Sequence record: NC_048170.1
Length of the DNA stretch: 64,000 bases
Direction: 5' to 3' (one strand)
DNA from: Escherichia phage vB_EcoM_Goslar
Shown: one piece after another, positions 1 to 64,000 of the stretch
How the letters are laid out: each line of letters starts with the position of its first letter
Position numbering within the stretch: position 1 is the first letter of the stretch
Program-made: the position numbers and the translations under genes
The notes under the pieces: generated by a model
Told to the model about the DNA's origin: nothing
What the model saw: only the letters and a program-made list of their open reading frames with translations
Database searches by the model: none

Positions 1-1877
1 GCCCAGTCTTCCCACAGTTCTTCACTACCACTTACTAAACTCGAACCAAGACGGACGGCAATTTTGTTTAGTGGTTTGATTGGATCACTGTTGATTGTCT
101 GGATAAAATGGATGGTGTAACTGCTCAATGTCTTAAGCAGCTGCAGCATTCCGTATTGAATATCCTTAAGACTGGTGACATCTTCCAAATCTTGACCGGT
201 GGCCTTTGTGAAGATATCGAGAGCCAGAATTCCCGCCTCTTCTTGACTGATTGCGTCAAGCTCCCAATCCATCGCTAAGAACCATTCCTTGTAAAGCTGC
301 CCAATACCGAAGTCGACACCAACATCCATGTAAAAGTTTTCAACGATGGCTTCAGCCATACCTCGAGCTTGATAATGCTCTTGGAGCTGGTACATGAACT
401 GATGACGACGCCAGCCCTGGTAGATCTCGGTAACGGCGGTCAGAAACTCTTCAGTACTGACGACAGCACGCAGCGTCACTTGTTTATCCAAACACCACCA
501 GATCAGTTTATCGGGAATGATAGCAGGATCGGTAATGCTACGGAGATGGTCGAATGTCGGTAGCGTTAACACCCTGACATGGTTAGCATGGATCTTAGGT
601 ACTTCAATCAGCGTCATGCCCATCGAATAGTTCAGCAAATACAAGAACAGCTTGTATGCATCTTTCATCGACATCGTCATGGTATCACCCGTCACCGGGT
701 TGGTTGTCGTTAACCGTGACTGATACATGCCTATTGCGCTAAGATGAATCCATTCATTCAGCAGGAAATCATACTTAGGATACAATTCACTGTCTGTAAG
801 GTCTTCGGCTTCACTTTCCAACACCTTGGTCGTTAAGGTATTGTTGTCGTGCATCGACATCTTCTCTATCGTGCGGTTAAGCTCGGTATAATACTCCGCT
901 TCGTTATCCCGCGCTAAAGGGAACTGTTGCTGCATCACGGTGGTGACCTTACGTCTTACCGTGCCATTACCGACGATCTCTTGAAGGTTAAGCGGTTTAC
1001 GCTCCATGTAAACTGCGGGTTTTAACGTTTGGGGTATCTCGGAAGCGTCTTGTTTGATCGAGAACGCACCGATTGGAATCCCACGATCGGTTAATACCTT
1101 TTGAATGAGCTTATCGTAGTTTTCCGTCCTACCCATGTTTCGTTCAACGTAAGCGATGTTACGATAGAACCAGAGCATTTGGGATTCGGTCATGTATCGC
1201 TTGAATCGATCGAGACCTTGATGGCTTGCCAGATAACTCCAGATATGGAAGCTATGGGCATAATGGGTATGACAGTTTTCCCAACGAATACCTTTTATCA
1301 TCTCAGGTATTTGTGTGAATAGAATGGCGTATAGCGCAGGCCAATGAAGCATATCGACGCTCTCATATGCCGGATGTTCCCAGCGTCTGAAGTAATCGTC
1401 GATTTCTTGCTGTAAACGTGGAATAAGATTGGCCTCGCGTGACTCAACCTCTTGTGTATCGTACCAGAGAATCTCGTGATTGCGGGCTGCAATTGCTTTC
1501 TCGATATCGATGGGGTTAAGGATACCCAAGATCAACATACGTTGTTCCGGGTACCGCGCAATTAAACGATTGAAATAATCTCCACCATACGCGTATTCCC
1601 TTGCCGTCATGCGATGCCGTAACATGTTTTCCTTGGTGAACTCGATCTCTTCGAGCGTATCCAGGGAATTTACGGTCATCATTGTCTGACAAGGATGATA
1701 CTCGCCAGCGAGATTCATGTAGTATAACCACGTGCGTGGGTCGTCCCCGACGGCCATCTGGTAGACTTCGGAAACCTTGAGGTTTAACCGTTCTGCCGTG
1801 ATGTCGCTTTTAATAATCAGGGTGTCCGTTAGACGCTGCACGCTTTCCGAATAAAGCTGATAGTCAGTGTTGGACAC
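1..1877 (-). CDS. hypothetical protein, 3' end beyond window start (>=625 codons in window)
   Basis: Hand translation of minus strand gives an uninterrupted protein-like frame from GTG at 1877..1875 (GGAGG 7 nt upstream) to position 1; missing from ORF track because there is no stop codon inside the window. Confidence 0.6.
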   Translation of the reverse strand, partial: MSNTDYQLYSESVQRLTDTLIIKSDITAERLNLKVSEVYQMAVGDDPRTWLYYMNLAGEYHPCQTMMTVNSLDTLEEIEFTKENMLRHRMTAREYAYGGDYFNRLIARYPEQRMLILGILNPIDIEKAIAARNHEILWYDTQEVESREANLIPRLQQEIDDYFRRWEHPAYESVDMLHWPALYAILFTQIPEMIKGIRWENCHTHYAHSFHIWSYLASHQGLDRFKRYMTESQMLWFYRNIAYVERNMGRTENYDKLIQKVLTDRGIPIGAFSIKQDASEIPQTLKPAVYMERKPLNLQEIVGNGTVRRKVTTVMQQQFPLARDNEAEYYTELNRTIEKMSMHDNNTLTTKVLESEAEDLTDSELYPKYDFLLNEWIHLSAIGMYQSRLTTTNPVTGDTMTMSMKDAYKLFLYLLNYSMGMTLIEVPKIHANHVRVLTLPTFDHLRSITDPAIIPDKLIWWCLDKQVTLRAVVSTEEFLTAVTEIYQGWRRHQFMYQLQEHYQARGMAEAIVENFYMDVGVDFGIGQLYKEWFLAMDWELDAISQEEAGILALDIFTKATGQDLEDVTSLKDIQYGMLQLLKTLSSYTIHFIQTINSDPIKPLNKIAVRLGSSLVSGSEELWEDW

Positions 1878-1904
1878 GATCGGTCCTCCAAGGAGCCAGT
1901 GTAA

Positions 1905-4814
1905 ATGAACGATATAAATAAAGGGCGCGTCGCCCTCGAACGTCAAATGAGCAATAATGACGTTGCGAAGGCACTCATGAACAAATTTGTCGCTCCTGCT
2001 CCGCAGTCACGTCTTTATAACACACGTGATGCGGAAGGAGCGAACGGTCGTTTCGGGTTAGTTGTTCCCGACCAAATGACGATGAACACGGTTACGCGTG
2101 CGACCGCGACAAACATCGAGGATAATAAAAACATCCTCGAGTTGTTCCCTGAACTTAAACGCGTGATGCAGATCTATGTTGCCGCGTTGACGAACCCTAA
2201 CGATCTTAAGACGGTCGAGATGTTTATCGACAGCGAAGATTTCCCCGGCAGAGTCGCAGAAATCGTTCAGCCGATGATCGATACCATCGACACGCATTTT
2301 AAGAATATCTATAAAATAAAGACGCTTATCCCTCGTATCATCGAAGACGTCTTCTTTATCAAGGGCAGTTATAACTTCGTTGTTCTGCCAGAAAGCACGC
2401 TCGACCGCGCCATTAATGGTAACGGTCAACTGAAACTTGAAGAATACGGTTTTAAAGACAACCATTTTGCAAGCTGGGGACTTTTAGGTAACGACAGTCG
2501 CAAACGCCACGAAAATCAATTACCTGCGACGGTTTCGATGGAAGATTATTTCTCAGGCGTTAATGAAACCATACCGTACGATCCTGTTGTTCGCATAGAC
2601 AGCATTAAATTTACCAATACCCTGCTTCGTGATAAGGACGGTAAATTCATTGAAGCGAAGATCGATATTCCGGATATGGTTACGGTTGTCGATAACCCGG
2701 ATATCCTCCGCATGCCTATTCTGCATCAACGTCGAGCAGCGACAGCAGTGCAGCGTGCGTTACGTGCAAACACGTTAGGAGGTAGTGGTTTGGTAACGCT
2801 GTCAGGTGATCCGACCCTAACCGCTAACCGACGTGAGCTGACGCAAGAGCAGGTTAACGAGATCTGGAATAAACTCAACATCCAGCGTCACACCAAGGTA
2901 TCTCCCGTTTACGCGTTGGCAACCCCAGATACACTCGATCGTCAAAGCGTCGGTCATCCTGGTGTGATGCACGTACCACCTGAGGCATTAGAACCTGTAC
3001 ATGCGCCGGGTGATCCGGAGAACCATATCGGATATTTGGTTCAGTTGGATGAGTTTGGTTATCCGGTGCGTTTGGTTGAAGATGCTGCGTATTACAAGCA
3101 GTTGGAAGGTCGGTTGTCGAAGATCACTGCAGATATCGCGGGCACGTCAAGCAACGGCATGGCGAGCGAGATGATTGGTGCAGCCAAGAACATGATCCAA
3201 GGTACGTCATGTAATCAGGTAGACATGTCGGCCTTCGTATCGTCGTACGAATCGCTGATGCAACGTTACATTGTCGAACGTATCGTTAACGGTTATCTTG
3301 GCAGTGCGGTGGAGATCGGTGCGACATCATCGTTTTATCTGTCGATGCTTGCCCGTAGCCTCGCTCACAAGCAGACCCGTGTTTTGTTTATTCCTCGAGA
3401 GATGGTGACTTACATCGCCTATGAATACAACAAATACGGTATCGGTCGTTCGCTGCTTGAAAGTACGAAGATGATCTCGTCGCAACGAGCCATGCTCATG
3501 GTTCAAGAACTGATGGCAAAAATCAAAAGTTCGTTGAACTATACGACGCTAAGCGTAATGCTTGAAGACACCGACAGAAACCCGGTCGATACCGTCGAAC
3601 AAGCACTGCATAGTTTCGCTCGTGTCTACCAGTCTGGTTTCCCGTTGGGTGAAACTAACCCGATGGATATCATCAACGCGTATGAACGAAGCTCGATTCG
3701 ATTGAAGGTTGAGGGGAATAACCCACGCTTCCCGAAATTGAATACAGACGTCAGTGTTGAGCAGCGTAACTATCAGTCTCCTGATAATGAGCTGATGGAT
3801 CGTTACCGTCGTGACCATTTCATGGGCTTGGGTGTGTCTCCGGAGATTATCGATACTTCCTACCAATCTGAATTCGCAGCTTCTGTGATTACAGCTAACG
3901 CGATGCAAGAGAAACAGTTCACGGTTTGTCGTGAGGTGATCACGAATGGATTATCGGACCACATCAAGAAATATACGGCATACAGTCCCGTGTTGTTGAC
4001 GTCGTTACGAAACACGGTTCGTGCGAACATGTCTAAGCTTTCCCAGGCACAATTGAAGCAGCTTTTTGGTAGCGATTTCGAAAACGGTGTTATCCGTAAC
4101 GTTAACGCCTATCAGGAGATTGACGACCAATCAGCAACAATGGATCTGGATTACACTAAACCAGAAGTCCAGGAAGTTATTGCCGATGCTTATGTGTCCA
4201 TGTTCTTAAACAGCCTGCGTGTGCGTTTACCGGATAGCAATGCTCGTCGCCTTGAAGATCAGGTACGTGAATATAATCAGTACAAGGAAGCGATTACTGC
4301 GCAACTTGATGATTATTTAACGCCTGATTACGTCATGGGTCTGGGTGGGGTTGATGAAACAACGCTGCAGATGATCCGCGCATGCATTATTGGTACCGCG
4401 ATGCGTACGTGGGCAAAAGAGAACAACTTCAATCAGGAGCTGGCTGATCTCTTCAGTCTTGACGATAAGAAGAATGCCGTGCAAGATTGGAAACGTATGT
4501 CCATGGAACATATTGAAGTCATGGGTAAATGCATGGGTGATTTTGCATTGTATATTCAGAATCTGACGAAGAAGATTGAAGAGAAGATGGGAGCTCAAGC
4601 ACAGGACGGTAGCGTTTCATCTGATGGTTCGTGGTCATCCGATTCAAGTAGCGATACCGGTTCTTCTGATGACTTCGGTGGCGGTGACGATTTCGGAGAT
4701 ACCGATTTCGATACCGAAACGATGGAGGAAACCTCAACAGAAGAAACAACCACATCTGAGGAAACGACTACCGACACAACGTCAGAAGACGACACTTCAG
4801 GTGGCGTTGTCTAA
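1905..4814 (+). CDS. large hypothetical virion-associated protein (969 aa) with Ser/Asp/Thr/Glu-rich C-terminal tail
   Basis: ORF track; ATG with AAGGAG 9 nt upstream; followed by hairpin 4846..4880; portal-like size but no motif support. Confidence 0.8.
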   Translation: MNDINKGRVALERQMSNNDVAKALMNKFVAPAPQSRLYNTRDAEGANGRFGLVVPDQMTMNTVTRATATNIEDNKNILELFPELKRVMQIYVAALTNPNDLKTVEMFIDSEDFPGRVAEIVQPMIDTIDTHFKNIYKIKTLIPRIIEDVFFIKGSYNFVVLPESTLDRAINGNGQLKLEEYGFKDNHFASWGLLGNDSRKRHENQLPATVSMEDYFSGVNETIPYDPVVRIDSIKFTNTLLRDKDGKFIEAKIDIPDMVTVVDNPDILRMPILHQRRAATAVQRALRANTLGGSGLVTLSGDPTLTANRRELTQEQVNEIWNKLNIQRHTKVSPVYALATPDTLDRQSVGHPGVMHVPPEALEPVHAPGDPENHIGYLVQLDEFGYPVRLVEDAAYYKQLEGRLSKITADIAGTSSNGMASEMIGAAKNMIQGTSCNQVDMSAFVSSYESLMQRYIVERIVNGYLGSAVEIGATSSFYLSMLARSLAHKQTRVLFIPREMVTYIAYEYNKYGIGRSLLESTKMISSQRAMLMVQELMAKIKSSLNYTTLSVMLEDTDRNPVDTVEQALHSFARVYQSGFPLGETNPMDIINAYERSSIRLKVEGNNPRFPKLNTDVSVEQRNYQSPDNELMDRYRRDHFMGLGVSPEIIDTSYQSEFAASVITANAMQEKQFTVCREVITNGLSDHIKKYTAYSPVLLTSLRNTVRANMSKLSQAQLKQLFGSDFENGVIRNVNAYQEIDDQSATMDLDYTKPEVQEVIADAYVSMFLNSLRVRLPDSNARRLEDQVREYNQYKEAITAQLDDYLTPDYVMGLGGVDETTLQMIRACIIGTAMRTWAKENNFNQELADLFSLDDKKNAVQDWKRMSMEHIEVMGKCMGDFALYIQNLTKKIEEKMGAQAQDGSVSSDGSWSSDSSSDTGSSDDFGGGDDFGDTDFDTETMEETSTEETTTSEETTTDTTSEDDTSGGVV

Positions 4815-4845
4815 ACGGATATAAAAAAAAATAACACATAGTTAA

Positions 4846-4880
4846 CCTTCTCCCCAACCCGATGAGGGAAGGGGAGAAGG
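4846..4880. terminator. GC-rich hairpin, bidirectional terminator candidate (ccttctcccc/ggggagaagg)
   Basis: Perfect 10-bp stem between convergent genes; A9 run at 4822..4830 gives a T-run after the hairpin on the minus strand. Confidence 0.6.
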
Positions 4881-4897
4881 GCTATGCGCTATTTAAT

Positions 4898-5173
4898 TTA
4901 TTTCGAGGTTAACCACGATTCAATTGTGGTGAGTTTGCTTCTCAGTACGCGCCAACTAGGGTGTGGTGGGATCACAGCGCCATTGTCGATTACGGTTAGC
5001 TGAACCTGGTACTTCTGTTGCATACGTGCTACCGTGTCGCTTATCGAGAGGAAAAGCTGGTAACGTTCATATGCCGTCAGTTCACTGTCCTGTTGAACTG
5101 CGTTGGCTGCTAACGTAATTTCGCGTAAGTCCTTTGCATCCACAGAGACGGTAATGAGTTTATATTGACTCAT
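4898..5173 (-). CDS. hypothetical protein (91 aa)
   Basis: ORF track; ATG with AAGGAAAC upstream. Confidence 0.55.
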   Translation of the reverse strand: MSQYKLITVSVDAKDLREITLAANAVQQDSELTAYERYQLFLSISDTVARMQQKYQVQLTVIDNGAVIPPHPSWRVLRSKLTTIESWLTSK

Positions 5174-5234
5174 ACGGTTTCCTTATCAACTGGGGTATTG
5201 CAAATACAATACCCGTCGTCGGACGATAAGTTAA

Positions 5235-7793
5235 TTACTGCTCTTCACGTTCCAGCAGATACTCGGAAGCGGTAATACCGTTTACCGTACGTACTGCTTT
5301 CAGACGAGTATCATCACTCAGAATCACGGTAACAGATTGCAGACCTTTTACTTTGGTTTCGAAGGTCTTGAACACCTGATCCAGCATACGAGCAATGCTT
5401 GGGTTGGTTGCAGCCGATGCGTGGGTGTAACCGCTTTGGTTCAGCTTCAGAATCTTGGCGTTGGTCGGTACGCGAACAACAACATGCGGACGCATCGCGA
5501 ATACGCTGTGATTGAACCAGTAAGCGTCGTTACTATCTTCGTCGGTAACGATGTCTGGATTAACACGCATATCCTCGACAGCCGCATCCGCCAAACGACG
5601 TTCGATTTCATCGGCGTCCAGAGAGCCATCTTTCTCCAGTTCTGCACGATACTCACTCATGGCAACCAGATGACGTTCACGATTCGCTGCGGATTTTTCG
5701 TGAGCGGCTTTCAGGTAGTCATGCATGTTGTACAGTTCTGCCATGGAAAGACGAATGTTCCACTGACCTTCGCCATCGCGATTGCAGTAGAGACACTTCA
5801 GCATGTTGACCCAGGTATAGTAGCAATTGGCGAATTCATCTTCAATGAACTTCTGGTCCATTTTAAGATCGTGAATCAGCCAACCGGACAGTTCTCCGAT
5901 ATCATCAACGAAGCTAGAGATGGTGGTTTCAGAGAAGTTCTTCGGTACGATACGTTTGATCAGCTTATTGACGTCTTTGGTCATGCTATCGTTCAGGAAA
6001 TGCCAGATACGCAGAGGAATGACATCTCGATACTGTTGCATGATCTGACGATAAGCTTTGATATCGTCGCTACGACCTTTATCAATAGACAACGCATCCA
6101 GGAATTCATGGATTGCATCCAGCTCTTTGTCGGTATAGGTTCCCAGATAGGAATTGACGGTGGCCAGGAATGCTAATGCGTCGTTTTGGTTGACGTCGGT
6201 GTTGGTCTGCTGAATGATCGCCACTGCAGCTTTAGTTTCAGCATCCTCAACGCTTGACGCTGCGATCGCGTCGGTGACGGTAAACAGTTTCATTTCGCGC
6301 TGCTCACCGACAACGATTGGCTCACGCTGAACCGGCTTGTTAAGACTAACGCGAACAACTTCTGCTTGCGCGATACGATCCAGTTTTGCCATTTCCTGCT
6401 CTGCCATACGACGAGCGGTTGGATCTGATTCAAGTTCGATGTATTCCACTTCTTCCTCCGTGAGGGATGTAATGTCAACAATGGTTTCATGAAGAATTCC
6501 GTTTTCGTCGATACGTGCTCGACGAGCGAAGTGCCTGAAGTCATACAACGTCGGCCAACGACTATTAGGTGCAAAGTCTTTGGCTTTCAGACGCATCTGC
6601 ATAAATTCTTCATGTTGAACAACACGACCGTAACGCTTAGCATCTTCGGTCGCATCAATTGGATTAACGGTCTTTGTTGCCGTAGCGGAACGAGCCGTAC
6701 GAACCGGTTCCGGTTTCACCTGCGCCGGTTCAGGTTGAACGGGTTTCTGCTGTCCAGCCTTAACATGCCATTCTGGCTCTTCGTACTGTTCAGCAAATTG
6801 CTCAGCCGCTGCAAAGATATCGTTGATACCACCAATATCTCCTTCAGGATTTGTCGAGTAAATCCGTGGTTGCGGTGCCTCGTAACGCGGCGCTGTAGCA
6901 GCAGGTGCCTCATCAACGATAGGATCATCATCACCGACATCATACAAACGGTTGAACGCACAATCCTTCGAATCAATGTACGATGGTGTTTGTGGTTGGA
7001 CAACCGTAGGCCGAGGTTGTGTGCCGTATCCTGGTGTTGTTGGAGCCATACCACGCATAACTGCTGGGTTAGGTTGGTATTGTGGTTGTGGGTAGGTTCC
7101 ACCATACATGGCGTACGCAGGCTGTTGTGGTTGACCATACCCGTTGCTAACCATCGCACTTGCTTGCGGCCCACGATAAGTCATCCCCATCTGCATCACC
7201 TGCTGCTTCAAACCACGTGACTTCTGCGCGATTTGCGCTAGGCTTCCGCTTTTATTCAGCTGCGTGTACTTATTCGCGGCTTCCGGGTTAATGCGTGATA
7301 ATTCAATCGCGCGATAATATTCCGGGTACTGATTCGGTTCAAAGAGCCACGTTACAAGATGATACAGCGCAACTGTACTCACGGCAGCAGAGACGATCTG
7401 GTCGTCGGACGCGTTCTGTGGCATCGGGTTGATGTAAGAGAACACGTTCCAACAACAGTCTTCAACAAGCGATTCCATCATCATATCGTTATTGGTATAA
7501 CGTGCGACGAACTCGGTTTGTATTTTGTCTTGCTGAGCGAAGTCTTTCAGGACATTAAAGATGGCTTGACGGATTTTGACGATCGTCGCTTCTTGGGTGA
7601 TGAAGTTATAGTTCTGCTGATATGAGGGTTGTTGGTATTGTGGTGGTTGATAGGCGTTATTCGGGTATGCGCCGTACGGCGATTGCTGATACTGTTGCTG
7701 ACGAACCTGTTCAGCCGCATAATTAATCGTGCTCGTATAAGGGTTTTCGCTATAGCCCATTTGTTGATACATGTTGTTACTGCCATTATACAT
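5235..7793 (-). CDS. hypothetical protein (852 aa) with Q/Y/P-rich low-complexity N-terminus
   Basis: ORF track; ATG with AAAGGA upstream; N-terminal about 60 aa dominated by Q, Y, P, N; second QPQY-rich stretch mid-protein. Confidence 0.8.
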   Translation of the reverse strand: MYNGSNNMYQQMGYSENPYTSTINYAAEQVRQQQYQQSPYGAYPNNAYQPPQYQQPSYQQNYNFITQEATIVKIRQAIFNVLKDFAQQDKIQTEFVARYTNNDMMMESLVEDCCWNVFSYINPMPQNASDDQIVSAAVSTVALYHLVTWLFEPNQYPEYYRAIELSRINPEAANKYTQLNKSGSLAQIAQKSRGLKQQVMQMGMTYRGPQASAMVSNGYGQPQQPAYAMYGGTYPQPQYQPNPAVMRGMAPTTPGYGTQPRPTVVQPQTPSYIDSKDCAFNRLYDVGDDDPIVDEAPAATAPRYEAPQPRIYSTNPEGDIGGINDIFAAAEQFAEQYEEPEWHVKAGQQKPVQPEPAQVKPEPVRTARSATATKTVNPIDATEDAKRYGRVVQHEEFMQMRLKAKDFAPNSRWPTLYDFRHFARRARIDENGILHETIVDITSLTEEEVEYIELESDPTARRMAEQEMAKLDRIAQAEVVRVSLNKPVQREPIVVGEQREMKLFTVTDAIAASSVEDAETKAAVAIIQQTNTDVNQNDALAFLATVNSYLGTYTDKELDAIHEFLDALSIDKGRSDDIKAYRQIMQQYRDVIPLRIWHFLNDSMTKDVNKLIKRIVPKNFSETTISSFVDDIGELSGWLIHDLKMDQKFIEDEFANCYYTWVNMLKCLYCNRDGEGQWNIRLSMAELYNMHDYLKAAHEKSAANRERHLVAMSEYRAELEKDGSLDADEIERRLADAAVEDMRVNPDIVTDEDSNDAYWFNHSVFAMRPHVVVRVPTNAKILKLNQSGYTHASAATNPSIARMLDQVFKTFETKVKGLQSVTVILSDDTRLKAVRTVNGITASEYLLEREEQ

Positions 7794-7827
7794 TTCTTAC
7801 GATCCTTTTTATTTATTCGGTTATGTG

Positions 7828-9624
7828 TCAATCGATTATGTCGCGATCGTTAATTTCTACAATTTCTTCATCGAATCGACCGACGTCTTTCTTCAAGCCT
7901 GCATTGGTTGCTGCAACGTCATTTGCAATTTGTGGGGTAATGATTAACCGACCGCGCTCATCGATAGGTGCGTACATACTGAACTTCTGACGTCCGGTTG
8001 GTTCGGAGTGTGGAAGATTCAGATAGCTTGCACAGAACGGGATGGAACCACTAACCAAACGACTCTCGTCAGCCAATGCAGCACCGCCTGCGTTTTGGCT
8101 CTGGAGAACAACATGCGTGCTCACTTTGAACAGCATGCAATCACCAGGTGACTGAATCGATGTTGCCACTTTCTCACGTTTATCACGATTGCTCTGGATA
8201 TTGAGAATCGCTTCCGTTGCAACTTGATTTCGCAACGCCTTCTGTACATCGCGATTGGTCATCTCTTTACGGTTGTTCTGTCGTTTACCACGTTCTGTGG
8301 TTTTAAGATGGAACCCCAGTTTAAAGATGCTCTTACGCACATCCTCCATGACATATTCCAACACCATCAATTCCTTACCGAACATCGTCGTGGTATCAAC
8401 ACGACTCATTTCGATAGTGACATTGTCAATCAGATACGCCATAAATTCGTAGAAGTCGTCGCAAGGAATATTTTCCTGTTTGAACTTCTTCTGTTGAATC
8501 TCGTCAACGTAAAGATCGAGACTGTCGATGTGGTGGTTTACATCACGCAACAAACGCGCATCCGCATTGTTGTTATTAAAGATAATCAAACCGAGTAATG
8601 TACGCCAATGGTCTGGCGCATTCGCGAACTCCTCAACCGGATAGTCTTCCGGAAAACGATCGTAATAACGGTCGATGAGATACAAGAATGCACCGACAAG
8701 GCCAAGAACAATACGTTCCGTGCCTCCACGTCTTACAGCAATTTGAATATCAGGATGTTTGTAACGTACAGCGCTAGCGCTACGGCTTTTACCGCTTTTG
8801 CTGATACTAAAGCCTTTAGGAATAACCCCCATGGTGCGATAGATTACCCATTGGTCACGCGGAAAATCACGTTCAGCAAGGTTCCGTCCGGTTACGGCTT
8901 CGACACCTGCAAAACGTCGGAAACACTCACCCACCCCGTACTTCGCAAAGAGATAGTGACCCAGTGTGGTTACGCTGGTGTGGTTGATGTTGTCACCGTT
9001 CACTTTACTTTGTTTAGTAAGATGATAGATTTGCGACCAGGGTAATGACAGGTAATGACGATAATCGATACCGGTCGGTGTATCATTGCTCAGGAACTGA
9101 TACGGTGTACGTTTAACCGTGATTTTGTCACGCGGAAGCATGATGAACGCCATGTCTTTCGTGTAACTGATTACGGGGTCAGCGAGTACCGCACTGAGAA
9201 TGAAGTTCGCACCACGTAGACGCATTTTACCACCCTGACCTACCGCGGGCAATAGGAGAGGATGTCGGATAATGCAGTAGTCCTTTCCTGGTTCACGACG
9301 GTCACCTGATTCCATCGCGCCGTACCAGCGGAATTCCAGCATCACCATAAACACATCGGAAGGCGCAAGGTCGAAGGTCAGCTTACCGCTATCCTTCCCT
9401 TTGGTTTTCTTTCCTCCGCTTAAGTAGTGGAACTGTTCGCGGGCCATACAACGACGCAGGCCATGATACACCAGATCCTTAGGTAAACTATCTTTGCTGT
9501 TCCGCCAAAGACGATCAACATAGGACTCAACATCTTGCATCTTATCGACGACGATGTTGCGTGCTATCTTCTCGTTCATCTTCGGTGCAAGCTCAGCGAC
9601 AGCTTTGCAGAATCTAGGATCCAT
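7828..9624 (-). CDS. hypothetical protein (about 598 aa)
   Basis: ORF track frame; track start 9627 is GTG, adjacent ATG at 9624 has AAGGAG 6 nt upstream. Confidence 0.8.
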   Translation of the reverse strand: MDPRFCKAVAELAPKMNEKIARNIVVDKMQDVESYVDRLWRNSKDSLPKDLVYHGLRRCMAREQFHYLSGGKKTKGKDSGKLTFDLAPSDVFMVMLEFRWYGAMESGDRREPGKDYCIIRHPLLLPAVGQGGKMRLRGANFILSAVLADPVISYTKDMAFIMLPRDKITVKRTPYQFLSNDTPTGIDYRHYLSLPWSQIYHLTKQSKVNGDNINHTSVTTLGHYLFAKYGVGECFRRFAGVEAVTGRNLAERDFPRDQWVIYRTMGVIPKGFSISKSGKSRSASAVRYKHPDIQIAVRRGGTERIVLGLVGAFLYLIDRYYDRFPEDYPVEEFANAPDHWRTLLGLIIFNNNNADARLLRDVNHHIDSLDLYVDEIQQKKFKQENIPCDDFYEFMAYLIDNVTIEMSRVDTTTMFGKELMVLEYVMEDVRKSIFKLGFHLKTTERGKRQNNRKEMTNRDVQKALRNQVATEAILNIQSNRDKREKVATSIQSPGDCMLFKVSTHVVLQSQNAGGAALADESRLVSGSIPFCASYLNLPHSEPTGRQKFSMYAPIDERGRLIITPQIANDVAATNAGLKKDVGRFDEEIVEINDRDIID

Positions 9625-9663
9625 CACACACTCCTTTCAGAAAGTTGCTTAAGCAGATTAAAG

Positions 9664-11100
9664 TTACTTTTTCGATGACGCCTTCTCAAGAATCTTGAAA
9701 AAGGTCATACCTATACCGACAACAGCCGCGGTTATACTCGCAGCGGCTTTCCAAACATCGACGTTACGTTGACGTCGCGCTTCTTCCGCTTCACGTTGTC
9801 TTTTTGCCTCTTCATCACGTCGACGTATCTCAGCCGCAAACTCGTCATGCTTACGTTTGGCTTCTTCGTCTCGACGACGAAGTTCAGCGACGAATTCTTC
9901 ATGTTTGCGTTTAGCCTCGTCGTCACGACGTTTTAAATCAGCTTGATAATCTTCGTGTATTTGTCTACGTAGATCATCTTGACGTTTCATTTCGGCTTGG
10001 TGTTGTTCCATCCTACGTTTTTGTTCGTCTTTAAGCTGATCGAGTTCGGCTTTATGTTGTTCATCACGCAGCTTTGCGTCGGCGCGATGCGCCTCATGCA
10101 TCTGTGCGATAACTGCCTTGTGTTCATCCGCCATACGTCGCATTTCAGCCATCACCCCTTTAAGGGTTTCTTCTGATGCCTTACGTTCGTAGCTACGTTG
10201 GTCGAAATCATTTTTGTAGGCTTCTTTTTGGATGGGGTCGCGCCAATGCAATGCCGATTCACGCGTCGGAAAAACATTGTACTTCCACATCTCTTTTTCC
10301 AAATCTTCGACCGGTACGAAGACGGAGTCATTATTCCCGAAGGTAACCAACATACCTGGCGCGCCTGCTCCATTCGTTGGTTTTATTTCGAACGCTTTCC
10401 CCAACACGTTAACCCATAAGCTATACGGATTATGAAAGTCGGGCGGCGTCCAATGGATAGTGAGTTGCGTTCCGAGAATCCGGAAACCCTCTGTTTTTCC
10501 CGTCAAGCTCCGCGCGCACGTTGCGATGTAGGGGTGATCAATCCCTTTCGTAACGTGGTCTGCGCTTTTGTATTCTCCTTTAACTTTTACGATTGCCACG
10601 TTGATTTGCGCGACATAAGCGGGTTGATTAAAGTTCAACGTGTTGAGGTCAATTTGACATATTTCATCCAGCGTATCGTACCAGTCTTGCTGGTCTAATA
10701 GACGCGGCATTTTCTCTGTGTTAACAATACGACGGATATGCGGTTTCCTTATCGCGTAACCTGTGCCGTTTTTAACACGGAGTATATCCCGACGTCTACC
10801 CGCGTAGACGAAGTTTCTGAATGCACCATTCGCATTAGATACGTCATGGCTGTCAACTATTACAGGACTACGAAATTTTGAACGTCGTACGATCCTGAAT
10901 GTATTGCCGTCCTCAACCCTACCAGGAATGTACTGGAACATATTGTCGGAGGTGATAACCAACACGGTATGGCCAGATTCATTAATACATGCCCATCCTA
11001 ATTCCAGGTCATATAACGGTTCAGCATAACCGTCAATGCGATATGCGTGCGTACCATCCCACGGTTCGAACGCAGTATCACATATTGGCATGGAGGGCAT
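9664..11100 (-). CDS. hypothetical protein with charged tandem-repeat helix and C-terminal transmembrane anchor
   Basis: ORF track frame; track start is TTG, ATG at 11100 has GGAGG 6 nt upstream; three 18-aa repeats (RRRDEEAKRKH-EF-AE); hydrophobic segment AAASITAAVVGIGMTFF then KK at C-terminus. Confidence 0.8.
   Translation of the reverse strand: MPSMPICDTAFEPWDGTHAYRIDGYAEPLYDLELGWACINESGHTVLVITSDNMFQYIPGRVEDGNTFRIVRRSKFRSPVIVDSHDVSNANGAFRNFVYAGRRRDILRVKNGTGYAIRKPHIRRIVNTEKMPRLLDQQDWYDTLDEICQIDLNTLNFNQPAYVAQINVAIVKVKGEYKSADHVTKGIDHPYIATCARSLTGKTEGFRILGTQLTIHWTPPDFHNPYSLWVNVLGKAFEIKPTNGAGAPGMLVTFGNNDSVFVPVEDLEKEMWKYNVFPTRESALHWRDPIQKEAYKNDFDQRSYERKASEETLKGVMAEMRRMADEHKAVIAQMHEAHRADAKLRDEQHKAELDQLKDEQKRRMEQHQAEMKRQDDLRRQIHEDYQADLKRRDDEAKRKHEEFVAELRRRDEEAKRKHDEFAAEIRRRDEEAKRQREAEEARRQRNVDVWKAAASITAAVVGIGMTFFKILEKASSKK
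9775..9936 (-). repeat. 3 x 54-nt in-frame tandem repeat encoding the charged 18-aa repeats
   Basis: Direct codon-by-codon reading of 9664..9940; repeat units 9775..9828, 9829..9882, 9883..9936. Confidence 0.8.
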
Positions 11101-11253
11101 CGTCAACCTCCATCAGATTGAAAACTATCACGCATAATACATTTCCCTTTTTCTTGTTCTTATCAAGCCGACAGCCGACGGTTTCAGCATCGTTCCTAGC
11201 GCGAGAACGACCTTACGTGTTGTCTATGCCTTATTCATCGCAGGCGTCTGTCA

Positions 11254-11280
11254 CCTAGGTAATGTAAGCGTCAAATTTTT
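11254..11280. promoter_or_regulatory. copy of conserved intergenic motif cctaggtaatgta (candidate promoter element for gene starting at 11100)
   Basis: Shares ctaggtaatgta core with copies at 17721 and 54693; lies between a hairpin and the next minus-strand gene. Confidence 0.35.
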
Positions 11281-11309
11281 TCTATTCGCAACGATAAACG
11301 GCATAGAAA

Positions 11310-11339
11310 CCTCCCCCAACCCTTACGGGCTGAGGGAGG
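11310..11339. terminator. GC-rich hairpin (cctccc ... gggagg) downstream of major structural gene
   Basis: Inverted repeat with inner ccc-ttac-ggg; about 100 nt 3' of stop at 11439 on minus strand. Confidence 0.5.
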
Positions 11340-11438
11340 CTGACTTATGTATCACGGTGCCGGATGAATGTCCGGTGCAATGAAACCATCTGCAACGTTG
11401 TCATCAAGAATATCATCCAACGAAGCAGCTACGGTAGT

Positions 11439-13661
11439 TCAGTTAGTCTGAACCGGCAGCTTGATGTTTTCAGTGTAGACCTTACGCAGGTTCACAACGT
11501 TAATCAGACCCAGCAGCGGGCAGTTGTTAACGAAGCGGCAGCGCGGCTGAACCATGGTTTCTTTAGAAACCTGACCGTTACGGGTAACCTGAGCAACAGA
11601 TACCAGTTCCGGTACATACAGGAACATACCGAAGGTCAGCGGATCCGGAGAACCCTGGATACCACGAGACAGGGTCACGAAGATCTTATCGCGCAGCATG
11701 ACGTTCGGGTTATCTACAACCACGAAGTTGAAGCTTACACCAACGGTACGGAAATCGCCATCGGTCTGCAGGAACTGCGGGATGTAGTTGTCAGTTGCTA
11801 CTACGCAACGCGGTTTCTCATCAGCGTTGGAAGACAGCAGCTGCAGAGCTGGCTGATAACCAGACTCGGAGTACATGCGGTATGCCATCTCACGAATCAC
11901 GTTCATGATCGCAGCAGACACTTCAGCACGACGTTCTGCAGTGGTGGTACCCTGAACAGATTTCTCCAGGTCCAGATTGATTTCTTCGAACCACGGACGG
12001 ATCAGGTAACGACCGAAACCTTCGATCTGGATGTCACCGAACTGACGGAAGCGAGAGGTCGCAACCGCTTTCAGTGCGTCTTTGTAGCTGAACAGTTTCT
12101 CAACCATCAGGTTGTCGAAACGTGCGTTAGCAGCTTGGATCAGAACGTCCAGGTCAGCAGCGTTTTCTTCCCAATCCAGCGGACGAGGAATGGAGAACGG
12201 AGCCAGCAGGCCGATTGCGTAACGTTCTTGCTTCATGTTGAAGTCAAGGTGCTTACCGCGCTCACGACGGTTGCTGTTGTTACGACGGATACGCAGTTCG
12301 TAACCAACCAGTTTGAAGCTCAGGTCTTCAGCCAGTTGTTTGAACTCTTCGCTCTTACGCGGTTGTTCGATGTTGTCCTGATCAACCAGGCGATACAGTT
12401 CAGCGTTAGCGCCGTTAACACGCAGACCCGCTTTCTCTACGTTGGAAGAACCGTAAACTTCGATCGCCAGCTGAGCAGCGGATTTCGCATCGATGATGTC
12501 CTGCAGCGCTTCGGCTTTCGCACCTTTAACGTCTTTGGTGTTCTCATCAACGAAGATGGAGTGGGTGTCGAACGCCAGGGTCATTTTGCGGAAGTCGCCT
12601 TCCAGGGATTTCTGGAAACCGTTGGTGATCAGACCAGATACGTCGAACGGTACGTAAGAGGTTTTGCTGTGCTTGGTAGATTTGATTTCCACCAGGATTT
12701 TGGTCAGCGTGATCTGAGCATCCAGCGCGTCGGTGTTGTCGCTGTAACCGTTAGCCAGAATGCTGTCGTCTTCAGCGATACCGATCATGTCGATCAGTTT
12801 ATCAACAGCCAGGTAAGACGTTTTATAAGTTACGCCTTTAATTTCGATGTCGCGCGGAGCAACGATAGCTTTGTCAACGAAGTACTGCGCGTTAGCATCG
12901 TCAGCACGATAGATCGGATGCAGATCGGTCACGTCGTTGGACAGAACGTCGTTATACATGAACGCATCCAGCAGCGGACGACGTACCCAATCAGCCGGAG
13001 TACCGTCAGCGTTACGACGCAGGTGGTTGAACACCAGCGGACGACGGAAAGATACGTCGTAACCGATCTGGTTCGGAGCCAGAACGATGGTGTTGTACAG
13101 TTCGTTACCCATGCGGCTCAGACGAGAAGCCTTCACGTTGAACACGACGGAGTACGGCATCATGTCACGCAGTTCTTTCTGGTCGTAGGACAGCTGAACC
13201 AGTTCTTCAGATTCGCAACCGCAGGAATCAGCAGCCATCATGACGAAGTTAGAGCTGTCAACTTCACGACCTGACGGAGTGGTGCTGATGTTCATGGAAC
13301 GTGCTTGTTTAGCATATTCTACCGGGTTGCCATGAGCCAGCATGATCAGTGCTGCTGCACGAGCCTGCTGTGCGTTCATGGTGAACAGCTGTTCTTCAAT
13401 ACGCTGCTTCTCTTCCGGAGTGGTGGTTTCGAAGCCCAGCAAGGTCAGAACCGGTTCTTCGGCTTTACGGATGTCGCTGCTGAAGCTCTTAACATCCATT
13501 TCGTTAACCAGTTTGTCCATGGATTTGAAATCAACCTTAGAAGCAGATTCCATAGACAGGAAGGTGTTCTCCAGACCTTTGTCTGCTGGTTTGCTACCAT
13601 TAGCGGTCAGGAACTGGCGAGTGGCCGCGACCTGTTGGCTAAGAAGGGTTTTATCATTCAT
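11439..13661 (-). CDS. major virion structural protein, putative major capsid protein (740 aa); tail sheath is the alternative
   Basis: ORF track; ATG with AAGGA 8 nt upstream; strongly optimised codon usage (CTG, CGT, GGT, AAC, TTC, GAA) unlike neighbours; size matches phiKZ-type capsid proteins (recalled, not searched); 149-nt leader. Confidence 0.6.
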   Translation of the reverse strand: MNDKTLLSQQVAATRQFLTANGSKPADKGLENTFLSMESASKVDFKSMDKLVNEMDVKSFSSDIRKAEEPVLTLLGFETTTPEEKQRIEEQLFTMNAQQARAAALIMLAHGNPVEYAKQARSMNISTTPSGREVDSSNFVMMAADSCGCESEELVQLSYDQKELRDMMPYSVVFNVKASRLSRMGNELYNTIVLAPNQIGYDVSFRRPLVFNHLRRNADGTPADWVRRPLLDAFMYNDVLSNDVTDLHPIYRADDANAQYFVDKAIVAPRDIEIKGVTYKTSYLAVDKLIDMIGIAEDDSILANGYSDNTDALDAQITLTKILVEIKSTKHSKTSYVPFDVSGLITNGFQKSLEGDFRKMTLAFDTHSIFVDENTKDVKGAKAEALQDIIDAKSAAQLAIEVYGSSNVEKAGLRVNGANAELYRLVDQDNIEQPRKSEEFKQLAEDLSFKLVGYELRIRRNNSNRRERGKHLDFNMKQERYAIGLLAPFSIPRPLDWEENAADLDVLIQAANARFDNLMVEKLFSYKDALKAVATSRFRQFGDIQIEGFGRYLIRPWFEEINLDLEKSVQGTTTAERRAEVSAAIMNVIREMAYRMYSESGYQPALQLLSSNADEKPRCVVATDNYIPQFLQTDGDFRTVGVSFNFVVVDNPNVMLRDKIFVTLSRGIQGSPDPLTFGMFLYVPELVSVAQVTRNGQVSKETMVQPRCRFVNNCPLLGLINVVNLRKVYTENIKLPVQTN

Positions 13662-13810
13662 TGAAAGTATCCTTTACAGAATTAACTTATATAAGTCGGT
13701 CGATAGACCATAGCGTACACGCGTGCATGCGCCACTATAGTATCAGTAAACACTTACCGTTATTGAGGTCGTGATACAACACTAAAAATGCCGCATAACT
13801 TTTCCCTACG

Positions 13811-14431
13811 TCATAAACGACGCAGGCGATAATGGATGGAACGATTGGTGCAATATGAACGGAACAGCGGCAATTGCGCAACTTCCGCAAGACTCATATT
13901 AATTCGCAGGTGTTCAATAACGGCGCTGTAGTTATCAGCAATACGATCGCTCAATAACTCTTCTGCCAATAAAGGAAGACAATCGACAACAATCGCGATC
14001 ACATCCTCATTAACATAACGCACCCGAACACTCAACGGACGTTTGTCTGGGCTGTAAGTTGGATCCGCCAAACGACGTTCAATATCACGCGGATAGCTCG
14101 TCAGTAAATGGTAATAACCATTGTCATAACGATTGATGTACTCGCACAGCACATCAACATTCTTCTCTGGCGGCAAACCTGTTTCGTCATAGTGATACGC
14201 AAACATACCACCAAGCAGGTTGTTAAGATGAACTGCAGGGTTCGCTTGTTCGTGTTCTTTCGTGATGAAGAAAGGCACGTTTTGAGCCGCGAAATAAAAA
14301 CCTACATCATTGGGCGATAGTATGCCGAAAAGACTTTTAGGATCTAATAACACCTGTAAGTCATCACGCGCATTTCGAATGATCGCGTGTTCTACCCAAT
14401 TCGGAACGACGAGATATCGGAGTTCCTTCAT
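13811..14431 (-). CDS. hypothetical protein (206 aa)
   Basis: ORF track; ATG with AGAGGT 8 nt upstream. Confidence 0.7.
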   Translation of the reverse strand: MKELRYLVVPNWVEHAIIRNARDDLQVLLDPKSLFGILSPNDVGFYFAAQNVPFFITKEHEQANPAVHLNNLLGGMFAYHYDETGLPPEKNVDVLCEYINRYDNGYYHLLTSYPRDIERRLADPTYSPDKRPLSVRVRYVNEDVIAIVVDCLPLLAEELLSDRIADNYSAVIEHLRINMSLAEVAQLPLFRSYCTNRSIHYRLRRL

Positions 14432-14470
14432 TATGATTACCTCTTTGCAAGTATCGAAAGGATTGAGTCG

Positions 14471-16081
14471 ATGGACCCAAAACAGATAGCCATTAAGATT
14501 ATTACGTTACTGTTTCGTAATGCACAATTGAACCATCCCGATCCCAGTACGATCGAACATGTTAAATCCGTCTTAGATAAAGTCGAACCCCCGAAAAACC
14601 ATCTCGCTACAGACGTAGATAGAGAGGTTTTCAGCAACCTGATGAACACCATTCATTGGATGCTGGAACAACCGTTATCGGAACCTTTCGATAAACAACA
14701 GTTGTTACAAAGGATACGTTTAGATTGCCTTGAACAAAGCAATCTTTACGAGATTCTTGCCGACGGACTGTACGATATCGAAGACGACGCTCATATCAGT
14801 AAGGTCTGTTCGCTCTATTACAATGAATTACGTAATCTGATTACCCGTCGTCGTGTTTTCGAAACCTTTAAAAACACGTACATGGATATCAGTAACGGGC
14901 GACTTGGGGATAAAGAATTTTTCGATGCGATGGCGAATTTGAAATTATCGCTAGACAGTATCGAAATGGATACCGAAAATCCCGAAGAGATGTCGTGTAT
15001 GATTGACGGCTTTATCGCTGACAGCGAAGACGATATCGAGAAAGTTGAACGTATGTTCGTCAAAGCGATGGAACGTAACAGTCCTGAAGGTGGATTTGTA
15101 ACCGGCTGGCAAGGCTTTAATAAAATGTTGGGGTCGGTCGGTGTTTTACGTCGCGGTACCTTAGGACTGATTGGTGCAATGCAGCACCGAAACAAGTCAG
15201 GTGTGTTGTTAAAACTGTTCACGCATCTGGCACTGTACAATAAACCCCATTTCTTTTTTCCGGAGCGAGCAAAGAAAGCACTACTGATTCACTTGTCAAC
15301 AGAAAACGAAGTAGAAGAAAACACGCTTCAGATATACAAGAACATGCGAGAACAGGAAACAGGCGAATATGTCGATATTCGTAAGATTGACCCTCGCGAG
15401 GCATCACGTTATGTGTTGAAGGTGTTCAACGATGCGGGTTTCTCTGTTTGTATGCGTCGTGTTGATGGGATGAGTTATAAACAACTCGCTAATCTCATCG
15501 ACCATTTCGAACGCATGGGTTATGAAGTCATGGCGTTGTTCATTGACTATCTGAAAATGTTCTCATCGGAAGGGTTGGATAGAAATGGACCGACCGGCGC
15601 ATGGTTACAAGAACTCTTCAACAAAGTACGTAACCTCTGCAGCGTTAAACGTATTTTAGGTATGACCGTACACCAGCTGTCATCCGACGCGAAGATGCGC
15701 GCACGTGACGGTAACGATGAAGAGTTCGTTGACCAAGTCGCGGGTTTAAGTTACTGGGATGGTTGTAAAGGGATTGACCGTGAGATTGACCTCGAAGTGA
15801 TTGTTGATATCGTTAAGGAACCGGGTAAACGTCAAAGCTGGCAAGTCTTTGCGTTAGGGAAAGACCGTCAACCGGATAACGGTTCAACGAAACCTGAAGA
15901 CAAACATTTCGCGATGCCATTCCAAACCATCGGGATGCTTCCTGATGATTACGGTAAGAAAGCAGTATATTGCCGCAAGGTTGGCGGACAACCTGTCTCC
16001 GAGGGAGGTAAAGGTCCGTGGAACAAGTTCGATGAAAACGCAGCACCGAGTAATGAATTACAATTTGATTTAGAATTTTAA
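14471..16081 (+). CDS. hypothetical protein (about 536 aa)
   Basis: ORF track frame; track start 14387 is GTG and overlaps the divergent gene; in-frame ATG at 14471 has AAGGA 8 nt upstream. Confidence 0.7.
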   Translation: MDPKQIAIKIITLLFRNAQLNHPDPSTIEHVKSVLDKVEPPKNHLATDVDREVFSNLMNTIHWMLEQPLSEPFDKQQLLQRIRLDCLEQSNLYEILADGLYDIEDDAHISKVCSLYYNELRNLITRRRVFETFKNTYMDISNGRLGDKEFFDAMANLKLSLDSIEMDTENPEEMSCMIDGFIADSEDDIEKVERMFVKAMERNSPEGGFVTGWQGFNKMLGSVGVLRRGTLGLIGAMQHRNKSGVLLKLFTHLALYNKPHFFFPERAKKALLIHLSTENEVEENTLQIYKNMREQETGEYVDIRKIDPREASRYVLKVFNDAGFSVCMRRVDGMSYKQLANLIDHFERMGYEVMALFIDYLKMFSSEGLDRNGPTGAWLQELFNKVRNLCSVKRILGMTVHQLSSDAKMRARDGNDEEFVDQVAGLSYWDGCKGIDREIDLEVIVDIVKEPGKRQSWQVFALGKDRQPDNGSTKPEDKHFAMPFQTIGMLPDDYGKKAVYCRKVGGQPVSEGGKGPWNKFDENAAPSNELQFDLEF

Positions 16082-16106
16082 ACGCAAAAAAAAAGATTGT
16101 GCGGTT

Positions 16107-16138
16107 CCCTCCTCCAACCCGTAAGGGAAGGAGGAGGG
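16107..16138. terminator. GC-rich hairpin ccctcctcc-aa-ccc-GTAA-ggg-aa-ggaggaggg, bidirectional terminator candidate
   Basis: Perfect stems with GNRA-type loop between convergent genes; A9 run at 16087..16095 gives a T-run for the minus-strand transcript. Confidence 0.65.
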
Positions 16139-16154
16139 GTTATGACCGCTTTGA

Positions 16155-16481
16155 TTAACTTATTGTCATGAATTCATTAGGTGAAAATTTCCAGCCGTTC
16201 TCAGTGAGAAGCGTGTTGAGTTTCGCTGCAACGATAAGCCATGCATGCATGGCCGTTACATCGTATTGGCGATTCACTCGACGTTGGTTTTCGATATTGA
16301 TTTGCTCCTGTTCAGTGATGTTTGGATAAAGTGCGATAGCGCTAGGTTTACCCAGCGCGCTAGTCATCACCGCAGTACATTCACTGATAATGTTGTTTAA
16401 GTGGTAGTTATACACCGTTCCACGCATGACGCGATGACGGCATTCGATAATAGCGTCGTAAATGATTTCTCGAGTAATCAT
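16155..16481 (-). CDS. hypothetical protein (108 aa)
   Basis: ORF track; ATG start; no clear SD. Confidence 0.55.
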   Translation of the reverse strand: MITREIIYDAIIECRHRVMRGTVYNYHLNNIISECTAVMTSALGKPSAIALYPNITEQEQINIENQRRVNRQYDVTAMHAWLIVAAKLNTLLTENGWKFSPNEFMTIS

Positions 16482-16487
16482 GATAAT

Positions 16488-16889
16488 TTAAAACATACGG
16501 TCGTTTTTAGCACGGGCGTCCATTACCAGATCGTAGATGCCTGCGGTTCGTAAGCACTCTTCGTAGTAACGATGCGCGCCTTCATCAGCCATCCACGATA
16601 ACCCTCGGCTATCCGCAACGATAACCAGTTTGTTATTGTTGAACGCACACACCACACGGTAGGTCGCGTTGTTATTCGGATCGCGAGTGATAAGTTCGTA
16701 AACGCCGTTAACAGGTTTACTGAATTCACCGTTTAACGGGATGAGTTCGGTAGTACCTTCAGCAAACGTTACGTTGATCGGTGATGGGTCTTTAGCGATA
16801 ACAGTATATTCCACATTGTGTTCTTTACTGGTCATGATACCGAAGTAAGAACTCACAGGGGAACGCGGTACACTAAGAATATTAAACAT
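16488..16889 (-). CDS. hypothetical protein (133 aa)
   Basis: ORF track; ATG with AAGAGGA upstream. Confidence 0.65.
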   Translation of the reverse strand: MFNILSVPRSPVSSYFGIMTSKEHNVEYTVIAKDPSPINVTFAEGTTELIPLNGEFSKPVNGVYELITRDPNNNATYRVVCAFNNNKLVIVADSRGLSWMADEGAHRYYEECLRTAGIYDLVMDARAKNDRMF

Positions 16890-16943
16890 GGATGTTGTCC
16901 TCTTAATTGGATTTAGATTGTTGGGTATGGATTGGGAAATGAA

Positions 16944-17513
16944 TTAGACGATGAGTGACCAGGTGGTAAGCACCCCGCTTGCGAATTCGAGCTTAAGACG
17001 TTTACCGATAAGTTGTTGTTGGATCATCTTCTCGGTGATGCGTCGATCTTGCTGAACCGCTTTATCAAACGCTTCTTTTGCTTCAGCTTGGTAGAAGTTC
17101 GTTTCTTCGTTGTCGTCGATCTCTTCGAGAGTATCGTCGTCGATGTCGGCAAGTTTCACTCGACCGTTTTCATCAGGTTGTTCTGCAGGTTCATTGTCAT
17201 ACGGCGTGTCTTTTGTTGGTGCGACACGATGTTGCAACTCGACCTGTGTTAACATGATCTCCATCTCACCATCGATAGGAATGATTTCATCGGCGCTGCC
17301 GTTTTCGGTTAGCTCTCGACTTTCCAGTAATGTCGTGGTAACAGAGAACACCTCTTCAACAGGAACCTCGTCATCGTCGATGGTGTTAACCGTGTTGCTG
17401 GTAACTTCGGCAACGACCATCAAATCAAATGCGTGAGGGTCACCTGGCATTTTGATTCCTGGAAGTTTGTTGAGGTACCAAGGATCAAGAATCATGATTT
17501 CTGGATTAAACAT
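16944..17513 (-). CDS. hypothetical acidic protein (189 aa)
   Basis: ORF track; ATG with AGAAAGGT upstream; D/E-rich. Confidence 0.65.
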   Translation of the reverse strand: MFNPEIMILDPWYLNKLPGIKMPGDPHAFDLMVVAEVTSNTVNTIDDDEVPVEEVFSVTTTLLESRELTENGSADEIIPIDGEMEIMLTQVELQHRVAPTKDTPYDNEPAEQPDENGRVKLADIDDDTLEEIDDNEETNFYQAEAKEAFDKAVQQDRRITEKMIQQQLIGKRLKLEFASGVLTTWSLIV

Positions 17514-17720
17514 CGTATTTTTACCTTTCTATGTTAGGTGGATTGCGGATAGAAGAATCAATGCATAGATTGATCGTTCTATGTTAGAAATTATTGCCGA
17601 ACTGGTTATGGTTATAACGCGTGTTTTCGTATTCTGACGGGTCGCGTATTAATAAGGTCATGACTGTATCCTCGATTATTAAGAGAAATTTACAACGATA
17701 ACAGTAACCGCTGTTATCAT

Positions 17721-17748
17721 CTAGGTAATGTAGTCGCGAAATAAACTG
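17721..17748. promoter_or_regulatory. conserved 28-bp intergenic motif ctaggtaatgtagtcgcgaaataaactg (copy 1)
   Basis: 26/28 identical to 54694..54721; both lie about 25 nt from a hairpin, upstream of the next minus-strand gene. Confidence 0.4.
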
Positions 17749-17775
17749 GAGTAATGCGAAATAAGACAGCATAAG

Positions 17776-17807
17776 CCCTCTCCCAACCCGTAAGGGAAGG
17801 GAGAGGG
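17776..17807. terminator. GC-rich hairpin ccctctccc-aa-ccc-GTAA-ggg-aa-gggagaggg
   Basis: Perfect stems, GNRA loop; 5 nt 3' of stop of gene 17812..19179. Confidence 0.6.
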
Positions 17808-17811
17808 AATA

Positions 17812-19179
17812 TTAAACGGTTGGACGAACGGTGTTGTCTTTTTCTGGTGCAAGCCATAACGTGACCGTACCATGGCATGTCCACTGTGGTTCACGTACAG
17901 AAGAACCTGCCATCGTAACAGCACAATCGGTACGCATGATAACCCCGTATGCTTCGCAGAGATTGTTATCCTGCATCCACACAACTTTAGCAGGCATGCC
18001 GGGATACAACAAATCCATGTTTGCGTATTCCCACACCAACTGCATTGTTCTACCGCGTAATCCAGCAGTATTGCTTAATTCACGCCATCGGTTATCGGTT
18101 ACGCGTCCCATCCCTTTCGCCACCTTCACGTTATCGCCACGTTCTTCAGTTACGTACTCGCTAACGTTTACAGTACGACTGATTATTGTATCGCCCCCTT
18201 TTGATAACGTCATTCCCTGGCTCATCTGACTTGCCGAAACAAAACGCCCACCCGCATTACCTAACAACGAAGCCGCGTTATTGATGTCGCTTACCGACGC
18301 CCCTCTCGTACATGCAATTTCCACGTATTTGTCACGATTGATCCAGGTCTTGTCCATGCCCGGAAACATATCGGCAGGATAGTTGTAAAAGATAGCCGTG
18401 CGCCGACCATCAGAAAAACGGGTTTCGTCATAGAGAGGATAAATATACAGATACGGAGATTGATAATAACAACCGACGTCCGCTGAATAAATACCGACCT
18501 GGTTCTGGATTTTGTCTACGAGATCCATTGCGTTGGTACCGTGCGGAAGAATAAGCAACTTGAACAGGTTGTCGTTATTCGGTGCAACAATATCCACACC
18601 CTGCATTTTGAATCCGGTGTCAGCTTCAACCGCAGAAAGTATCTTGCTGAATTCGAGCCGTAACACATCCAGCACTTTCGACCCGGTATAGTTCTCACCG
18701 GTTTCTGATTGCATGAAGCTTTCAAGAACAGGATCGAACAGTTGAAATTGAAGGTCGACCATTTGTTCGTAGTCTTTCTTCGAAGAATCGGTTGCGGTAC
18801 GTTCGTCGGTAGCAGACATACGACTGTCTACGGTTGTTAAACAAACCGCCCGGTAGACATAAGCCTGTGTGGCATCGTCTACGGTTTGGCGTTGTCCACG
18901 CATCAGGCTGTACGCCTGCACGATGATGCGCATTTTAAGTTGTTGTTGGTACGGTAGAATGTATTTTCCGTAACTGCCGGGCGGGAACTTTACAGAGATA
19001 TAAAGTTCATCTCCTGCGTTACGTTCATAGTCTCGATACGTGTGGACTTGAGTCACTAAAGGAACAGACACCGTCATTGACGGCGTGATTAATTCCGCGG
19101 TGACTTTATACGCAACAGCAACTGCTTCCTGCGCAAATGTACCGATATACCGTCCTAACGGCGTCTGTTTGTAATCCAT
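17812..19179 (-). CDS. hypothetical virion protein (455 aa)
   Basis: ORF track; ATG start. Confidence 0.8.
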   Translation of the reverse strand: MDYKQTPLGRYIGTFAQEAVAVAYKVTAELITPSMTVSVPLVTQVHTYRDYERNAGDELYISVKFPPGSYGKYILPYQQQLKMRIIVQAYSLMRGQRQTVDDATQAYVYRAVCLTTVDSRMSATDERTATDSSKKDYEQMVDLQFQLFDPVLESFMQSETGENYTGSKVLDVLRLEFSKILSAVEADTGFKMQGVDIVAPNNDNLFKLLILPHGTNAMDLVDKIQNQVGIYSADVGCYYQSPYLYIYPLYDETRFSDGRRTAIFYNYPADMFPGMDKTWINRDKYVEIACTRGASVSDINNAASLLGNAGGRFVSASQMSQGMTLSKGGDTIISRTVNVSEYVTEERGDNVKVAKGMGRVTDNRWRELSNTAGLRGRTMQLVWEYANMDLLYPGMPAKVVWMQDNNLCEAYGVIMRTDCAVTMAGSSVREPQWTCHGTVTLWLAPEKDNTVRPTV

Positions 19180-19181
19180 GT

Positions 19182-19787
19182 TTAACGACCCCGTTGCTGT
19201 TGTTGAATGATGAATTCTTCGATCTTCGTACCACGGAATTCGCTGTGACGAACTGCTTGCAGTTGCTCTTCAACGGTTGGGCCTGCATTGAGACCACCAC
19301 GACGTGCGCGGTTGATGCCGATTTTACGGCGCTGGCCGATTTCACGCAAACGTGAAGATAATCCGCTCATTTCGGTTGGGTCTTTAATACGACCGCGTGC
19401 AACGTTCCACAGACCGCCCATGAACTCTTCGAGAATACGGCTGGCTTCGAGAGACGGTACGCGCGCGTTGGGATCGTTTTCAAGATTGTATTTAACGTAT
19501 TCCGTGTGTTCCAGAAGAAGCATGAACATCTTCATGGCGTTCACGTCGGGATTTGCAATACGCATAGGAACACCACGAGAATGTTTTTCAGCGGCCTGCG
19601 GTACGGTAAGCTGTGCGGGCACCTCTTCGTTCATGGCCATATCGTCGATTTCTGCAACCCCTGAAGAGTAGACGCCGCTGACCTCATTGGTGTAGTTATC
19701 CACCATGAATTTACGGGGAATCCAGAATTCGAATTTACGTTCAAATAGACGTTTGGTTGGGGTATCTTTAACGTGTTGTAGACTCAT
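19182..19787 (-). CDS. hypothetical protein (201 aa)
   Basis: ORF track; ATG; start overlaps upstream stop by 4 nt. Confidence 0.75.
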   Translation of the reverse strand: MSLQHVKDTPTKRLFERKFEFWIPRKFMVDNYTNEVSGVYSSGVAEIDDMAMNEEVPAQLTVPQAAEKHSRGVPMRIANPDVNAMKMFMLLLEHTEYVKYNLENDPNARVPSLEASRILEEFMGGLWNVARGRIKDPTEMSGLSSRLREIGQRRKIGINRARRGGLNAGPTVEEQLQAVRHSEFRGTKIEEFIIQQQQRGR

Positions 19788-21100
19788 GGTTCAATAGCTC
19801 CTGCTCGTAACAGCATAATAACGAACGGTGTGAAATAATAACGATCTAGCGGAGAAAGCAACGGTATTGCGTCGACCATCTGTTTCAGTGCTGGATGACT
19901 GATTGCTTTCTCGTCGACCATATCACGTACCATACTCTCAATGATCGTCATTGGGGCTTGGTTGCGATAGAAAGCCTCTGTGAAAACATAGTACGGATCG
20001 TCCGCTACCGATGGAAACAACGGAACGCCGTCATACTCCATCGATGTAAGGTTGGTCACCAACGGATTTGTCGGTGGTGTGTTTTCAGGTACAGCCAACT
20101 CTTTACCGACGTCTTCACCGAGCGACGTGGTCGCAGGCCACATACAGAACCGCGCACCACTAAAACGAATCCCGCCTGCAGCCGGGTATTGATAGAAACG
20201 CTTTGTTGACAACAGTGTGAATTTCACCGTCAACCGCGCCTCGTCTTCCCGACGTCCATCCATGACCCATTCAAAGACAGAAATCGCATTCGCTTCCTGG
20301 TTATCGTCTACGTTAAGGCGTCCAAAGTTCCATGATGGCTTTCCTTCAAGCGACGACCATAATTTCGTAAACGCGTTAACGCACCAGGGATCGTAGGTTG
20401 CAGCATCTTGACCAGGAACAAGCAGTGTGTTGAGTTCACGGCTGTAGAATTCATGGTAATACGCGTGACAAAGCCCCAGCGCACGACGGAGATAATCATA
20501 CTTACGATTGTATTTCTCCGTTGCCATTACGGGATGTTTTCCGTGCTTTAACTGGTCTTGGTCGTACAGTGTATCCTCAACGATTTTCGCTTCCAGTTCG
20601 ATAAGCTGTTTTTCGTCAAGAATACGTTGGAAGGAAATATCACATTCGTAAGCCGGTGCTAAGCTGATGTTCTTCGGCGTGATTCGGGTGATTGTGTACA
20701 CCGCGATACGATGATCGAGACCGGAGATTAACAGCATGTTACCTAAAAGAGGAACCGATACCGCCGGAAGTATACACGTACCCTCTGATTGAAAACGCGC
20801 AGTACCGTTGTCGTACGATGGCGTCAATGACGACATTAACTTGATAGGGTAATGTCTGATGCGACGGTACTGCTGTTCAGCGATGTCACGGTTAGCTTGA
20901 AAACTGCTTTGTTCATCATCGCGACCGAGAATCTGTTCGTAATAATCGCATTCTACGGAATAACCGGATGCGTAATTCACTAACCCGATTTGACTATTGT
21001 ATTGCTCATCCACCACCGCAGAACGATAAACATCGTCGCGAGCCTTCGCGGGTTGTTGGGGGTTGATGTTGGGTTTCGCGGGCTTCTTAGCGAGCGCCAT
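19784..21100 (-). CDS. hypothetical virion protein (438 aa)
   Basis: ORF track; ATG with AGGAG 9 nt upstream. Confidence 0.8.
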   Translation of the reverse strand: MALAKKPAKPNINPQQPAKARDDVYRSAVVDEQYNSQIGLVNYASGYSVECDYYEQILGRDDEQSSFQANRDIAEQQYRRIRHYPIKLMSSLTPSYDNGTARFQSEGTCILPAVSVPLLGNMLLISGLDHRIAVYTITRITPKNISLAPAYECDISFQRILDEKQLIELEAKIVEDTLYDQDQLKHGKHPVMATEKYNRKYDYLRRALGLCHAYYHEFYSRELNTLLVPGQDAATYDPWCVNAFTKLWSSLEGKPSWNFGRLNVDDNQEANAISVFEWVMDGRREDEARLTVKFTLLSTKRFYQYPAAGGIRFSGARFCMWPATTSLGEDVGKELAVPENTPPTNPLVTNLTSMEYDGVPLFPSVADDPYYVFTEAFYRNQAPMTIIESMVRDMVDEKAISHPALKQMVDAIPLLSPLDRYYFTPFVIMLLRAGAIEP

Positions 21101-22652
21101 AGCGTTTTACTCCTACGATGGTACCGACAAGAATTCTCGGTACGAATAAACTACGATGTTTGAACCATGAAGCTGTTGTTGGGATACGTTTGATGGCTTC
21201 GATAAGCCCGATTAGCGTATAGCACCCCCGACTGTTCTTCTTAGGCCAGTACTTTTTATCTAGACCTAATACTGCAAACAGTTCATCCACCAGATTGGGA
21301 TAACAACACAACGCTTCAAGTGTTTCAACCTGTAACTGACTTAAATCTAACAGTATCGCTAGACGAACGTGGTAATCACTCCGTAAGTCTAACGGATCTT
21401 TCGCTTCAAGATCGCCAACGTCGGTTAATGTCCACGCGTCTCTTGCGTAGCGGTATTTGCCCTTCCAAACCTCAAGGAAAAAAGGAGACTGGTAATGACA
21501 TTTTGACCATTCCGGGTACTCGCGGAACCATCGAACAAGATCGGGATGGAATTCACCTTCTTCGGCTAACGAGTCCAACGTCACCAATAGGTTAGGTTGT
21601 TCGGGATCGATAGCAAGCAGCGCGGTGAAAAGCGTGCTTGATGGAAGCTCGGTTTCCACGCTCGATGGAGGCAACCATTCATCCAAATCGGGATACCGAT
21701 ACGCTTGAATCGACGCACCCTGCTCGGGCAAGAACGAATCACGAAGAATGTCCTGATACTGCACCACCATACCACCACGACGCGCACGGGATTTATCGCG
21801 CACCGAGAGGCTCGGTTTGTATAGGTACTCTTCGGGGAGTATCTGTTGGTGTACTTGAACCGGATACCGTGCTACGATGTGTGTTGGTGTGTCGTACGTG
21901 TAACGGTAAGAGAAGGTTGCGTTGTATGAAGAACTGTTCTCATTCTTCTCGGGTTTCGGAGCGTCGGTGAAATCAAATTGACCAGAGATCTCTTCTTGCA
22001 TTTCCCTGATAACCAATTTAACGCTCTTACCGTCACCTGCAACCGTCGTCATGGTGGTTGCACGGTTGTCGAACCCGTCTCTAAGATACTCACTGAATTT
22101 ATCCCCATAACCCGCGACAGCCTCTCGGTGGGTGTGGATAACTTTTAACAACATGAGAAACTGTGTAGGGATCGCATAGCTGTATTCGGCACTGAGAAAC
22201 GCGGCAACATGCTGACTTGTGAGCAAGCGTTTCATGTCGTACCACCAACGTTCGGCGGTGACCTGATCCTCGAACCGTTTGGTGATCTGCATGGTCGCAA
22301 CCATCGTACTGTAAACAGGTACTAGCGATACGCCAAGGTTACGGTCTTCAAATACTGGAAGACTGTTTCGTTTGTAAACGGTATCGTACATGGACGCCTG
22401 TTCTTCAGGGACAATGTTAAGCTCAATTTGGATGAACCCGTCAGCAGGCCCTTTTACATCCTGATCAACAACTTGCGGCGGTTGCTCGTTCGCAGCGCTC
22501 ATTTTAGCGTGAAGCGCTTCCCCTCGAAAAAGAATGTTCTCCCGATTATAATCCCACCCGCAAAGCTCGCTGATCTGCCGTAACACCGCGATTGCAACCG
22601 GACGTGTTACCGTCGCGTATACGTCATTGATTTTTCGATCAAGTTTAGGCAT
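21087..22652 (-). CDS. hypothetical virion protein (about 521 aa)
   Basis: ORF track frame; track start 22679 is GTG; ATG at 22652 has GAGGA upstream and overlaps upstream stop by 8 nt. Confidence 0.75.
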   Translation of the reverse strand: MPKLDRKINDVYATVTRPVAIAVLRQISELCGWDYNRENILFRGEALHAKMSAANEQPPQVVDQDVKGPADGFIQIELNIVPEEQASMYDTVYKRNSLPVFEDRNLGVSLVPVYSTMVATMQITKRFEDQVTAERWWYDMKRLLTSQHVAAFLSAEYSYAIPTQFLMLLKVIHTHREAVAGYGDKFSEYLRDGFDNRATTMTTVAGDGKSVKLVIREMQEEISGQFDFTDAPKPEKNENSSSYNATFSYRYTYDTPTHIVARYPVQVHQQILPEEYLYKPSLSVRDKSRARRGGMVVQYQDILRDSFLPEQGASIQAYRYPDLDEWLPPSSVETELPSSTLFTALLAIDPEQPNLLVTLDSLAEEGEFHPDLVRWFREYPEWSKCHYQSPFFLEVWKGKYRYARDAWTLTDVGDLEAKDPLDLRSDYHVRLAILLDLSQLQVETLEALCCYPNLVDELFAVLGLDKKYWPKKNSRGCYTLIGLIEAIKRIPTTASWFKHRSLFVPRILVGTIVGVKRYGAR

Positions 22653-23028
22653 CGATGTCGTCCTCGCTAATTTCCTCACCTCCTTGTTGTCGATATCCGG
22701 TATAATGAATCAGACTGCTCTGTAGAAGCTCTTTAACGAGCCCTAGACGCGTTTTATCTGTTTCATTGGACGTTTCCATTAATGTTTCTATTTCGTTGTT
22801 TAAAACAGCGTATAGCGCTTCTAACGGCAATCCTTGGATGATTGGTTTGTTGGTACCTTCCGGTAGTGCCGCAACAGGAATCTGCACGACGGTTTCATGT
22901 GAGGTATGTGGGTTGATACGGCAAATATACATACCGGGTACTGAATGTCGCGGGCACGCCGCTACCAAGCATGTCTGTTGCTGCGCACCGTTAAGTGCGA
23001 GTGAAAGAAATTTTGCTTCACGTGTCAT
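22645..23028 (-). CDS. hypothetical protein (127 aa)
   Basis: ORF track; ATG start. Confidence 0.6.
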   Translation of the reverse strand: MTREAKFLSLALNGAQQQTCLVAACPRHSVPGMYICRINPHTSHETVVQIPVAALPEGTNKPIIQGLPLEALYAVLNNEIETLMETSNETDKTRLGLVKELLQSSLIHYTGYRQQGGEEISEDDIDA

Positions 23029-23080
23029 CGCAGATTCCTGTTTGAAAGATAAGATATCACATGATGGTCGACAGCATAAA

Positions 23081-23100
23081 GCCCACCCCGAAGGGCGGGC
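23081..23100. terminator. GC-rich hairpin gcccaccc-cgaa-gggcgggc flanked by gcataaa / tttatgc arms
   Basis: Inverted repeat 3' of stop of gene 23117..26494; outer arms are also reverse complements. Confidence 0.5.
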
Positions 23101-23116
23101 TGTTTATGCGTACGGA

Positions 23117-26100
23117 TTACTTGTAGGCACCGCAATGTGCTTTGATGAGGAAAAGCACCGCTTGCATCGGTTTATTGAACTGTTGCCATAACGTCAATGC
23201 AGGATGGAACAACCAATCTTCCAGGCCAAGAACAATACCGTAGTTAACGACATTATTAACATCGTTCTCAACGTTGAGTTCGCTGTCCAGGAATTTATCG
23301 ATTGAACGCAGGGTCTGCATGGCGTTGTCAGCAATAAGCCAAGCTTCATGTGCTTCACGAGCCGCACGCAGCACTGCCTCCAGTTCGCTGATAGTAGCTA
23401 CCGGTAATTCCTCACTGGTGAGGTCGTCAGAAACCGTAAACTGGCGATTGATACCGGTGTAGATCCACTGCATCAGTTTCGCTGCTTCCTCGTTCGGGTT
23501 GTTGCGCGTTGTCGCATAAGTCGCGCTCACCTTCACGATGTGCGTTTCACCAAGATACGCTTTGGACCCAACACCTTTACGATCGCTGTCTTTCCACGGT
23601 TGTACGGTAGCGACCATGAGCTTATCCCATTTCTGAATAGGAATACGCTTCAGACCAACAACCGATCCGGCGGATGTTTCGGACTGGTTGCTCTTCCGCA
23701 CTTCGCTGAGCTCACGATCGATAGCAACGATTAATTCACGCGTCATGTTACCGAGCATTTTGATTTCACCCAACGCAGCGATGAGCTTCTTCACATCGGT
23801 AACAGGTTCACCACCGATGGTAAGATGACGGATGAAACGTTTCAGAATAATCCGTTCCGCTGCTGGATTACCGCGACGCGCTTTGGCCAGCGCTTGCTGT
23901 GTTTCGGCGAACAGCTTATCCCATGGAGCCGTAGCGGCGGTATAGTAACGGTGGTTGGTTTCAATCCAGTTACCGATACGGTTGACCGCGCTCTTAACGG
24001 TATCCATGAATCCTTCCATCGCAATTTCGGTAGCTTCCACGTTACCCTGGAAGTTATCAGGACCGATCTCGCGTGCCGCTACCAGAATACCTTCCACCGC
24101 ACTCACCGCATGACGACCGATAGCCAGATTTCGCTGCGCTTCTTCAGCACGCTCAACGAATTCCACTACCGCAGGATCGTCGACGATTTCCGCCTCGGCA
24201 ACAGCACGCGTACCCGCATCACCTTCCAGCGTTTCGATGGTGACAACCGGATCGTTTTCACCGGCAACATCCTGGTACTCTTCCTGTTTGAGATCGCCGT
24301 TATCAGCCGCTGCGACAGCGGTGAGTATACGGACGGTAACATCACCGAGTTCTTTTGCAGTGAATCCGTAGACGGTGCATGCTGTTGTCGCAAAGTTCAT
24401 CAGTGTGCGTGTGCGTTTAACGATGTAGCCAACATCATAATCGCTACCGCTCTTATCGATGTCACGGATTAACCGTTCAGCTGTCTCCTGAAGTTGTGTA
24501 GCTGCTTTCAGAAGGTCTTCGTCAAACAGTTTCGTTGACGCATCGATCAGCATATCAACGCTAACGTTAGACGGTACAGCATCATCCTGCTGTTTCATGG
24601 CGCTAAGTTCGTCACGGAACTTACGAATACCGTCTAAAGCGGCGTCAGCGGTATGTCCGAACGCAGCCACGCCTGACATTGTTGTTGCCGTCAGCATGTC
24701 TGAATCTGCGTTTGGACTTTCGCCTTCTTTAAGATTCTTCAACTGGTCGAAGAACTTACGAGATGCTTCAGCGATACGTTTACTGTCTTTGACCGCGTTT
24801 ACGATCTTATCGACAGATTTAGCGTCGTTCGCGAGCAGAGTATCCAGTTTATTCCACTCAACGTCAACCTTCTTGGTATCGCTTGGTGGTGGAAGCAGTT
24901 TCATCACTGGCGTTGTACGTTGTTCTTTGGTGAGCTTATCGGCCTTCTCATCGATTTTCTTTTTACTAACACCGAAGAGTTTTCTTAGGCGTGCCACGAT
25001 TGCTTTTAAGAACTTCGCGACCGCTTCGTAAACCGATTTCAGAATCTGTTTAAAGCGACCTGGCTGCTTTTCCCCGTCTTCCAGATTGAGATCGCTATTC
25101 AGTGCGACATCAAGCTGTTTGTACGATTCCATGATGTATTCGTCTTTGATTTCAGGACGAATCTCGAAGCTTTCCATCGGACCTTCAGCCGGACGGAATT
25201 CCATTTTCAGTTCGCCTTGCAGGGTAGGGTCGATAATAGCGATAGCTTCACCCTGACCATCAGCGTTAAAGCGTTCAGCGTAACGAGTACGGCGAACAAT
25301 AACACTCTTATCCCCATCAAGACGACGTACCACCATGGTGCCAGGAATGTACGGTTGTTCTGTTTCAATGACGGTTACATCTGCTTCACCTTCGCCGAGA
25401 ATAACCGATGCGCGCTGTTCAACAACAGGAACATCTAATACGCCACGGGCTTCCAGCTCTTGACGAATTTCGAACGACTCTTGTTTCAGATCTTCATCTT
25501 CTTCGTTTTCGTCGTCTTCATCATCGTCACCTTTGGTGTTTTCATTACCCTCGGTGGTTGTGGTGTTTGTAGCAGCAGCGTCGGCGTCTGTGTTGGTAGG
25601 TTCTTCGGACGCAGGTTCGGTGGTGCCGTCCTCGGCAGGCGTTTCGTCAGCGTTATCGACGTCAACATCACCTTGCAGCTCCGTTTCTTGAGCAACTGCT
25701 TCGGCTTTCTGCTCGCCGGTATTACCATCATTAGCGTCGACAACAGGTTGTTCGTCAGCGACGGTATCTTCAACCTTTTCTACTTTCTCCACGACACGTT
25801 TAATCACGGTGACTTTGATGGGTTCTTCCGTTGTTTTGGTTTCTGGCGTCACCTCGGCTGCCGCAGCCGCTGTTTCAGCAACAGGTTCTGCTTTTTCCGG
25901 TTCGACGACATTACCTTTAACACCTTCGGTGGTTTCTGCAGGTTGCGCTGCCTGTTCGATTTGCGCCGGATTGGTTGGATCGATGGCGTTAGCCGCATCC
26001 TGAATCTTGTTCTTCAGGTTGTCGCGGTCAGCGTTAACGGTCGGGTCGTTGGTCACTTTCGGTGCCGGTGTTTCGGTCGGCGCGTTTGCCGGATACGGGT

Positions 26101-26494
26101 TCTTCGGCTCCTCGCCAGGTGCGGTCGGTACCGCGATCAGAACGAACGGCTGAACGTCGTTACCGTCTTCCATGGTTACGCCGCCGTTGCTTGGCGTGAA
26201 ACGGATTCGCAAACTACCATCGATAGGACGGGTCACAATAACAGCACGTACGACATCCTCGCCGTTTTCATCTGTGCTACGAATCACGCGAACAGCGTCA
26301 TCAACGGTAGCCCCTTCCTCGAGCGTATCTGATTCGATCGTCGCTTCGATGCTGTCTGGCCGTGCCGCTGTAGGTAATGCGATCACTTGCTCTTCTTTAT
26401 CAGTAGAAAGCGTTGCTTTGACTTCGATAGGTGTATCGCCGCTTTCCAGGTTAAGATGCGACTTACGCATCAGATCAGCTAACGATTTTTTCAT
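23117..26494 (-). CDS. large virion protein (1125 aa) with acidic low-complexity region and internal ESF-helix motif
   Basis: ORF track; ATG with AAGAGGAA upstream; E/D/T-rich segment; MESFEIRP...ESYKQLD...KFLKAIV resembles the paralog-family motif. Confidence 0.85.
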   Translation of the reverse strand: MKKSLADLMRKSHLNLESGDTPIEVKATLSTDKEEQVIALPTAARPDSIEATIESDTLEEGATVDDAVRVIRSTDENGEDVVRAVIVTRPIDGSLRIRFTPSNGGVTMEDGNDVQPFVLIAVPTAPGEEPKNPYPANAPTETPAPKVTNDPTVNADRDNLKNKIQDAANAIDPTNPAQIEQAAQPAETTEGVKGNVVEPEKAEPVAETAAAAAEVTPETKTTEEPIKVTVIKRVVEKVEKVEDTVADEQPVVDANDGNTGEQKAEAVAQETELQGDVDVDNADETPAEDGTTEPASEEPTNTDADAAATNTTTTEGNENTKGDDDEDDENEEDEDLKQESFEIRQELEARGVLDVPVVEQRASVILGEGEADVTVIETEQPYIPGTMVVRRLDGDKSVIVRRTRYAERFNADGQGEAIAIIDPTLQGELKMEFRPAEGPMESFEIRPEIKDEYIMESYKQLDVALNSDLNLEDGEKQPGRFKQILKSVYEAVAKFLKAIVARLRKLFGVSKKKIDEKADKLTKEQRTTPVMKLLPPPSDTKKVDVEWNKLDTLLANDAKSVDKIVNAVKDSKRIAEASRKFFDQLKNLKEGESPNADSDMLTATTMSGVAAFGHTADAALDGIRKFRDELSAMKQQDDAVPSNVSVDMLIDASTKLFDEDLLKAATQLQETAERLIRDIDKSGSDYDVGYIVKRTRTLMNFATTACTVYGFTAKELGDVTVRILTAVAAADNGDLKQEEYQDVAGENDPVVTIETLEGDAGTRAVAEAEIVDDPAVVEFVERAEEAQRNLAIGRHAVSAVEGILVAAREIGPDNFQGNVEATEIAMEGFMDTVKSAVNRIGNWIETNHRYYTAATAPWDKLFAETQQALAKARRGNPAAERIILKRFIRHLTIGGEPVTDVKKLIAALGEIKMLGNMTRELIVAIDRELSEVRKSNQSETSAGSVVGLKRIPIQKWDKLMVATVQPWKDSDRKGVGSKAYLGETHIVKVSATYATTRNNPNEEAAKLMQWIYTGINRQFTVSDDLTSEELPVATISELEAVLRAAREAHEAWLIADNAMQTLRSIDKFLDSELNVENDVNNVVNYGIVLGLEDWLFHPALTLWQQFNKPMQAVLFLIKAHCGAYK

Positions 26495-26509
26495 AAAGCG
26501 TTATTCCTC

Positions 26510-27616
26510 TTAAAAGTAATATTTCAGCGCCTCGCGAGAGACATCAAGCATAGCCGCTGTTGAATTCGTAAAGAACTCGGCATAGCCCACAAGCGGCACC
26601 TTGATCCACGCGGTATACGCTGTAAGGTATCGAGAAAGGGCTACCATAGCATCATCAGAAGCAGTAGTAACTGACAACTGACCTTGTTGACGATAAACGT
26701 CGTTAAGTTTTGCTTGTAGATTCCCTGCGATTTCGAGTAACTCGTTGGCGTACTTTTTACGATGGTAACTAACCAGCAAATCAACACCCGTATTTACAGA
26801 CTCGAGTAGAAGACCAACTTGTTCTAATGTTGGCATTGTAACCACCATATCCCGTTCAACGGATGGGACATCCTGGACTTCAAACCGTGCGGATTGAATG
26901 GCGAGGGACTGTTGAATTGATCCAGAACCTGAAGCGGTAACTTGATCGAGTCGTAGCATACGGTTGCCCAGTAACGTCACGTTGACGAGTTTCGATTCGT
27001 TCAGCGTACTGTAGACTTTATGCAATAACGTATACGCATCACGGTTAATCACATCGATTAATGCGGTATCCGTCTGTTTTAAGATAATGTCGAGTGCTCT
27101 ATCTAACGTATTAGCGAACTGCTTAAAATCATCACGGAACGACGAAGACAAGAGATATTCAGCGATCGCTAAATTCTGTTTGTATAACGTATTCCCGGTT
27201 GTGAAATCGAACCCAAAACTGTTCCCATACCGTAGGTGCGGAGCCAACGTCGACGAAGCTTCGAAGCTTTGCGCGATAGGTTTACGACCAACGGCTTTTG
27301 TGTAGTGACGGCGGATGTTGCTGAGTTCGAGCTGTAGTGCGCGACTACGATCGATAAACCGTGCGATAAACGCGGTAATGTTCCGCAACGTTGTCCAGAT
27401 TGCATCGATGATAGCTTTGATGATCTTCATCGCAAGTTGATCGTACGATTCCATTGTGAGGAGATCAGCACTTTCCGTGGTATAACTGGTTGATAGCATA
27501 CCACCCGCTTGCTGATAAATAAGCTGGTGAATTTGTCGTTGCGTTGCTGTCTCTGGCACAGGTAATGTTTTTAACAAGCTTAACGCTTGAATCTGTCCAT
27601 CATTGGTCTGCAGCAT
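26510..27616 (-). CDS. head/internal protein paralog (family member E)
   Basis: ORF track frame; in-frame ATG at 27616 with GAGGAA upstream, overlapping upstream stop by 17 nt; motif ESYDQLAMKIIKAIIDAIW. Confidence 0.75.
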   Translation of the reverse strand: MLQTNDGQIQALSLLKTLPVPETATQRQIHQLIYQQAGGMLSTSYTTESADLLTMESYDQLAMKIIKAIIDAIWTTLRNITAFIARFIDRSRALQLELSNIRRHYTKAVGRKPIAQSFEASSTLAPHLRYGNSFGFDFTTGNTLYKQNLAIAEYLLSSSFRDDFKQFANTLDRALDIILKQTDTALIDVINRDAYTLLHKVYSTLNESKLVNVTLLGNRMLRLDQVTASGSGSIQQSLAIQSARFEVQDVPSVERDMVVTMPTLEQVGLLLESVNTGVDLLVSYHRKKYANELLEIAGNLQAKLNDVYRQQGQLSVTTASDDAMVALSRYLTAYTAWIKVPLVGYAEFFTNSTAAMLDVSREALKYYF

Positions 27617-28901
27617 TGCTGGTTTCCTCAAGTTCGAGATGCGCGTCAAGATAATCATTAAGACCATCGATGACGTCGCAGACAGTTAACAGGAATCGGG
27701 CAAAAGCAACCGCCTGGAAGCCGACGACGTTACGCGCGATACCCACGCGTTGAACGATAGCGGATGCTGCGGTATCGTTATTGCCCATCTGTTGTAGCAA
27801 ACGTTCATACGGTTGAATCCATTCGTCCTGGTCGGCAAGGCTTGCTTCAAGACAACGTTTAAATTCCAACTGTCGTAGCGTAGACCATAACGTACTTAAT
27901 GCGTTGATGATCGCGTTGGTTCCGTCGATAACATCGTTTAACGGTAAGAAACGGAATCCGTCTTTTGCTGATTGGAAAGGTGCGGCTTCCCACACAACGC
28001 TGAACTGCGTTCCTGTTGCGTCTTCGATGTTGTGTAATTTAAGATAGGAAGCACCAACAGGAACGTCAACGACCAGATCGTCTGTTCCGGTAGGTGTTAA
28101 CGGCTTCTCGCATAACGCCTCGTTGATGGCCTCGAGAATATTCTCCCAACAGGCTTCGTTTTCCGCAGCGATACCTTCTTTGTTATCCGCTGATGGTGCT
28201 TTTAGTAGCTGCATTAATAACGGATCAAGTTGACGGTGCCATGCTGCGAGGATTCCTGTGTTCGTTACGATGTTTTCTGCGGTTTGTCGTAAATCAGCAA
28301 TACTGCTTACCGCACCGCCTTTCGGATGGAGATATCGCCAGTTGTAGGGAAAGTTCTCCCAGAATGCGTTATCTTCATCGACGTCGTATTCGGAAATAGT
28401 TTTCAACGCAGCCGCTTTCTTTAATAACGGCTTCACCTGACGAACGAATCGACGATAACAGCGATTGCAGATATCGATCGCATAGCGGTATAATTCGTTC
28501 ATGTAAAGCCATAATGCACGGGTTGCTTCTTTTGCTGTCTTGTCAAAACTTTCCATGTTCAGACTCATCCCGCTGGAAGTTTCCTCTTCCAGACCCTCGA
28601 TGATGTGGTTTGGATCCATCCCCATCCCGGCTGCTGCGGTCGATGCGATATGTTTGATGGTGTTGATATCGCGTTCCTCGACTTCAGCCATGTTTGGGAC
28701 AATATCCAGCCTGAGTTTATTTAATGTTTGAAGGTGTTGTTCACCTTCTTTCATCGCCGTGTTTGTTTCGTCGATTGAGTGAAACTGATTCTCAATATTA
28801 CTGGCATCGAGAATGTTGCCAGCGATACCGAACGATTCTACAGGTTCATCATCAATCCCTTGAAACAACGATGTCATGGGTTGTTGTAACACGTTTTCCA
28901 T
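27600..28901 (-). CDS. head/internal protein paralog (family member C, 433 aa)
   Basis: ORF track; ATG with AGGAG 7 nt upstream; acidic N-terminal region; HIASTAAAGMGM and ESF...ALWLYM motifs shared with neighbours. Confidence 0.8.
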   Translation of the reverse strand: MENVLQQPMTSLFQGIDDEPVESFGIAGNILDASNIENQFHSIDETNTAMKEGEQHLQTLNKLRLDIVPNMAEVEERDINTIKHIASTAAAGMGMDPNHIIEGLEEETSSGMSLNMESFDKTAKEATRALWLYMNELYRYAIDICNRCYRRFVRQVKPLLKKAAALKTISEYDVDEDNAFWENFPYNWRYLHPKGGAVSSIADLRQTAENIVTNTGILAAWHRQLDPLLMQLLKAPSADNKEGIAAENEACWENILEAINEALCEKPLTPTGTDDLVVDVPVGASYLKLHNIEDATGTQFSVVWEAAPFQSAKDGFRFLPLNDVIDGTNAIINALSTLWSTLRQLEFKRCLEASLADQDEWIQPYERLLQQMGNNDTAASAIVQRVGIARNVVGFQAVAFARFLLTVCDVIDGLNDYLDAHLELEETSNAADQ

Positions 28902-29008
28902 TTGGGACTCCTACGTAGGAAAATCTTGGCGGGTGATCATGTCCGCCATTTACCTTCTGAACCGTTGATTCAGAAGTCAAAAGATAACCGGATACCAACG
29001 CCATAAAA

Positions 29009-29040
29009 CCTTCCTCCAACCCGTAAGGGAAGGAGGAAGG
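29009..29040. terminator. GC-rich hairpin ccttcctcc-aa-ccc-GTAA-ggg-aa-ggaggaagg
   Basis: Perfect stems; 3' of stop of gene 29051..30340. Confidence 0.6.
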
Positions 29041-29050
29041 GATATAGTGG

Positions 29051-30340
29051 TTATGCTTTTTCGGTTACAGCATCGAAGTATTTCGCTGCAGCAAATACGG
29101 CATCCGCATATTGACGGTTAGCAACACGGAGGATCTTAGCTGCTAATACCGCACTCAAGAGCGCCATTTCAGAAATGGCGCTTATATAAGGGCGAACGGT
29201 TTCACGATCTGCTTCCGGTAGATTGTCGAGCATACCGTCCCATTTGGTTTTAATTTTCATACCGTTCAGTTTAGCGGTACGTTCGACAGTACTCGTTAAA
29301 CTTTCCGTCTGGTTAAAATACGCAGGGTCAACAATACGAAACGCGTTAAGATACGAAGTCAGTGCGGCTTTCAATTCGTCGTCGTTATTGAAAATGTTCG
29401 CGTTTTCGATACTACCAGTCGCGGTTTCTTCCACTTCGATCTGAATATTCTTCACGAGCGCGCAGGCCTTAATGGTATCTTTCTCAGCCATAAGAGCGTC
29501 AAGACCTTTAACAACATATCGTTTCCCACCGCTTTCTGGTATTTTGAGTCCTTTTAACGCGGGCTTGATGGCGTAAATATAGTCGTCCAGAATATCGGCA
29601 AGTGTCGTCAAATCGGTTAGTTTATTAACTTTCTTGTTAATGTCGTCGGTTTGGAGTAGTAAAAAAGAGGATGCTTGTGTGGATGCCGCTAACTGCTCAA
29701 TATGTTTACGGACCTCCAACGCGTTAACTGTTTTTGCGTTAGGGAACATGCTAATCATATTCCCGGTCGGTTTATTTAGTTGTTTGATGTGACGCTCGCC
29801 TTTATTTACAGCGGTTGCAACATCGGTAATTTTTTTATACGCTACCGCAAGGTTTTTGAAAAGCAGCTGAATCAGTTTACATAACTGTTCAGCCATGTTC
29901 GCAATGATTACCCAAACTGCGTATAGCGCTTGTGCTGCGCGTTCTTTAAAGCCTTCCAGTACGATAGCCTGCCCTTCCACCAAACGATCGTCAGCTTGGA
30001 ACATGTCTTCATCAGACATCCCCAGGTTAGCTGCTGACGTCGAAGCAATCTGGCGGATAAGGGCGATGTCGCTCGCACGTGCTTCAGGGATCGTAGGTGC
30101 GATCATGTACGCGGTATCTTCCAGCGTTGCTGAGGTACGCACCGCAATTTCAGCCAGTTCGCTGGATTCGTCGATCGTCTCGTCGGTGCGTCGAATCACC
30201 AACTCAACTTCGTCCTCTTCAATTTCTGCGTTAGGATCGTTCTGCTCCGCTGGAATTGCCGCAAGAAGATCTTCGGCGCTGAGCAGTGCGAGTTCGAATG
30301 CGTTTTTATTGACGTTATCAAAAAGAGAAATGCGGGCCAT
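29051..30340 (-). CDS. head/internal protein paralog (family member B, 429 aa)
   Basis: ORF track; ATG with AAGGAA upstream; TIPEARASDIALIRQIASTSAANLGM and VLEGFKE motifs aligned with gene 30350..31666. Confidence 0.8.
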   Translation of the reverse strand: MARISLFDNVNKNAFELALLSAEDLLAAIPAEQNDPNAEIEEDEVELVIRRTDETIDESSELAEIAVRTSATLEDTAYMIAPTIPEARASDIALIRQIASTSAANLGMSDEDMFQADDRLVEGQAIVLEGFKERAAQALYAVWVIIANMAEQLCKLIQLLFKNLAVAYKKITDVATAVNKGERHIKQLNKPTGNMISMFPNAKTVNALEVRKHIEQLAASTQASSFLLLQTDDINKKVNKLTDLTTLADILDDYIYAIKPALKGLKIPESGGKRYVVKGLDALMAEKDTIKACALVKNIQIEVEETATGSIENANIFNNDDELKAALTSYLNAFRIVDPAYFNQTESLTSTVERTAKLNGMKIKTKWDGMLDNLPEADRETVRPYISAISEMALLSAVLAAKILRVANRQYADAVFAAAKYFDAVTEKA

Positions 30341-30349
30341 GTTAGTTCC

Positions 30350-31666
30350 TTAACCTTTGGTATAAGCGTTAACGAGAGTGTTGATAAATGAAGTCAGTGC
30401 GCGAAGATACTGGTAAGCGAATTGGTTTTCAATACGGTTCTCTTTACCGCAAAGCAGAATCGCACGCTTAACGAGTTTAGGATAGATCTCGACATACGGT
30501 TGGTAGCTTGCATCAAAATTCTGCTCGTTGAAGCGTTTCATGGTGATTTCCTGGATACGCTCCATGGTGCGAATTTTATTGCGAGAGAATATCTCAGAGA
30601 AAGCACGTCCGCGTTTTGTTACCATCAACAAATCTTTCGCGAACGTCAGTTGTCGAACGCTACGTAATTCGTCAGGTGTTGGCAGGACATACGTTTCTGG
30701 ATCGTTATCCCATTCAACATCTTCAACGATAATATCCAAGTCGAGGTAACGTTTAACAGCATCGATGATGTTGTCTTTTGACGCATCGAATTCTTTCAAG
30801 AAGACTGCGCCGTTGATGTAGCGGATGCGTTTCCCAGAAACTGTTGGGGTGATAACATCAGCACCTTCCACGGAACCGCGATTTTCCAGTGTCGATTTGA
30901 CAGCGTGCAAGAAAGACAGATAATCAACAGGAAGTTTTTCAACCTTATCTAAATGGAAGTCGATGATGTTTAATCCTAACCCATCAATAACTGAATAGCC
31001 GTCCGATTTAAGGAACATCTGATTGAAGGTATCGATGTTGCTTTTCAGCGTGTCTACGCCACCAACGCTGTTACGGTTAGGGAAAAGTGTCCGCCACTCC
31101 GCTTTAAACGCAACCTCTTTATTTTCCTCGTATTTGCCTTTAGGCATTTGTTCGAGGTCTGCAACGGCTTTCTGAAAATTGCGCGTCTCGTCGTAAACAA
31201 GACGGGTAAGCTTCTCGAAGGCTGCTGCCAAGGTCAGGGCAATATCAACAATGATATCCCAGATCTTTTTCATGGCTTTTACAACGGTGTCCTTAAACCC
31301 CTCAACAACCAAAGCTTCTCCAACCTCAACACGATCGGTTGGCGTCAGCAATGCTTCGGAGGGTAGACCCAGAGCAATCGACGCGGATTCTTGAACGTTA
31401 CGAACCAACGCAACATCACTGTAGTTAGCCGATTCGATAGTCGGAGCAACATCAAAACTGATTTCCCGTAATGCAGCAACAGCAGGGAAAGCACGATCAA
31501 GCGCATCTTCATGTTCGTCGATTGCCGCCAAACGTAATTCGACGCCATCGGCATCGATGACTTCAGCGGCAGGCTCCACAGCAAGCGCCTCAGCAACAAT
31601 AGGATCTTTTTCAAACGCCTCAAGGCTGATATCGCCTTGGGTCGCAAATAGCGGTATGTGTACCAT
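30350..31666 (-). CDS. head/internal protein paralog (family member A, about 438 aa)
   Basis: ORF track frame; track start is TTG, ATG at 31666 has GGAG 8 nt upstream; TIESANYSDVALVRNVQESASIALGL and VVEGFKD motifs. Confidence 0.8.
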   Translation of the reverse strand: MVHIPLFATQGDISLEAFEKDPIVAEALAVEPAAEVIDADGVELRLAAIDEHEDALDRAFPAVAALREISFDVAPTIESANYSDVALVRNVQESASIALGLPSEALLTPTDRVEVGEALVVEGFKDTVVKAMKKIWDIIVDIALTLAAAFEKLTRLVYDETRNFQKAVADLEQMPKGKYEENKEVAFKAEWRTLFPNRNSVGGVDTLKSNIDTFNQMFLKSDGYSVIDGLGLNIIDFHLDKVEKLPVDYLSFLHAVKSTLENRGSVEGADVITPTVSGKRIRYINGAVFLKEFDASKDNIIDAVKRYLDLDIIVEDVEWDNDPETYVLPTPDELRSVRQLTFAKDLLMVTKRGRAFSEIFSRNKIRTMERIQEITMKRFNEQNFDASYQPYVEIYPKLVKRAILLCGKENRIENQFAYQYLRALTSFINTLVNAYTKG

Positions 31667-31714
31667 GTGTTGTCTCCAGTAATGATTCAAAAGATAAACC
31701 TGAGCGGCATAGAA

Positions 31715-31746
31715 CCCTCTCCCAACCCGTGAGGGAAGGGAGAGGG
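31715..31746. terminator. GC-rich hairpin ccctctccc-aa-ccc-GTGA-ggg-aa-gggagaggg
   Basis: Perfect stems with GNRA loop; 3' of stop of gene 31769..33091; followed on minus strand by ggttctatgccg. Confidence 0.6.
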
Positions 31747-31768
31747 AATATGTCAGTTTATTAACTGA

Positions 31769-33091
31769 TTACTGCTGTGCTGCGTCAGCCGGTTTCTCAG
31801 CCGCCTGGCCGCCGTACTCTTTCAGCATTTTAGCAACGCCATCCAGGACAGCGTTACCTGCCTGAACACCGTATTTCATCAGACCGGTCTGCGGGTTCAC
31901 GTAGCAGGAACGTGCGTCTTTCAGTGCAGACAGTACAGCTTGAACACGCTGTTTTTCCTGAGCGGAAACTTCGCCTTTCTTAGACAGATCGGCTTCCATA
32001 TCGTCACCGAATTTAACAGCGTCTTTGAAGCCCTGGGATTTCTTACCGATGTTGCCTTTCAGCGCCAGCAGTTTGTCAGCCAGTGCTTCAACACCGCTAA
32101 CCGCAGCAGCCAGCTGATTCAGGGACAGGACGGTAGCTTCAACTTCTTTTGCTTCGCCAGAGCGTTCCCAGGTTACTTTACCATCGTTGGCTTTGAAACC
32201 CCAACCTGCCGGACCAGCAACGTCAGCGATCGCCGGAGCGTTCAGTTTATCAGCGTACTCGGTGTGAGACTTAGCAACAACGGTACCAACGAATTTATCA
32301 GCACGATCGTCAGCAGCCTTCATTGCTTTCTCGAAGGTGTCGGCGATTTTAGTTGCGCCGGTAACCAGATCGTCGCCACCGATGTAGCCTGAAACGCCGC
32401 CACCCAGTTTAACTTTGGTATTTTTAGCAGCGCCTTTACGCTTGCCGATCATTTCTTTCAGTTTAGCGGCACGTGCTTTCAGTTTGGTTGCGCCGTCGAA
32501 GATACGATCCATGAACTTCACGAAGGTTTCCCAGGAAGTTTTCAGGAAGTTCTTGATGGTTGCCCACAGTTTCTGCCACCATTTTTGTTCTTCCAGGAAG
32601 ATCATGTTGGTCGCATCGTAACGGGAAGCGGAACCACCGAAGCTTTCGAAGGACGGCATGGTTTCCGGCAGTTTGAAACCGATAGTACCACACAGACGTT
32701 TCAGATTACGCATGTGTTCCTGAGCGGTTTGTGCAGACATACCACCGTCTTTCAGGTAGCTTTCGGTTGCAACAACGGTTTCCGTCAGTTCATCCATGGC
32801 TTCATCCATGGCTTCTGCGGTTTCGTCGTCTTTTGCAATTTCGATAACAACAGCATCAACCTGCTCGATATCACCACGAACTTCGATAGCCAGTTCGGTT
32901 TCAGCTGCGGTATCTTCAGCGATTTCAGCACGTTCGGTCAGTTCAGCCACAACGGTTTCATCCGCTGGTGCAGCATCAGCTGCCGGTTCTGCTTCAACGG
33001 TTGCCGCTGCATCCGGATCGATCTCAGCAGCCAGTTGAACCAGCTGTGCGTTAGATGGATTTGCGACAAGACGATCAAAAATAGAAGGCAT
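31769..33091 (-). CDS. abundant head/internal protein paralog (family member D, 440 aa), codon-optimised
   Basis: ORF track; ATG with AAGGAAAC 8 nt upstream; highly acidic Ala/Glu/Asp-rich N-terminal 110 aa; codon usage like the 740-aa gene; ESFGG...KLWATIKNF motif. Confidence 0.85.
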   Translation of the reverse strand: MPSIFDRLVANPSNAQLVQLAAEIDPDAAATVEAEPAADAAPADETVVAELTERAEIAEDTAAETELAIEVRGDIEQVDAVVIEIAKDDETAEAMDEAMDELTETVVATESYLKDGGMSAQTAQEHMRNLKRLCGTIGFKLPETMPSFESFGGSASRYDATNMIFLEEQKWWQKLWATIKNFLKTSWETFVKFMDRIFDGATKLKARAAKLKEMIGKRKGAAKNTKVKLGGGVSGYIGGDDLVTGATKIADTFEKAMKAADDRADKFVGTVVAKSHTEYADKLNAPAIADVAGPAGWGFKANDGKVTWERSGEAKEVEATVLSLNQLAAAVSGVEALADKLLALKGNIGKKSQGFKDAVKFGDDMEADLSKKGEVSAQEKQRVQAVLSALKDARSCYVNPQTGLMKYGVQAGNAVLDGVAKMLKEYGGQAAEKPADAAQQ

Positions 33092-33116
33092 AATTTGTTT
33101 CCTTTACAATAAATTG

Positions 33117-33132
33117 CACATTAGCTAATGTG
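33117..33132. promoter_or_regulatory. perfect 16-bp palindrome CACATTAGCTAATGTG upstream of codon-optimised gene
   Basis: Exact inverted repeat 26-41 nt upstream of ATG at 33091; adjacent to hairpin 33135..33159. Confidence 0.4.
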
Positions 33133-33134
33133 GC

Positions 33135-33159
33135 TTAAGTGAACCGTCAGCTCACTTAA
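33135..33159. other. hairpin ttaagtga-N9-tcacttaa overlapping stop codon of gene 33156..33686
   Basis: 8-bp inverted repeat with 9-nt loop; no T-run follows. Confidence 0.4.
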
Positions 33160-33686
33160 AAGCCCTTAAAACCCGGTGCCATAGGTTGCCCAAACACCGC
33201 ATTCAAAGTACATATGATGTCCTGGATGCCATTGTCCCAATGGAGCCAAGTACGCACCATCTCTTCGTCTGACAACGTGATATAACTCATAAGTTTACCG
33301 CTGCTTTCCAGACGTTGGTGTGAACTTAACGACTGACGATCTGACCAGTTATCAATCAATTGACCAGCAATCTGAACGTTCGTGTCTCGTCTACCCGTGT
33401 GAATGAACCGTAGTGTATCGCGGATAAACTCCAGACTGGTGAAATTCAGATTTGGGTTATGGCTGTTCATTTCCACCCAATCGGTGATGGGGTACATCAA
33501 ACGATAAAGGGTAGAAAGAACCTGACGTTCATATTTCCAGTCATCGAGAGGAGTACCGTCGACCAGACGCTGATACAAACTAACAACGTCGCGATCGTAG
33601 TTCTCCTGGCGTTTTACGCCGTTAACCGGAAATCCGAAGAACCCGGTACCGTATAACGTTAAAGGGACGTCACGAAGTGCACTCAT
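33156..33686 (-). CDS. hypothetical protein (176 aa)
   Basis: ORF track; ATG; start overlaps upstream stop by 4 nt. Confidence 0.7.
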   Translation of the reverse strand: MSALRDVPLTLYGTGFFGFPVNGVKRQENYDRDVVSLYQRLVDGTPLDDWKYERQVLSTLYRLMYPITDWVEMNSHNPNLNFTSLEFIRDTLRFIHTGRRDTNVQIAGQLIDNWSDRQSLSSHQRLESSGKLMSYITLSDEEMVRTWLHWDNGIQDIICTLNAVFGQPMAPGFKGF

Positions 33687-34585
33687 ACAGCCGCCTCTTC
33701 TTTTCGTTTGATGTCGTAACGAAGTTTCTTCAGTCGCTCTTCGTGATATTCGATCTGTTGCTGGATTTTTGGATCGTTGCCCGCATTCTGTTGCTTTTGC
33801 TTCAGTGACAAAATCCAGTACTCCAACGCTTGGGCTTCTTCTTTGGCTGCTTGTAACGACGCTTCTTCACGTTCGCTGCGCCAGATGCGATAACGGTAAA
33901 TAAGCGTGTTGGTCATTTGAGTGTCGGACCATGAGCCCATACGCATCGGGTCAGTATTACCCGCGTTGTATAAGCCATTACCAACACCGTCTTCATCAGA
34001 AACCACAACATCCGGGATTTTATCCAACCCAGCAAGGATCTGTTGTTTCTGTCCACACAGCACCTCGGTGGCAATGGCGAAACCGTACATGTTGGCGGTT
34101 AGGTAAGCAATCTCGTTTTTGGTGAAGAACTCACCAAGTGCTTTATCACCACCCGGCATGCTTTCGCAGATGACCGTCGCACGAAGCAGCGTACGAGCGT
34201 AGCTAACGTAGAAGCCCAGGGACTCAACAAGACGTACCAGAGCGGCTTCTTTGAAACTCAGACCGTCGGCAGCAACATCGATTTCCAGGTTTTTGTTAAC
34301 ACGTTTAACAATTTCTGGAATCAGATCAACAGCATTACGTAGCGCTAAGTGAACGTTTTCTACCCAGCTTCCAGAGCGAACGCGGGTTAAACGCTGGTGC
34401 AGATCCTTATCAGCAAGTTTCCATAAGGCGCTTTCCCCTTTTTGGAGAAGCGAAGCGGATGTCTCGTAGTAAGGAATCGCGGTGTTGTTGATTTCGTCAC
34501 GGATTGATTCAAGTGCGTCAGCAACACCGGTGCGTTTAAAAAGCGGTTTCAAACCGCGAATGAATTCTTTAAAATCAATTGCCAT
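33683..34585 (-). CDS. hypothetical protein (300 aa)
   Basis: ORF track; ATG start. Confidence 0.75.
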   Translation of the reverse strand: MAIDFKEFIRGLKPLFKRTGVADALESIRDEINNTAIPYYETSASLLQKGESALWKLADKDLHQRLTRVRSGSWVENVHLALRNAVDLIPEIVKRVNKNLEIDVAADGLSFKEAALVRLVESLGFYVSYARTLLRATVICESMPGGDKALGEFFTKNEIAYLTANMYGFAIATEVLCGQKQQILAGLDKIPDVVVSDEDGVGNGLYNAGNTDPMRMGSWSDTQMTNTLIYRYRIWRSEREEASLQAAKEEAQALEYWILSLKQKQQNAGNDPKIQQQIEYHEERLKKLRYDIKRKEEAAV

Positions 34586-34624
34586 GAGTGAGCACCTATG
34601 CTATTTCGAAACAGGTTACGTGTA

Positions 34625-35731
34625 TTAACGAATCTGTGGGACGTTTCCGGTACGGAGCGCCTGGAGGATCGTCAGAAGATCGGAACCCGAAGTTGACGAA
34701 CTGTTGGATTTTTCCAGTTGCTTGAAGCTTACGGTGGTCCCTTGATCCAAGCTGTGGAAATAGAAGGTCACCATCTCTTCAGCTTCGTCGATGATGATCA
34801 ACTGCATTGCGAGGGCTTCAGCCATGACTTTCTGACGTGTGGTATAGTCAGATAAACGACGTCCGATCTTACGCTCGATGGCTTCCTGGTTAGCCTTAGA
34901 GATGATATAGGTGGAGGCGATTGCTCCAGAAGAAGGGATCTTTGTGCTCGCTGCAGCTTTTGCGGCATTGATGCGCGCAGCATTAACAGCCTTGCGGATA
35001 CCCTCTTTATCCATGCGTGAGATTCGTTTATGTTCACGAACCAGATCGCTAAGCAGGATCATATCGCTCCAGAAAGACAGCTCACCAGCCATCATGCGAT
35101 GCCAACGTGCTCGCCAGGTGTTCTGTGGGCCACCGATCGCTAAAATCGATGCAAGCACTTCCGCTGGAGAGCTTGCAATACGCATGCTGATGTTCAACGG
35201 CATTTTCATCGTTGCCTGACCATCGGTCAGCGTCACGGTTAAGAACTTGCCGGTGACCGCGTTCGCATCTTTGTTCAGCAATTCGATCGCCGCGTCGCTA
35301 GCTCCAACATCGAGGCTATTTTTTTGTTTCCCCTGCAGGTTGAATCCTTTGTCATCAAGGAAAACAAGGCTTTTGCTATCCGCACTTTCCAGCGCTAATT
35401 TGATAGCCTTATCCGTCAGATTAGCATTACGATTTGGGTTCACACGACCCAGCGTTTTATCTACACTGATGTTACCCACCTGCATGATGGTATTCAACGC
35501 CAGTAAATAGAACCCGGTATACATGTTTTCAGCGGTGCGCATGCAGTTGCCTAACGCATTGCGTGCGTCGCTATAATACAACTCACGTTCAAAGATCAAC
35601 GGCGCGATAACGCGTGAAGGTTGTGAGAGTTCAACCAGCGAACCTGGCTGGATAAGTTTATTAACTTCGTAGACTTTAGCGATACCGGACGCAACAACGT
35701 TAACAGCGTCGGCAATTTCTGATGCTACCAT
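34625..35731 (-). CDS. hypothetical protein (368 aa)
   Basis: ORF track; ATG with AAGGA upstream. Confidence 0.75.
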   Translation of the reverse strand: MVASEIADAVNVVASGIAKVYEVNKLIQPGSLVELSQPSRVIAPLIFERELYYSDARNALGNCMRTAENMYTGFYLLALNTIMQVGNISVDKTLGRVNPNRNANLTDKAIKLALESADSKSLVFLDDKGFNLQGKQKNSLDVGASDAAIELLNKDANAVTGKFLTVTLTDGQATMKMPLNISMRIASSPAEVLASILAIGGPQNTWRARWHRMMAGELSFWSDMILLSDLVREHKRISRMDKEGIRKAVNAARINAAKAAASTKIPSSGAIASTYIISKANQEAIERKIGRRLSDYTTRQKVMAEALAMQLIIIDEAEEMVTFYFHSLDQGTTVSFKQLEKSNSSSTSGSDLLTILQALRTGNVPQIR

Positions 35732-35765
35732 ATTGAAATCCTTATTTACAAATAAAGGAAAGAAA

Positions 35766-36971
35766 ATGTCTAATTACTACGACCAAGCTATTCAAACCAT
35801 TCAGGAGAATAATGCGTCGTTAACACCCGAAGCTGTGGAGGCAGCGGGCAATGCGGTGTTATTCACTGATTCGGATTGGGCAATAGCGCGGAAGAATATT
35901 CGTACCAGTGTCGGTCAAGGGACATACGAGGACAGTATCGCCAGACGGTATCGGAACGTGTCACCTATTCCAGGTAACAGCCCGATCCCGATTAACCGCG
36001 ATCATTCCGGTATTACCTTCTTTACACGACCTAATTTACATCTTACCGACGCGAACTTAAAACGAGATCGACGTTTGTGGTCGTTACGCACGGATAACCC
36101 TAACAGTATTCAGGCTGTTGTCCGCGACTACTTGGACCCTGTGGGTGCCAGAAAGCGGAACCATCGAGGACGTGCCATCGTCGATGAGCGCAATCCATTC
36201 ATAAGTATACTGACGGACAACCTGACGGATATCAGCGGTTTCAATGACATGGAAATGCAGGTCTATCAGGGTAAACCGGGATTACGCCAAGAAACCGTTG
36301 TGATGGCTGACGGTTCAGTGGATATGTTTCAACCCTATAACCTGAACGCGACGTTCAAGAACATCATGGGTAACCCCATCATGTTCCTTCATTATATTTG
36401 GTTGATTTACATCGCTGGTGTGCATAATGGCGAACTGACGCCAAGCCCTCAGGCCATCATTGATAATGAAATGGATTACTGGACAAGATGTTATCGTATC
36501 ATCTTGGATCCGACTGGGATGTATGTTCGTTATATCTTCGCGCCGACCGCGATGTTTCCGGTTGGGCTACCGATTGGTAATATGGCCAACTACAGCATCG
36601 ATAAACCCTTCACGCAAGATAACGAACGTATCACTATTCCATACCAAGCGGTTGGTAACAACGCATTTGATGAGATTCTGAAGGATGAATTCAATCGACT
36701 TGTCCTGATGTTCTATTACGGTGAGAACGATACCCGTACGTTCCTTGAAGATGAGGAGTTGGTACCTATCTCACCCTACGAGCGTCGAATCATGTCGTAT
36801 CGTGTCGATATGTATCCATTTATTCATCCGTTGACCTCAGAGCTTCTTTGGTTCGTACCCGCTGATGATTACAACGAATTCTATCTGGACCTTGAGCCGT
36901 CGGCGTTACCACCGGATACGTTCAGTCGCGATCTTGTCCGTACCACCATTCCGCAAAATTACGAGGGATAA
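35766..36971 (+). CDS. hypothetical protein (about 401 aa)
   Basis: ORF track frame; track start 35733 is TTG; ATG at 35766 has AAGGAAAG 7 nt upstream. Confidence 0.75.
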   Translation: MSNYYDQAIQTIQENNASLTPEAVEAAGNAVLFTDSDWAIARKNIRTSVGQGTYEDSIARRYRNVSPIPGNSPIPINRDHSGITFFTRPNLHLTDANLKRDRRLWSLRTDNPNSIQAVVRDYLDPVGARKRNHRGRAIVDERNPFISILTDNLTDISGFNDMEMQVYQGKPGLRQETVVMADGSVDMFQPYNLNATFKNIMGNPIMFLHYIWLIYIAGVHNGELTPSPQAIIDNEMDYWTRCYRIILDPTGMYVRYIFAPTAMFPVGLPIGNMANYSIDKPFTQDNERITIPYQAVGNNAFDEILKDEFNRLVLMFYYGENDTRTFLEDEELVPISPYERRIMSYRVDMYPFIHPLTSELLWFVPADDYNEFYLDLEPSALPPDTFSRDLVRTTIPQNYEG

Positions 36972-36974
36972 TAA

Positions 36975-39968
36975 ATGAGCGTAACCAACAAAGATCTTGC
37001 TGAACAGCTCAATCGCTATATGCTTTCACCTATTGAAATGCAGGCTGTTGCAAGCGATATGATCCGTTTGGCTTCTGATGGTGAATTAACCCTGGTTGAC
37101 CCCAGCTGTCCGTTTGTTTATCTGCTGGAGGTTGCAACGGCGACGGCGGCGAACCAGAACGCACGGGATGAATCCCGTGTTCGCGAACTGTATCCGAAGC
37201 TCGCAACGAACTGGAACCAGCTCTATCGTTGGATGTATGATGAGTCGTACGTTGGACGTTTCGCAATGCCGGGTAAAACGGAAATCATCTATTCGTTAGG
37301 GTATCAGGAAATCCTCGATCGCGCTGTAGAGATTCCCAACACCATCGCCTCCGATGATTTAAGCCGTTCTTACAGCCGTAAGTTAGTGATACCACGTACG
37401 ACGGCGTTTACGGTGGCTGGAATGGATTTCGGGTTGCATTATCCCATCGAAATCCAAGTACAAGCGCACGACCAGATCCGCGTCGTTTATAACACCGATA
37501 ACATCAGCCCATTGCAAACCTTGGAGAGTAACCAGGTTGAGTACGGGGTTGTTCGTGTAAAAGCGGGTAAAGTGTTGGTGATGCGTATTCCGCTGTTCCA
37601 GTTTAAAACACTGGTAAAAGATGTGCCGTTTAACAGCGTTCACGGGATGAACAGCAGCATTACCTTCGAAGATCAGTTTTACCATTGTCGTGCGTACATG
37701 TCGTCGGATAACGATACCTGGACGGAGATAGCGACAACACACAGTCAGCAGATCTACGATCCGTTAACACCAACCATCGCGTTACAAGTAGAAGGGAACA
37801 AACTTAACTGGCGTGTTCCTGAAATTTATTTGTCTCAAGGTACGATGGATAAAAGCACCATTCGACTTGAGGTGTTGACGACGAAAGGGAAAATCAGCGT
37901 CGACCCGTCTGATTACGACGTGACCGATTGGAAAGATAACTACATCGATTTGTCACCAAAAGCTGAACAGAAATACAGCGCGCCGCTAAGCGCATTCAAC
38001 ATTAAAGGGATTTATAGCGAAGGGGCATTGTCGGGTGGACGATCTGCATTAACGTTCGAGGAACAACGTGAACGTGTTATGGCGGGTGTGAACAAAACCA
38101 AGGTACCGATCACGGGAACGCAGGTAGAGCTGGTGCTTCAAGATGCGGGTTATGGGATGGTGACCACCATCGACAACGTAACCAATCGTTCGTTCCTGGC
38201 AACCCGAGATTTACCGCAATTGAGCGACAGCGTGCCGCAAGCCGGTTCGTTGATGGGGTCTTTCTATACGTCAGCTGCAGCATTGGTGAAAAGTAAGTTT
38301 GTCGCCGATAACGGCGATCGTATTACAATTAAACCTGACTGCCTGTATCGCGACAGTAACGGAAGTATCACGCTGTTGTCGGACGATGAAATTGACCGTA
38401 TTAATGCAGGCAACTCCGATGCGAAGTTGAACGCGGTAAACAACGCCATGTTGTTCTACAGTCCGTTTCATTACGTATTAGATGCAACAAGCGATTTCGA
38501 CATCCATGCTTATTACCTGGATGCCCCTAAGATCGGCACACAAGCATTCCTCGACGCGAACGAGACGATCCCGTTAACCGCTATGGTGACCGGATACCGT
38601 CTGGATCGTATCGCTGAAGGATATCGTCTAAGCCTCATTGTAGAAGGTAACGACGCATGGAAGGCGCTCGACGATAAAAACGTGCACATCCAGCTGGGAT
38701 TCAATCCGCGGGGTGAGGGTGATTATGCGACGATGCTGGCGTCACCGACAACCGATGAACAAGGTCGTCGTTTGTTCACCTTCGATATCACCACGAATTA
38801 CGATTTTACACGAATCCTGGCCGATGATTCCACGGCGTATGAACCGTATATCGCATTGACTTCGTTCTCGATGTATGAATCAACACCGCGGGATTATTGG
38901 GCATCACTGCAGCAGTATTTGGAAATCTTCCATGTGGTGACGGATTACGCGCCTGAAGATGTCGACGGTATCTTACACAGCGCTTCCGATAATTACCTGG
39001 TTAAGAAACTCACGCTTCAAAATGGGTATTGTTTCTACCGTGAACGTCTCACCGCAACCTTTGGTTATGATCTGGATGGTCTTTGGATGCGTTCTCGTAC
39101 GGTGGCCTCGGAGATCACGTATAAACGTTACACCGAGAACATTCCGTGGGTGTATGATGAAGATATCCCAGCGACGGATGAGACCGGTTCTGTTATCATT
39201 GAGCCGGGTGACGATGGTACGTTGTCGGTTAAATATCTGCATCGTAAAGGAGATCCGAAATTAAACAGTGATGGGAGCCAAGCCTATCGTTATCTGAAAG
39301 GCGACATCATGAAAGATAATTACGGTAATCCGATCCCCGTCGATGAACGTGAGGTTCTGCGTAACCTGGATATGTTCTTTATTGATGCATCGTATCTGTT
39401 AGCGAACGATACAGACGTGATTGAGTATCGTAATGCGATTCCTACGCAGCTTATCGAATGGATCCAGAACGATATCGACACGTTCAGGAATTTCTGTTAT
39501 GAAGAAACAGAGATTTCATTGTATCCTAAGCAATCGCTGGGGTATGTGGATGTTATTGTGGAAAACGGATTGGAAACGACGCTTCCTGCTGCCCTATCGT
39601 TCAACGTGACGCTGTACTTACCAGCTAAGCAATACGCTGACCTGGATTTACGTCAGGTCCTTCAAGCGATGGTATCGAAAGTCATCAATGAATGCTTAAC
39701 ATCCCGTACAGTGGCGAAAGCAGAAATGATCGCGATGATTCGTGAGGAGGGCGGTGACGACATCCTTAACGTTGAAATCGATGATTTTGGACCAGGTAAG
39801 AACCTCAGTGTTTATACCGCGAAGAACGATGGTGTTCGTTGTGCGGTGAAGAAAGAGCTTTATGTTAAAGCGGATGGTATCTTGTCCGTACGTGAAGCGA
39901 TCGATGTAAGTTTTGTGAAACATGCACAAAGCAACAGCACAGCGTTAGCGCAAGGCCTCCGTGTCTAA
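36975..39968 (+). CDS. large hypothetical virion protein (997 aa)
   Basis: ORF track; ATG with GAGGGA upstream; 3 nt after previous stop. Confidence 0.85.
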   Translation: MSVTNKDLAEQLNRYMLSPIEMQAVASDMIRLASDGELTLVDPSCPFVYLLEVATATAANQNARDESRVRELYPKLATNWNQLYRWMYDESYVGRFAMPGKTEIIYSLGYQEILDRAVEIPNTIASDDLSRSYSRKLVIPRTTAFTVAGMDFGLHYPIEIQVQAHDQIRVVYNTDNISPLQTLESNQVEYGVVRVKAGKVLVMRIPLFQFKTLVKDVPFNSVHGMNSSITFEDQFYHCRAYMSSDNDTWTEIATTHSQQIYDPLTPTIALQVEGNKLNWRVPEIYLSQGTMDKSTIRLEVLTTKGKISVDPSDYDVTDWKDNYIDLSPKAEQKYSAPLSAFNIKGIYSEGALSGGRSALTFEEQRERVMAGVNKTKVPITGTQVELVLQDAGYGMVTTIDNVTNRSFLATRDLPQLSDSVPQAGSLMGSFYTSAAALVKSKFVADNGDRITIKPDCLYRDSNGSITLLSDDEIDRINAGNSDAKLNAVNNAMLFYSPFHYVLDATSDFDIHAYYLDAPKIGTQAFLDANETIPLTAMVTGYRLDRIAEGYRLSLIVEGNDAWKALDDKNVHIQLGFNPRGEGDYATMLASPTTDEQGRRLFTFDITTNYDFTRILADDSTAYEPYIALTSFSMYESTPRDYWASLQQYLEIFHVVTDYAPEDVDGILHSASDNYLVKKLTLQNGYCFYRERLTATFGYDLDGLWMRSRTVASEITYKRYTENIPWVYDEDIPATDETGSVIIEPGDDGTLSVKYLHRKGDPKLNSDGSQAYRYLKGDIMKDNYGNPIPVDEREVLRNLDMFFIDASYLLANDTDVIEYRNAIPTQLIEWIQNDIDTFRNFCYEETEISLYPKQSLGYVDVIVENGLETTLPAALSFNVTLYLPAKQYADLDLRQVLQAMVSKVINECLTSRTVAKAEMIAMIREEGGDDILNVEIDDFGPGKNLSVYTAKNDGVRCAVKKELYVKADGILSVREAIDVSFVKHAQSNSTALAQGLRV

Positions 39969-39989
39969 AACAAAATAGCGTGAGCATAA

Positions 39990-40021
39990 CCCTCCTCCAA
40001 CCCGTAAGGGAAGGAGGAGGG
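39990..40021. terminator. GC-rich hairpin ccctcctcc-aa-ccc-GTAA-ggg-aa-ggaggaggg, bidirectional terminator candidate
   Basis: Perfect stems between convergent genes 36975..39968 (+) and 40031..42823 (-). Confidence 0.6.
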
Positions 40022-40030
40022 AATATGCTG

Positions 40031-42823
40031 TTATCTTACGTTATTGCTATTCTGCTGTTCGCTGAACCAGCCATACACCTTGAGATCGGTACCGTATTTC
40101 AATGCGATATACGCATTCAGCGCAGCGCAGAACAAAGACGCGAATGCCCATATCAGCGAAGGATCGACGTCTTCCGTTACCACTGGGAGAGTATTATCCG
40201 GTTCCCATGATGGTGAACTGTCCATGAACGTCGCGTACCATCCCCGCCGTTGTTCTTCGGTGGTAAAGTCGCTATGGGGTTCCAATGCTTCTTTTGCCAG
40301 ACGTCGATATTCGAACATATGCGTTGCTAAAGCCGATGAGTTACCAGATTCGCCCTCATAGTTCGGATCCACCGCATAACAGAGTTCTGTTGAATCTAAC
40401 AAAGCAACCGCCTGTGTGATGCTGTCGGCAGTGCCTGCACCATAGAGCTCGATAGACCGCGAAAGCTTTTCACAGAACGCATTTAACGCGGAAGGATTGG
40501 ACACCTGAAGGTCAAGGCCTAATGTCCACGGATAGTTACTGAATACACCCGTAAACCGTGGCATAACACCCAACAGATGCTGTCCGATTACGGCACGGTT
40601 ATAAACAGCCCTGTTATAGACTTGAAGCGCGGCCTCCAGGGCTTGGTTATAATGACGACGAAGCTCGTCACGAGAGTTGCGGAACCTGTTTGCCGCAAGA
40701 CTTGTGGCTGCGACGCTACAAACATCGTAATTGGTGGACGAGAGCACAACCTCGTTAAGATCGAACGCTTCCTGTTTCAATGTTCCGCTAACAGCCGCTG
40801 CTTCGCTGTTCGCTTTATCGACAACTGTACTCAAAGCGTTAATATAACGTTTAGCTCGGACCTCCAACCATTGTGCGATACCGAGAATATCCACCGCAGC
40901 TTTAGCAAGATCACGTGCATTCACGATTTCGTTCTTCAATGCCCCTAAACCTTTATTTTCAGGCGATGAGGCTTGTTGACGAATCATGCTGTTCAACATG
41001 GTAAGCAGATTATCCAACTCATGTCCGCTGACCTTGTTACGTGCATCGGTAATCGGCCCTTGCAGGAATTTACGGCAACCGTCGTTGTATCGAATCAGTT
41101 TATCCACATCGATAGATTCGTTCGTGGATTCCTTGAACTGATCCTTCAATTCTTCACGGTAATCATGGATTTCACTTGCGAGATTATCGATAGTGATACC
41201 ATCATGTCCAAGAAGAACTTTATTGAAGTTACCTTTCTCGAATGCAAGAGTAAGACCTTCACGAATCTTAGCGAGTTTGTCCTGATCAAGTTCACGACCG
41301 TTCGATAGCTCTTTCACTTCCGAGCTGATTAATGCCGAAACGTTACCCAGATTGTCGGTAACCCCTTTGAACGCTCCCGACCAGATCGTTCCTGCTTCAG
41401 CATATTTCGCAATGGTCTGAATACCGACGGTATGTAACGATGCTAAGCGTTTCTTCGTGCCTTCGGTAAGCAGTGCGTCTTTAGCTCGCGTAAGCTGACT
41501 GTTATTAGCTTCCGCCTGCTGAATCGCTGCTTTCGCACTTCCATTACGCCAGCTCTTAACCAGCCAATCAACCAAACGTTTTAGGATATTGACGGTGTAT
41601 TCCATTGTCCGCCGTAACGTTTCCCACGCGCTTTCTGCGGTATAGATGCCGTACCCTTCCATCTTCGTTGGGTCAAAGAAACCTTCCTGCACGAGATCGG
41701 TACGTGTGTAGCCATCAGCAGCTTCTACTTCCGCCTGGGTTTTATCCCAGAAGTCGTCGCTCTTTGCAGCAATCGCTGTATCTTTAACGTCCAGGATGAT
41801 CTGACCAACCGTTTGTGCAAACAGCAAGGCTGCACGTACCGATTGTGCGAACATCCGCTGATATTTGATTCGAACGCATTGCATCTGGGTTAGCAGATTC
41901 AGTTGTGCGATCCCATCCAAGGTGCTATCCTGAGCAAGTCCTTCGGCTTTAGCGATAACCTGTTTTACACGTTCAGCGACATCACCGTACTGCTGGCAAA
42001 CATCCCGCAGAATACGTGCCGCGAAGACCCCGGTACCGATATAGTTCAATAGGTCTTTTAACGACCATTCGGTCGGACAATCGGTCGGCGCAATAGGGAG
42101 TAAGCAACCATCACCGTCCATGAATCTCTCTAATGCGCTAATATCCTGATTTTCTACGCTCATGGGGATATCGACATCAGCCGCTTGCAGATCCAGCATC
42201 TGTTGTAGGATGTTGGTATCGGCTTGTACAAGCGTCGCAAGCGCTTGGCTGTGTGCGATTATTGGTAACGCAGGTGACCATACTGCAGCAAGCTTGTCGG
42301 CGTGACGTTGAATGGCATACCCCATATCCTCGATCACATCGGGATGCTCGATAACCCCCTGAAGCGTTTGATGTAGCTCACCGAGTTGCTGAGACAGATC
42401 GACCATCATGGTGTTGAAGGTTTCGTCATCCTCTTTGTGGTTGTCCAGACGCTCGAGTTCATGTCGAAGCAATGTAACGAGCTGTCCGTTGCCTTCTTGC
42501 TTCAGCTTGCTTTCCATTAACGTAATGGCTTTATCGACGATCTGACACGCTTCACGAAAACCGGTTGTGGAAGGAAGCTCTGTCCATAACGCCAGCGGTT
42601 TACCGTCAAGGGCTTCCGGCATCGATAACGAAAGCATAGACAGTTGTTGACGTGATACTTGCTGTTCACGGTGTAATGTTTCTTTTAACGCCAGGAGATC
42701 GTCAAGAAACGCGCCGTTAAGGGTGGTCGTACGTGGTGTTGAATTAATACCGTCAGTTAACGATTCAAGCACCAGGAGACCGTTATCAGCTGAAGAGAGT
42801 CCCGCGGCAAGATATTTGTTCAT
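40031..42823 (-). CDS. large hypothetical virion protein (930 aa)
   Basis: ORF track; ATG with GGAG 7 nt upstream; internal LVQEGFF motif; hydrophobic C-terminal segment. Confidence 0.85.
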   Translation of the reverse strand: MNKYLAAGLSSADNGLLVLESLTDGINSTPRTTTLNGAFLDDLLALKETLHREQQVSRQQLSMLSLSMPEALDGKPLALWTELPSTTGFREACQIVDKAITLMESKLKQEGNGQLVTLLRHELERLDNHKEDDETFNTMMVDLSQQLGELHQTLQGVIEHPDVIEDMGYAIQRHADKLAAVWSPALPIIAHSQALATLVQADTNILQQMLDLQAADVDIPMSVENQDISALERFMDGDGCLLPIAPTDCPTEWSLKDLLNYIGTGVFAARILRDVCQQYGDVAERVKQVIAKAEGLAQDSTLDGIAQLNLLTQMQCVRIKYQRMFAQSVRAALLFAQTVGQIILDVKDTAIAAKSDDFWDKTQAEVEAADGYTRTDLVQEGFFDPTKMEGYGIYTAESAWETLRRTMEYTVNILKRLVDWLVKSWRNGSAKAAIQQAEANNSQLTRAKDALLTEGTKKRLASLHTVGIQTIAKYAEAGTIWSGAFKGVTDNLGNVSALISSEVKELSNGRELDQDKLAKIREGLTLAFEKGNFNKVLLGHDGITIDNLASEIHDYREELKDQFKESTNESIDVDKLIRYNDGCRKFLQGPITDARNKVSGHELDNLLTMLNSMIRQQASSPENKGLGALKNEIVNARDLAKAAVDILGIAQWLEVRAKRYINALSTVVDKANSEAAAVSGTLKQEAFDLNEVVLSSTNYDVCSVAATSLAANRFRNSRDELRRHYNQALEAALQVYNRAVYNRAVIGQHLLGVMPRFTGVFSNYPWTLGLDLQVSNPSALNAFCEKLSRSIELYGAGTADSITQAVALLDSTELCYAVDPNYEGESGNSSALATHMFEYRRLAKEALEPHSDFTTEEQRRGWYATFMDSSPSWEPDNTLPVVTEDVDPSLIWAFASLFCAALNAYIALKYGTDLKVYGWFSEQQNSNNVR

Positions 42824-42838
42824 AAAACACTCCGTTGG

Positions 42839-42869
42839 CCTAGGGGAAGGTTTTCAGCCTTCCCCTAGG
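42839..42869. terminator. hairpin cctaggggaagg-ttttcag-ccttcccctagg
   Basis: Perfect 12-bp stem, 7-nt loop; between stop 42883 and start 42823. Confidence 0.6.
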
Positions 42870-42882
42870 GTTATAAACACAA

Positions 42883-45687
42883 TTAAGCTAATTTACCGAA
42901 ACCGGCTTTCTGCAGTTTCTCGTTGATGATTTTCGCTTCAGCGAAGACGTAATCGCGGTAGGCGGTCACTAACGCATCCACACGTGAACGCAAGGCTTCT
43001 TCGAAGCTATACCACGCAGCGATTTCACGAATCTGTGCGTTGATATAATCAACGGTTGAGCGAAGCTCGGTTGCGTTTTCCTGCGGGATGGCTTTCACCT
43101 GGCGAGCAACGTCATTTAAACGACGGAACTGTGTTTCGATTTCTTTAAACTTATTGTCGGCAAGTTTGCTGAATTCGTCACCAGAACGGGTAAATAACAG
43201 ATAGCTGTTGCCATCAAGTGCGGTCGCTAACTGCTGAAGTACGTTGGTGTCCGGATACACAGGAGTACCGCTTTGCAGTACCTTCTCACCGAATTCCGCG
43301 AAGTCCTTCGGTGGTAAGTGCGCAGACGTTGTCAACTCGTTGAAACGGAAAGTCAGCGAACTATCATACAACATCCGGTACGCTTCCATACCCTGCTTCA
43401 TGGTGCCAGCCAGGTTGGCCAGACGCGGAGCAATCTCACCCTCTTTAGCGCGTTTCTGGTCTTCTAACGCCCCTTCGAGTTCTTTACACTGGTCGTTCAG
43501 ATACACGATACGATCGGGACGCAGACGACGCATCTCACGAAGAATGGTATCCAGCTTACCTTCCTGGAAATAACCTAGCGTTAAAGACGTACACGCTTGC
43601 TGAAGACGATCGAACACCGGTAAGGTTACCATCTCCTTACGGATACCATCAACAATCGCAGAAACAGCCGAAAGTTTCTGTTCTGTCGTTAATGGAACAT
43701 CAGAGACCGACTTGCTGGGCGCACCAACAACGTTACGCATTGCGTCGGTATCCTCGGTTTTATCAACCTCTTTACGAACATGCTCATCAGGAACATAAAC
43801 GTTCGCATTACGTTTCGCCTGCTTGATGGCATCGTTGGCCGCTTTTTCGGTGGCTGCTACGCTATCGGCACGTTTCTTCAAGAGTTCAATAATCCAGAGC
43901 ACCAGACGACGAATCGCAGTATAGGCCGTCGTGATGATGACACCGATAACAGCCATCTTCATGATACCGAACGATTCCATGGTCGGCTCTAATGCCTGGT
44001 CTGGCATATAGCGTTCACGCAGCTCCAGATAGATCTGCTCATCCGGTTTGCTGATCTCGCCACGATGCGAAGTCCGATAGATGGCTTCGTCAATCTCAAC
44101 AAGATCTTTGCGTGCCTGACGGTCTGTTTCGGTCAAATAAGCGCAGCCGGATACGTCGTCTTCAAAACTTTCGAACTTAAAGAAATCGACAACCATCTTG
44201 GCAAGCGCCTCTTTCTTAGCAGGATCGAGTGTCTTCGCATCTTCTTTTTGCTTATCCATTTTTTCCTTGAATTTCTCTTTGTAGTCATTCAAGGGTTTTA
44301 CCGCTCTTGCTTTCAACGCGTTATAGATAGCTTTCCACTCATCGTTACGTTCGAGGACAATGAAATGGTTTTTGAGTTCGAAAGCGCGATAGCGTGCAAC
44401 GAGCTGTTCTACCTGAATATGAGCGAGTTGGATATCCATTAACCAACGCGACATCGCCGAGATCAAACGGCTATAAGCGAACAACGTTTGGTAGGTTAAC
44501 TTCATGTATGTTTCATACAGCTCAATATCGCCGCTCTGAATATTGGCTGTTGGATTCATTTCCTTTGTTGCCTTGAAGACCTGTTCTGCTTCTCTCAGCG
44601 TCTTTTCGAACTTAACGTCATTAAACGCAGTGAATGGTTCAGCCAACTCATGCATTTTATCGTGGAGTTCGCGGATCCAAGCTTCCTTGCTGTCGCGGAT
44701 GGTGTTTTCATCATGGAGCACGGTTTGATGTTTTCGTACCCATTCTTCCACGATATCAGCAGCGGAAACAATCGGAACGCGATCTGAAATGAGCGGGACG
44801 ATCGTGTGAAGCGCCCCGACACATTCTGGCGTGTCCCAGTGTTTCTGGAGTTCATCACGGAAACGGTTAATGTTTTCTAAGGTGGTACCTAAATCAAGGA
44901 AAGTGCCGCCATTATGACTCATCTGTGCAACCAGATCGGCAAATACCTTTTGTTTTTCGATGACAAAAGGAACCATCCGCATAAGCCATTCAGCAGTTGC
45001 TTTAGCCTTTTCTTTCAGGTTCTTATCGGCGATTTCTTTAAGGTTAATCGCGCTACCGTATCCTGCAAGTTCGTTGTAGACGTCGTTAACCGTCATCTCT
45101 TTATCCAACATTTCTTTGAAACGTGGATAATCTGCACCTAACGCGTCGATGACTTCTTGGATGATGTCGTCTGTGGTAGCGATAAATTTATTTGTGCCGC
45201 CGTAATGGTTCCAGATTTTCTGTAGCGTCTTCTTAAAGAATTCGAAGACGAATGTCCAGATACGCTTAATGAGTTCCCAGACTTTCTTCGCACCATCGAC
45301 AAACAGTTTAGAGACTTTGGCAACGAATCCTTCCTGCACCAACTCAACGCCGTTACGTGATGGAATTTCGGTGAAGAAAGCATCTGGCAGTTGTTTCGGG
45401 AACGCGTCACCAAGACGCATACGCAATTCGGGTACATCGGCACGAGAAATACCGCGCGTCGTTAACTGCTCGTGAAGACGAACGTTTTCTTCACCAGAGG
45501 CTACGAATTCGTTAACGTCAAATGACACCAGTTCTTGATCTTCGGTGGTGACGACGCTTGAACCATCACTGGTTTGGATGTCTTCGTCAGGGAATGCCAT
45601 GAGCATACCGTGACGCATTTCAACCACTCCGTAATCGGTTGCTAAACCGAATTCGTTGTGATCGGGGGTAATAACTGGGATACTCAT
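42883..45687 (-). CDS. large virion protein (934 aa) carrying the paralog-family N-terminal motif
   Basis: ORF track; ATG; VELVQEGFVAKVSKLFVDGAKKVWELIKRIW aligns with VVEGFKDTVVKAMKKIWDII of gene 30350..31666. Confidence 0.85.
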   Translation of the reverse strand: MSIPVITPDHNEFGLATDYGVVEMRHGMLMAFPDEDIQTSDGSSVVTTEDQELVSFDVNEFVASGEENVRLHEQLTTRGISRADVPELRMRLGDAFPKQLPDAFFTEIPSRNGVELVQEGFVAKVSKLFVDGAKKVWELIKRIWTFVFEFFKKTLQKIWNHYGGTNKFIATTDDIIQEVIDALGADYPRFKEMLDKEMTVNDVYNELAGYGSAINLKEIADKNLKEKAKATAEWLMRMVPFVIEKQKVFADLVAQMSHNGGTFLDLGTTLENINRFRDELQKHWDTPECVGALHTIVPLISDRVPIVSAADIVEEWVRKHQTVLHDENTIRDSKEAWIRELHDKMHELAEPFTAFNDVKFEKTLREAEQVFKATKEMNPTANIQSGDIELYETYMKLTYQTLFAYSRLISAMSRWLMDIQLAHIQVEQLVARYRAFELKNHFIVLERNDEWKAIYNALKARAVKPLNDYKEKFKEKMDKQKEDAKTLDPAKKEALAKMVVDFFKFESFEDDVSGCAYLTETDRQARKDLVEIDEAIYRTSHRGEISKPDEQIYLELRERYMPDQALEPTMESFGIMKMAVIGVIITTAYTAIRRLVLWIIELLKKRADSVAATEKAANDAIKQAKRNANVYVPDEHVRKEVDKTEDTDAMRNVVGAPSKSVSDVPLTTEQKLSAVSAIVDGIRKEMVTLPVFDRLQQACTSLTLGYFQEGKLDTILREMRRLRPDRIVYLNDQCKELEGALEDQKRAKEGEIAPRLANLAGTMKQGMEAYRMLYDSSLTFRFNELTTSAHLPPKDFAEFGEKVLQSGTPVYPDTNVLQQLATALDGNSYLLFTRSGDEFSKLADNKFKEIETQFRRLNDVARQVKAIPQENATELRSTVDYINAQIREIAAWYSFEEALRSRVDALVTAYRDYVFAEAKIINEKLQKAGFGKLA

Positions 45688-46124
45688 GCATTCTCTCCTT
45701 GCAGTGCGTTAGCGAAAGCTGTTGCGAGCTGCGCAACCAGTTTCGGATCAACGCCTTCGATAACGTCAGGCAGCCCTGCGGTTTCTTGGTCACGAACAGC
45801 GGAGGCTAATAACAGCATGGTTTCAGGCGCGGTTGGCTCATGCACCATGCGGTAACGCAGGCACCAGAAGTAGCGGGCAACGTCTAACGCATCAGCCAGC
45901 CCAATAACCAGCACCTTGTTCAGTTTATCCAACCCGTCACGGATTTTAGGGAGATGTTCACGAACGAAGATGCTATCCGCAGTCAGATCTTCTTTTTCAG
46001 CGAATACCGGCATGCTGTAACCGGCGATGTAACCTGCGGCAATACTTAACGCGCGGGTCTGTTGTTCGGCTGGGAAGTCACGTACCAGGTCTTTCAGCTG
46101 AACGGCGAAATCAGAAATATTCAT
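45684..46124 (-). CDS. hypothetical protein (146 aa)
   Basis: ORF track; ATG with AAAGGAA upstream; stop overlaps downstream start (ATGA). Confidence 0.65.
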   Translation of the reverse strand: MNISDFAVQLKDLVRDFPAEQQTRALSIAAGYIAGYSMPVFAEKEDLTADSIFVREHLPKIRDGLDKLNKVLVIGLADALDVARYFWCLRYRMVHEPTAPETMLLLASAVRDQETAGLPDVIEGVDPKLVAQLATAFANALQGENA

Positions 46125-46157
46125 GTTAAATTCCTTTATAGTAAAAAATAGAAGAGA

Positions 46158-47468
46158 TTAGGCGATAATGGAATCAAGAGTCGCTGCTGTTTTGAACAGA
46201 TCGCTGTTCATTGTAGAAGAAAGGACTTGCTGAATTTCTTCCTGTTTAACGGCTTTACGAACTCCAGGACGAAGGATAAGCGTAACCATCTGCATAAATG
46301 TACGGTTGTTGTTCATCGCGCTTAACGTTTCATCAATTGTTTTGATGGTATCTAACGTAGTGGAGCGTATGTCGCTAGGGAGGTCACGATCTTTCAGACG
46401 TATAATCAAATCTTGTTTGATTTTTCTGAATCGTTCCATATCGTTGTCATAGATGCTGTATGTCGGATCTAACCAAACTGCAAGCGCCATAGCAGCAACA
46501 AATATTGCCATACCAAGAATATTAACCGAGGTGAAGCTGATCGCTATCAAAATTGTCACGGCTGCATCTTTAATGAAGGAGAGCCAGAACATCGTTTTGG
46601 ACTTCATGGAGTTGGTGCCATAAAGCCGAAACATTTTAGCAAGCCCGCTAACGAGATACTCCCCACTGCCGTGACGTGTAGCGAACTGATCGGCCATGAA
46701 TTCGGAAGCAACGTCGGTATATCGTCCAGCGTTGTTTACATTTCTTAACTGCATCGCTTTGTTAGACACGTAAACCGTGTACCAGACACTACCATCGTCT
46801 GAATCACTGATTTTATTTACGTCGACGTTAGTATCTAGCGTTTTGTTTAACGCTTTCGCCAGTTCGATACGTTTTACCTTATCGGTTGTTCCCAACAGTT
46901 CGCGCTGCACGGTCATGATTGAGGCTTCGACACGAACCGTTTCCGACAATGTTTCAAGGAAAGTAAACGCATGACCGATTTCATGCAGCATTATGGCTGC
47001 TTTTTCTTCCGGAAGAAAGGGTTCTGTCGCTGTTAGCAATTCATACGTGATGGCAGAACGAATCTTCAACTCCTCAAAAATACCGTAAACGCGACCTTTT
47101 TCTAAATCGACGTAACCGACAGGTGCATCTTTAATCTTCTTAAGAAGTGCGACACCATCGACACCACGCATCCATAATCGATGATAGTCTGCCAATATCG
47201 CGTTGTTTGTTGAAATATCCGGCGGGTACACGTAGGCATTCATCTGGCCCATTTTCACGTCAACCGAAAATTCGATGTTCAACCCCGTATAGCGTTTAAC
47301 CATCTCGGTTAAACGACCGTCCTTGAAAACGTTTAAAACCTCTTTTTTATCCAGTCCCTGTTTGCTTCTGAAGAACTCGGTCATTTCCTTGAACAAGGAA
47401 CCATCCTGAAACTTGATGGCCTCCATCGTTAATTCGTCATGACCATACACGCGTTGTAGTAATGACAT
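46158..47468 (-). CDS. putative membrane-associated zinc metallopeptidase (HExxH motif, 436 aa)
   Basis: ORF track; ATG with GAGAG upstream; AAIMLHEIGHAF encoded at 46985..46971 (verified by direct reading); two hydrophobic segments near residues 290-335. Confidence 0.7.
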   Translation of the reverse strand: MSLLQRVYGHDELTMEAIKFQDGSLFKEMTEFFRSKQGLDKKEVLNVFKDGRLTEMVKRYTGLNIEFSVDVKMGQMNAYVYPPDISTNNAILADYHRLWMRGVDGVALLKKIKDAPVGYVDLEKGRVYGIFEELKIRSAITYELLTATEPFLPEEKAAIMLHEIGHAFTFLETLSETVRVEASIMTVQRELLGTTDKVKRIELAKALNKTLDTNVDVNKISDSDDGSVWYTVYVSNKAMQLRNVNNAGRYTDVASEFMADQFATRHGSGEYLVSGLAKMFRLYGTNSMKSKTMFWLSFIKDAAVTILIAISFTSVNILGMAIFVAAMALAVWLDPTYSIYDNDMERFRKIKQDLIIRLKDRDLPSDIRSTTLDTIKTIDETLSAMNNNRTFMQMVTLILRPGVRKAVKQEEIQQVLSSTMNSDLFKTAATLDSIIA

Positions 47469-47689
47469 TGTACACTCTCTAAATTTACGTAAATTTAAGG
47501 GCTAATGGATCGGCTGGCCGCACCAATCACAATGTGTCCGCTGCTATGCAACGGCATTCATAGAAATACCTTTTGACGGTAACATCACCCATCACACCCC
47601 AAGCAATAAGAGTGGTCGGTTAAAAACAACAGAACGTGAGGATGATATAGAAATTCACCTTTTAACACCTATTACGAGTTTATCAAGCC

Positions 47690-49189
47690 ATGAGCGAACA
47701 AGAACGAAAACCTAAGAAGAAACTGCTCGGTATTCAATGTCGACACATCAGCTATAACGAAGCGAACGATGGCAGCAAGAACGACCTCATGATCGCAAAA
47801 GAGATCATGTTCTTTGATGATAATACGCAAGCGACGAACCTTCGCTTCTTTGAGAATTACAAACGTCCGTTTTGGGTGACAGTAGAGAGTAAACGTAAGA
47901 ACAAATATAAAAAGGAAAGCGAGAAGCTGTCACATGTGCGACGCTACGATGTCCGTCAAAGTGAACTGGTTGAAAAGATCAGTTCGGTGCTTTATAAAAG
48001 ACGTGCCGATGATAACACCCGTTTACAGCAGCTTGCACGGAGTCCATACCTCTATGGAACGGACGTTAGCGCCAGCTGTTATTTAAAAACCCAATACAAT
48101 ACAAAATGGCCGGAATACGTCGATAAATTACCCGCTTCTATCGCCTGTTTCGATATCGAAACTGACGTTGTCCATGGACACGGTAAGATCGTCTGTATGT
48201 CTATTACAATGGGATACAATGCGATACTTTGCTATACCAAGGACTTCGTTGGTCATATTCCGAATGCGATTGAGAAAACTCATGAGAAGATTCGATATTA
48301 TCTGGCCGAACGTCTGAATACCAAAGAAGATCCTCACGCGTTCGAAAAATATCATTACGATGTGCGAATCGTAGAAAGTCCGGCACAAGCGGTCATCCAA
48401 TGCATGCAAAAGGTTCACGAATGGCAGCCGGATTATCTCCTCGGCTGGAATATCGCGTTCGATATTCCGCGCATGCTCCAGGCACTGAACGAGGAAGGGT
48501 ATCGTCCCGAGGATGTTTTCTCCGATCCTCGTGTACCACCTAAATATCGTATTGCTCGCTGGGTACCACCGAAGACCGACAAGGTATCTGCTTCAGGTCG
48601 TAAAACCAACCTTACCCTCGAGCAGACCTGGCCGATGTTTTATACGATGGCTACGTATCAGGTTATGGATGCGATGTGTGGCTATAAGTTCGTTCGTTTA
48701 GGAAGACCGGATGAAGGACGCTATTCACTCGATGCGGTATTAGAGCGAAATAAATGCCATACGAAATTAAAAGCGATTCCTGGTACAGAAGGGTTCACGG
48801 AGCTTGCGTGGCACGAAGAAATGCAAACGAACCATCAAATCGACTACGGCGTATATAACCTTTGGGATAACCAAGGCATCGAGGCGTTGGACCAGAAAAC
48901 AAAAGACTATTCGATGACCATCCCTATCCGTTTAGCGGCGTCGGATTTGAAAGATTTCAGTTCTAACCCTAAACGTATCTGCGATAAACTTTTCTTCGTT
49001 TATCTTAACCGTGGGGAAGTCATGGGATGCACCGCCGACGACATGACCCAGGAAGAAGATAAGTGGGTTATCTCACGAACCGGACATATCGTCACATTAC
49101 CATGCGATCTCATGGCGGACAACGGCATTCATCTCTTCTGGGATATGCCTAATTTAAGGAGCTATATTCGATTATTTGTTGCGGATTAA
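47690..49189 (+). CDS. DEDD-type 3'-5' exonuclease-like protein (499 aa); possible exonuclease part of a split family-B DNA polymerase; probable exon 1
   Basis: ORF track; motifs ACFDIETD, GWNIAFDIPRM, YGVYNLWD in canonical Exo I/II/III order; no polymerase motifs; followed by HNH ORF and intron-like core. Confidence 0.65.
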   Translation: MSEQERKPKKKLLGIQCRHISYNEANDGSKNDLMIAKEIMFFDDNTQATNLRFFENYKRPFWVTVESKRKNKYKKESEKLSHVRRYDVRQSELVEKISSVLYKRRADDNTRLQQLARSPYLYGTDVSASCYLKTQYNTKWPEYVDKLPASIACFDIETDVVHGHGKIVCMSITMGYNAILCYTKDFVGHIPNAIEKTHEKIRYYLAERLNTKEDPHAFEKYHYDVRIVESPAQAVIQCMQKVHEWQPDYLLGWNIAFDIPRMLQALNEEGYRPEDVFSDPRVPPKYRIARWVPPKTDKVSASGRKTNLTLEQTWPMFYTMATYQVMDAMCGYKFVRLGRPDEGRYSLDAVLERNKCHTKLKAIPGTEGFTELAWHEEMQTNHQIDYGVYNLWDNQGIEALDQKTKDYSMTIPIRLAASDLKDFSSNPKRICDKLFFVYLNRGEVMGCTADDMTQEEDKWVISRTGHIVTLPCDLMADNGIHLFWDMPNLRSYIRLFVAD

Positions 49190-49257
49190 CCTTCGTTCTG
49201 TAAAAGTTTACTTCATGTAAGAATCGTGTGCGGCATAAGAGAGGCCGATACATCTAG

Positions 49258-50469
49258 ATGTTACATGAGGTTTACGAGATGGAAAAATCTATACATACTC
49301 AAACTGGAACTATTGACTATCGCGATTCAGCATATTTGCCGTACACAAATCATCGTTATCGTATATTTGAAGATGGCGAGTTGTACGACTATAAAGAAGA
49401 TAGGGTCGTCCCTTACGAAGTTGTAGACGGTGTCCCTTATGTTGAAATCGATTGGTATAGAGGCATTGGAAAATACGATCTCGGTATGATCATTCTCACC
49501 GTTCTTGAACGGGTTGCTTTACCAGATCACCTTTACGATGAAATTGAATCGTTGTTTGTGGACGGAGATCCGACTAACTTTTCGTATAGCAATCACATCT
49601 ACCGTTTCCGTAATGGGCCGTTAGAAGTTGAGGGATTCGAAGGTTATTGTTATATTCCGTTTGCATCTCGTTACGCGATAAATAAAGAAGGACATTGTAT
49701 TAGTCTTCTTTCGTTGGATCCTATCACGTGGACGAAAACGGTTCAGCAAGGCACACGTCTTGGCGGATACGCTTATCGTAAAGTGGTTCCCGACAGCGGG
49801 TTTACACCGCAGTTATATCGTCACCGAGCTATCATGTTAGCGTTTACGAGATATGATGCTAACGTTGTGAACTTAACTGTAAATCATAAAAACGGAATTA
49901 AAGGTGACGATTGGTTTGACAACCTCGAATGGGCGACATATGCCGAGAACAATCAACATGCTCGTATGGCAGGGTTGTGTATAGGTACGTCAAAACCTGT
50001 TTTGGTTTATGATTACCGTGCACGAATCGAACGTCGTTTTAATAGTATCGCAGAAGCGGAACGTGCTTATCCGTACGTGCCGAAAGGACGTTTCAAATGG
50101 TGGGTAAACAATCCTCCGAAACGTATCCCAGAATGCGATTTATACATCAAGTTTGCCACGGACAATACGCCTTGGCCGGAGTGGAAACTTGGAGAAGATC
50201 GTCGTGTCGAGGACACCGACGGTCGCGGTATTCTCGCTATTAATAAAGAGACGAACGAACGACATGTGTTTCCATCAGTAACTGCTGCCGCAAATGCGTT
50301 AGGAATCTCCTGGATTACCGTAAGACGTCATTGCGATCGTCGTGCAGTACCTACGAAACAGCCTTGGTGTTTTCGTTACGCTGATGATATCGCTGCCATG
50401 CCTGATTTCGATGTTAATAAATTAGTTCCTAAGAAGAAGCGTGTATTTAATGTCCCATTAGAACGATAA
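49258..50469 (+). CDS. HNH homing endonuclease (403 aa)
   Basis: ORF track; motif TVNHKNGIKGDDWFDNLEWATYAENNQH (His-Asn-His) plus NALGISWITVRRH helix-turn-helix-like segment; alternative ATG at 49279 has GAGG upstream. Confidence 0.8.
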   Translation: MLHEVYEMEKSIHTQTGTIDYRDSAYLPYTNHRYRIFEDGELYDYKEDRVVPYEVVDGVPYVEIDWYRGIGKYDLGMIILTVLERVALPDHLYDEIESLFVDGDPTNFSYSNHIYRFRNGPLEVEGFEGYCYIPFASRYAINKEGHCISLLSLDPITWTKTVQQGTRLGGYAYRKVVPDSGFTPQLYRHRAIMLAFTRYDANVVNLTVNHKNGIKGDDWFDNLEWATYAENNQHARMAGLCIGTSKPVLVYDYRARIERRFNSIAEAERAYPYVPKGRFKWWVNNPPKRIPECDLYIKFATDNTPWPEWKLGEDRRVEDTDGRGILAINKETNERHVFPSVTAAANALGISWITVRRHCDRRAVPTKQPWCFRYADDIAAMPDFDVNKLVPKKKRVFNVPLER

Positions 50470-50945
50470 CAGGTCCCCCTACTTGTAATGAGTGGGTGAA
50501 CTCTCTTTAATTGCTGGAAACCTTTAATGCCCCTCCACACCACAACGCAATCCGAAAGGGTAAACGTGATGGTTGTCGAAAGACAGAAAAAAGTTGGAGG
50601 GGATTACCTATGTTGCAATAAAAGCCACCGCTTTCTTGGATAACGAAAGATGACGGTGGTACTAAGGGTAGAAGATAGAAATAAGGTAACCGTAGCAGCG
50701 AAGACCCTACGGACTGTCGTGACCGACTCGATGAGTTGGCGTGGTTAACACGGACAGGCTACGGGTAACGTTCAACGACCATCCGGTTGCGCGGAGTAGG
50801 AGAATTAGGATGTTCTCTGAAAAGGGAGAAGTCGGTCGAGGTGTTGTAGAAACACCATTCGGTTTGCTAACGCAAACCTAAGGCAGGCTAAGATATGGTC
50901 TATTTTTCGTTGTGTTCATGTATAGAAATTACTGAACCATCGTAA
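50470..50945 (+). ncRNA. group I intron catalytic core (candidate), 3' part of an intron carrying the HNH ORF
   Basis: P-like aattgctggaaacc 50509..50522, R-like gttcaacgacca 50770..50781, S-like aagatatggtct 50890..50901 in canonical order; R/S pairing GACCA/UGGUC is compensatory relative to canonical GACUA/UAGUC; region is ORF-free. Confidence 0.5.
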
Positions 50946-51203
50946 GAGCTCGATATATCTTCAAGCTATCCAAATGGGCAGATACTGCTCAATCTATCCA
51001 GAGCATGTGTTTTTCGTGAGCTCTCACGCATTGAGGGCGTCTCTGACTATCAATTCAGGAAGCTAGGTATCAACTTTATCACTGGAGGTAAAACGAACGC
51101 TGTAGACTTCTGTAGAATCGTTTATAAAGCGCCATCGATGTTTGAACTTTTAGAACATTTCGATGCGACGCGTCCAAAAGAGGAAGCGCGGACCATCGAA
51201 TGA
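50946..51203 (+). other. candidate 3' exon: start-less open frame ending at TGA 51201..51203
   Basis: Frame open 50946..51200, protein-like translation (..ACVFRELSRIEGVSDYQFRKLGINFITGGKTNAVDFCRIVYKAPSMFELLEHFDATRPKEEARTIE), followed by hairpin terminator 51251..51282; splice site not determined. Confidence 0.3.
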
Positions 51204-51250
51204 ATCAAGTATGTTGATCCTCGTTTAACAAAAAGAAAACGCATGCGAAG

Positions 51251-51282
51251 CCCCTCCCCCTGGCGGAAGCCGGAGGGAGGGG
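51251..51282. terminator. GC-rich hairpin cccctccc ... gggagggg, bidirectional terminator candidate
   Basis: 8-bp outer stem between convergent candidate exon (+) and gene 51289..51774 (-). Confidence 0.55.
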
Positions 51283-51288
51283 TGAGGT

Positions 51289-51774
51289 TTATGCGCGTTC
51301 GTTGCCAACCGTTACTTTGTAGTCAGCGTCGGTTAAGAAAATAGACAGGAATCCATGTTCTTTGCAAATCTTACTAAGGATGTCAGCAATGATTTCGTTG
51401 ATCATCGGCTTGTTTGCAAGGGCATAGATGTACCCGGGTGTAAAAGAAAGTGCGTGATTGATCATAGGCTCATGAGAAGCCAAGATAAGGATCACGTGAT
51501 GCTTCCCATCGTCGGTAACGACCGCTTGCGTAGACACGAAGAAATCAGTGAAGCAGCAGCGATCACAGGCTTTAGGTATATACAAGTCACCCAGAGCTTC
51601 GTCACGTGCTTTTACGTGTGTTTCAGGGGTAATGCTGCTAAGTTGATCTTCAGCGAGATCCAAGACATCCTCAATCGTTTTAAGAATAGCGTTGCGGAAA
51701 TCCTCACGGTAGAATGGGATGATATCACGATCGTTCATGTAATCGCCGGATTCGATAGTAAAGTTGATGTTCAT
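51289..51774 (-). CDS. small hypothetical protein (161 aa)
   Basis: ORF track; ATG with AGGAG 6 nt upstream. Confidence 0.65.
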   Translation of the reverse strand: MNINFTIESGDYMNDRDIIPFYREDFRNAILKTIEDVLDLAEDQLSSITPETHVKARDEALGDLYIPKACDRCCFTDFFVSTQAVVTDDGKHHVILILASHEPMINHALSFTPGYIYALANKPMINEIIADILSKICKEHGFLSIFLTDADYKVTVGNERA

Positions 51775-51884
51775 TGAATGCTCCTAGTGGTTATGTCGAT
51801 TGATTGATGTGTTAATTTATGTTTGATGGGGTATACTTGAAACTACAAATAAGGCTCTTGGCGTTGCTGTTATGGTTCAGTTCT

Positions 51885-52361
51885 TTATCCCTTGTTGGAT
51901 TCGTCAATATACTTGGTGTCGTAAGACAAATGCTGAATTAATTTTCTAGGTCTGATGAAAATACGACATGTGATAAACACATCGGGATCGTATTGTTCCA
52001 CGCAACGTCCGAAGGCTCGTTTTGCGGACTGACGCATCAAGGCTAATTCCTGATCGTTCATCTCATCATCAAATTCGATGAGTATTGTTATTTTATCGGG
52101 AAATAAATAGATAGAGTAATCGCTACCGATATCACCGTCGTCAAAACGATAATCGTTGTGGTAATGGCGGAGCTTACCTTCGTGCTCCGCCTGGTACCAC
52201 CCGACGATACTATCAAGGCCCATACCCAGGCGTCCGAATGCCTGATTAATAATATCATCAACGACGGATGCAGGTGTGGGGCCATTGAATAATCTATCCA
52301 GACATTTTTTCATCGATTTGGTTTTCACGTTCATTGTTTCTTTTCCTGTTATAGTCAACAT
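51885..52361 (-). CDS. small hypothetical protein (158 aa; alternative start 52334)
   Basis: ORF track; ATG at 52361 abuts hairpin; in-frame ATG at 52334 has AGGAAAAG upstream. Confidence 0.6.
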   Translation of the reverse strand: MLTITGKETMNVKTKSMKKCLDRLFNGPTPASVVDDIINQAFGRLGMGLDSIVGWYQAEHEGKLRHYHNDYRFDDGDIGSDYSIYLFPDKITILIEFDDEMNDQELALMRQSAKRAFGRCVEQYDPDVFITCRIFIRPRKLIQHLSYDTKYIDESNKG

Positions 52362-52364
52362 ATA

Positions 52365-52398
52365 GCCCTTCCCCGGCCTTGACGGCTAGGGAAGGGGC
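52365..52398. terminator. imperfect GC-rich hairpin gcccttcccc ... gggaaggggc
   Basis: Inverted repeat with one shifted base; 3' of stop of gene 52424..52909. Confidence 0.45.
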
Positions 52399-52423
52399 TA
52401 GGTACGTTATTTATGCTTCATTA

Positions 52424-52909
52424 TCAACCAGAGATGTTGCACGTTTCTTCTTCGTCGAGTGCGTACTCCATTGTGTAGAATTCATAACCATCGGAAAACT
52501 TGAGTGTTACTGTAATAGGGAAATCGCACGGCATAGCTGATTTCTTAAATGCGTTATTAGCAACATCAGCCAACCGACGTATAGCATCAGTCCCGCTGAC
52601 ACTGAATGGTAGTTGTATGTTGATAAGGATGCGGTGCTTGTAAACATAGAAAACAACGGTGCTGTCAAGATAAACGCTATGGAACGGTATTGTTGGGATG
52701 CGTTCCACGATGGTAAAATACGTCCCATCAATATCACTATTTCCCACTGACCACTTATCGGATTTGCGTAGATTTTCTTTGAGGAATTCGACGCTTCGAG
52801 TGACAGCCTCAGTAGTAGGTGCGACGTATGCGTCTTTATGCGTGTCGAAAAGTTCGTTGACGTTAGATTTGAATGAATACGCTGTTGCCATTTTGATAAC
52901 ACCGGTCAT
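52424..52909 (-). CDS. small hypothetical protein (161 aa), tandem paralog
   Basis: ORF track; C-terminal FPITVTLKFSDGYEFYTMEYALDEEE resembles C-terminus of gene 52952..53443. Confidence 0.65.
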   Translation of the reverse strand: MTGVIKMATAYSFKSNVNELFDTHKDAYVAPTTEAVTRSVEFLKENLRKSDKWSVGNSDIDGTYFTIVERIPTIPFHSVYLDSTVVFYVYKHRILINIQLPFSVSGTDAIRRLADVANNAFKKSAMPCDFPITVTLKFSDGYEFYTMEYALDEEETCNISG

Positions 52910-52951
52910 GTTTAATTGATGAGTATTCCATCTAGTAAGGGAATACGTTAT

Positions 52952-53443
52952 TTAGCTATCGATCTCGCCATCTTCAGGATGGTAGTGGAATTCGAATAGC
53001 CCTGAACCATCGTGCCCGCTGATTGTTAATGTAACAGGCATATCGAATCCTCGTACGCGTTTATGAAAACACTCCGCTAACTTACGTTCAGCGTAATCTA
53101 CTATTTCATCGGTTGCTTCGACGCCACCTGTTACGCTGAGCGTGATATCGATACTAATGATGTTATCATGCAACGCAAACCGCCAACGATCGATACGATT
53201 ATTATCTTCAGCAGGCGTCTCGTTTACAAGATAGATTTTATCGTCAGCTGACAAAGCGGGACTCCAGCAACGTTCGTTTATTAATTTCGCCTGGAGTTTT
53301 AGTATCGTCTGATCAATAATATCCCAACACGTAACCAGCGTGACGTCAGGCACTGAATTGAGAAGGGCGAGCACTTTATCCTTTATTTTAAGTGCTTCCG
53401 CAGGACGCCCGCAAATACCATGCATTTCAACTTTCTTATCCAT
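52952..53443 (-). CDS. small hypothetical protein (about 163 aa), tandem paralog
   Basis: ORF track frame; track start is GTG, ATG at 53443; C-terminal MPVTLTISGHDGSGLFEFHYHPEDGE. Confidence 0.65.
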   Translation of the reverse strand: MDKKVEMHGICGRPAEALKIKDKVLALLNSVPDVTLVTCWDIIDQTILKLQAKLINERCWSPALSADDKIYLVNETPAEDNNRIDRWRFALHDNIISIDITLSVTGGVEATDEIVDYAERKLAECFHKRVRGFDMPVTLTISGHDGSGLFEFHYHPEDGEIDS

Positions 53444-53495
53444 ATTCACTTCTTCACTTCTTTCTTAATCTAAATGTTAGTTGGGGATGGGATGC

Positions 53496-54098
53496 TTACA
53501 TGCTTTCTAACATATCGATGATCATGGAACCCATACCGAAACTCGGTCTCTCGCCGATGTACTCAGCAAGCTGACGATGAACGTCTTTTGGATTTCCTTC
53601 TTCACCGTCGGCATCGATGTAGACCGAAAAAGAAAATGAATCGGAATCCACGCTGATAACCAGACGGCGTTCATTGCGTTCCTTGAGTGTATCGACAATA
53701 GCCGCTTTCAGTACCGCGATCGCATTCATCGCGTGCAAGATGTCTCCATCGGGTTTCGGTAGATCGATCTTTTCTTTCAGGTCGATATTGATGTTGGTTA
53801 CAATTGGATTGAGGTCGACCTTGACATAATCGTTAGGGAAAACGCGAATAATTGCACGATCGATATCTGAACCGTAAAAGTCAACACGTGGCTTTAACAC
53901 TTCTTTGTTTGGATCCATGTTTTCATCCATCCCGGCCTGCAAGAAACGTTCTACGTTATCCAGTTCACGATAAACTGACGCTTCGATTTCTTTCAGATAG
54001 TTGGCTGCGGTTTCATGTTCTTTACGCAGCTCGTCTTTAAGGAGCTGTACGGTGACTTCACTAGAACGAATGCTGTTCGCGAATTGGGTAATTGACAT
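53496..54098 (-). CDS. small hypothetical protein (about 200 aa), possible paralog
   Basis: ORF track frame; track start is TTG, ATG at 54098 has AAGGAA 6 nt upstream; C-terminal RRLVISVDSDSFSFSVYIDADGEEG. Confidence 0.65.
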   Translation of the reverse strand: MSITQFANSIRSSEVTVQLLKDELRKEHETAANYLKEIEASVYRELDNVERFLQAGMDENMDPNKEVLKPRVDFYGSDIDRAIIRVFPNDYVKVDLNPIVTNINIDLKEKIDLPKPDGDILHAMNAIAVLKAAIVDTLKERNERRLVISVDSDSFSFSVYIDADGEEGNPKDVHRQLAEYIGERPSFGMGSMIIDMLESM

Positions 54099-54154
54099 AT
54101 CGAATTCCTTAAATTCTCTTGAGTTCAATTAATGATGAAAAGCTGTAAAAAAAA

Positions 54155-54172
54155 GGTGGGGCGAACCCCACC
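54155..54172. terminator. intrinsic terminator for minus-strand gene 54197..54622 (ggtggggcgaaccccacc plus T8 run)
   Basis: 7-bp GC stem with 4-nt loop, followed on the minus strand by 8 T (plus-strand A8 at 54147..54154). Confidence 0.75.
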
Positions 54173-54196
54173 AAAACGTCAGACACACGCAGAAAA

Positions 54197-54622
54197 TCAA
54201 TTCAGTGATGCATATAACGCATAACGACTGTAGATCTCAACCGCCGGTCCGTTATGCGTTAACAGACCATCCCGGTTGTAATACTGGAAAAATGAATAAC
54301 GTTTGTCGAAGTGATAAACAAAAGCAATGTCTTTGCCGTCAAAACCTGTGATGCGTGGTCTGTTTTTATCTAACAATGCTTTGACTTTTAACAGTGTTGC
54401 CGCACGTGCTTTAACGTTAGGGATTAATCCATCACAGTCGATATAAACGGTGTAACCTGTTTCAGATGTTGCGACGGTTGTATTACGATTGACGCGGAAG
54501 ATTTTTGTTTCGTATGTACTATCTTCAAGAATTGGGTTTTGTTTTTCGTATTTTCGTTTACGTAGAAATTCTACAACGGTGATATAGTTAGCGGTAATAT
54601 GCCCGGTTATAGCTTGTAACAT
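54197..54622 (-). CDS. small hypothetical protein (141 aa)
   Basis: ORF track; ATG start; classic terminator downstream. Confidence 0.65.
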   Translation of the reverse strand: MLQAITGHITANYITVVEFLRKRKYEKQNPILEDSTYETKIFRVNRNTTVATSETGYTVYIDCDGLIPNVKARAATLLKVKALLDKNRPRITGFDGKDIAFVYHFDKRYSFFQYYNRDGLLTHNGPAVEIYSRYALYASLN

Positions 54623-54692
54623 CTCGACATCCTTTTATATTGGATTGATTGCAATTGTCTTAAATAGATGATAAGATATTTTGCTCTTATCA

Positions 54693-54721
54693 CTAAGGTA
54701 ATGTAGTCGTGAAATAAACTG
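54693..54721. promoter_or_regulatory. conserved 28-bp intergenic motif ctaaggtaatgtagtcgtgaaataaactg (copy 2)
   Basis: 26/28 identical to 17721..17748; about 70 nt upstream of ATG 54622 on minus strand. Confidence 0.4.
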
Positions 54722-54750
54722 CGTTAACAAGAAATAAAAACAGCATAGAA

Positions 54751-54790
54751 CCCTCCTCCCCCATCCTTCAAGAGGACGGTGGGAAGAGGG
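54751..54790. terminator. imperfect GC-rich hairpin ccctcctccc ... gggaagaggg
   Basis: Inverted repeat 3' of stop of gene 54798..55199. Confidence 0.45.
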
Positions 54791-54797
54791 AGAGAGA

Positions 54798-55199
54798 TTA
54801 AATGTCGTGGACGGCATTGCCGTTTAACCAGCAATACAGTTTAACGCGACAGGAATACCGCTTCGTTGCAGCAACCATTTCATCGCGTAAACGCTGGTAG
54901 ATTTCATCCTGGTGTTCACGTTCAATGGGGTAATCAGCCCAACATTCGATCATGACGTCACCATTAGTCAGAATCGTCGTACGCATCCTGTCCTGGACAC
55001 GACGATCTTTCCCAGCATTAGGGAAATACATCCCTTCAGTACGAATAAGGTCGCCGCAGGGCATGACTAACCATTCGTTCGTTTTGCCGGTATTCTTATA
55101 ATCCATTACAGCTTGCATTGCGGTGTCAACGCTAAAAGAAACATAATTCCAAACGGATGTCCAACGATAGATTGCGGGTTGTTCGAGTGTTTCGTTCAT
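54798..55199 (-). CDS. small hypothetical protein (133 aa)
   Basis: ORF track; ATG with AGGAAAAG upstream. Confidence 0.65.
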   Translation of the reverse strand: MNETLEQPAIYRWTSVWNYVSFSVDTAMQAVMDYKNTGKTNEWLVMPCGDLIRTEGMYFPNAGKDRRVQDRMRTTILTNGDVMIECWADYPIEREHQDEIYQRLRDEMVAATKRYSCRVKLYCWLNGNAVHDI

Positions 55200-55253
55200 G
55201 GAGTGCTTTTCCTATTTTTATTTTCTGCACAGGATAAATTCAACGGCATAAAG

Positions 55254-55285
55254 CCCTTCCCTGCCCTTATATGGGGCGGGAAGAG
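55254..55285. terminator. imperfect GC-rich hairpin cccttccctgccc ... ggggcgggaag
   Basis: Inverted repeat flanked by gcataaa / tttatga arms. Confidence 0.4.
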
Positions 55286-55412
55286 TTTATGACCGCAATG
55301 AGAATCTCTCACGACAAGCTCACGACGATTATCGCATCACCCCGCGAGTGAGGGAGATCAGGATCACCTCCTACGTCGTAACGACAGCAATCCCGTTACG
55401 TCGCATTAGACG

Positions 55413-56051
55413 TTATGCAAAGCGACGCATGTAACCTGCCAGGTAGTTACGTGTATCGAAGTAGGCAATTTCAGGAATTGCGATATTAAGGTCGATAGCA
55501 CGGATTTCAACTTGGCGACGGCTTTCATCATAGATCGCATCCATCAGACGCAGTACTGTCAGGAAAGCCATGCGGGTATGGTAGTCCAGCGGCATGTTAT
55601 CGATACCGCGATACAGATAACGGTTTGCGTTAAATGCCCCTTCGCTGTTATCTTTCCAGATCTTCAGAATATCAGCAAAGGCGGTGCGGAAAACCTCAGG
55701 ATTATCCACATCCAGTAACGCACGGAAAGCAGACATTAAAGACCGCTGATGACGGATCAACGACTGCGGTGTTTGCGGCATGGTTGGACCCATTTCTTCC
55801 GCATATTTCTGGAACGGGGCAACCAGGGTTGCGGCACGAGAAGCCACGATAGAAACAGCAGGCGATTCTTTCACCGCCGGTTTCGCAGGCTTTTCTTCAA
55901 CAACGGTTTCCTTCTTCTCAACAGCGACCGTTTCCGGCTGTGCTACAACGTTGTTGGTCGGAGCAGCAGCCGCACCATTTTCCACGGCGGTCTCTACTGC
56001 TGTAATCTTTTCGTCCATTTGTGCGGAACGTTGGTCTTTATTCTTGCTCAT
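55413..56051 (-). CDS. hypothetical protein (212 aa) with Ala/Val/Glu/Lys-rich N-terminus
   Basis: ORF track; ATG with AAAGGAAA upstream. Confidence 0.7.
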   Translation of the reverse strand: MSKNKDQRSAQMDEKITAVETAVENGAAAAPTNNVVAQPETVAVEKKETVVEEKPAKPAVKESPAVSIVASRAATLVAPFQKYAEEMGPTMPQTPQSLIRHQRSLMSAFRALLDVDNPEVFRTAFADILKIWKDNSEGAFNANRYLYRGIDNMPLDYHTRMAFLTVLRLMDAIYDESRRQVEIRAIDLNIAIPEIAYFDTRNYLAGYMRRFA

Positions 56052-56076
56052 GTTTATTTCCTTTCATTTAACAAGG

Positions 56077-57378
56077 TTAACTAATATAAAGTTCAGGATC
56101 GTAAGGCGCTAACGATACACTGGCGTTATGCATTGCTTTCATCATAGTGTTCATGAAAACGTTGTTTACACCGGTGATCTCCGCCCCGATCGCGTCTGGG
56201 GTTGGAGCCATCGCGTTACCGCAACAGGTAGCACAGTATTCCAACGGACCCGCTTTACAGCGCTGAGGATCGCGTAACTTGATGGTTTGTCCTTCCAAGG
56301 AAGCAAGTAATTCAGCATCAATAAGTTTAAGCGCCGCACCGTCGATCATGTAACGGCCGACAAGCAGCTTATCTTTGATATGATCGCGGTTTACCGTGAA
56401 CAGAATATGTTCTTGGGTACCACAGTCGTCCATCGTGATTTTAAGGTTCTGTGTCGCACGTTGTGATTCTTTCGCCGTCTGTCCCGCTAAAGCGGTCAAC
56501 GCACCACGTGAGAACGAACCCGCACGTGCACTGTTGTTGTACTCCGCCCAATGGTCGACACGCATCCCTTCAGCCAGGCTGTGCGTGATAACGTTACGTT
56601 TACCAGGGTCAACGAAGTCGGCTTCAACCCCCATCATGATGTGCGTTTTCTTTCGAGTATTACCGAAACTCTTGCCAGGGTTAATATAGAACCCTTCCGA
56701 TTCGTCGCCCTTAAAGGATTCCTTATCCATTTTGGTTAGCGTGGCTTCGAGTTTAATAAGTTCTTCAGGCGTGAACTTACCTTCCTCTTGCAGACGCGCT
56801 AACTCTTTATCACGATAGGCAATAATATCGTCATCGACCGTTAACGCTTTATCGCTCATCGATGGGACAATTAAACGGTTGATGGCGGTTAATGCGCTGA
56901 TATTGTTGGTGAATTTCTTCACTTCGCTTGCGTACAGCGGGCCAATAGGACGTTCGTTAGGATCGGGTATCCCCTCTTCGGGATCGTCCGCTACGCGCGG
57001 CGCAATCAGTGATTCCAGTGTACCGCTGGTCAACCGTCCTGCCTGATATTCAATCTGAATACCGAAAGCATCATAAAGGACGTACATATTGAACAACGCT
57101 TCACCGAAGGTTGTGGTGGTCGTATTCTTAACCGACGGTAGATCACCAGGTGCGAGCTCCAATGGCTCCCAGAAACTCAACAAGGGTTTTGTTGGCTCGG
57201 TTTCCCATTGATGTTCCTCACCGTCGATGGTAACCGTAACGACGTTACCTTGACGACGTAATTTGGGCTGATACTTCTCAGCACCACCTTCCGTAAAAGC
57301 AAATGCGTCGTTAATCCATTCAAGATAACGGTAGTGCCCTTCACGCATCGCGTAAAGGAAATATTCACGAGGTGTCAT
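56077..57378 (-). CDS. hypothetical protein (433 aa) with C-terminal Cys cluster
   Basis: ORF track; ATG with AAGGAG 7 nt upstream; CKAGPLEYCATCCGN near C-terminus. Confidence 0.8.
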   Translation of the reverse strand: MTPREYFLYAMREGHYRYLEWINDAFAFTEGGAEKYQPKLRRQGNVVTVTIDGEEHQWETEPTKPLLSFWEPLELAPGDLPSVKNTTTTTFGEALFNMYVLYDAFGIQIEYQAGRLTSGTLESLIAPRVADDPEEGIPDPNERPIGPLYASEVKKFTNNISALTAINRLIVPSMSDKALTVDDDIIAYRDKELARLQEEGKFTPEELIKLEATLTKMDKESFKGDESEGFYINPGKSFGNTRKKTHIMMGVEADFVDPGKRNVITHSLAEGMRVDHWAEYNNSARAGSFSRGALTALAGQTAKESQRATQNLKITMDDCGTQEHILFTVNRDHIKDKLLVGRYMIDGAALKLIDAELLASLEGQTIKLRDPQRCKAGPLEYCATCCGNAMAPTPDAIGAEITGVNNVFMNTMMKAMHNASVSLAPYDPELYIS

Positions 57379-57391
57379 GTAACAACTCCTT

Positions 57392-58264
57392 TTAAACCTG
57401 GGTCAGGTCGCCGCGACGTGAAACGAACTCTGATAACGCTCGGGTTGCTTCTTTGGATTCTTCAGCCATCGGGAAGTTTGCGGTAATAAGTTCTCGTAAG
57501 ACGGGAATAATTTCATTATCTTCGAGATCAGAAGCTAAAGCGAATGCAATCAGTTCTTGGGTGTATGCATACGGTTGCTGGCGTAATGTAGCCAACTGAT
57601 TCCGACACTGCGCCATCAGCAAGTCTAGTGGAACCGCTATCGTACCCCCTTCATCAATATACTGGCTGAACACCGGTGGGAACGCATCGCTGATGACACG
57701 AATTCGTCGACGAATATGATCCGGAATCAGGACGTTTTCTTCGTCGGTGATATTTTCGCTGTCTTTCTCCAGCTTCTTGGTCAGTACCTGTTGAATGCGT
57801 GGAAGTAAGCTTGAATGTACGAAATTGATTAACGGTGTTACGTTAACAGCATCAACGCCGTAAATATGATGCGCGCATTCCGCCAGCACTTCAGCTGTGG
57901 TGTAGTCTTCATCTTCAACGATAGCGAGTAGAAAAGCGGTATCGTCGTGTGTTTCCAGGTCTAATAACGTAGACGCCAGTGCATGAAGATATTTCAGGCT
58001 ATCCAGAGTTAGCTGTCCTTCGTTAATTCGGATCCCGAAGGCAAGCAATTGTTGTTTATAAAGTTCGATACATCCGTTTGTTAAAATGATATCTAATTCG
58101 TTTAAATCGTATTGTTCCCCAGCACCTGATAACATCGTACTGCAGAACGTTTCCAGTTGTTCGCATTTAAAATCTTGGTATAAACGATGCATGCAGTGCT
58201 GTAACAGCGTACGCCTTGTTTCAGGGATCTTACCTTCTAACAAAGCCAAGACGGAATCAATCAT
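57392..58264 (-). CDS. hypothetical protein (about 290 aa)
   Basis: ORF track frame; track start is GTG, ATG at 58264 has GGAGTGG upstream. Confidence 0.75.
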   Translation of the reverse strand: MIDSVLALLEGKIPETRRTLLQHCMHRLYQDFKCEQLETFCSTMLSGAGEQYDLNELDIILTNGCIELYKQQLLAFGIRINEGQLTLDSLKYLHALASTLLDLETHDDTAFLLAIVEDEDYTTAEVLAECAHHIYGVDAVNVTPLINFVHSSLLPRIQQVLTKKLEKDSENITDEENVLIPDHIRRRIRVISDAFPPVFSQYIDEGGTIAVPLDLLMAQCRNQLATLRQQPYAYTQELIAFALASDLEDNEIIPVLRELITANFPMAEESKEATRALSEFVSRRGDLTQV

Positions 58265-58360
58265 ATCCACTCCGATGCGGTAAATGTCTACTAGCTCTCA
58301 TAATCTATTGAAGAAACTACCAGCTTACGCCAACTTAGATTAATCAGGAGTAACCATCCC

Positions 58361-58834
58361 ATGCCAGTTTCATCCAAACCAAGAAAAAAATCCGTAGGAA
58401 ACCCTAAAGCTCAGGAAACAACAGCAATTCGTTGGGACGAGTTACGTGAACCTATCGAAAACTGCGAATTGTTATTGGGCACCCTGGGTGCGGCTATTTA
58501 CCAAGCGACGCAACCCTGTCGTTTACGATTAACCCAAAACAAACGTGATGAGTTCGTTGCGTTATCAACGAGCACGAATAAAGATCTGACCGAACTTCAA
58601 ACCGAGTTGACGACGATCAAGAACTCCATTACGCCGATGTATGGTAAAGAAGTCGATGAACAAAGTATTCTGTTACAGTACAACTACGGGATGTCGTTAA
58701 TGAACATCCTGGAACGCGCATCCGATATTCTGCGTCCTGACGTTGCACGCCTGAGCCAACTGCGTGTTGAAGGGATGGAGAACCAGATCCGATTCGCTAA
58801 CAGTGTTAAATCTCAAGGAGCCACCGAAGCATGA
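58361..58834 (+). CDS. hypothetical protein (157 aa)
   Basis: ORF track; ATG start. Confidence 0.65.
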   Translation: MPVSSKPRKKSVGNPKAQETTAIRWDELREPIENCELLLGTLGAAIYQATQPCRLRLTQNKRDEFVALSTSTNKDLTELQTELTTIKNSITPMYGKEVDEQSILLQYNYGMSLMNILERASDILRPDVARLSQLRVEGMENQIRFANSVKSQGATEA

Positions 58835-60495
58835 GCGAACAAGAAAAAGAAGTCGTGACGAATCAGGAAGCCACCGAACGTTCAGAGTCGTCCGTTGAAA
58901 CTACGATTCCGGCAAGTTCCGAGCCGGTTGGTTCCGCACAGCAGGAAAGTAAAGAAGATGTAGTGGCTCCAGAAGCAACCCGTGAAGAAGAACCATCACA
59001 TCCACCGCTAATCGATTTCTCGAAGGCGACGATACGTTTCCAATGCGAAGACATTCGTCCTAAGAGTCCGAAGAAAACAAAACGTCAGCCGTTGGTGTTA
59101 CCGCTGTATTCTCCGCGTGTACAGACAGCGTATTACCGGGAATACATCAACGAAGCAATGGATACCGTACAAGCCATTGTCGCTCAACGCGGTAAACCGA
59201 CAGACGAACAGTTTGATAAATTCAGTAAAGCGGTGGTGCAATCGGTTGCTGATGGACAATATCATCCGCGTGGTCCAGCTCACGATCGTGCGTTGGAACG
59301 TAAGGGCAGTCAGTGGACTAACGTGCCCGTAGACTCATCGGGTGTTGGTCGCGTTATTCCTGGCATCCCGCAACCGAACCATATTCCTGATGATGTCGAA
59401 GCGCCGCTGACAGGAACCGATGCGATCTATTTTGCCATCCGTAATACGAAATCAGGTGCGCCTGCGGTAATGCCGTTATGGCATAGCGGTATTAAGCTGC
59501 AGTTTAATCCGCCGTCAAATGAACGTGTCGCAATTATGCACGAACGTATTGCCCGCGATAAAATCCTGGGTGGACGTGATAGTACCGGTTTCCTGTTTTC
59601 GGCAACCTCGATTATCACCATGAAGCACGCAATCGAATTAGCATTAGAATGCTGCTACATGGCCAACGTACCTAACCTGGATATCCAGCGTTTGAAAGAC
59701 ATTATTCCGGTTACCGATGTTCCAGCGTTATTGTTGAACGTGCTGGTAACCATGTATCCGTACGGATATCCTTACGTACAGACCTGCTATCAGAATCCAG
59801 AAACCTGCGACTATCGTGTTGAAGATACCGTAAGCTTTGCGAAACTCTATCAAGTTGACAACAGCGCAATAACCAAACGTATGCGACAGATCATGACCGA
59901 AGGTCCGGTCATGACAGATGAACTTTTGCGTGAGTATGCAAACGAACTGGGTGAAACAAACTCCCGTACGTTGGATCTGTCCGACAACGGTTCTGTTATC
60001 ATTGAACTTGAAGTACCGAAGATTTCACGTCAGATCGCCATGGGCGAACGCTGGTTAAGCGATACCCTGGAAGATCTGCGTGATATTCTATCGCGTCCGT
60101 CAATGACCGAAGAAGAGCGTGATCGTGTTATTCGTGAACGTCAGTTCTATAGCTGGATGCGTCAGTATGATGCATGGATCAAATCCATGCACGTGTCAGT
60201 AAACGGCACCATGCGTCGTGTAAGCGATGCGGATACAGCAACGGTATTAGCGCAGCTGTCTCGTGATAGCGATCTTCGTGAACGCTATATCGATGGGTTG
60301 ATGCAATTCATCGGTGATTCGACGATTGCGCTCGCAGCGATGCCTGCCTGGAAATGTCCGAAATGTAATACCGATATTGCCGACAATCTGCGTGACCAGA
60401 AATACTACGATCTGATTGCTTTGGATGTACCCCAGCTTTTTTTTACCCTAAACTCCGTCCAATCTCTTCAGGAGGGGATGGACGCGGTATTCTAA
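58831..60495 (+). CDS. hypothetical protein (554 aa)
   Basis: ORF track; ATG with AAGGAG 12 nt upstream; start overlaps upstream stop (ATGA). Confidence 0.8.
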   Translation: MSEQEKEVVTNQEATERSESSVETTIPASSEPVGSAQQESKEDVVAPEATREEEPSHPPLIDFSKATIRFQCEDIRPKSPKKTKRQPLVLPLYSPRVQTAYYREYINEAMDTVQAIVAQRGKPTDEQFDKFSKAVVQSVADGQYHPRGPAHDRALERKGSQWTNVPVDSSGVGRVIPGIPQPNHIPDDVEAPLTGTDAIYFAIRNTKSGAPAVMPLWHSGIKLQFNPPSNERVAIMHERIARDKILGGRDSTGFLFSATSIITMKHAIELALECCYMANVPNLDIQRLKDIIPVTDVPALLLNVLVTMYPYGYPYVQTCYQNPETCDYRVEDTVSFAKLYQVDNSAITKRMRQIMTEGPVMTDELLREYANELGETNSRTLDLSDNGSVIIELEVPKISRQIAMGERWLSDTLEDLRDILSRPSMTEEERDRVIRERQFYSWMRQYDAWIKSMHVSVNGTMRRVSDADTATVLAQLSRDSDLRERYIDGLMQFIGDSTIALAAMPAWKCPKCNTDIADNLRDQKYYDLIALDVPQLFFTLNSVQSLQEGMDAVF

Positions 60496-60587
60496 TCGAT
60501 CCGCGATACGGGTTACACGACGGGCAACTTGTTCGTAATGATGAAAAAATCTGGGAATTGCTGTTAGCGCGTAAAGGCGATGGTGGC

Positions 60588-60917
60588 ATGAAGCTGAACA
60601 TCGAAATGGGTATTGCGTACGATACCATGTTTGGCTTGTACGATCGTGTTAACGACTGGACGCCGTTGAAATGGGTGGCTCAGCATCCCGCTGAAGATCC
60701 CTGGGACAGATTAGGGATTAAACCCTTAATCGAGGATTATGTCCGATTCGGTATTAAAGAGTTCATGACGCTGGATGCGTTTTTAAAAGCACCGTATCCT
60801 TACGCGCAAACGGTACTCAAAATCGCACAAGACGAACTGCGGAAACGTAGTGCGGTACTGGACGACGATGAGGACAAGTTACGACGAGAAGAAGAACGTT
60901 TACGAAACGGAAAATAA
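60588..60917 (+). CDS. small hypothetical protein (start uncertain)
   Basis: ORF track frame 60558..60917 begins with TTG; first ATG at 60588. Confidence 0.45.
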   Translation: MKLNIEMGIAYDTMFGLYDRVNDWTPLKWVAQHPAEDPWDRLGIKPLIEDYVRFGIKEFMTLDAFLKAPYPYAQTVLKIAQDELRKRSAVLDDDEDKLRREEERLRNGK

Positions 60918-60918
60918 A

Positions 60919-61428
60919 ATGGCGAGATTTACCAGTTTGATTGGATTGGACATTTGGGAAACACCGGCTGACGTTCGGGTTATTCCTGTCAACACCGTCG
61001 GTGTGATGGGACGTGGTCTTGCCAAGCAGGCTGCCGAGCGCGTGCCCGGTCTTCTTGAAGCGTACCGCAAGCAATGTCGAGATGGGTTTACGGTGGGTGA
61101 AGTCGTGTCATATCAGCATGGCGAGAACGATCAGCTCACCTACGTGTTGTTTCCATCAAAATCGGATTGGCGTGAAAGAACACGACGCGAGTATATCGTT
61201 AACGGTTTACTGGCGTTAAAAGCATGGTTATTGGAGCTTCAGTTCGAAAGAGACGGCTTCTCATACCACCGTCCGGCTGAACCGTTGATTGTCGCAATTC
61301 CTCCGGTTGGTTCTGGTTGCGGTAATATCGGTTACGGACAATCCGAAACAATCCAGCCTCAGTGGGTACGCGCACAAATCAAACAGTATCTTGCCACCGT
61401 ACCGAACGTTCATTTCTACTTGTTCTAA
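60919..61428 (+). CDS. macro-domain protein (Poa1p-like, putative ADP-ribose processing enzyme, 169 aa)
   Basis: ATG at 60919 directly after upstream TAA; motifs VIPVNTVGVMGRGLAKQAA and VAIPPVGSGCGNIGYG resemble macro-domain Gly-rich loops; ORF-track start 60850 would overlap upstream gene. Confidence 0.6.
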   Translation: MARFTSLIGLDIWETPADVRVIPVNTVGVMGRGLAKQAAERVPGLLEAYRKQCRDGFTVGEVVSYQHGENDQLTYVLFPSKSDWRERTRREYIVNGLLALKAWLLELQFERDGFSYHRPAEPLIVAIPPVGSGCGNIGYGQSETIQPQWVRAQIKQYLATVPNVHFYLF

Positions 61429-61444
61429 TGCAACGGTAACATAA

Positions 61445-61476
61445 CCCTCTCCCAACCCAGCAGGGAAGGGAGAGGG
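61445..61476. terminator. GC-rich hairpin ccctctccc-aa-ccc-AGCA-ggg-aa-gggagaggg, bidirectional terminator candidate
   Basis: Perfect stems between convergent genes; flanked by cataac / gcttatg arms. Confidence 0.6.
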
Positions 61477-61493
61477 CTTATGCTGTTATGCTA

Positions 61494-61868
61494 TTAATGT
61501 TCGTTCCAGATGGCATCTTCCGGTGGAACAATAGGATCTTTCCTTGGCATTGACGGCACTTCATGACGATGCTTACGGAACTGCCTATCAATAACCTCAC
61601 GAAGCCGGTACGCGTCAACCCATGTTGATTTATTGAACAGCTCCAATGTCACAGTTAATCGTGTTCTTGACATTGAATAGCTTTTCTTTGCAATCAAATT
61701 GGGATAATTCAGTTGAGCGAACCATGCACGTATTTGTGCTTCGGTAAAAGCGATGCTGTAATAACTAAGTTTACCGTCATTAAAATCGTGCGCGTGGGTG
61801 TAGCGTCCAGCGTAACGCCAGACAAGATGCACATTCAGATCGATCCATGGTGGGGTGGTATCAGCCAT
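61494..61868 (-). CDS. hypothetical protein (124 aa)
   Basis: ORF track; ATG with GAGGG 5 nt upstream. Confidence 0.6.
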   Translation of the reverse strand: MADTTPPWIDLNVHLVWRYAGRYTHAHDFNDGKLSYYSIAFTEAQIRAWFAQLNYPNLIAKKSYSMSRTRLTVTLELFNKSTWVDAYRLREVIDRQFRKHRHEVPSMPRKDPIVPPEDAIWNEH

Positions 61869-61877
61869 GTGTTACCC

Positions 61878-62447
61878 TCAACGATTCTTCATCACTTTAC
61901 CCAGGCTTTCGATATTATCCCAAAAGCGATTTTTACTTGGTGCATCGCCAACGATGACCGACATCAAATCGCGACGTTCACGACTGATGATGCCTTGTGA
62001 TTTCCAGATCACCATCGTCCAGCAAGCTGCCAGAACGAACAGATGGTTAATGCTCGGTTTGGTTTGTGCGATGAACGCAAGCCATGCCCAGATACCGGTA
62101 TATACTATCGTCACTAAAAAGAGGGAGATTGTTGCAACGACAACAACGAAGTTTTGGACAGCGGGTTGATTCGCGTTATCATGAATAGCGGTAAGATCAG
62201 GAAGGTTACCTTCAACTGAACTCGTTTCATCGATTTCCAATTCTTCGATTTCTTTTCGTGTGTCGGGAGCTAATCCGGCATCATCAAGATGCTTTTTTAA
62301 CCGCTGTATACTTAATCGTTGACCGACAGGAATGTTGATGTTGTCGTAACTATTAAGCGCATCAACCAGGGAGCGTCCATCAACGAGAACCAAGCTCGCA
62401 GTACCCATTGTCTGCGGTTTTATTTTGTAAAGGTCTTTTACTTTCAT
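61878..62447 (-). CDS. hypothetical membrane protein (189 aa, two predicted TM helices)
   Basis: ORF track; ATG with GGAGGTGG upstream; hydrophobic segments FVVVVATISLFLVTIVYTGIWAWLAFIA and LFVLAACWTMVIW. Confidence 0.65.
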   Translation of the reverse strand: MKVKDLYKIKPQTMGTASLVLVDGRSLVDALNSYDNINIPVGQRLSIQRLKKHLDDAGLAPDTRKEIEELEIDETSSVEGNLPDLTAIHDNANQPAVQNFVVVVATISLFLVTIVYTGIWAWLAFIAQTKPSINHLFVLAACWTMVIWKSQGIISRERRDLMSVIVGDAPSKNRFWDNIESLGKVMKNR

Positions 62448-62468
62448 GTAGACACCACCTCCAACGTG

Positions 62469-64000
62469 TTAAGCGTCTGGTGTAAAATCAAAAGGAATGT
62501 CCGTACGAATGATATCATAACGTTTTCCTAATAAATAGAACTCTTCGGGAACCTGGCCGGGAATAATGCTATCGCCGATGAACTGCGGATACGCCCAGAT
62601 GTACTGAGTGAGTCCTTCGAACATATCCAGGTTATTTGCGTGGTTACCCATGATACGTTTCCAGAGTTCGCGTTTATACGGTGTTTTAACATCGAATCCA
62701 TAAAGCGGTGCAAGATCTTCACCAGGAACAAATCCCAGGTAATAATGGATCTGACTAACCGGGAAACCAAGCGTATCTCGCGGAATGGTGATCGCTTGCT
62801 CAGCCTTGGTGACATGCGTTTCAATAATCCAGTCGTAGCACTCCGAATAGAACCGATCGAATTTCTCTGGGTTATACCACGCTTTGGGAAGATTCAGTTT
62901 CTCCGTGAACGCGTTCGACATGATCGTCGGCAAGAACGGAAGAACGCCGGTTTTGATCTGCGTGTATTTCGATTTTACCCGGTTAACCAAATTCCAGCAA
63001 CTGTATCCTAATTGGTCGTTACAAAACTCAACGTAGAGATCGTAGTCACCACCGGATAACGGGTTGTTAATATCACCGATGTCTGCGGCGTATTTGTTGG
63101 GATATCGGTTATTGAAAGCCAGTTTGGTTTGGTAATCGTAGATACACGGTTTGTTGTTCGCTGTATTGATCCACCACCAGGGTTCACCTACTTGTACACA
63201 AATGTCCTGGACATGGGGGTAGATGATATCAGCAAACGCGGTTAACACATCCCCTAACCACGCCATCGCCTGTTGGTTACATGGAGACAGCAACCAGGAC
63301 GGTGGTGTATATCCGGTTGCTGCGATGTTTCCTTCCCAATCCTGCTGCGCCCACTCGAATGGACACGCCGTACTCATCAATTCGTAACTTAAACTGATGG
63401 TGACAGAGAAATGGTGTTTTGCAGCATATGCGGCGAAAGCTTCATGCCACGCGATACAGGGTGGATTTAATACATCCGTGGTGTTCACCAGTAACTTACC
63501 CGCACTTGGCGTCCAGACAGTATCGTAGAAATGCGACATTCCAACATAATGCACTAATTCATCCTGATATCCCGCATAAACCAGGTTTTCAAATACACGC
63601 TCTGGCGTGATGTTGTAATGGTCATCGTAAGCGGTTATCGCACGAAGTTCGTGTGGCGTACAATGATGGCGATTAACCGTCATTTCCTGATACACCCCAT
63701 CGATAGGAAGAATCTCGAGGGTTAAACCGAGGTCGATTGGCGTTTCCAGATAGGTCGTTTCAGTCGCATCTTCCTTATAATGTCGAGAACTCATGCTGAA
63801 CATCAACGACGTTACCGATTCAAGTTCGATAGGTTCGTCAGCATAGAACCCCGCCATTGCGTCATTGAAATCGATCGTCACGATTGCGCTTGTACCGTCT
63901 TCAGAGACGTCGGTCGCATATCGGGTTAATGAGATATACTGACGGCTATCGTCTTTGTGTACGATGGTTAGAACCGGCGGGTTTTCGGTATCTGCAAAGT
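62469..64000 (-). CDS. hypothetical protein, 5' end probably beyond window end (>=510 codons in window)
   Basis: ORF track gives 62469..63881 from GTG, but the same frame has no stop from 63882 to 64000 (checked codon by codon) and stays protein-like. Confidence 0.65.
   Translation of the reverse strand, partial: FADTENPPVLTIVHKDDSRQYISLTRYATDVSEDGTSAIVTIDFNDAMAGFYADEPIELESVTSLMFSMSSRHYKEDATETTYLETPIDLGLTLEILPIDGVYQEMTVNRHHCTPHELRAITAYDDHYNITPERVFENLVYAGYQDELVHYVGMSHFYDTVWTPSAGKLLVNTTDVLNPPCIAWHEAFAAYAAKHHFSVTISLSYELMSTACPFEWAQQDWEGNIAATGYTPPSWLLSPCNQQAMAWLGDVLTAFADIIYPHVQDICVQVGEPWWWINTANNKPCIYDYQTKLAFNNRYPNKYAADIGDINNPLSGGDYDLYVEFCNDQLGYSCWNLVNRVKSKYTQIKTGVLPFLPTIMSNAFTEKLNLPKAWYNPEKFDRFYSECYDWIIETHVTKAEQAITIPRDTLGFPVSQIHYYLGFVPGEDLAPLYGFDVKTPYKRELWKRIMGNHANNLDMFEGLTQYIWAYPQFIGDSIIPGQVPEEFYLLGKRYDIIRTDIPFDFTPDA

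Follow-up and report, generated by a model that had tools for sequence, protein, structure and literature searches.

Portals are the sole gateway through which a phage genome is packaged and ejected, and those of the chimalliviruses probably also pass injected virion proteins, including a virion RNA polymerase. In Escherichia phage vB_EcoM_Goslar (NC_048170.1), the portal gene ends in a long run of codons for acidic and hydroxylated residues, which raises the question of what such a tail could be doing at this gateway. The C-terminal 46–75 residues of the portal are undiscussed in the recent structural atlases of Goslar and phiKZ, and neither structure paper makes any mention of a portal tail (10.64898/2026.04.21.720040; phiKZ structural atlas). 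Here we analysed a 64,000-nucleotide stretch of Goslar DNA (the window) together with more than 150 diverse portals, and describe tails in which charge density is conserved, a G-G-D-D-(F/L/M)-G-G motif keeps its position and the distal part is hypervariable.

The tailed protein is the Goslar portal

The gene (1905..4814, + strand; Goslar gp36, HOV27_gp036) was called as an open reading frame of 969 amino acids plus a stop codon. The original prediction, made from the DNA letters and their translations, had placed the tail on a large structural protein, which can now be named more narrowly as the portal. Megablast of the gene and of 20 kb of the window gave no match among the INPHARED phages, a collection from which the phage appears to be missing; the identity comes from a sequence search of the PDB and from the structure paper. 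Over residues 1–969 the protein has 100% identity with PDB 11ED chain J (‘Portal Protein gp36’, from the E. coli chimallivirus Goslar); it matches PHROG 3004 over residues 13–963 (E = 4.8e-161) and the phiKZ portal gp129 (PDB 9XPE; E = 2e-76). By these sequence matches it is the portal of Goslar, of the phiKZ type and the T4 gp20 fold. The Goslar portal is a 12-subunit ring with C12 symmetry, in which gp36 is modelled from residue 5 and comprises a wing (residues 5–519 and 643–777), a stem/clip (520–642) and a crown (778–923) that straps across three adjacent crown domains; the channel is unusually wide, at about 74 Å at the top and about 60 Å at the bottom (10.64898/2026.04.21.720040).

Downstream of the stop codon lies a hairpin (4829..4894, no strand assigned; core stem 4846–4855/4871–4880) with a predicted RNA folding energy of −34.3 kcal/mol (z = −7.55 against shuffles). 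It separates the portal gene from a convergent 91-residue open reading frame (4898..5173, − strand) and is a candidate bidirectional terminator and a candidate mark of the true 3′ end of the portal gene. Open reading frames in other frames overlap this end of the gene (4576..4824, +; 4519..4755, −; 4595..4795, −); they arise as a side effect of its low-complexity coding.

The acidic tail is real

The C terminus of gp36 reads ...QDGSVSSDGSWSSDSSSDTGSSDDFGGGDDFGDTDFDTETMEETSTEETTTSEETTTDTTSEDDTSGGVV*. Its last Lys, Arg or His is K894, which leaves residues 895–969 (4587–4811, followed by the stop codon at 4812–4814) free of Lys and Arg; position 4590, where the original prediction began the tail, is the codon of G896. 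The richness in Asp, Glu, Ser and Thr is confirmed: residues 900–969 comprise 22 Asp/Glu (14 Asp, 8 Glu) and 30 Ser/Thr (15 of each), with nine Gly, three Phe, three Val and one each of Trp, Met and Gln. For a tail drawn from the composition of the remaining gp36, the probability of finding no Lys or Arg in 75 residues is 1.8e-4, that of at least 22 Asp/Glu is 1.5e-4 and that of at least 30 Ser/Thr is 2e-9. Among the 50 genes called in the window, gp36 has the most acidic C-terminal 50 residues (net −18), the next having a net charge of −8.

Tandem Repeats Finder returned no DNA repeat in the tail region, so expansion by slippage is rejected, and the GC content of the tail is 0.50, versus 0.47 for the portal gene. 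The same tail is present in the deposited PDB sequence, and among 404 near-identical proteins clustered from independent assemblies, the members listed carry it as well. The tail is real, and these observations refute the sequencing or assembly artefact that had been considered as its source.

Order and disorder beyond the crown helix

The helical part of the crown domain (residues 778–894; 4236..4586, +) closes with a helix that ends in a Lys-rich KKIEEK; AF2 places this last crown helix at residues 862–902, and we anchored it in the family alignment at H869, F880 and I884. It is followed, on the same strand, by a linker, MGAQAQDGSVSSDGSWSSDSSSDTG (residues 895–919; 4587..4661), which is rich in Ser, Gly and Asp, free of Lys and Arg and has a net charge of −4; its start, KMGAxAxDxxVxxDGS, is kept in a clade of 68% identity. 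Next comes a motif block, SSDDFGGGDDFGDTDF (residues 920–935; 4662..4709), with two copies of D-D-F-G, one D-T-D-F and a net charge of −6, and then a Thr/Glu-rich, hypervariable distal tail, DTETMEETSTEETTTSEETTTDTTSEDDTSGGVV (residues 936–969; 4710..4811), with a net charge of −12, which is unmodelled in cryo-EM.

The original prediction that roughly the last 70 residues are disordered stands for the larger part of the segment and fails for its beginning. The linker is ordered in the virion and is part of the crown, as the cryo-EM entries reach residue 921 (the 36ZA chain, residues 5–921) and residue 923 (the crown range for 11ED), which makes about the first 24 residues ordered. The motif block sits at the boundary between order and disorder, exactly where both entries stop. 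The 46 residues of 924–969 (4674..4811, +) are in neither entry; with 16 Asp/Glu and no Lys or Arg, they amount to about −192 charges per dodecamer. Disorder prediction agrees: a charge–hydropathy plot puts residues 895–969 clearly on the disordered side (the NCPR of the distal tail is −0.35), and AF2 gives the distal tail a pLDDT of 25–30 and predicts neither secondary structure nor a confident fold past residue 902, in a model that is itself weak (mean pLDDT 46.6, from an 8-sequence alignment) and lends correspondingly weak support. Published proteomics of Goslar covers 22.8% of gp36 with 20 peptides, reported at the protein level (Table S4), and lists no peptide from the tail; as a 75-residue peptide free of Lys and Arg, the tail is beyond the reach of such tryptic data.

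Charge density is conserved across the portal family

A tblastn search with the crown and tail alone gave one weak match, because low-complexity filtering and divergence hide the tail. We therefore used the last crown helix as the anchor from which to extract post-crown segments, and reduced 1,211 homologues to 157 representatives, no two of which share a 50%-identity cluster. The post-crown segment is net negative in all 157 (median −24); it is −10 or lower in 154 and zero or higher in none. Its length ranges from 17 to 265 residues, whereas its charge density falls within narrow bounds (−0.26 per residue, interquartile range −0.31 to −0.21), a pattern that points to selection acting on a bulk physical property and not on the sequence itself. 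The fraction of Lys and Arg is lower in these tails than in the protein bodies (0.06 versus 0.11).

Homologues across the family share only 25–30% identity, and even among relatives that are at least 90% identical the distal tail has 36% variable or gapped columns, with insertions and deletions, compared with 3.9% in the body. Judged from these alignments, the charge density of the tail is conserved and its sequence is not. Both the conservation and the length variation that the original prediction had proposed to look for in homologues are thus present. Richness in Ser and Thr has another distribution: Goslar lies at the 98th percentile of a family with a median of 16%, and many family tails are rich in Glu, Pro and Gly rather than in Ser and Thr, which marks it, on this comparison, as a peculiarity of the Goslar lineage and not a conserved property. 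The acidic portal tail as such is a conserved but fairly ordinary feature of the family.

A positioned motif within variable tails

One short element recurs in these tails far above expectation. Measured against within-tail shuffles (z = 14–26 overall), [DE][DE]-hydrophobic-G occurs in 64 of 157 tails where 16 are expected (z about 20), and D[FLM]GG in 44 of 157 where 4 are expected. The first copy lies at a median of 38 residues past the I884 anchor (interquartile range 29–44), and the position-frequency consensus reads G-G-G-D-D-(F/L/M)-G-G-D-D. The motif is kept as DDLGLGDL or DDFGMGDL in the 68% clade and takes the form GDFGSD..DDLGSGG in phiKZ gp129; roughly one in three portals of the family, that of Erwinia phage RAY among them, lacks the strict motif. 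The extreme C terminus also departs from expectation, with a hydrophobic residue within the last three positions of 73 of 157 tails (49 ± 6 expected) and an aromatic one in 26 (14 expected). The Goslar tip is GGVV, its relatives end in GDIV and the 68% clade in DDTQP.

A Pfam scan of residues 893–969 at E ≤ 0.01 gave no match, on which ground known repeat domains are rejected. RTX repeats (GGxGxDxUx, HemolysinCabind) were considered and rejected, on the lack of a Pfam match and on a consensus that is out of the nonapeptide register. An FG-nucleoporin-like repeat domain was likewise set aside: there are two FG dipeptides in the Goslar tail and one to four motif copies, rarely seven, in the family members that bear the motif, and the spacers are strongly acidic.

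A proposed brush at the inner portal mouth

The C terminus comes after the crown domain, which puts the tail on the side of the 12-subunit ring that faces the capsid interior. We tentatively propose that the flexible acidic tails form a brush where the portal channel opens inward, combined with a latch or docking motif, and give this reading somewhat less than an even chance. Twelve flexible chains, each carrying about −16 over residues 924–969 and together roughly −190 per portal, would ring the inner mouth of the channel as a polyanionic, entropic brush that repels both the packaged DNA and the internal head proteins, most of which are acidic. Such repulsion could keep the mouth unobstructed and low in friction, both while DNA enters during packaging and when DNA and proteins leave at infection. 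The Asp-Asp-hydrophobic-Gly element may be a latch by which the foot of the brush is fastened to the crown, or it may be a short motif for docking. That residues 924–969 are absent from the maps under C12 averaging supports their flexibility; we infer both the repulsion and the latching. A pure brush needs no conserved motif, so part of the tail is probably more specific, and as the portals of T7, lambda and P22 do without an acidic tail, an acidic brush is not generally required.

The tail had originally been suggested to contact packaged DNA or a basic partner. The first suggestion survives in part: the tail is inside the capsid, by the packaged DNA, but attraction is implausible for a chain with about −0.3 charges per residue, which makes repulsion the more natural reading. 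For the second, no candidate emerged among the genes of the window, which spans one quarter of the genome. Isoelectric points are 4.5–4.9 for the PF12699 internal head protein (31769–33091) and its neighbours, with one neighbour at 8.5, and the propeptide of the capsid protein has a net charge of −7. Since the PF12699 protein is acidic, as are most of the proteins encoded beside it, electrostatics by default favours repulsion over binding.

Alternative roles for the tail

The alternative that we take most seriously, although we consider it unlikely, is that the G-G-D-D-(F/L/M)-G-G element, possibly together with the acidic distal part, recruits a specific protein to the crown. The partner could be an internal or ejection protein that must leave first, a scaffold or core component that nucleates the prohead on the portal, or a factor that the free portal meets at the phage nuclear shell before capsids assemble. 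Such docking would fit a motif that is conserved and fixed in position inside tails that are otherwise unalignable, and the enrichment of hydrophobic tips recalls SSB-type tips. Precedents exist: the T7 portal crown is partly disordered, with its last 42 residues invisible, and has been proposed to order upon binding core proteins, SPP1 gp6 strongly binds gp7 and targets it to the capsid interior, and the PhiPA3 portal by itself reaches the nuclear shell before capsid assembly and binds ChmB. In Goslar, ‘empty capsids’ are devoid of the portal and of the internal vertex complexes alike (10.64898/2026.04.21.720040). However, ChmB is absent from Goslar, the genes of the window supply no partner (the PF12699 protein, most proteins encoded beside it and the capsid propeptide are acidic), roughly one family member in three does without the strict motif, and in the C12 maps the motif is not resolved. 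It is improbable, in our view, that the tail matters during assembly alone, either as an entropic bristle that keeps free portals soluble or as a propeptide cut by the prohead protease, with no role in the mature virion. S/A/G-x-E sites do occur in the tail (STE at 944–946 and SEE at 951–953), related giant phages cleave portal and capsid proteins after Glu, the first 157 residues of the Goslar capsid protein lack density (10.64898/2026.04.21.720040), and the tail is invisible to cryo-EM over 924–969 and, with no Lys or Arg past K894, to tryptic mass spectrometry. Yet such sites are expected by chance in a sequence rich in Ser, Thr and Glu; processing of the SPN3US portal is reported as N-terminal only, whereas gp36 is modelled from residue 5 and so is not processed in that way; T4 gp20 is unprocessed; and a charge density held over tails of up to 265 residues exceeds what a solubility tag needs.

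The extreme variability in sequence and length, with insertions and deletions, the lack of a Pfam domain in the tail and the existence of several model portals without such tails would all suit functionless low-complexity drift, in which a C terminus in free space tolerates anything that is not sticky and becomes acidic without specific selection. We hold this to be improbable: all 157 tails are net negative within a narrow band of charge density and are depleted in Lys and Arg, and drift would not hold these features, or a motif at a fixed distance, across 25–30% identity. A gate or gasket at the inner mouth of the channel is still less probable; in it the twelve polyanionic tails, each with two or three Asp-Phe-Gly elements, would act as a disordered selective barrier or ordering device, in function like the FG brush of the nuclear pore. 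The 60–74 Å channel must pass DNA and probably a large load of injected virion proteins, and such tails would set the order in which cargo exits or seal the annulus around the DNA. Mimicry of DNA, by which the tail would fill the DNA-binding surface of the terminase or of a host nuclease, or plug the portal channel before packaging, seems very unlikely. The charge density is high, the channel is roomy enough for flexible chains, and the acidic tails of SSB and T7 gp2.5 compete with DNA; but the C terminus faces the capsid interior while the terminase docks at the external clip, the surfaces that line portal channels are generally electronegative, and a segment that is flexible by both prediction and observation presents no rigid, DNA-like array of charges. 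A structured mimic in the sense of Ocr or ArdA, as the original prediction might be read, finds no support in a low-complexity, hypervariable sequence with no confident fold after residue 902. The original prediction also suggested a site of phosphorylation or glycosylation. To phosphorylation or O-glycosylation of Ser and Thr that tunes charge or recognition we assign a very small probability: 30 Ser/Thr in 70 residues would offer ample sites, but that richness belongs to the Goslar lineage (98th percentile) and no link to a kinase or glycosyltransferase was found.

The candidate roles range from a clear channel mouth to nucleation of prohead or internal-protein assembly and to ordering of ejection. 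If the tail proves dispensable, the portal could safely be fused or tagged there, within the capsid.

Comparison with known systems

Disordered, Asp/Glu-rich C termini are familiar from SSB and T7 gp2.5, where they extend from DNA-binding proteins with an OB fold and engage either replisome partners or the DNA cleft of the protein itself. Many portal-family tails resemble them in ending in a hydrophobic or aromatic residue, but the Goslar tip is GGVV (GDIV in relatives) and the portal is no DNA-binding protein of the OB kind. FG-repeat nucleoporins anchor disordered Phe-Gly chains in a ring around a transport channel; the portal tail differs in having only two or three FG dipeptides per chain, set in highly acidic spacers.

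Among portals, T7 gp8 and P22 gp1 also have C-terminal extensions into the capsid, with a presumed role in engaging core or ejection proteins, but these are not acidic (last 50 residues net −1 and −2, respectively), and the P22 extension is described as a long helical barrel rather than a disordered polyanion (PMC4992974). T4 gp20, the nearest structural relative of the chimallivirus portals outside their family, has a short acidic end with an aromatic tip (...EEESKEARFQDPDQEQEDF; last 50 residues net −9); that end is only about 20–30 residues long, keeps Lys and Arg, is probably partly helical and lacks G-G-D-D-hydrophobic-G. SPP1 gp6 comes closer, with an acidic tail past the crown that is free of Lys and Arg (...LLDDEGGDDDLEEDDPNAG...; last 50 residues net −17), a D-D-x-G-G-D-D-D-L element, and the last 33 of its 503 residues untraced in the 2.7 Å connector structure, although it has no sequence relation to gp36 and its tail is much shorter and not rich in Ser or Thr. 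From sequence, the acidic C termini of SPP1 gp6 and T4 gp20 may be either convergent or shared with the Goslar family. Homology is clear for phiKZ gp129 and the other PHROG 3004 portals. In phiKZ gp129, too, an acidic tail free of Lys and Arg extends past the crown (last 50 residues net −21); at about 25–30% identity the phiKZ tail is unalignable, and its distal part is rich in Glu, Ala and Leu rather than Thr and Ser. A PDB search with gp129 returned no truncated chain that would give its modelled range. The Goslar tail is a further instance of an acidic portal C terminus, as in SPP1 gp6 and phiKZ gp129, and is disordered over residues 924–969.

An acidic tail on the Goslar portal protein

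The 969-amino-acid open reading frame at window positions 1905..4814 (+) encodes gp36 (HOV27_gp036), a protein of the E. coli chimallivirus Goslar (bioRxiv 10.64898/2026.04.21.720040). Across its full length of 969 residues it shares 100% identity with PDB 11ED chain J ('Portal Protein gp36'); another entry, 36ZA, covers residues 5-921 in 12 chains. The protein also matches PHROG 3004 (E=4.8e-161) and the phiKZ portal gp129 (9XPE; E=2e-76). Neighbouring genes with Pfam matches to the major capsid protein (PF25620; gp41 by position; 11439-13661) and an internal head protein (PF12699; 31769-33091, -) fit this identity. A highly stable hairpin 3' of the portal stop codon, between convergent genes (4829-4894; -34.3 kcal/mol, z = -7.6), has a 10-bp G+C-rich stem at its core (4846-4855/4871-4880) and a loop exceeding 8 nt, and is likely a bidirectional terminator. 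The adjoining 852-aa protein (5235-7793, -; gp38 by position) is of low complexity, rich in Gln, Tyr, Pro and Asn, at aa ~1-65 (…QQQYQQSPYGAYPNNAYQPPQYQQPSYQQNYNF) and ~215-290, a composition suggestive of prion-like or condensate-prone behaviour. PHROG gave no match to this protein and Pfam only a sub-threshold one.

After K894, its last basic residue, the portal ends in a tail free of Lys, Arg and His (aa 895-969; nt 4587-4811, +), and the sequence quoted in the original prediction closes the reading frame exactly. Residues 900-969 include 14 Asp, 8 Glu, 15 Ser, 15 Thr and 9 Gly. Against the background composition of the remaining protein, a K/R-free run of 75 aa has a probability of 1.8e-4, at least 22 acidic residues one of 1.5e-4 and at least 30 Ser/Thr one of 2e-9. 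With a net charge of -18, the C-terminal 50 aa are the most acidic among the 50 genes called in the window (next, -8). The tail is real and not the assembly artefact once allowed for, because it is present in the deposited PDB portal sequence and in the members listed for a cluster of 404 near-identical proteins drawn from independent assemblies, its coding DNA has normal GC content and no DNA tandem repeat was found there.

Order and disorder in the tail

The portal consists of a wing (5-519/643-777), a stem/clip (520-642) and a crown (778-923) that spans the top of the ring and packs against three neighbouring protomers, around a channel whose top measures ~74 A across and whose bottom ~60 A (bioRxiv 10.64898/2026.04.21.720040). 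As the crown is ordered to residue 923, the first ~24 residues of what had been described as a disordered tail are ordered in the virion; only aa 924-969 (46 aa, 16 acidic, none basic) are absent from both cryo-EM entries. A charge-hydropathy plot places 895-969 on the disordered side (NCPR -0.29). AlphaFold2 gives its lowest confidence, and no secondary structure, at 898-969 (pLDDT 25-35), but this support is weak because the model is poor overall (mean pLDDT 46.6, 8-sequence alignment).

Conservation of charge and of a short motif

A word-indexed search recovered acidic, K/R-poor tails of very different lengths in all eight homologues, down to 25% identity. An exhaustive HMMER search found 1211 portal homologues, from which the best 150 representatives, one per 50%-identity cluster, were aligned with the earlier matches (157 sequences), and tails were measured as all residues past the last alignable crown helix (anchor, Goslar I884). 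This post-crown segment is net negative in 157/157, with none at or above zero and 154 at -10 or below (median -24). Tails contain 0.31 D/E and 0.06 K/R, versus body values of 0.13 and 0.11. Tails are 17-265 aa long (median 94), and their charge density is narrow (-0.26 per residue, IQR -0.31 to -0.21). The acidity noted in Goslar is thus family-wide and its level typical, whereas its Ser/Thr content lies at the 98th percentile, which makes the 'hydroxylated' character a trait of the lineage rather than something the family requires. Acidic tails end phiKZ gp129 (last 50 aa net -21) and the portals of Xanthomonas phage LucasX, Erwinia phage RAY (without the strict motif described below) and Salmonella phage SA002 (~300 aa, net about -80). 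At the end of the SA002 portal (L006 1030-4533; 1167 aa), the acidic tail has a Lys-rich patch (…KPKGRSRKSKRTQKKEAKKKKEADK) and then ASDDGLDFGNV, and such a basic island may point to a different or additional function.

Family tails are unalignable, yet a short element recurs. Compared with within-tail shuffles, [DE][DE]-hydrophobic-G occurs in 64/157 tails (16 expected, z about 20) and D[FLM]GG in 44 (4 expected, z about 26). Position frequencies give the consensus G-G-G-D-D-(F/L/M)-G-G-D-D, with a strong preference for Asp over Glu, whereas whole tails use both equally. There are usually 1-4 copies per tail, the first a median of 38 aa past the anchor (IQR 29-44). The Goslar block is S920-SDDFGGGDDFGDTDF-935, and the cryo-EM entries end at 921 and 923, just before F924. 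From these positions, the tail divides into three parts. Residues 895-919 form an ordered S/G/D linker, residues 920-935 hold the motif block where order gives way to disorder, and residues 936-969 are a distal part that is acidic and hypervariable. In the >=90% cluster, the share of variable or gapped columns is 3.9% in the body, rises to 12.5% in the motif block and 16% in the linker, and reaches 36% in the distal part. A 68%-identity clade retains KMGAxAxDxxVxxDGS, and the DD(L/F)G(x)GD(L/I) element, and its end is still Thr/Glu-rich; the tail otherwise diverges, with small indels. Judged from these alignments, the pattern is a signature of selection on composition and a short motif, not on sequence.

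Potential functions

Because the C-terminus follows the crown, the tail lies inside the capsid, beside DNA. Twelve chains, each carrying about -16 (924-969) or -22 (whole tail), surround the inner mouth of the channel with roughly -190 to -260 charges, which makes attractive contact with packaged DNA unlikely. Nor was the suggested basic partner evident in the quarter of the genome that the window covers. The PF12699 internal head protein and most neighbouring genes have a pI of 4.5-4.9, and the capsid-protein propeptide is net -7. Genes adjacent to the PF12699 protein share its fold (bioRxiv 10.64898/2026.04.21.720040). In the run of similar-sized genes at 26510-33091 (-; 385-440 aa), Pfam confirmed PF12699 only at 31769-33091, with no match for 27600-28901. 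Four of its five genes are acidic (pI 4.5-4.9; N-terminal 50 aa net -9), the exception being 26510-27667 with pI 8.5; most of the abundant capsid cargo is thus polyanionic too. A 1125-aa protein (23117-26494, -), with no Pfam match, has pI 4.6 and net -77; an internal 46-aa stretch near aa 288 (net -18) equals the portal tail in acidity.

The best-supported explanation, which we favour at somewhat under an even chance, is a polyanionic entropic brush. Such a brush would keep DNA and acidic internal proteins away from the crown and channel mouth, and the conserved Asp-Asp-hydrophobic-Gly element might act as a latch at its base. The main rival, in our view unlikely, has the motif or tail serving as a docking site for a specific partner, as precedents in T7 and SPP1 would allow; moreover, the PhiPA3 portal reaches the nuclear shell by itself and binds ChmB, which Goslar lacks.

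We give little credence to an assembly-only bristle or a protease-trimmed propeptide: the S-x-E sites at 944-946 and 951-953 probably occur by chance, and the known processing of the SPN3US portal is N-terminal. SPN3US gp81 reportedly sheds a 161-254-aa N-terminal propeptide, whereas Goslar gp36 is modelled from residue 5, so these giant phages do not seem to share N-terminal portal processing. Neutral drift is improbable, as conservation of both charge density and motif contradicts it. That the tail mimics DNA is very doubtful, and a site of modification is equally hard to credit. Goslar proteomics used trypsin, with which a 75-aa K/R-free stretch cannot give a detectable peptide, and Table S4 holds only protein-level data for gp36.

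Relation to known portal tails

The tail is genuine and conserved, and the protein that carries it is already known and structurally solved. The structural papers on Goslar and phiKZ nowhere mention the tail, and the literature consulted gave no earlier description of what is new here: its quantification across the family, its three-part architecture and the conserved motif. As its function is putative, its interest is modest.

Disordered acidic C-terminal tails are a known kind to which this one belongs, and some other portals have them too. SPP1 gp6 (L010 2334-3845) has a K/R-free acidic C-terminus (...LLDDEGGDDDLEEDDPNAG...; net -17 over its last 50 aa), and its tracing stops at residue 470 of 503; this tail contains DDEGGDDDL, which resembles the chimallivirus motif. 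T4 gp20 (L001 1208-2782) has a shorter acidic C-terminus (...QDPDQEQEDF; net -9). These sequences suggest that unrelated lineages repeatedly carry acidic portal C-termini punctuated by hydrophobic residues. Unlike Goslar, T7 gp8, lambda gpB and P22 gp1 have near-neutral C-termini (-1 to -3); in the T7 portal the last 42 residues are invisible, and its crown is proposed to become ordered once it meets core proteins. Acidic disordered portal C-termini are thus recurrent but not universal, and the phiKZ-type family has an expanded version.

Follow-up and report, generated by a model that had tools for sequence, protein, structure and literature searches.

The 64,000-nt stretch of DNA analysed here (the window) carries 15 stable hairpins that most probably serve as intrinsic transcription terminators of a phiKZ-like jumbo phage, a reading to which we assign a probability of about 85%. 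The signal itself, a hairpin followed by a TTATG tail, is already known, having been mapped experimentally in phiKZ. A preliminary description of the window had proposed factor-independent bidirectional terminators for a phage-encoded polymerase. Factor-independent terminators, bidirectional between convergent genes, in a phage with its own phiKZ-type polymerase are the best reading given the placement of the hairpins, their phiKZ counterpart, and the presence of a gp123 homologue.

A stable hairpin is found at all 15 positions previously listed, which are used as names below, with stem-loop folding energies of −12 to −31 kcal/mol. When both strands were scanned with a sliding 46-nt fold, the strongest structures of the window proved to be essentially the same set. 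Clusters called at ΔG ≤ −23 kcal/mol number 17, versus 1–5 (mean 3.3) in seven dinucleotide shuffles. Intergenic DNA makes up 6.7% of the sequence but holds 14 of the 16 such clusters recovered by the 46-nt scan (p = 4e-15). Nothing in the window matches an Rfam family at gathering score. The CATA(A)...(T)TATG flanks noted earlier are present, and a C/pyrimidine-rich 5ˊ arm pairs with a G/purine-rich 3ˊ arm in 14 of the 15 elements, the exception being 54155, whose polarity on the + strand is reversed. The proposal that all 15 form one family holds only in part: the two-tier AA-CCC-loop-GGG-AA core occurs in eight, whereas the other seven are of other types. The strict core is found at 16107, 17776, 29009, 31715, 39990, and 61445, with close variants at 4846 and 11310. 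Different C-arm/G-arm hairpins occupy another six positions (23081, 42839, 51251, 52365, 54751, and 55254), and the last element, 54155, is a short terminator of the classical kind whose T8 run is on the − strand. The core CCCGTAAGGG occurs eight times at ≤1 mismatch, against 1.8 occurrences expected.

Hairpins are located exclusively 3ˊ of genes in the window, occupying five of five convergent junctions, 10 of 39 tandem junctions, and none of the four divergent ones. The claimed closeness to stop codons is borne out, with gaps of 2–31 nt for 13 hairpins and of 98 and 127 nt for the remaining two. In bidirectional Rho-independent terminators between convergent genes, the tract upstream of the stem is complementary to the downstream tract, and one hairpin serves both strands. 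The full CATAA-stem-TTATG palindrome between convergent genes in the window would likewise allow one hairpin to act in both directions. Placement downstream of ORFs, with one palindromic hairpin for both strands at convergent pairs, is also what characterizes the phiKZ terminators.

Several elements illustrate this arrangement. The two-tier variant at 4837..4886, CCTTCTCCCC-AA-CCC-GATGA-GGG-AA-GGGGAGAAGG with CATA/TATG flanks, separates convergent genes 1905-4814(+) and 4898-5173(−) and is predicted to be a bidirectional terminator (ΔG −26.7/−28.0 in the 46-nt fold); it is conserved in two relatives, A and B. Strict two-tier cores lie between convergent genes 14387-16081(+) and 16155-16481(−) (16107..16144), where a TATG tail is found only on the + side, the − side has a T9 run at a distance of 12 nt, and relative A carries the centre in inverted form; and between 36975-39968(+) and 40031-42823(−) (39985..40027), where GCATAA...AATATGC flanks provide a TATG tail on each strand (ΔG −29.3/−32.1, 46-nt fold). 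The two-tier copy at 61440..61482, with loop AGCA, sits between convergent genes 60850-61428(+) and 61494-61868(−) and also has a TATG tail on each strand; in relatives, its arms and loop are swapped for the CCCTCCTCC/GTAA type, and its orientation is polymorphic. At 51251..51293, a GC hairpin of the form CCCCTCCC(C)-CTGGC-GGAA-GCCGG-...GGGAGGGG (ΔG −31.6/−27.7, 46-nt fold) lies 6 nt past the stop codon of 51289-51774(−) and 781 nt past 49258-50469(+).

The remaining hairpins are read on the − strand. Three have the strict two-tier core: 17770..17807, 4 nt past the stop codon of 17812-19179(−) with tail CTTATGCTGT, where relatives have an extra gene of ~650 bp inserted between stop codon and hairpin; 29002..29040, with arms CCTTCCTCC and tail TTTTATGGCGT, 10 nt past the stop codon of 29051-30340(−), whose centre orientation is polymorphic across relatives; and 31708..31752, with tail TTCTATGCCGC, 22 nt past the stop codon of 31769-33091(−), whose centre is inverted in relative B and other relatives. 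An unrelated 12-bp perfect hairpin, CCTAGGGGAAGG/CCTTCCCCTAGG, is located at 42839..42869, in the gap that separates the tandem genes 42883-45687(−) and 40031-42823(−), and no TATG was found within 9 nt of it. In relatives, the loop of this hairpin differs and two base pairs have changed in a compensatory manner (GGTGGAGG/CCTCCACC), so that its structure is kept despite sequence change. Further GC hairpins are found at 52359..52398, 26 nt past the stop codon of 52424-52909(−), where the ATG of the CTATATG tail is the start codon of 51885-52361, and at 55247..55291, 127 nt past the stop codon of 55413-56051(−), with tail CTTTATGCCGT and CATAA/TTATG flanks on both sides. The classical intrinsic terminator at 54147..54172, GGTGGGG-TTCG-CCCCACC followed by T8, lies after 54197-54622(−).

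Three − strand elements have G·U pairs that strengthen the fold on the transcribed strand, which is a signal at the RNA level. The hairpin at 11302..11349, read as GCCTCCCTCAGCCC-GTAA-GGGTTGGGGGAGG followed by TTTCTATGCCGT, lies 98 nt 3ˊ of the major capsid gene 11439-13661(−) and has a ΔG of −26.7 on the transcribed strand, where it forms two G·U pairs, versus −17.8 on the + strand. At 23075..23108, after 23117-26494(−), a simple phiKZ-like terminator (GCCCGCCC-UUCG-GGGUGGGC followed by TTTATGCTGT) has a G·U pair and the UUCG loop on the transcribed strand only (ΔG −15.9 versus −12.4). The long imperfect GC hairpin at 54744..54795, 2 nt past the stop codon of 54798-55199(−) with tail TTCTATGCTGT, has a ΔG of −30.8 on the transcribed strand versus −24.8 on the opposite strand; some relatives have a two-tier copy of the family at this site instead.

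The tail that follows the hairpins has the consensus YTTATGYYGT. A TATG whose G lies 5–9 nt past the stem is present on 15 of 20 transcribed sides, compared with ~1.3% expected. The same arrangement occurs on 4 of 10 non-transcribed sides, and therefore ending transcription of the annotated gene does not account for all of the flank symmetry. No TATG tail was found in the first 11 nt past the stem on the − sides of 16107 and 51251 or at the elements 42839 and 54155. Canonical bacterial Rho-independent terminators likewise have a GC-rich hairpin directly after the gene, but in the window Y-UUAUG-YYGU replaces the U-tract. The absence of a canonical U-tract from most copies speaks against termination. 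By the usual definition (at least five T among the first 8 nt past the stem), such a tract is not a property of the set: all eight positions are T at 54155 alone, four transcribed sides have five (11310, 23081, 29009, and 61445, all on the − strand), and the rest have 0–4, with most tails other than that of 54155 carrying 3–5. Of the T-runs reported to adjoin 4846, 16107, and 54155, only the last is a full run right after the stem; at the other two, A9/T9 runs are nearby. A scan of positions 1–20000 for the classical terminator consensus flagged none of the four hairpins there.

The tail finds its counterpart in phiKZ, where ONT-cappable-seq mapped 61 intrinsic terminators, six of them bidirectional (Putzeys et al. 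2024, microLife; PMC10914365). The motif derived from these, 5ˊ-BCCYCCCCHWWDGGGRRGGBYTTATKYYGT-3ˊ, includes TTATG as part of the motif itself (PMC10914365). The architecture in the window is identical, with a C-rich 5ˊ arm, a G-rich 3ˊ arm, a TTATKYYGT tail starting 1–3 nt past the stem, a CATAA...TTATG palindrome at convergent genes, and placement after ORFs that include the capsid gene. The strict expression GGBYTTATKYYGT fits four tails (17776, 23081, 55254, and 61445), and 23081 matches the full motif with three mismatches. CATAA-stem-TTATG palindromes were also located in the phiKZ genome, and the convergent arrangement recurs at the phiKZ pairs T012/13, T018/19, T051/52, and T059/60. For 14 TTATG-tailed phiKZ terminators, the published 3ˊ ends are located at position −1, +1, or +2 relative to the tail G. 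Stem sequences are specific to each lineage: phiKZ has a simple stem of 6–8 bp, whereas in eight of the window copies the stem is longer and two-tiered, consisting of 9 bp, a 2×2 A·A (or U·U) internal loop, a CCC/GGG cap, and a tetraloop.

The TATG of the tail had been linked to the late-promoter motif of phiKZ, and that motif is correctly given: 5ˊ-TATG-3ˊ is necessary for late promoters, with transcription starting at the G (Yakunina et al. 2015, PMC4666361). A structure shows that gp123, a homologue of which is encoded in the window, binds this TATG on the non-template strand (PMC12809450). Start sites at the G and termination sites within 2 nt of it share one tetranucleotide, and for both the active site of the polymerase lies at the G or beside it. 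The tails might accordingly couple termination to re-initiation at the same spot, as the preliminary description suggested, and a TATG tail does precede a gene at 8 of 10 tandem-site hairpins; the phiKZ promoter P049 has its start at a second TATG, located 5 nt past a hairpin tail. We nevertheless consider this coupling very unlikely. Convergent sites, where initiation would yield antisense RNA only, have tails just as often (7 of 10 sides within 9 nt). None of 15 phiKZ tail TATGs (19.9–118 kb) coincides with a mapped start site (±3 nt, same strand), which leaves re-initiation at the tail unsupported; instead, distinct early, middle, or late phiKZ promoters lie 20–47 nt downstream of tails. 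Moreover, phiKZ late promoters need no hairpin, as exemplified by the strong P119L, which has none upstream. As a separate possibility, the TATG of the tail may make the polymerase pause in a polymerase-specific manner.

High stability, a location right past stop codons, and the missing strong U-tract in most copies would also suit hairpins that only block 3ˊ–5ˊ exonucleases and thereby protect or define 3ˊ ends while transcription reads through. This is very improbable, since the tail lies 3ˊ of the hairpin and would be removed by trimming, yet it is conserved across genera and is included in phiKZ 3ˊ ends. In addition, cloned terminators of the related phage 201phi2-1, some with its conserved motifs, lower downstream reporter expression in vivo (PMC11512511), which indicates termination rather than trimming. 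Termination by them is strong in an uninfected Pseudomonas host, and the contrast drawn earlier between the window hairpins and classical host terminators is therefore not upheld. Of the five 201phi2-1 motifs described there (A–E), motif A resembles the phiKZ motif, and co-occurring motifs create elongated hairpins with stronger termination (PMC11512511). Compared by that description, the long composite stems of the window are analogous to these elongated hairpins.

Searching related phages for the element recovered 96 family copies in eight genomes. All 96 have perfectly complementary arms, which are of three types, and each genome contains ~10–13 near-identical copies. The GNRA-type loop proposed earlier is not a conserved RNA feature. 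GTAA and GTGA are + strand readings, and the copies at 17776, 29009, and 31715, being transcribed from the − strand, would have UUAC or UCAC in the RNA. Loops among the related copies are GTAA, GTCA, ATCA, AACA, AGCA, GTGA, ATTA, and GGAA, having in common just R-N-N-A on one strand, and the strand that carries the loop flips between relatives. Comparison of close relatives reveals that, of 10 orthologous sites, 7 have a hairpin centre inverted relative to its flanks.

Bacterial REP elements are dispersed extragenic palindromes, and chloroplast DNA undergoes small inversions at hairpin loops. The window elements resemble both, being palindromes that recur between genes, show concerted evolution, and have a segment between inverted arms that flips. 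The near-identical copies, the inverted centres, the exchange of whole arm-plus-loop cassettes between orthologous sites (61445 and 54751), and the position of several copies at indel or homology breakpoints could accordingly indicate REP/MITE-like palindromes, recombination hotspots, or protein-binding cruciforms that spread or become homogenized within the genome and in which termination is incidental. We regard a primary function at the DNA level as very improbable. The hairpin is kept at 12 of 12 alignable orthologous sites, none of them empty; copies occur 3ˊ of genes only, with a terminator tail and never in divergent gaps; and G·U asymmetry favours the transcribed strand. In a search of 185,579 species genomes, the element is absent from bacteria but for one isolated match in a bacterial metagenome-assembled genome. 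A mobile palindrome of the REP/MITE kind was rejected on the strength of the missing empty sites, the restriction to gene 3ˊ ends, and this single match. Distant phages carry unrelated stems with the same tail at the same positions: a hairpin followed by TTTATGCCG lies 3ˊ of the capsid gene in phiKZ, Noxifer, Eowyn, SA002, Xoo-sp14, and pEa_SNUABM_54, corresponding in position to the window's 11310 hairpin. That many copies are nearly identical could be due to homogenization of the DNA instead of selection on each copy, and gene conversion among dispersed repeats accounts for it without a DNA-level function.

Judging from its gene content, the source of the window is a phiKZ-like jumbo phage of the nucleus-forming type. 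Capsid (phrog_3231), helicase (phrog_3213), and polymerase (phrog_2943) genes occur in phiKZ order, and the capsid is ~33% identical to those of phiKZ-like phages. The gene at 7828..9627(−), annotated as polymerase (phrog_2943, E = 7e-120), encodes a protein homologous to gp123 of phiKZ (24% identity, E = 2e-57), which is the beta-like subunit of that phage's non-virion RNA polymerase, in a gene neighbourhood ordered as phiKZ 118-124. It is the one RNA polymerase subunit encoded within the window, and the enzyme stopped by these signals is presumably of the gp123 type. For intrinsic termination, we infer that the nascent RNA would form a hairpin of very high stability (ΔG about −16 to −31 kcal/mol), in which the 5ˊ arm is pyrimidine/C-rich and the 3ˊ arm purine/G-rich. 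Next comes the moderately U-rich conserved tail Y-U-U-A-U-G-Y-Y-G-U, whose G lies 5–9 nt past the stem. If termination proceeds as in phiKZ, the RNA would be released within ~2 nt of the tail G, and the retained hairpin presumably also protects the resulting 3ˊ end.

The preliminary description listed 15 GC-rich hairpins, referred to here by their start positions, and all 15 of its coordinates do contain hairpins. They account for nearly all of the very stable structures in the window, as judged by a 46-nt sliding fold of both strands. This fold was used in place of a generic inverted-repeat finder, which failed to detect the two-tier hairpins owing to their internal loops. At a threshold of ΔG <= -23 kcal/mol, 17 structures are present in the real sequence (best -31.9), compared with 1-5 (mean 3.3, best -26.5) in seven dinucleotide-preserving shuffles. 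Fourteen of the 16 structures from the sliding-fold scan are intergenic, where intergenic DNA makes up 6.7% of the annotated span (p = 4e-15). The four hairpins in 1-20000 were not flagged by a scan of that interval for classical terminators and sigma-70 promoters, and searches against Rfam (gathering thresholds) and for tRNAs yielded no matches.

The proposal that the 15 form a single family did not hold, because the set is heterogeneous. Six copies (16107, 17776, 29009, 31715, 39990 and 61445) carry the strict core CCYTCYYCC-AA-CCC-NNNN-GGG-AA-GGRRGARGG, in which outer arms and a CCC/GGG cap are separated by an AA internal loop, and those at 4846 and 11310 are close variants. Six other GC hairpins have in common with the two-tier copies only a C-rich 5' arm and a G-rich 3' arm, and the remaining element, at 54155 on the - strand, is a short classical terminator with T8. 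Beyond this list, only two structures reach ΔG <= -23, both intragenic (52155-52200, about -24/-25.5; 10513-10558, -23.2 kcal/mol). They are without the C-arm/G-arm and tail architecture, and their count is within the chance range of 1-5. A perfect 11-bp palindrome of the non-terminator type, with a 1-nt spacer (AGCGCCATTTC-A-GAAATGGCGCT, ΔG about -20), lies at 29160-29182 in the 3' part of ORF 29051-30340.

On a gene map built from long ORFs, hairpins are located at all five convergent junctions, at 10 of 39 tandem junctions, and at none of the four divergent ones. For 13 elements, 2-31 nt separate the upstream stop codon from the stem; the two wider gaps are those following the capsid gene (98 nt) and at 55254 (127 nt). 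Terminators would be expected to be distributed in this way, whereas promoters or operators would not.

A tail of the form Y-TTATG-YYGT, such as CTTATGCTGT, TTTATGCTGT, or TTCTATGCCG, comes after the stem on the transcribed side. A TATG whose G (the tail G) falls 5-9 nt past the stem is present on 15 of 20 transcribed and 4 of 10 non-transcribed sides, where chance predicts about 1.3% per side. Tails on both strands are found at three of the five convergent sites, and 16107 and 51251 have one on the + side only (at 11 nt for 51251). These double tails account for the CATAA-stem-TTATG palindrome noticed initially. The possibility that the tail ATG is a start codon, with the G-rich arm as its Shine-Dalgarno sequence, was rejected as a general role. 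It fits only 17772, with a doubtful ORF of 62 aa, and 52361; the other tail ATGs open ORFs of 5-17 codons or are out of frame with the next gene.

The TATG sequence is depleted, with 206 occurrences on the sense strand of genes versus 281 expected from synonymous-codon shuffles (z = -7.5), and 342 window-wide versus 475 in dinucleotide shuffles. CATA (z = -4.0) and AATG (z = -4.1) are likewise depleted against synonymous-codon shuffles. Avoidance of either a polymerase signal or internal ATGs may lie behind the depletion. Separately, at 10033-10060 (+), antisense inside gene 9664-11106(-), a perfect phiKZ-type tail (GGCTTTATGTTGT) follows a weak hairpin. This may be a chance occurrence or an antisense terminator; 9% of phage termination sites have been reported to be of that kind.

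In phiKZ, 133 termination sites have been mapped by ONT-cappable-seq, including 61 with the common motif 5'-BCCYCCCCHWWDGGGRRGGBYTTATKYYGT-3', and six bidirectional terminator regions are located between convergent genes (PMC10914365). Phage 201phi2-1 has a similar motif, and co-occurring motifs there yield a longer stem and stronger termination (PMC11512511). Within the phiKZ DNA searched (100-150 kb), the architecture seen in the window is present after the capsid gene (aCATAgg-CCCTCCC-TTCG-GGGAGGG-CTTTATGTTGT) and, on both strands, between convergent genes 129/130 (CATAAgc-CCTCCC-GTAAT-GGGAGGG-cATTATGttgt). Three mismatches separate the 23081 hairpin from the full phiKZ motif, and the strict tail pattern is matched by four of the window tails. 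Noxifer, Eowyn, SA002, Xoo-sp14, and pEa_SNUABM_54 likewise have a hairpin plus TTTATGCCG 3' of the capsid gene, with stem sequences that are unrelated; in the same comparison, LucasX lacks the tail.

Termination and start sites for phiKZ were taken from the tables of the bioRxiv supplement, and offsets were computed on phiKZ genome coordinates. Relative to the tail G, the 3' ends published for 14 terminators with a TTATG tail are at -1 (4), +1 (5), or +2 (5), and therefore the terminated RNA ends ...UUAUG(Y)(Y). Each of the bidirectional pairs T012/13, T018/19, T051/52, and T059/60 proves to be a single palindromic hairpin. We conclude, with a probability of roughly 0.85, that the window hairpins are conserved terminators of the phiKZ type, here equipped with a lineage-specific two-tier stem. 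Such elements would act by ordinary hairpin-driven intrinsic termination with a moderately U-rich, sequence-specific tail, and between convergent genes they would operate in both directions. A role purely as an exonuclease barrier is disfavoured.

The preliminary description also suggested that the TATG couples termination to re-initiation. None of 15 tail TATGs in phiKZ (19.9-118 kb) is a mapped start site, and tails are present at convergent sites. Thus, re-initiation at the tail is disfavoured, and the TATG probably belongs to the terminator. Separate early, middle, and late promoters lie 20-47 nt beyond phiKZ tails (e.g. P012, P016, P017, P023, and P054). A second TATG, 5 nt beyond a tail, serves as the late start P049 in phiKZ, and no hairpin precedes the model late promoter P119L.

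A 2026 structure reveals that gp123, the beta-like subunit of the phiKZ non-virion RNA polymerase, binds the TATG motif on the non-template strand (PMC12809450), and ORF 7828-9627 encodes a homologue of this protein (24% identity, E = 2e-57). A more speculative and rather unlikely reading is that the tail is a promoter-like pause element replacing the U-tract, whereby the non-template TATG would pause the phage polymerase via the gp123 pocket. The enzyme would then be held in the register of initiation, with its active site at the G and 6-8 nt beyond the hairpin. Pausing of this kind would explain the A, U, and G conserved across genera, the depletion of TATG in genes, and the location of phiKZ 3' ends <= 2 nt from the G; the register coincidence, the cross-genus tail conservation, and the TATG depletion are compatible with it. 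However, eight 201phi2-1 terminators are active in uninfected Pseudomonas chlororaphis (PMC11512511), and this activity with the host polymerase argues that the gp123 pocket is not required.

Genes for a major capsid protein of the phiKZ type, a DnaB-like helicase, virion proteins, and a 'polymerase' are arranged in the window in the order of phiKZ genes 118-124. The capsid protein is at most about 34% identical to those of isolates infecting Xanthomonas, Erwinia, Pseudomonas and others. Megablast with 6 kb found no close match among 50,697 deposited phage records, and tblastn with a 1125-aa ORF returned no match. Sigma-70-like promoter matches in 1-20000 number 14, roughly half the 29.3 +/- 5.0 of shuffled sequence, which fits a phage that does not rely on the host RNA polymerase. 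Relatives 90-98% identical to the window are represented by two IMG/VR contigs (183 and 238 kb), and the element is also found in five further metagenomic contigs of 208-249 kb, with about 10-13 two-tier core copies per related contig. The core was not found in bacterial or archaeal genomes, bar one isolated match, and an origin as a host-derived repeat was rejected on this basis.

Several other features of the region were recorded. A 403-aa ORF at 49258-50469 (+), with NUMOD1 and HNH_3 domains (the latter just under cut-off), looks like a homing endonuclease. It is followed by about 780 nt (50470-51250) with no ORF > 55 aa, and one relative departs from the window directly after the 51251 hairpin. 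Window positions 1-1900 contain only short ORFs (<= 73 aa) on both strands, with no tRNA or Rfam match.

Three unique hairpins fold much more strongly on the transcribed strand than on the other (11310, -26.7 vs -17.8; 23081, -15.9 vs -12.4; 54751, -30.8 vs -24.8), because their G.U pairs on that strand correspond to A.C mismatches on the opposite one. At 23081, a UUCG loop forms on the mRNA only. Relatives carry two compensatory pair changes at 42839, where the loop also differs. The 96 two-tier copies compared from eight genomes fall into three arm types, and all are perfectly complementary; in some relatives, the 54751 site is occupied by a two-tier copy rather than by the unique hairpin. 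It is therefore a strong hairpin that is maintained at a site, not a particular sequence. The interpretation of these elements as a purely DNA-level repeat is disfavoured. Immediately following the 42839 hairpin (42869-42883), most relatives with an aligned copy (L009/L010 and metagenomic relatives) have a 22-nt insertion that folds as a second small hairpin (GCGTACGGTTATACGGTACGC).

The significance initially attached to a GNRA loop was not borne out. GTAA or GTGA is the + strand reading, and at 17776, 29009, and 31715 the genes are on the - strand, such that the RNA loop is UUAC or UCAC. Loops in the relatives, read on the strand with the AA bulges (GTAA, GTCA, ATCA, AACA, AGCA, GTGA, ATTA, and GGAA), conform only to R-N-N-A. 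Furthermore, when window positions 16107-16138, 17776-17807, 29009-29040, 31715-31746, and 61445-61476 were compared with loci L001-L097, the whole centre AA-CCC-loop-GGG-AA was flipped with respect to the conserved flanks at 7 of 10 orthologous sites, both at tandem and at convergent junctions. Therefore, a GNRA fold on the mRNA is not a maintained feature.

These flips are seen between genomes that are 90-98% identical, in which loops vary widely and arms stay perfect. They suggest frequent inversion of the hairpin centre, or gene conversion between oppositely oriented copies. Relatives also differ by cassette swaps at 61445 and 54751. Recombination or gene conversion of the repeats is thus also evident from the flipped centres, cassette swaps, and identical copies taken together, and we read it as a consequence of their being dispersed palindromes. 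A mobile element was considered and rejected, as all 12 alignable orthologous sites hold a hairpin and none is empty. An extra gene of ~650 bp, absent from the window, separates the hairpin from the stop codon of the 17812-19179 orthologue in both IMG/VR relatives (L005:12822-13472 and L008, about 5185-5835). It encodes about 210 aa with no Pfam match, and its junction (window 17807-17813) is exactly at the hairpin edge.

These results add no new kind of element. Rather, they extend a terminator signature mapped in two Pseudomonas jumbo phages to a lineage whose capsid protein is about 33% identical to those of the nearest isolates. The use of one TATG register for both termination and initiation, and the frequent centre flips between near-identical genomes, may be of interest to specialists. 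Taken with the capsid-gene comparison, a hairpin plus TTATG(C/T)(C/T)G is a family-wide punctuation mark, and can thus help to annotate the ends of operons in phiKZ-like genomes from metagenomes, on which ordinary terminator finders fail.

Follow-up and report, generated by a model that had tools for sequence, protein, structure and literature searches.

An 852-residue protein encoded within the window, by which we mean the whole 64,000-nucleotide stretch of DNA analyzed here, carries a glutamine- and tyrosine-rich N-terminus and a second low-complexity tract farther along the chain, raising the questions of what this protein is and what these segments do. The protein is not an orphan; our analyses identify it as an ortholog, though a highly divergent one, of phiKZ gp124 and Pa36 gp316 (JADA). 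We give an even chance to the fuller reading, in which a very divergent phiKZ-like (chimallivirus) jumbo phage from gut metagenomes encodes it as its JADA ortholog and the tail and linker act as sticker–spacer tethers. First described only in 2025–26, JADA is conserved among nucleus-forming jumbo phages and is abundant within minutes of infection. This chimallivirus protein forms a ring-shaped dimer and triggers Avs5 immunity, its foci at the early-infection (EPI) vesicle are infection-dependent, and Pa36 JADA is diffuse when produced on its own and a soluble dimer when purified (PMC12931631). Early, abundant expression, EPI-vesicle foci and Avs5 activation are known for Pa36 and phiKZ only (PMC12931631, PMC12571901). 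Depletion of PhiKZ124 with an antisense oligomer (ASO) strongly altered phage transcription at 30 min (PMC12571901); the label "essential" for PHIKZ124 corresponds to a "+" for one of two antisense oligomers in the screen table and should be read with care. The features of the locus are:

5235..7793, minus strand: whole coding sequence of the divergent JADA (phiKZ gp124 / Pa36 gp316) ortholog, ATG to stop, 852 aa plus stop
7828..9627, minus strand: context, non-virion RNA polymerase (nvRNAP) beta-like subunit, phiKZ gp123-like, directly upstream (phrog_2943, E = 7e-120)
7803..7807, minus strand: AAGGA, a Shine-Dalgarno-like motif 9 nt 5′ of the ATG at 7793
7605..7793, minus strand: N-terminal Q/Y/N/P-rich disordered tail, residues 1–63 (from composition, Tyr spacing, dN/dS and pLDDT)
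7194..7604, minus strand: predicted helical N-domain, residues 64–200 (AF2 helices 56–201, pLDDT ~60–73)
6978..7193, minus strand: Q/P/G/Y-rich low-complexity part of the inter-domain linker, residues 201–272 (from composition, dN/dS and pLDDT)
6639..6977, minus strand: rest of the linker, residues 273–385, P/A/E/D-rich and predicted mostly disordered (pLDDT 23–38)
5238..6638, minus strand: C-domain, residues 386–852, homologous to the ring-forming JADA C-domain (AF2 pLDDT ~70–85)
5514..5771, minus strand: clade-specific insertion of ~85 aa in the C-domain, residues ~675–760, with predicted long charged helices

The relationship to JADA lies beyond the reach of ordinary sequence comparison. 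Neither megablast nor tblastn matched the 852-residue protein to any of 50,697 phage records, phiKZ included, a search of PHROGs gave no match, and phmmer with this protein recovered none of the JADA-clade proteins. A Pfam match to Cas9_C_2 was sub-threshold (18.6 bits vs a cut-off of 27) and was dismissed as chance. Four relatives with 80–99% identity came from a full-length word-indexed search, in which low-complexity words caused saturation; an exhaustive phmmer scan of 1.84 billion representatives yielded one more at 35% identity, and a six-sequence profile search returned two proteins only. In the combined alignment, identity to the JADA clade is ~15%. The assignment rests instead on position downstream of the nvRNAP subunit, on a profile–profile match of the C-domain and on a match of the AF2 fold to 9RP3. 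With hhalign, the target clade matched the phiKZ clade at 97.8% (E = 8e-13), and the C-domains alone did so at 97.7% over 240 columns (E = 2e-12; reversed control, E = 0.42); the C-domain also matched a 24-sequence JADA profile (97.6%, E = 4e-12). A phmmer bridge leads directly from P0005, a protein encoded on a metagenome contig, to 201phi2-1 gp204 (E = 1e-3). An HMM of the target clade alone placed 9rp3_A at the collinear position among PDB entries, at a nonsignificant E = 0.54. When the AF2 model was compared with the PDB by Foldseek, 9RP3 was the sole significant match (9rp3_A, E = 5e-12; 9rp3_B, E = 5e-11; probability 1.00; next match, E = 0.64), with a TM score of 0.55–0.57 normalized to the target over ~455 columns. 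Because JADA-clade sequences were part of the AF2 alignment, the sequence and fold evidence are not independent, and pLDDT in the C-domain is only ~70–85. In BFVD there were 13 matches, all to uncharacterized proteins; of the six that bear names, five come from jumbo phages and one from an uncultured myovirus. The N-domains agree only in position and in their all-helical prediction (hhalign of target vs JADA, E = 0.18 and 0.45); those of Eowyn and of LucasX/RSF1 match the JADA N-domain (86.6% and 83.2%).

Genomic setting supplies the remaining line of evidence. The reading frame lies on the minus strand, its translation agrees with the residue strings quoted in the preliminary description, and its ATG is 34 nt from the end of the nvRNAP gene on the same strand. 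That nvRNAP subunit has tblastn matches in 233 chimallivirus records, every one at 30% identity or less. The order major capsid protein (MCP), gp122-like gene, nvRNAP subunit, JADA-position gene and then portal on the opposite strand was seen in all 13 annotated phages inspected (phiKZ, 201phi2-1, Eowyn, RSF1, FBKp24, LucasX, Moabite, Vibrio 2 TSL-2019, Aeromonas PS1, Simmy50, BONAISHI, JM-2012 and YC1), representing at least 10 genera, and on the P0005 metagenome contig; family membership of BONAISHI ORF116 could not be confirmed. Elsewhere in the window lie PhiKZ_MCP (E = 5e-218), a divergent DnaB helicase and phiKZ internal head proteins which, together with the nvRNAP beta-like subunit, bear out the earlier assumption of a jumbo phage. 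The suggestion that the protein might simply be a structural component of the virion is probably wrong, and we dropped it because neighboring genes are annotated as virion proteins whereas phiKZ gp124 and 201phi2-1 gp204 bear no such note.

In overall plan the target resembles JADA: both lie downstream of nvRNAP, on the same strand, in a chimallivirus genome, and both comprise an N-domain, a long disordered linker and a large C-domain, the last being homologous by profile–profile comparison and predicted fold. The target differs in having an extra 63-residue Tyr/Gln-rich N-terminal tail, a linker of ~185 aa rather than ~100 aa, and an insertion of ~85 residues in the C-domain, which is gapped in the alignment to phiKZ gp124, Eowyn and RSF1 and contains AF2 helices at 691–721 and 727–744. 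In the AF2 model, a disordered tail of 63 residues precedes a helical N-domain, which a disordered linker joins to a C-domain bearing the JADA ring-dimer fold. A model built from a seven-sequence alignment was unusable (mean pLDDT 39), and the one used here drew on an alignment including JADA-clade sequences. Its pLDDT values are 24–31 at residues 1–54, 23–38 at 207–417 and 23–27 in the 201–272 tract; the helical region at 56–201 is thus followed by a stretch below 40 and then by a folded domain from ~420 to 852, with one short predicted helix in the linker at 324–336. The linker and N-terminal part of the ortholog likewise lacked cryo-EM density (PMC12931631).

The low-complexity segments themselves are far outside the composition of the other 48 proteins of the window. 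Q+N+Y peaks at 55% in the best 60-aa window of the 852-residue protein, vs a maximum of 32% in the other 48 reading frames (mean 12.7%, sd 4.6%; 15,651 60-aa windows). The tail contains 12 Tyr, 14 Gln, 9 Asn and 6 Pro, and its Q+Y+P+N content is 65% against a background of 17% (binomial p = 4e-17), while charged residues, of which there are only three, make up 5% (fraction 0.048) against 25% and hydrophobic residues 8% against 30%. Counted as Q/N/Y/P/G/S, the tail reaches 78% and residues 201–272 reach 64% against 28% (p = 2e-10), with a charged fraction of 0.042 in the latter; the Q/Y/P/N-rich N-terminus and second internal stretch first noticed in the sequence are therefore real. Tandem Repeats Finder found no DNA repeats beneath these regions, and codon use is mixed (CAA 8, CAG 6, TAT 9, TAC 3), so that the bias is a compositional feature at the protein level and not a slippage array.

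The two segments differ in how widely they are conserved. All 25 JADA-clade proteins, and the majority of positional orthologs, have a tract equivalent to 201–272; the tail is kept only in relatives at least 80% identical, being absent from the 35%-identical sister clade and from phiKZ. The internal tract is the disordered inter-domain linker of the JADA family, and the N-terminal tail is an addition specific to the sub-clade of the target; its absence from the sister clade indicates that the tail is dispensable for core JADA function. The concern that the low complexity might not be conserved in homologs hence applies to the tail outside its closest relatives and not to the internal tract. 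The alternative of a flexible linker, also raised at the outset, is essentially right for the internal tract. Linker chemistry varies by genus, with RGG/GY in LucasX and Moabite, R/D in RSF1 and FBKp24 and Q/N/G in the phiKZ clade, although position and a length of ~50–185 aa are retained. A model in which any disordered spacer will serve also explains this genus-to-genus change. Within the target clade, dN/dS is 0.08–0.17 for the tail and 0.08–0.25 for the Q/P/Y tract (dS 0.3–1.4), values similar to that of the folded N-domain; indels are in-frame and composition is preserved. Both segments are under purifying selection.

Spacing of the tyrosines, tested with segment boundaries picked by the analyst, adds a further property. 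In the tail, where 19% of residues (12 of 63) are Tyr, the variance of the gaps is 4.1 vs 16.6 in shuffles (p = 0.003), and spacing is also more even than chance in P0004, a variant 11 aa longer (p = 0.002). It was not significant in the internal tract alone (p = 0.29); across eight ortholog segments, Fisher's combined p is 2e-4. The tail has the polar, uncharged spacers and few hydrophobics of the FUS/hnRNPA1 type and shares with such low-complexity domains Q/N/S/G/P spacers, a Tyr every ~5 residues, almost no charge and aromatics more evenly placed than chance. The prion-like domains of FUS and hnRNPA1 span ~135–165 residues. The target segments are much shorter (63 and 72 residues), contain more Pro and less Gly/Ser, and have no RNA-binding domain identified adjacent to them. 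A bacterial counterpart is the disordered linker of Escherichia coli SSB, which is reported to support SSB condensates: it too is Q/P/G-rich, includes "GQPQQP" as the target does, and connects an oligomeric, folded core with a further functional element, although its compositional match is weaker (Jensen–Shannon divergence 0.25–0.28) and it has few aromatics. Within the phage family, the nucleus-associated RNA-binding protein ChmC (NAR 2024, in the reference list of PMC11849849) is also a conserved non-virion chimallivirus protein, unrelated to the target in sequence and genome position. It is reported to form condensates with RNA in vitro, which would be a precedent for condensate-type behavior.

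By their residue patterns, then, the tail and linker look like condensate-forming domains, and we favor a multivalent sticker–spacer tether over a passive linker. If the protein is dimeric like JADA, it would present ~40 Tyr per dimer (20 per subunit, from the tail and Q/P/Y tract) with no net charge barrier. Such flexible tethers could make many weak contacts, with one another or with partners such as RNA and the transcription machinery, and these might cluster the protein at the early-infection vesicle once infection provides a nucleating surface. The compartment involved would then be this vesicle, where JADA foci form, rather than the replication or assembly compartments first proposed. 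Counted in favor of a role beyond that of a spacer are the low dN/dS, the even Tyr spacing and the occurrence of condensate-type chemistries at the same position in orthologs, together with the EPI-vesicle foci (PMC12931631) and the change in transcription upon PhiKZ124 depletion (PMC12571901). The diffuse distribution and solubility of Pa36 JADA (PMC12931631) imply that the linker of the ortholog does not drive condensation by itself; Pa36 JADA, unlike the target, has no Tyr-rich tail.

A possible, if doubtful, alternative is that the segments are passive entropic tethers, needing only length, solubility and lack of fold to leave the N-domain mobile with respect to the C-domain ring, with no specific role for their Q/Y/P make-up. 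Flexible Q/P-rich linkers occur widely in bacterial proteins. The replacement of one chemistry by a wholly different one between genera (Q/Y/P, Q/N/G, RGG or R/D) with position and length kept speaks for such a tether, as do the diffuse distribution of JADA produced alone and its solubility as a purified dimer (PMC12931631). However, the 63-residue tail joins nothing, its dN/dS is as low as that of the folded N-domain, and its Tyr content and even spacing survive an 11-residue indel, whereas the composition of a neutral spacer would be expected to diverge between relatives at 80% identity. It is a good deal less probable that the low complexity is incidental and that short linear motifs in the tail or linker dock one defined partner, candidates being nvRNAP, a component of the EPI vesicle or a host protein. 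The target and P0004, which are 80% identical, are near-invariant at residues 9–37 (YQQMGYSENPY.ST...AA.QVRQQQYQQ), with indels confined to residues 38–60, and AF2 places a low-confidence helix at residues 20–35; against this, no such motif is common to the sister clade or phiKZ. That phiKZ gp124 came down when host DnaX or FtsZ complexes were affinity-purified (Van den Bossche 2014, cited by PMC11849849) would fit a host partner, but as relayed there this AP-MS link is unvalidated and only weakly suggests that gp124 binds DnaX or FtsZ.

A true self-templating prion, in which the Q/N/Y-rich tail would form an amyloid aggregate that switches protein activity, is unlikely, and we give it very little credence. 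Among the references compared, the tail is closest in composition to the N-domain of yeast Sup35 (Jensen–Shannon divergence 0.13), followed by the FUS PLD (0.16), and it shares "YQQ"-type motifs with Sup35; unlike Sup35, it has no oligopeptide repeats at the DNA level. The Michelitsch–Weissman criterion calls for at least 30 Q+N per 80-residue window. The target reaches just 26, in the window starting at residue 1, although P0004 reaches 30, Eowyn 33 and Aeromonas PS1 34. The label "prion-like" given in the preliminary description therefore holds for Q/N/Y-rich composition and falls short on the yeast-prion count, making it borderline. The tail is, moreover, ~10% proline with evenly spaced aromatics, features that favor dynamic assemblies over amyloid. 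A lytic cycle of well under 1 h (phiKZ time points 10–30 min; PMC12571901) offers no heritable state to exploit, and the ortholog behaves well in solution as a dimer (PMC12931631). Least credible of all is an annotation artifact, in which a start farther downstream (Met codons occur at residues 8 and 12) would leave the Q/Y-rich stretch untranslated: AAGGA at its distance of 9 nt favors M1 as the start and hence the tail as part of the protein, the intergenic gap is merely 34 nt, the next Met after residue 12 is residue 103, within the N-domain, and the low tail dN/dS with strictly in-frame indels indicates that the region is read as protein.

Collectively, these analyses bring into the JADA family a gut-metagenome clade whose divergence puts it beyond ordinary sequence searches, and identify a clade with an additional tyrosine-rich tail. 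They also show that the "disordered linker" of the family is not featureless: it is under purifying selection and displays, according to genus, three chemistries that are typical of proteins that form condensates or bind RNA. As an outside chance, JADA-family proteins might scaffold a condensate-like assembly on the early-infection vesicle, their disordered regions (Tyr/Gln-rich here, RGG or R/D in other genera) concentrating newly made nvRNAP and early transcripts. If true, this assembly would be the phage equivalent of the transcription condensates of eukaryotes, and the extra Tyr-rich tail of the gut-phage clade would strengthen it. The selected linker chemistries and the Tyr-rich tail thereby provide a concrete, testable handle on the role of JADA.

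The 852-aa protein encoded on the minus strand at 5235..7793 belongs to the JADA (phiKZ gp124) family, as a member of a very divergent clade. Direct searches with it returned nothing outside its immediate clade, and synteny gave the first lead to its identity. All 13 annotated phages inspected (at least 10 genera), and the contig of the metagenome relative P0005, share the gene order major capsid protein, gp122-like protein, nvRNAP subunit (phiKZ gp123), hypothetical protein (656-981 aa) and, on the opposite strand, portal; the target fills the slot of the hypothetical protein, which in phiKZ is occupied by gp124. A full-length alignment is collinear, with common motifs including TIxxFxxDIxEL and the C-terminal strand. 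Profile-profile comparison of the target and phiKZ clades gave 97.8% (E=8e-13), and the C-domains with linkers taken out gave 97.7% (E=2e-12; reversed control, E=0.42); homology between the N-domains was not detectable by this comparison. The AF2 C-domain (pLDDT ~70-85; 31-sequence alignment) significantly matched only two PDB chains, both of 9RP3 "Gp316/JADA" (E=5e-12; next match, E=0.64), with a TM of 0.55-0.57 normalised to the target, a fold match not fully independent of the sequence match because the AF2 alignment included JADA-clade sequences. BFVD returned 13 matches, all uncharacterized proteins, six of them named: five from jumbo phages, including the Vibrio positional ortholog, and one from an uncultured myovirus. 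The modeled domain architecture is a tail (residues 1-63), an N-domain (64-200), a linker (201-385) and a C-domain (386-852). In PhiPA3 (HQ630627 / NC_028999), the JADA ortholog matched as two pieces (annotated genes 140 and 141; hits H73 and H74), the gene being either split or mis-annotated.

Pa36 gp316 is the phiKZ gp124 ortholog; the JADA gene always lies downstream of an nvRNAP subunit gene, Pa36 JADA is diffuse before infection and afterwards forms foci at the early-infection (EPI) vesicle, and the JADA C-domain activates Avs5 (PMC12931631; preprint 10.1101/2025.07.08.663546). Depletion of PhiKZ124 strongly changes phage transcription at 30 min, the antisense screen scoring "+" for only one of two oligomers, and depletion of PhiKZ122 likewise disturbs phage transcription (PMC12571901). 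A 2026 review still calls JADA function unknown (PMC13282480). The make-up of the disordered parts goes undiscussed in these papers, in which a term search for condensates, prions and low complexity gave no match.

The preliminary description had assumed a jumbo phage, and the window bears this out, with PhiKZ_MCP (E=5e-218), a divergent DnaB helicase, phiKZ internal head proteins and an nvRNAP beta-like subunit. Among 233 phage records, none matches this subunit at more than 30% identity, which places the phage far from any isolate. Metagenome assemblies in ENA and IMG/VR contain near-identical contigs of ~238 kb, and a 10-kb contig bearing the same gene has the label "gut metagenome".

Genes of the window
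1905-4814 (+): portal-like gene, phrog_3004
4898-5173 (-): 91-aa ORF immediately downstream of the JADA gene
5235-7793 (-): JADA gene
9664-11106 (-): gp122-position gene, 480 aa
23117-26494 (-): 1125-aa ORF, no PHROG match at E<=1e-5
40031-42823 (-): 930-aa ORF, no PHROG match at E<=1e-5
42883-45687 (-): 934-aa ORF, no PHROG match at E<=1e-5
47690-49189 (+): DNA polymerase gene, phrog_3011, covering profile positions 5-494 of 576
49258-50469 (+): NUMOD1-domain protein, following the polymerase gene

The 91-aa ORF, which gave no family match except a sub-threshold Pfam hit, is called in the same position and with the same length in all close relatives (L018-L021); its counterpart beside P0005 (contig L005) is a 110-aa gene. 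The gp122-position protein ends in three charged repeats (RRRDEEAKRKH.EF), then a hydrophobic helix of transmembrane type (AAASITAAVVGIGMTFF) and, last, a basic tip; neither the repeats nor the helix occur in phiKZ gp122. Such a tail-anchored protein, encoded next to nvRNAP and JADA, could be connected with the membrane-bound early-infection vesicle. At its C-terminus, the portal-like protein has an acidic tail of ~70 residues rich in S/T/D/E (...SSDGSWSSDSSSDTGSSDDFGGGDDFGDTDFDTETMEETSTEETTTSEETTTDTTSEDD...), and the Moabite record ties its counterparts to phiKZ gp129 and T4 gp20. A homing endonuclease is one possibility for the NUMOD1-domain protein, its gene either neighboring the polymerase gene or interrupting it.

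The low-complexity composition claimed for the JADA protein is real, and the N-terminal and internal sequences read as first quoted. Q/Y/P/N make up 65% of residues 1-63, against a background of 17% (p=4e-17), and just three residues there are charged; Q/N/Y/P/G/S make up 64% of residues 201-272 (p=2e-10). Q+N+Y peaks at 55% in the best 60-aa window; windows from the other 48 ORFs all stay at or below 32%. No DNA tandem repeats were found under these segments, and their synonymous codons are mixed.

Conservation differs between the two segments. The JADA family linker begins with the internal tract, for which the flexible-linker alternative originally offered essentially holds. A Q/N/G/P-rich tract (aromatics, 8-10%) occurs at about residues 145-300 in 25 of 25 JADA-clade proteins. 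All relatives at 80-99% identity have the tail, with 11 additional residues in P0003, P0004 and L016, and it is absent from the sister clade at 35% identity (P0005, P0007), phiKZ, Eowyn and RSF1; Aeromonas PS1 and Vibrio 2 TSL-2019 also have N/Q/G-rich N-terminal tails. The 47-aa metagenomic product P0006 is truncated, sharing its first ~34 residues with the tail and diverging after ...QVRQQQ, which suggests a frameshift or assembly break within the low-complexity region in one sample.

Linker chemistry at the same place in other confirmed family members
Q/P/Y: Eowyn (180 aa, 28% Q), Simmy50
RGG/GY: LucasX (29% G), Moabite
R/D: RSF1, FBKp24

dN/dS by region, target versus relatives at dS 0.3-1.4
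N-terminal tail (1-63): 0.08-0.17
N-domain (64-200): 0.03-0.16
Q/P/Y tract (201-272): 0.08-0.25
C-domain (386-852): 0.03-0.09

By these ratios, the two disordered low-complexity segments are both under purifying selection. Indels among the relatives are all in-frame and composed of Q/P/Y/G. Spacing of the 12 tail tyrosines is far more even than in shuffles (p=0.003) and stays even in the longer variant, which has 14 tyrosines (p=0.002); gap variance falls below the shuffle mean in eight of eight independent ortholog segments (Fisher's p=2e-4). The gene is mosaic in L016 (3001-5589 of an IMG/VR contig) and P0003: because the C-domain protein is 100% identical to the target (dS 0.11) but identity drops to 76-77% across the tail and N-domain (dS 1.0-1.4), the comparison indicates recombination, with a breakpoint within the linker at about residues 273-385.

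The main rival to a sticker-spacer reading of these segments is a passive tether, which is favored by the variation in linker chemistry from genus to genus and by the solubility and diffuse distribution of Pa36 JADA expressed alone. Residues 9-37, which are nearly invariant, may hold a docking motif. That the tail is a true prion is unlikely. Of the reference sequences compared, Sup35-N and the prion-like domain of FUS come nearest in composition; the Q/N count of 26 per 80 residues is under the threshold of 30 per 80 for Q/N-rich prion-like domains. Misassignment of the start codon is very unlikely, with an AAGGA motif 9 nt upstream of the ATG and the end of the preceding gene 34 nt away.

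The JADA family and the presence of a disordered linker were already known. New here are the membership of this very divergent clade, its extra tyrosine-rich tail and C-domain insertion, and condensate-type linker chemistries under selection as a family-wide pattern. We suggest that the tail and Q/P/Y tract would act as multivalent sticker-spacer tethers, which may help the putative dimer gather at the early-infection vesicle or bring in partners.

Follow-up and report, generated by a model that had tools for sequence, protein, structure and literature searches.

Classic cases of host codon bias in a single phage gene are gene 23 of T4 and gene 10 of T7. Phage head and tail genes as a group are biased towards host-preferred codons compared with non-structural genes, and this bias has been read as translational selection (Lucks et al. 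2008, PMC2266997). The major capsid protein (MCP) of phage phiKZ, gp120 (PF25620; PDB 8Y6V), has an HK97 fold and a length of ~740–750 aa, forms a T = 27 capsid and loses an N-terminal region on maturation. The phiKZ inner-body proteins of family PF12699, including gp93, are high-copy virion proteins that are injected; several members are present at ~100–200 copies each, and their genes form a syntenic cluster beside a gp91-like gene. The consensus of phiKZ late promoters is TATG, with the transcription start at the G (PMC4666361).

Escherichia phage vB_EcoM_Goslar is a nucleus-forming jumbo phage of the Chimalliviridae with a 237-kb genome. Its phage mRNAs, as in other Chimalliviridae, are translated by host ribosomes in the cytoplasm. 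The window analysed here is a stretch of 64,000 nucleotides of the Goslar genome (NC_048170.1) that carries the genes of gp36–gp86, among them those of the MCP gp41 and of gp58, a PF12699 protein. Publications already cover the phage, the two proteins with their copy numbers, and the principle that phage structural genes are under translational selection, and the effect is a textbook one; a literature search found no paper that joins Goslar with codon usage.

Identity of the two genes

The gp numbers were given to the ORFs by mass: more than 30 ORF products agree with the masses in Goslar Table S4 to 1 Da or less, gp41 within 1 Da and gp58 within 0.5 Da. The coordinates of the features are listed in Table 1.

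Table 1. Genes and flanking elements of the Goslar window discussed in the text
Feature	Position	Strand	Description
gp41, major capsid protein	11439..13661	−	740 aa, HK97 fold; PF25620 and PDB identity
gp41 leader	13662..13810	−	149 nt, intergenic; sequence and comparison with relatives
Palindrome in gp41 leader	13685..13696		ACTTATATAAGT
gp41 ribosome-binding region	13670..13678	−	TGTAAAGGA, 8 nt before ATG
Candidate read-through tail of gp41	11352..11438	−	in-frame extension past the gp41 TGA
Sense codons of the extension	11355..11438		28 codons, TTVAASLDDILDDNVADGFIAPDIHPAP
Second TGA	11352..11354		end of the extension
Hairpin 3′ of gp41	11308..11341	−	G+C-rich, −29.7 kcal/mol; then TTCTATGCCG (11299..11308)
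gp53–gp57, remaining PF12699-fold array genes	23117..31690	−	virion copies 330, 70, 46, 55 and 52
Hairpin 3′ of gp58	31715..31746	−	same family as that of gp41, −25.9 kcal/mol; then TTCTATGCCG (31705..31714)
gp58, dominant PF12699 protein (phiKZ internal-head-protein family)	31769..33091	−	440 aa; PF12699, mass match
gp58 ribosome-binding region	33100..33108	−	TGTAAAGGA, 8 nt before ATG
Palindrome upstream of gp58	33118..33131		ACATTAGCTAATGT
gp66, vertex-binding-complex protein	45684..46124	−	CAI 0.433; LFQ ~1,000 copies, 110 modelled
gp77, capsid decorator protein	55413..56051	−	CAI 0.464, third highest in the window

The gp41 sequence matches the Pfam profile PF25620 (PhiKZ_MCP) over profile positions 2–635 of 635 (E = 5e-218, 725.7 bits, cut-off 27) and the ‘major head protein’ family PHROG 3231 (E = 3e-164). 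Over 740 residues it shares 100% identity with the chains labelled ‘Major capsid protein’ in PDB entries 11bt, 11fg, 11mk and 11ml. Identity is likewise 100% to entry 36za, whose chain is a 583-residue form of gp41 that begins at residue 158. According to the Goslar cryo-EM paper, gp41 has an HK97 fold, forms a T = 27 capsid with 1,615 copies per virion and has no density for residues 1–157. The N-terminal 157 aa are absent from the mature capsid, a long N-terminal region being removed on maturation. A sequence-only reading of the window had found the 740-aa gene consistent with an MCP of phiKZ-like size, with either a capsid or a sheath fold to be looked for; the experimental structure of the identical protein, on which the HK97 assignment is based, settles this as a capsid. 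Megablast searches with the capsid gene against collections of phage, plasmid and complete E. coli genomes gave no match, an exact look-up of the MCP turned up no record, and a scan of genome contigs found no relative; the nearest MCP in the searched phage collection is 33% identical to gp41.

The product of the second gene, gp58, matches PF12699 (phiKZ_IP) over profile positions 6–385 of 387 (E = 4.8e-23, 82.4 bits, cut-off 27), and its gene adjoins that of a gp91-like vertex-binding protein (PF25618). No match to gp58 was found by tblastn against phages or by a sequence search of the PDB. Membership of gp58 in a paralog array, as first read from the sequence, is supported by the PF12699 match and by the common predicted fold that the literature gives for gp58 and its array neighbours, but not by BLASTP, in which gp55, gp56 and gp57 match one another and gp58 matches none of them. 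With the PF12699 profile, gp54 and gp57 reach only 21 bits, under the cut-off of 27, and gp53, gp55 and gp56 have no match. The N-terminus of gp58, noted from the sequence as the longest acidic one, is the most acidic of the array (28 D+E versus 4 K+R in the first 100 aa). According to the published proteomics (Table S4), gp58 is present at ~2,150 copies per virion and is the sole dominant PF12699 protein; the host receives it by injection. As cryo-EM of Goslar showed no inner body, the name ‘internal head protein’ is more aptly taken here as ‘high-copy packaged and injected protein’.

Codon usage

Codon statistics were computed for the 48 ORFs of the window that are 100 aa or longer. The E. 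coli weights for the codon adaptation index (CAI) follow Sharp and Li 1987 and were validated on real E. coli genes. The CAI is 0.743 for gp41 and 0.731 for gp58, against a median of 0.306 and a next best value of 0.464; Nc is 30.2 and 29.1, respectively, and ~50 for the remaining ORFs. Resampling from the pooled synonymous usage of the window places the CAI at z = +24.8 (gp41) and +17.4 (gp58) and Nc at z = −11.1 and −6.5. In a reference-free principal component analysis of RSCU, gp41 and gp58 lie alone at +6.3 and +6.4 on axis 1, all other ORFs falling between −2.1 and +2.7. CTG makes up 94–97% of the Leu codons in the two genes versus 24% elsewhere.

The preferred third position depends on the codon family: it is C in two-fold pyrimidine codons (TTC, AAC, TAC and ATC), T in four-fold boxes (GGT, CGT, GCT and GTT), G in CTG, CCG and CAG, and A in GAA and AAA. 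GC3 is 0.454 in gp58, the genome average (z = 0.4), and mildly raised in gp41 (0.58 versus ~0.46 for its neighbours, z = 5.6). Since gp58 combines an average GC3 with an Nc of 29, the bias is codon-specific rather than compositional.

The RSCU of gp41 and gp58 correlates with that of the ribosomal-protein and elongation-factor (EF) genes of E. coli K-12 at r = 0.965, versus r = 0.66 for the rest of the window. As yardsticks, 22 E. coli ribosomal-protein genes have a mean CAI of 0.60 (maximum 0.73), fusA 0.74 and tufA 0.82, so that the two phage genes are as biased as the host gene for elongation factor G. With weights derived empirically from the E. coli ribosomal-protein and EF genes, gp41 and gp58 score 0.78 and 0.77 versus a median of 0.375. 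The sequence-only reading had singled out both genes as codon-usage outliers with a preference for CTG, CGT, GGT, AAC, TTC, GAA and CAG, typical of highly expressed enterobacterial genes; the outliers, the codon set and the resemblance all held up. Of the two per-gene statistics that it had proposed, CAI reveals both genes, while GC3 taken alone misses gp58.

The bias is also present in relatives, where gp41 and gp58 lie in conserved synteny at 45–71% identity. The CAI is 0.68 and 0.61 in MCP orthologs of 71% and 68% identity, respectively, and 0.75 and 0.72 in gp58 orthologs of 45% identity. For replaced residues only, the CAI is 0.73–0.74 in gp58 orthologs, 0.58–0.61 in MCP orthologs and 0.29–0.36 in control genes; synonymous differences at conserved residues amount to 30–40% in the biased genes versus 50–56% in controls. 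These figures point to maintenance of the bias in gp41 and gp58 by selection across diverged orthologs.

Relation to virion abundance

The two top genes by CAI are also the top two by copy number within the window, in agreement with the initial proposal that the biased genes encode the most abundant virion proteins, for which published virion proteomics provided the test. The further proposal that gp58 is the most abundant internal head protein fits the same data, gp53–gp57 having 46–330 copies. Across 44 window genes, CAI correlates with the published virion copy number (Spearman 0.51, p = 4e-4), and the correlation persists without gp41 and gp58 (Spearman 0.43, p = 0.004). The LFQ copy numbers carry an error of about ±50% according to their authors. 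Among the array genes, codon usage is ordinary in gp53–gp57 (CAI 0.42, 0.22, 0.29, 0.35 and 0.35, respectively). The capsid decorator gp77 has ~430 copies by LFQ; 60 are modelled, and at low contour two or more further copies per asymmetric unit become visible.

The relation is graded, not tight, and virion content can only approximate expression. Thus, gp38 (CAI 0.40, ~25 copies) and gp45 (0.44, ~6 copies) exceed gp59, gp61 and gp64 (110–350 copies) in bias. Outside the window, the homolog of gp23, a protein with ~2,144 copies in Goslar, has a CAI of 0.56 and an Nc of 35.7 and ranks third of ~66 genes; the bias predicts this abundant protein in part. The copy number of gp23 is like that of gp58, but its CAI is only 0.56, a shortfall that is partly expected, since gp23 is short and the amount in the virion need not equal the amount expressed.

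Flanking elements

The leader, good Shine–Dalgarno sequence and downstream hairpin originally described for the 740-aa gene are all present, although the hairpin begins ~98 nt past the gp41 stop and not immediately after it. The 3′ 90 nt of the leader are nearly invariant in relatives with an MCP only 68–71% identical. The leader contains the palindrome ACTTATATAAGT and TATG motifs (one at 13794..13797), which are candidate start sites of late promoters. The ribosome-binding region TGTAAAGGA has exactly two copies in the window, one at each of the two biased genes; just upstream of the gp58 copy lies the palindrome ACATTAGCTAATGT, which is kept in orthologs at 45% identity.

The stem of the gp41 hairpin is preserved by compensatory changes in two relatives (L001 and L003), with TATGCCG conserved. 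In two others (L012 and L014), the hairpin at the gp58 ortholog is a different one and precedes TTTTTATGCCG. Having no run of five T, the Goslar hairpins are not canonical E. coli terminators, and a simple scan for sigma-70 promoters and intrinsic terminators over 10500..14500 found no terminator. The gp41 hairpin is likely to be a terminator for the phage RNA polymerase, followed by a late TATG promoter. The combination of hairpin, TTCTATGCCG and TGTAAAGGA was considered as a special ‘high-expression cassette’ and rejected. The exact 9- and 10-mers (TGTAAAGGA and TTCTATGCCG) are unique to gp41 and gp58 in the window, but a hairpin with TATGC recurs at ~13 intergenic sites; it is a generic transcription punctuation between genes, not special to these two.

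A candidate read-through tail of gp41

The reading frame of gp41 continues past its TGA for 28 sense codons (TTVAASLDDILDDNVADGFIAPDIHPAP), none of them for Lys or Arg, to a second TGA. This arrangement is kept in 9 of 9 Goslar-clade sequences, where three of the four variable sites are synonymous. In comparison with L003 (MCP 68% identical), the peptide in frame is conserved, with a score of 40 against 8–22 for other pairs of frames (shuffle p ~0.001). In L001 the stop is TAA and the extension is absent; the informative lineages are only two. An Rfam scan of 11000..14000 (E ≤ 1) gave no hit, and thus no known riboswitch, leader or SECIS element around the gp41 TGA. Both the PDB chains and the annotated gp41 end at N740; the database searched in the published proteomics would not have included the extension.

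UGA is a leaky stop codon, used for read-through in the A1 protein of phage Q-beta. A small fraction of the 1,615 gp41 subunits may carry an acidic C-terminal extension through TGA read-through, a tentative suggestion that we consider somewhat doubtful. Such an extension would emerge at the centre of the hexon, where the C-terminal arms form a beta-barrel. If confirmed, the tail would be novel among Chimalliviridae capsids; for jumbo phages, a minor capsid species of this kind, analogous to T7 10B or Q-beta A1, is undescribed.

Origin of the codon bias

Translational selection for host-preferred codons in the two genes of largest demand very probably explains the bias. The phage would have to make gp41 (1,615 × 740 aa) and gp58 (~2,150 × 440 aa) in the largest amounts. 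As a tRNA scan found no tRNA gene in the window and translation is by host ribosomes, synonymous sites would be driven to the codons of abundant E. coli tRNAs, under pressure for fast, cheap and accurate translation. The bias grades with demand, being intermediate in gp23, gp77, gp66 and gp53 and lacking in low-copy paralogs. That translation is the level at which selection operates is our inference, and so is a function for the flanking signals. Both genes have the same strong ribosome-binding region, a conserved leader with late TATG-type promoter motifs and a strong downstream hairpin; these probably add to output, and the hairpin would end the transcription unit.

The raised GC3 of gp41 might suggest that both genes came in by horizontal transfer, as compositional islands, from a donor with other codon usage. 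However, gp58 is as biased at a genome-average GC3, both are core structural genes of the Chimalliviridae, their synteny and bias are kept in diverged relatives, and the preferred mix of C-, T-, G- and A-ending codons is that of E. coli ribosomal genes; such an origin is extremely improbable and effectively already refuted. The same mix argues against mutation associated with heavy transcription, since a strand-specific process would move third positions one way, whereas the observed set matches host tRNAs. Among the late genes these two are presumably transcribed most heavily, and the capsid genes of phiKZ and 201phi2-1 carry three stacked promoters; nevertheless, the bias falls in the first 50 codons (CAI 0.51–0.53 versus 0.7–0.85), a signature of translation initiation, and the in-frame stretch past the gp41 stop, on the same transcript, is far less biased (CAI 0.44). 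A mutational cause is thus highly improbable.

Selection might also have translational accuracy or mRNA properties (stability, export from the phage nucleus, escape from host RNases) as its main target, instead of elongation speed or ribosome economy. In the MCP orthologs, conserved residues have more optimal codons than variable ones (0.71 versus 0.61; 0.63 versus 0.58), a classic signature of accuracy, and the assembly of 1,615 subunits may suffer from missense errors; the mRNAs of Chimalliviridae must also exit the phage nucleus. On the other hand, conserved and variable residues are alike in the equally biased gp58 orthologs (0.77 versus 0.74; 0.72 versus 0.73), and the preferred set is simply the high-expression set of the host. 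Selection of mainly this kind seems unlikely, and it is a refinement of translational selection rather than a true alternative.

The raw sequence sufficed to pick the two most abundant virion proteins and the dominant paralog among six same-fold genes. Codon bias is therefore a cheap predictor of protein abundance, whose graded signal extends down to proteins of a few hundred copies, and the codon set also predicts the host. This is of use for uncultivated jumbo phages that are known only from metagenomes and whose virion proteins mostly lack annotation.

Comparison with known systems

[quoted passage not shown] A TGA followed by a conserved in-frame extension, as in gp41, is not described for phiKZ. 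Gene 10 of T7 yields the proteins 10A and 10B; recoding near the end of this capsid gene produces the latter, a minor capsid protein. Q-beta A1 arises by UGA read-through. The candidate tail of gp41, in Goslar a sequence-based hypothesis, would resemble both in that a minority of subunits would have a C-terminal extension.

The study of Lucks et al. 2008 (PMC2266997) agrees with the Goslar case in the host, E. coli, in a measure of the CAI type and in the enrichment of structural genes in host-preferred codons. In Goslar, however, two genes (three with gp23) carry the bulk of the effect, which reaches the level of a host elongation factor and sets one paralog apart from five neighbours of the same fold. 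This paralog, gp58, shares with gp93 and the other inner-body proteins of phiKZ the Pfam family, the syntenic cluster by a gp91-like gene, high-copy packaging and injection. Whereas phiKZ has several PF12699 members at ~100–200 copies each, Goslar, in which no inner body was seen, has one dominant member, and this dominance of gp58 is mirrored by its codon bias.

Identity and copy number of the two proteins

The 740-aa protein gp41 matches Pfam family PF25620 (PhiKZ major capsid protein; E-value 5e-218) and the 440-aa protein gp58 matches PF12699 (phiKZ internal head proteins; 5e-23); PHROGs agrees. Among the phage capsid proteins of the collection searched, the best match to gp41 has only 33% identity, and a nucleotide search in phage, plasmid and E. 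coli collections found no match. The PDB ‘Major capsid protein’ chains 11bt, 11fg, 11mk and 11ml are 100% identical to gp41 over all 740 residues, and 36za is a 583-residue form with residue 158 as its first; the gp41 chains come from a cryo-EM study of Goslar (Basu et al., bioRxiv 10.64898/2026.04.21.720040). More than 30 window ORFs have calculated masses within ~1 Da of those in Table S4 of that study, in gene order, so the window runs from Goslar gp36 to about gp86 and the two genes are gp41 and gp58.

According to Basu et al., gp41 has an HK97 fold and is present in 1,615 copies per T = 27 capsid. gp58, homologous to PhiKZ gp93 and injected into the host, is the single dominant PF12699 member; its ~2,150 copies per virion place it at the top of all proteins, compared with ~330, 70, 46, 55 and 52 copies of the same-fold neighbours gp53, gp54, gp55, gp56 and gp57 (Basu et al.). 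Both genes lie on the minus strand, at the coordinates that the sequence-only reading gave. Its naming of the 740-aa protein as the major capsid protein (MCP) and of the second as the most abundant internal head protein agrees with the families, structures and published copy numbers, and so passes the virion-proteomics check proposed with it.

One ORF (Table) should be gp86 by gene order, a 98.6 kDa protein in Table S4, yet has only 470 aa (54 kDa); an in-frame stop lies upstream of it, inside the window. The mismatch could be due to gene numbering, a split gene or a strain difference. The ORF was counted in the abundance correlation below, with negligible effect.

Coordinates of the features discussed
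Feature	Position	Strand	Remark
gp41	11439..13661	-	major capsid protein
gp58	31769..33091	-	PF12699 protein
Antisense ORF	11364..13274	+	636 aa, opposite the capsid gene
Antisense ORF	31940..32392	+	
Antisense ORF	32585..33112	+	
gp38	5235..7793	-	
gp45	16488..16889	-	
gp86 by gene order	62469..63881	-	
Proximal capsid leader	13662..13760	-	GATACTATAGTG...CACGCGTGTAC...CCGACTTATATAAGTTAA
Palindrome ACATTAGCTAATGT 5′ of gp58	within 33109..33135	-	conserved in orthologs at 45% identity
Open frame past the gp41 stop	11352..11441	-	TGA, 28 in-frame sense codons, second TGA
Hairpin + (T)TATGC sites	4840/4883, 11305, 16141, 17773, 23078, 29005, 31711, 39988/40024, 51290, 52362, 54747, 55250/55288, 61443/61479		

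Codon usage of gp41 and gp58

Codon statistics were calculated for the 48 window ORFs of at least 100 aa. The codon adaptation index (CAI) was based on the weights of Sharp and Li (1987), validated on E. coli K-12 genes. CAI is 0.743 for gp41 and 0.731 for gp58; the next best gene reaches 0.464 and the median is 0.306. When the codons of each gene were resampled from the pooled synonymous usage of the window, the z-scores were +24.8 and +17.4, respectively. The effective number of codons (Nc) is 30.2 and 29.1, versus ~50 for the other ORFs. In a reference-free principal component analysis of relative synonymous codon usage (RSCU), gp41 and gp58 stand alone at +6.3 and +6.4 on axis 1, all others lying between -2.1 and +2.7; the RSCU vectors of the two genes correlate at 0.93.

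The codon set named by the sequence-only reading is the one actually involved: CTG accounts for 94–97% of Leu codons in the two genes versus 24% elsewhere, and GGA, GGG, AGA, AGG, CGA, CGG, ATA, CTA, TTA and ACA are absent from both. Of the two per-gene checks proposed with that reading, CAI singles out both genes, whereas GC3 does not single out gp58, whose value (0.454, z = 0.4) is the same as the genome average. The bias thus concerns particular codons, and gp58 would have escaped a scan based on GC3 alone. In gp41 and gp58 alike, CAI is 0.51–0.53 over the first 50 codons, compared with 0.7–0.85 over the remainder, which is the usual start-of-gene relaxation.

Long antisense ORFs lie opposite both genes (Table). 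TTA, CTA and TCA, the complements of stop codons, together make up one of the 740 codons of gp41 and one of the 440 of gp58, versus 3.1% in other genes; the antisense frames are open because the codon bias leaves few of these triplets, and they were rejected as genes.

Match to the host and to protein abundance

In an E. coli K-12 locus, 22 ribosomal-protein genes have a mean CAI of 0.60 (range 0.45–0.73), fusA 0.74, tufA 0.82 and the cryptic gsp genes 0.25; the bias of gp41 and gp58 is at the level of elongation factor G. Pooled RSCU values of the two genes correlate with those of the host ribosomal-protein and elongation-factor set at r = 0.965, versus 0.66 for the rest of the window. Weights derived empirically from this host set give the same picture (gp41 0.78, gp58 0.77, median 0.375).

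Among the window genes, CAI rises with the published copy number (Spearman 0.51, p = 4e-4, n = 44), and the relation persists when gp41 and gp58 are left out (0.43, p = 0.004); the next CAI tier includes gp77 (capsid decorator), gp66 (vertex-binding complex) and gp53. Outside the window, the gp22/gp23 region was examined on a Goslar-like IMG/VR contig. The homolog of gp23, a protein with ~2,144 copies in Goslar, has a CAI of 0.56 and an Nc of 35.7, third of ~66 genes examined and clearly under gp41 and gp58; gp22 (~580 copies) has a CAI of 0.43. CAI is also raised in gp38 (0.40) and gp45 (0.44), yet these have only ~25 and ~6 virion copies; no Pfam or PHROG match was obtained for either, and both could be non-virion proteins with high expression, e.g. 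assembly factors.

Maintenance and origin of the bias

In MCP orthologs that are 71% and 68% identical, CAI is 0.68 and 0.61, and in their neighbours 0.2–0.5; gp58 orthologs, only 45% identical, have 0.75 and 0.72. At replaced residues, CAI is 0.73–0.74 in gp58 orthologs, 0.58–0.61 in MCP orthologs and 0.29–0.36 in control genes, and synonymous differences at conserved residues amount to 30–40% versus 50–56% in control genes. It is selection that maintains the bias, not inheritance.

The codon usage is best explained by translational selection, which would favour host-preferred codons in the two genes of greatest translational demand; head and tail genes of phages fall under the same principle (Lucks et al. 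2008, PMC2266997). A scan of the window found no tRNA genes. Acquisition of the two genes by horizontal transfer and mutation linked to transcription do not fit the preferred codons, which end in a mixture of C, T, G and A, the genome-average GC3 of gp58 or the conserved synteny. The codon outliers are confirmed, and their interpretation as marks of the most abundant virion proteins is supported. Goslar, the two proteins and their abundance had been described before, as had the mechanism in principle. A literature search found no paper linking Goslar with codon usage, so the explicit quantification is new, though unsurprising; the main value lies in showing that, in jumbo phages, virion stoichiometry and host can be predicted from codon bias.

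Goslar-like contigs and genome variation

Goslar-like capsid and gp58 proteins (clusters P0001, P0013, P0023 and P0058–P0065) occur on contigs of ~237–248 kb in metagenomes and in a large number of NCBI assemblies of isolates, labelled Escherichia coli, Salmonella enterica (several serovars) and Shigella flexneri. This distribution points to a carrier state, pseudolysogeny or contamination, and to a host range beyond E. coli. A 99%-identical relative (L004) has, at 4289..6056 versus 16900..17800 in the window, two additional genes, of 259 and 300 aa, between the equivalents of gp46 and gp48; absent from the window, these represent indel variation inside the Goslar clade.

A possible read-through extension of gp41

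The gp41 stop codon is TGA; TAA ends 37 of the 48 window genes, gp58 among them, and also the gp58 orthologs and gp23. The open frame that follows (Table) is present in all nine Goslar-clade sequences; four sites vary among them, three by synonymous third-position changes. The relative with the 68% identical MCP (L003) also has TGA, followed by a similar in-frame peptide: the alignment score is 40 in frame versus 8–22 in the other eight frame pairs and 14.4 ± 3.5 in shuffled controls (p ~0.001). Another lineage (L001) has TAA and lacks the extension. Judged by sequence conservation, the TGA may be read through to give a minor capsid protein with a C-terminal extension; the conservation suggests such a product, short of proof. 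The C-terminal arms of gp41 build a beta-barrel at the hexon centre, and gp41 with a C-terminal GFP fusion localises with capsids (Basu et al.), so a tail there is plausible. Read-through is not mentioned in the cryo-EM paper; the possible tail is an additional lead.

Flanking signals

The 149-nt leader and SD of the capsid gene are as the sequence-only reading described. The window has exactly two copies of the ribosome-binding region TGTAAAGGA with 8 nt between it and an ATG, one at gp41 and one at gp58. The 3′ (proximal) 90 nt of the capsid leader, including the palindrome ACTTATATAAGT, are nearly invariant in relatives with MCPs 68–71% identical; an Rfam scan of 11000..14000 (E ≤ 1) gave no match. 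The conserved palindrome ahead of gp58 (Table) is comparable.

Both genes are followed by a strong G+C-rich hairpin and, after it, TTCTATGCCG, which has only two exact copies; in relatives, the hairpin sequences differ, while the stem is retained and TATGCCG is conserved. A special cassette of gp41 and gp58 was rejected: the hairpin + (T)TATGC architecture recurs at ~13 intergenic sites, several of them bidirectional, and is thus a general punctuation. The hairpins form a near-identical, G+C-rich family of the CCCTCTCCCTTCCC-loop-GGGTTGGGAGAGGG type (-23 to -31 kcal/mol), several palindromic or bidirectional, without the T-run of E. coli intrinsic terminators. The late-promoter consensus of phiKZ is 5′-TATG-3′, in which transcription starts at the G (Yakunina et al. 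2015, PMC4666361), and both phiKZ and 201phi2-1 are known to have conserved terminator hairpin motifs. By analogy with these phages, the Goslar element is likely to be a phage-RNAP terminator directly abutting a late TATG promoter.
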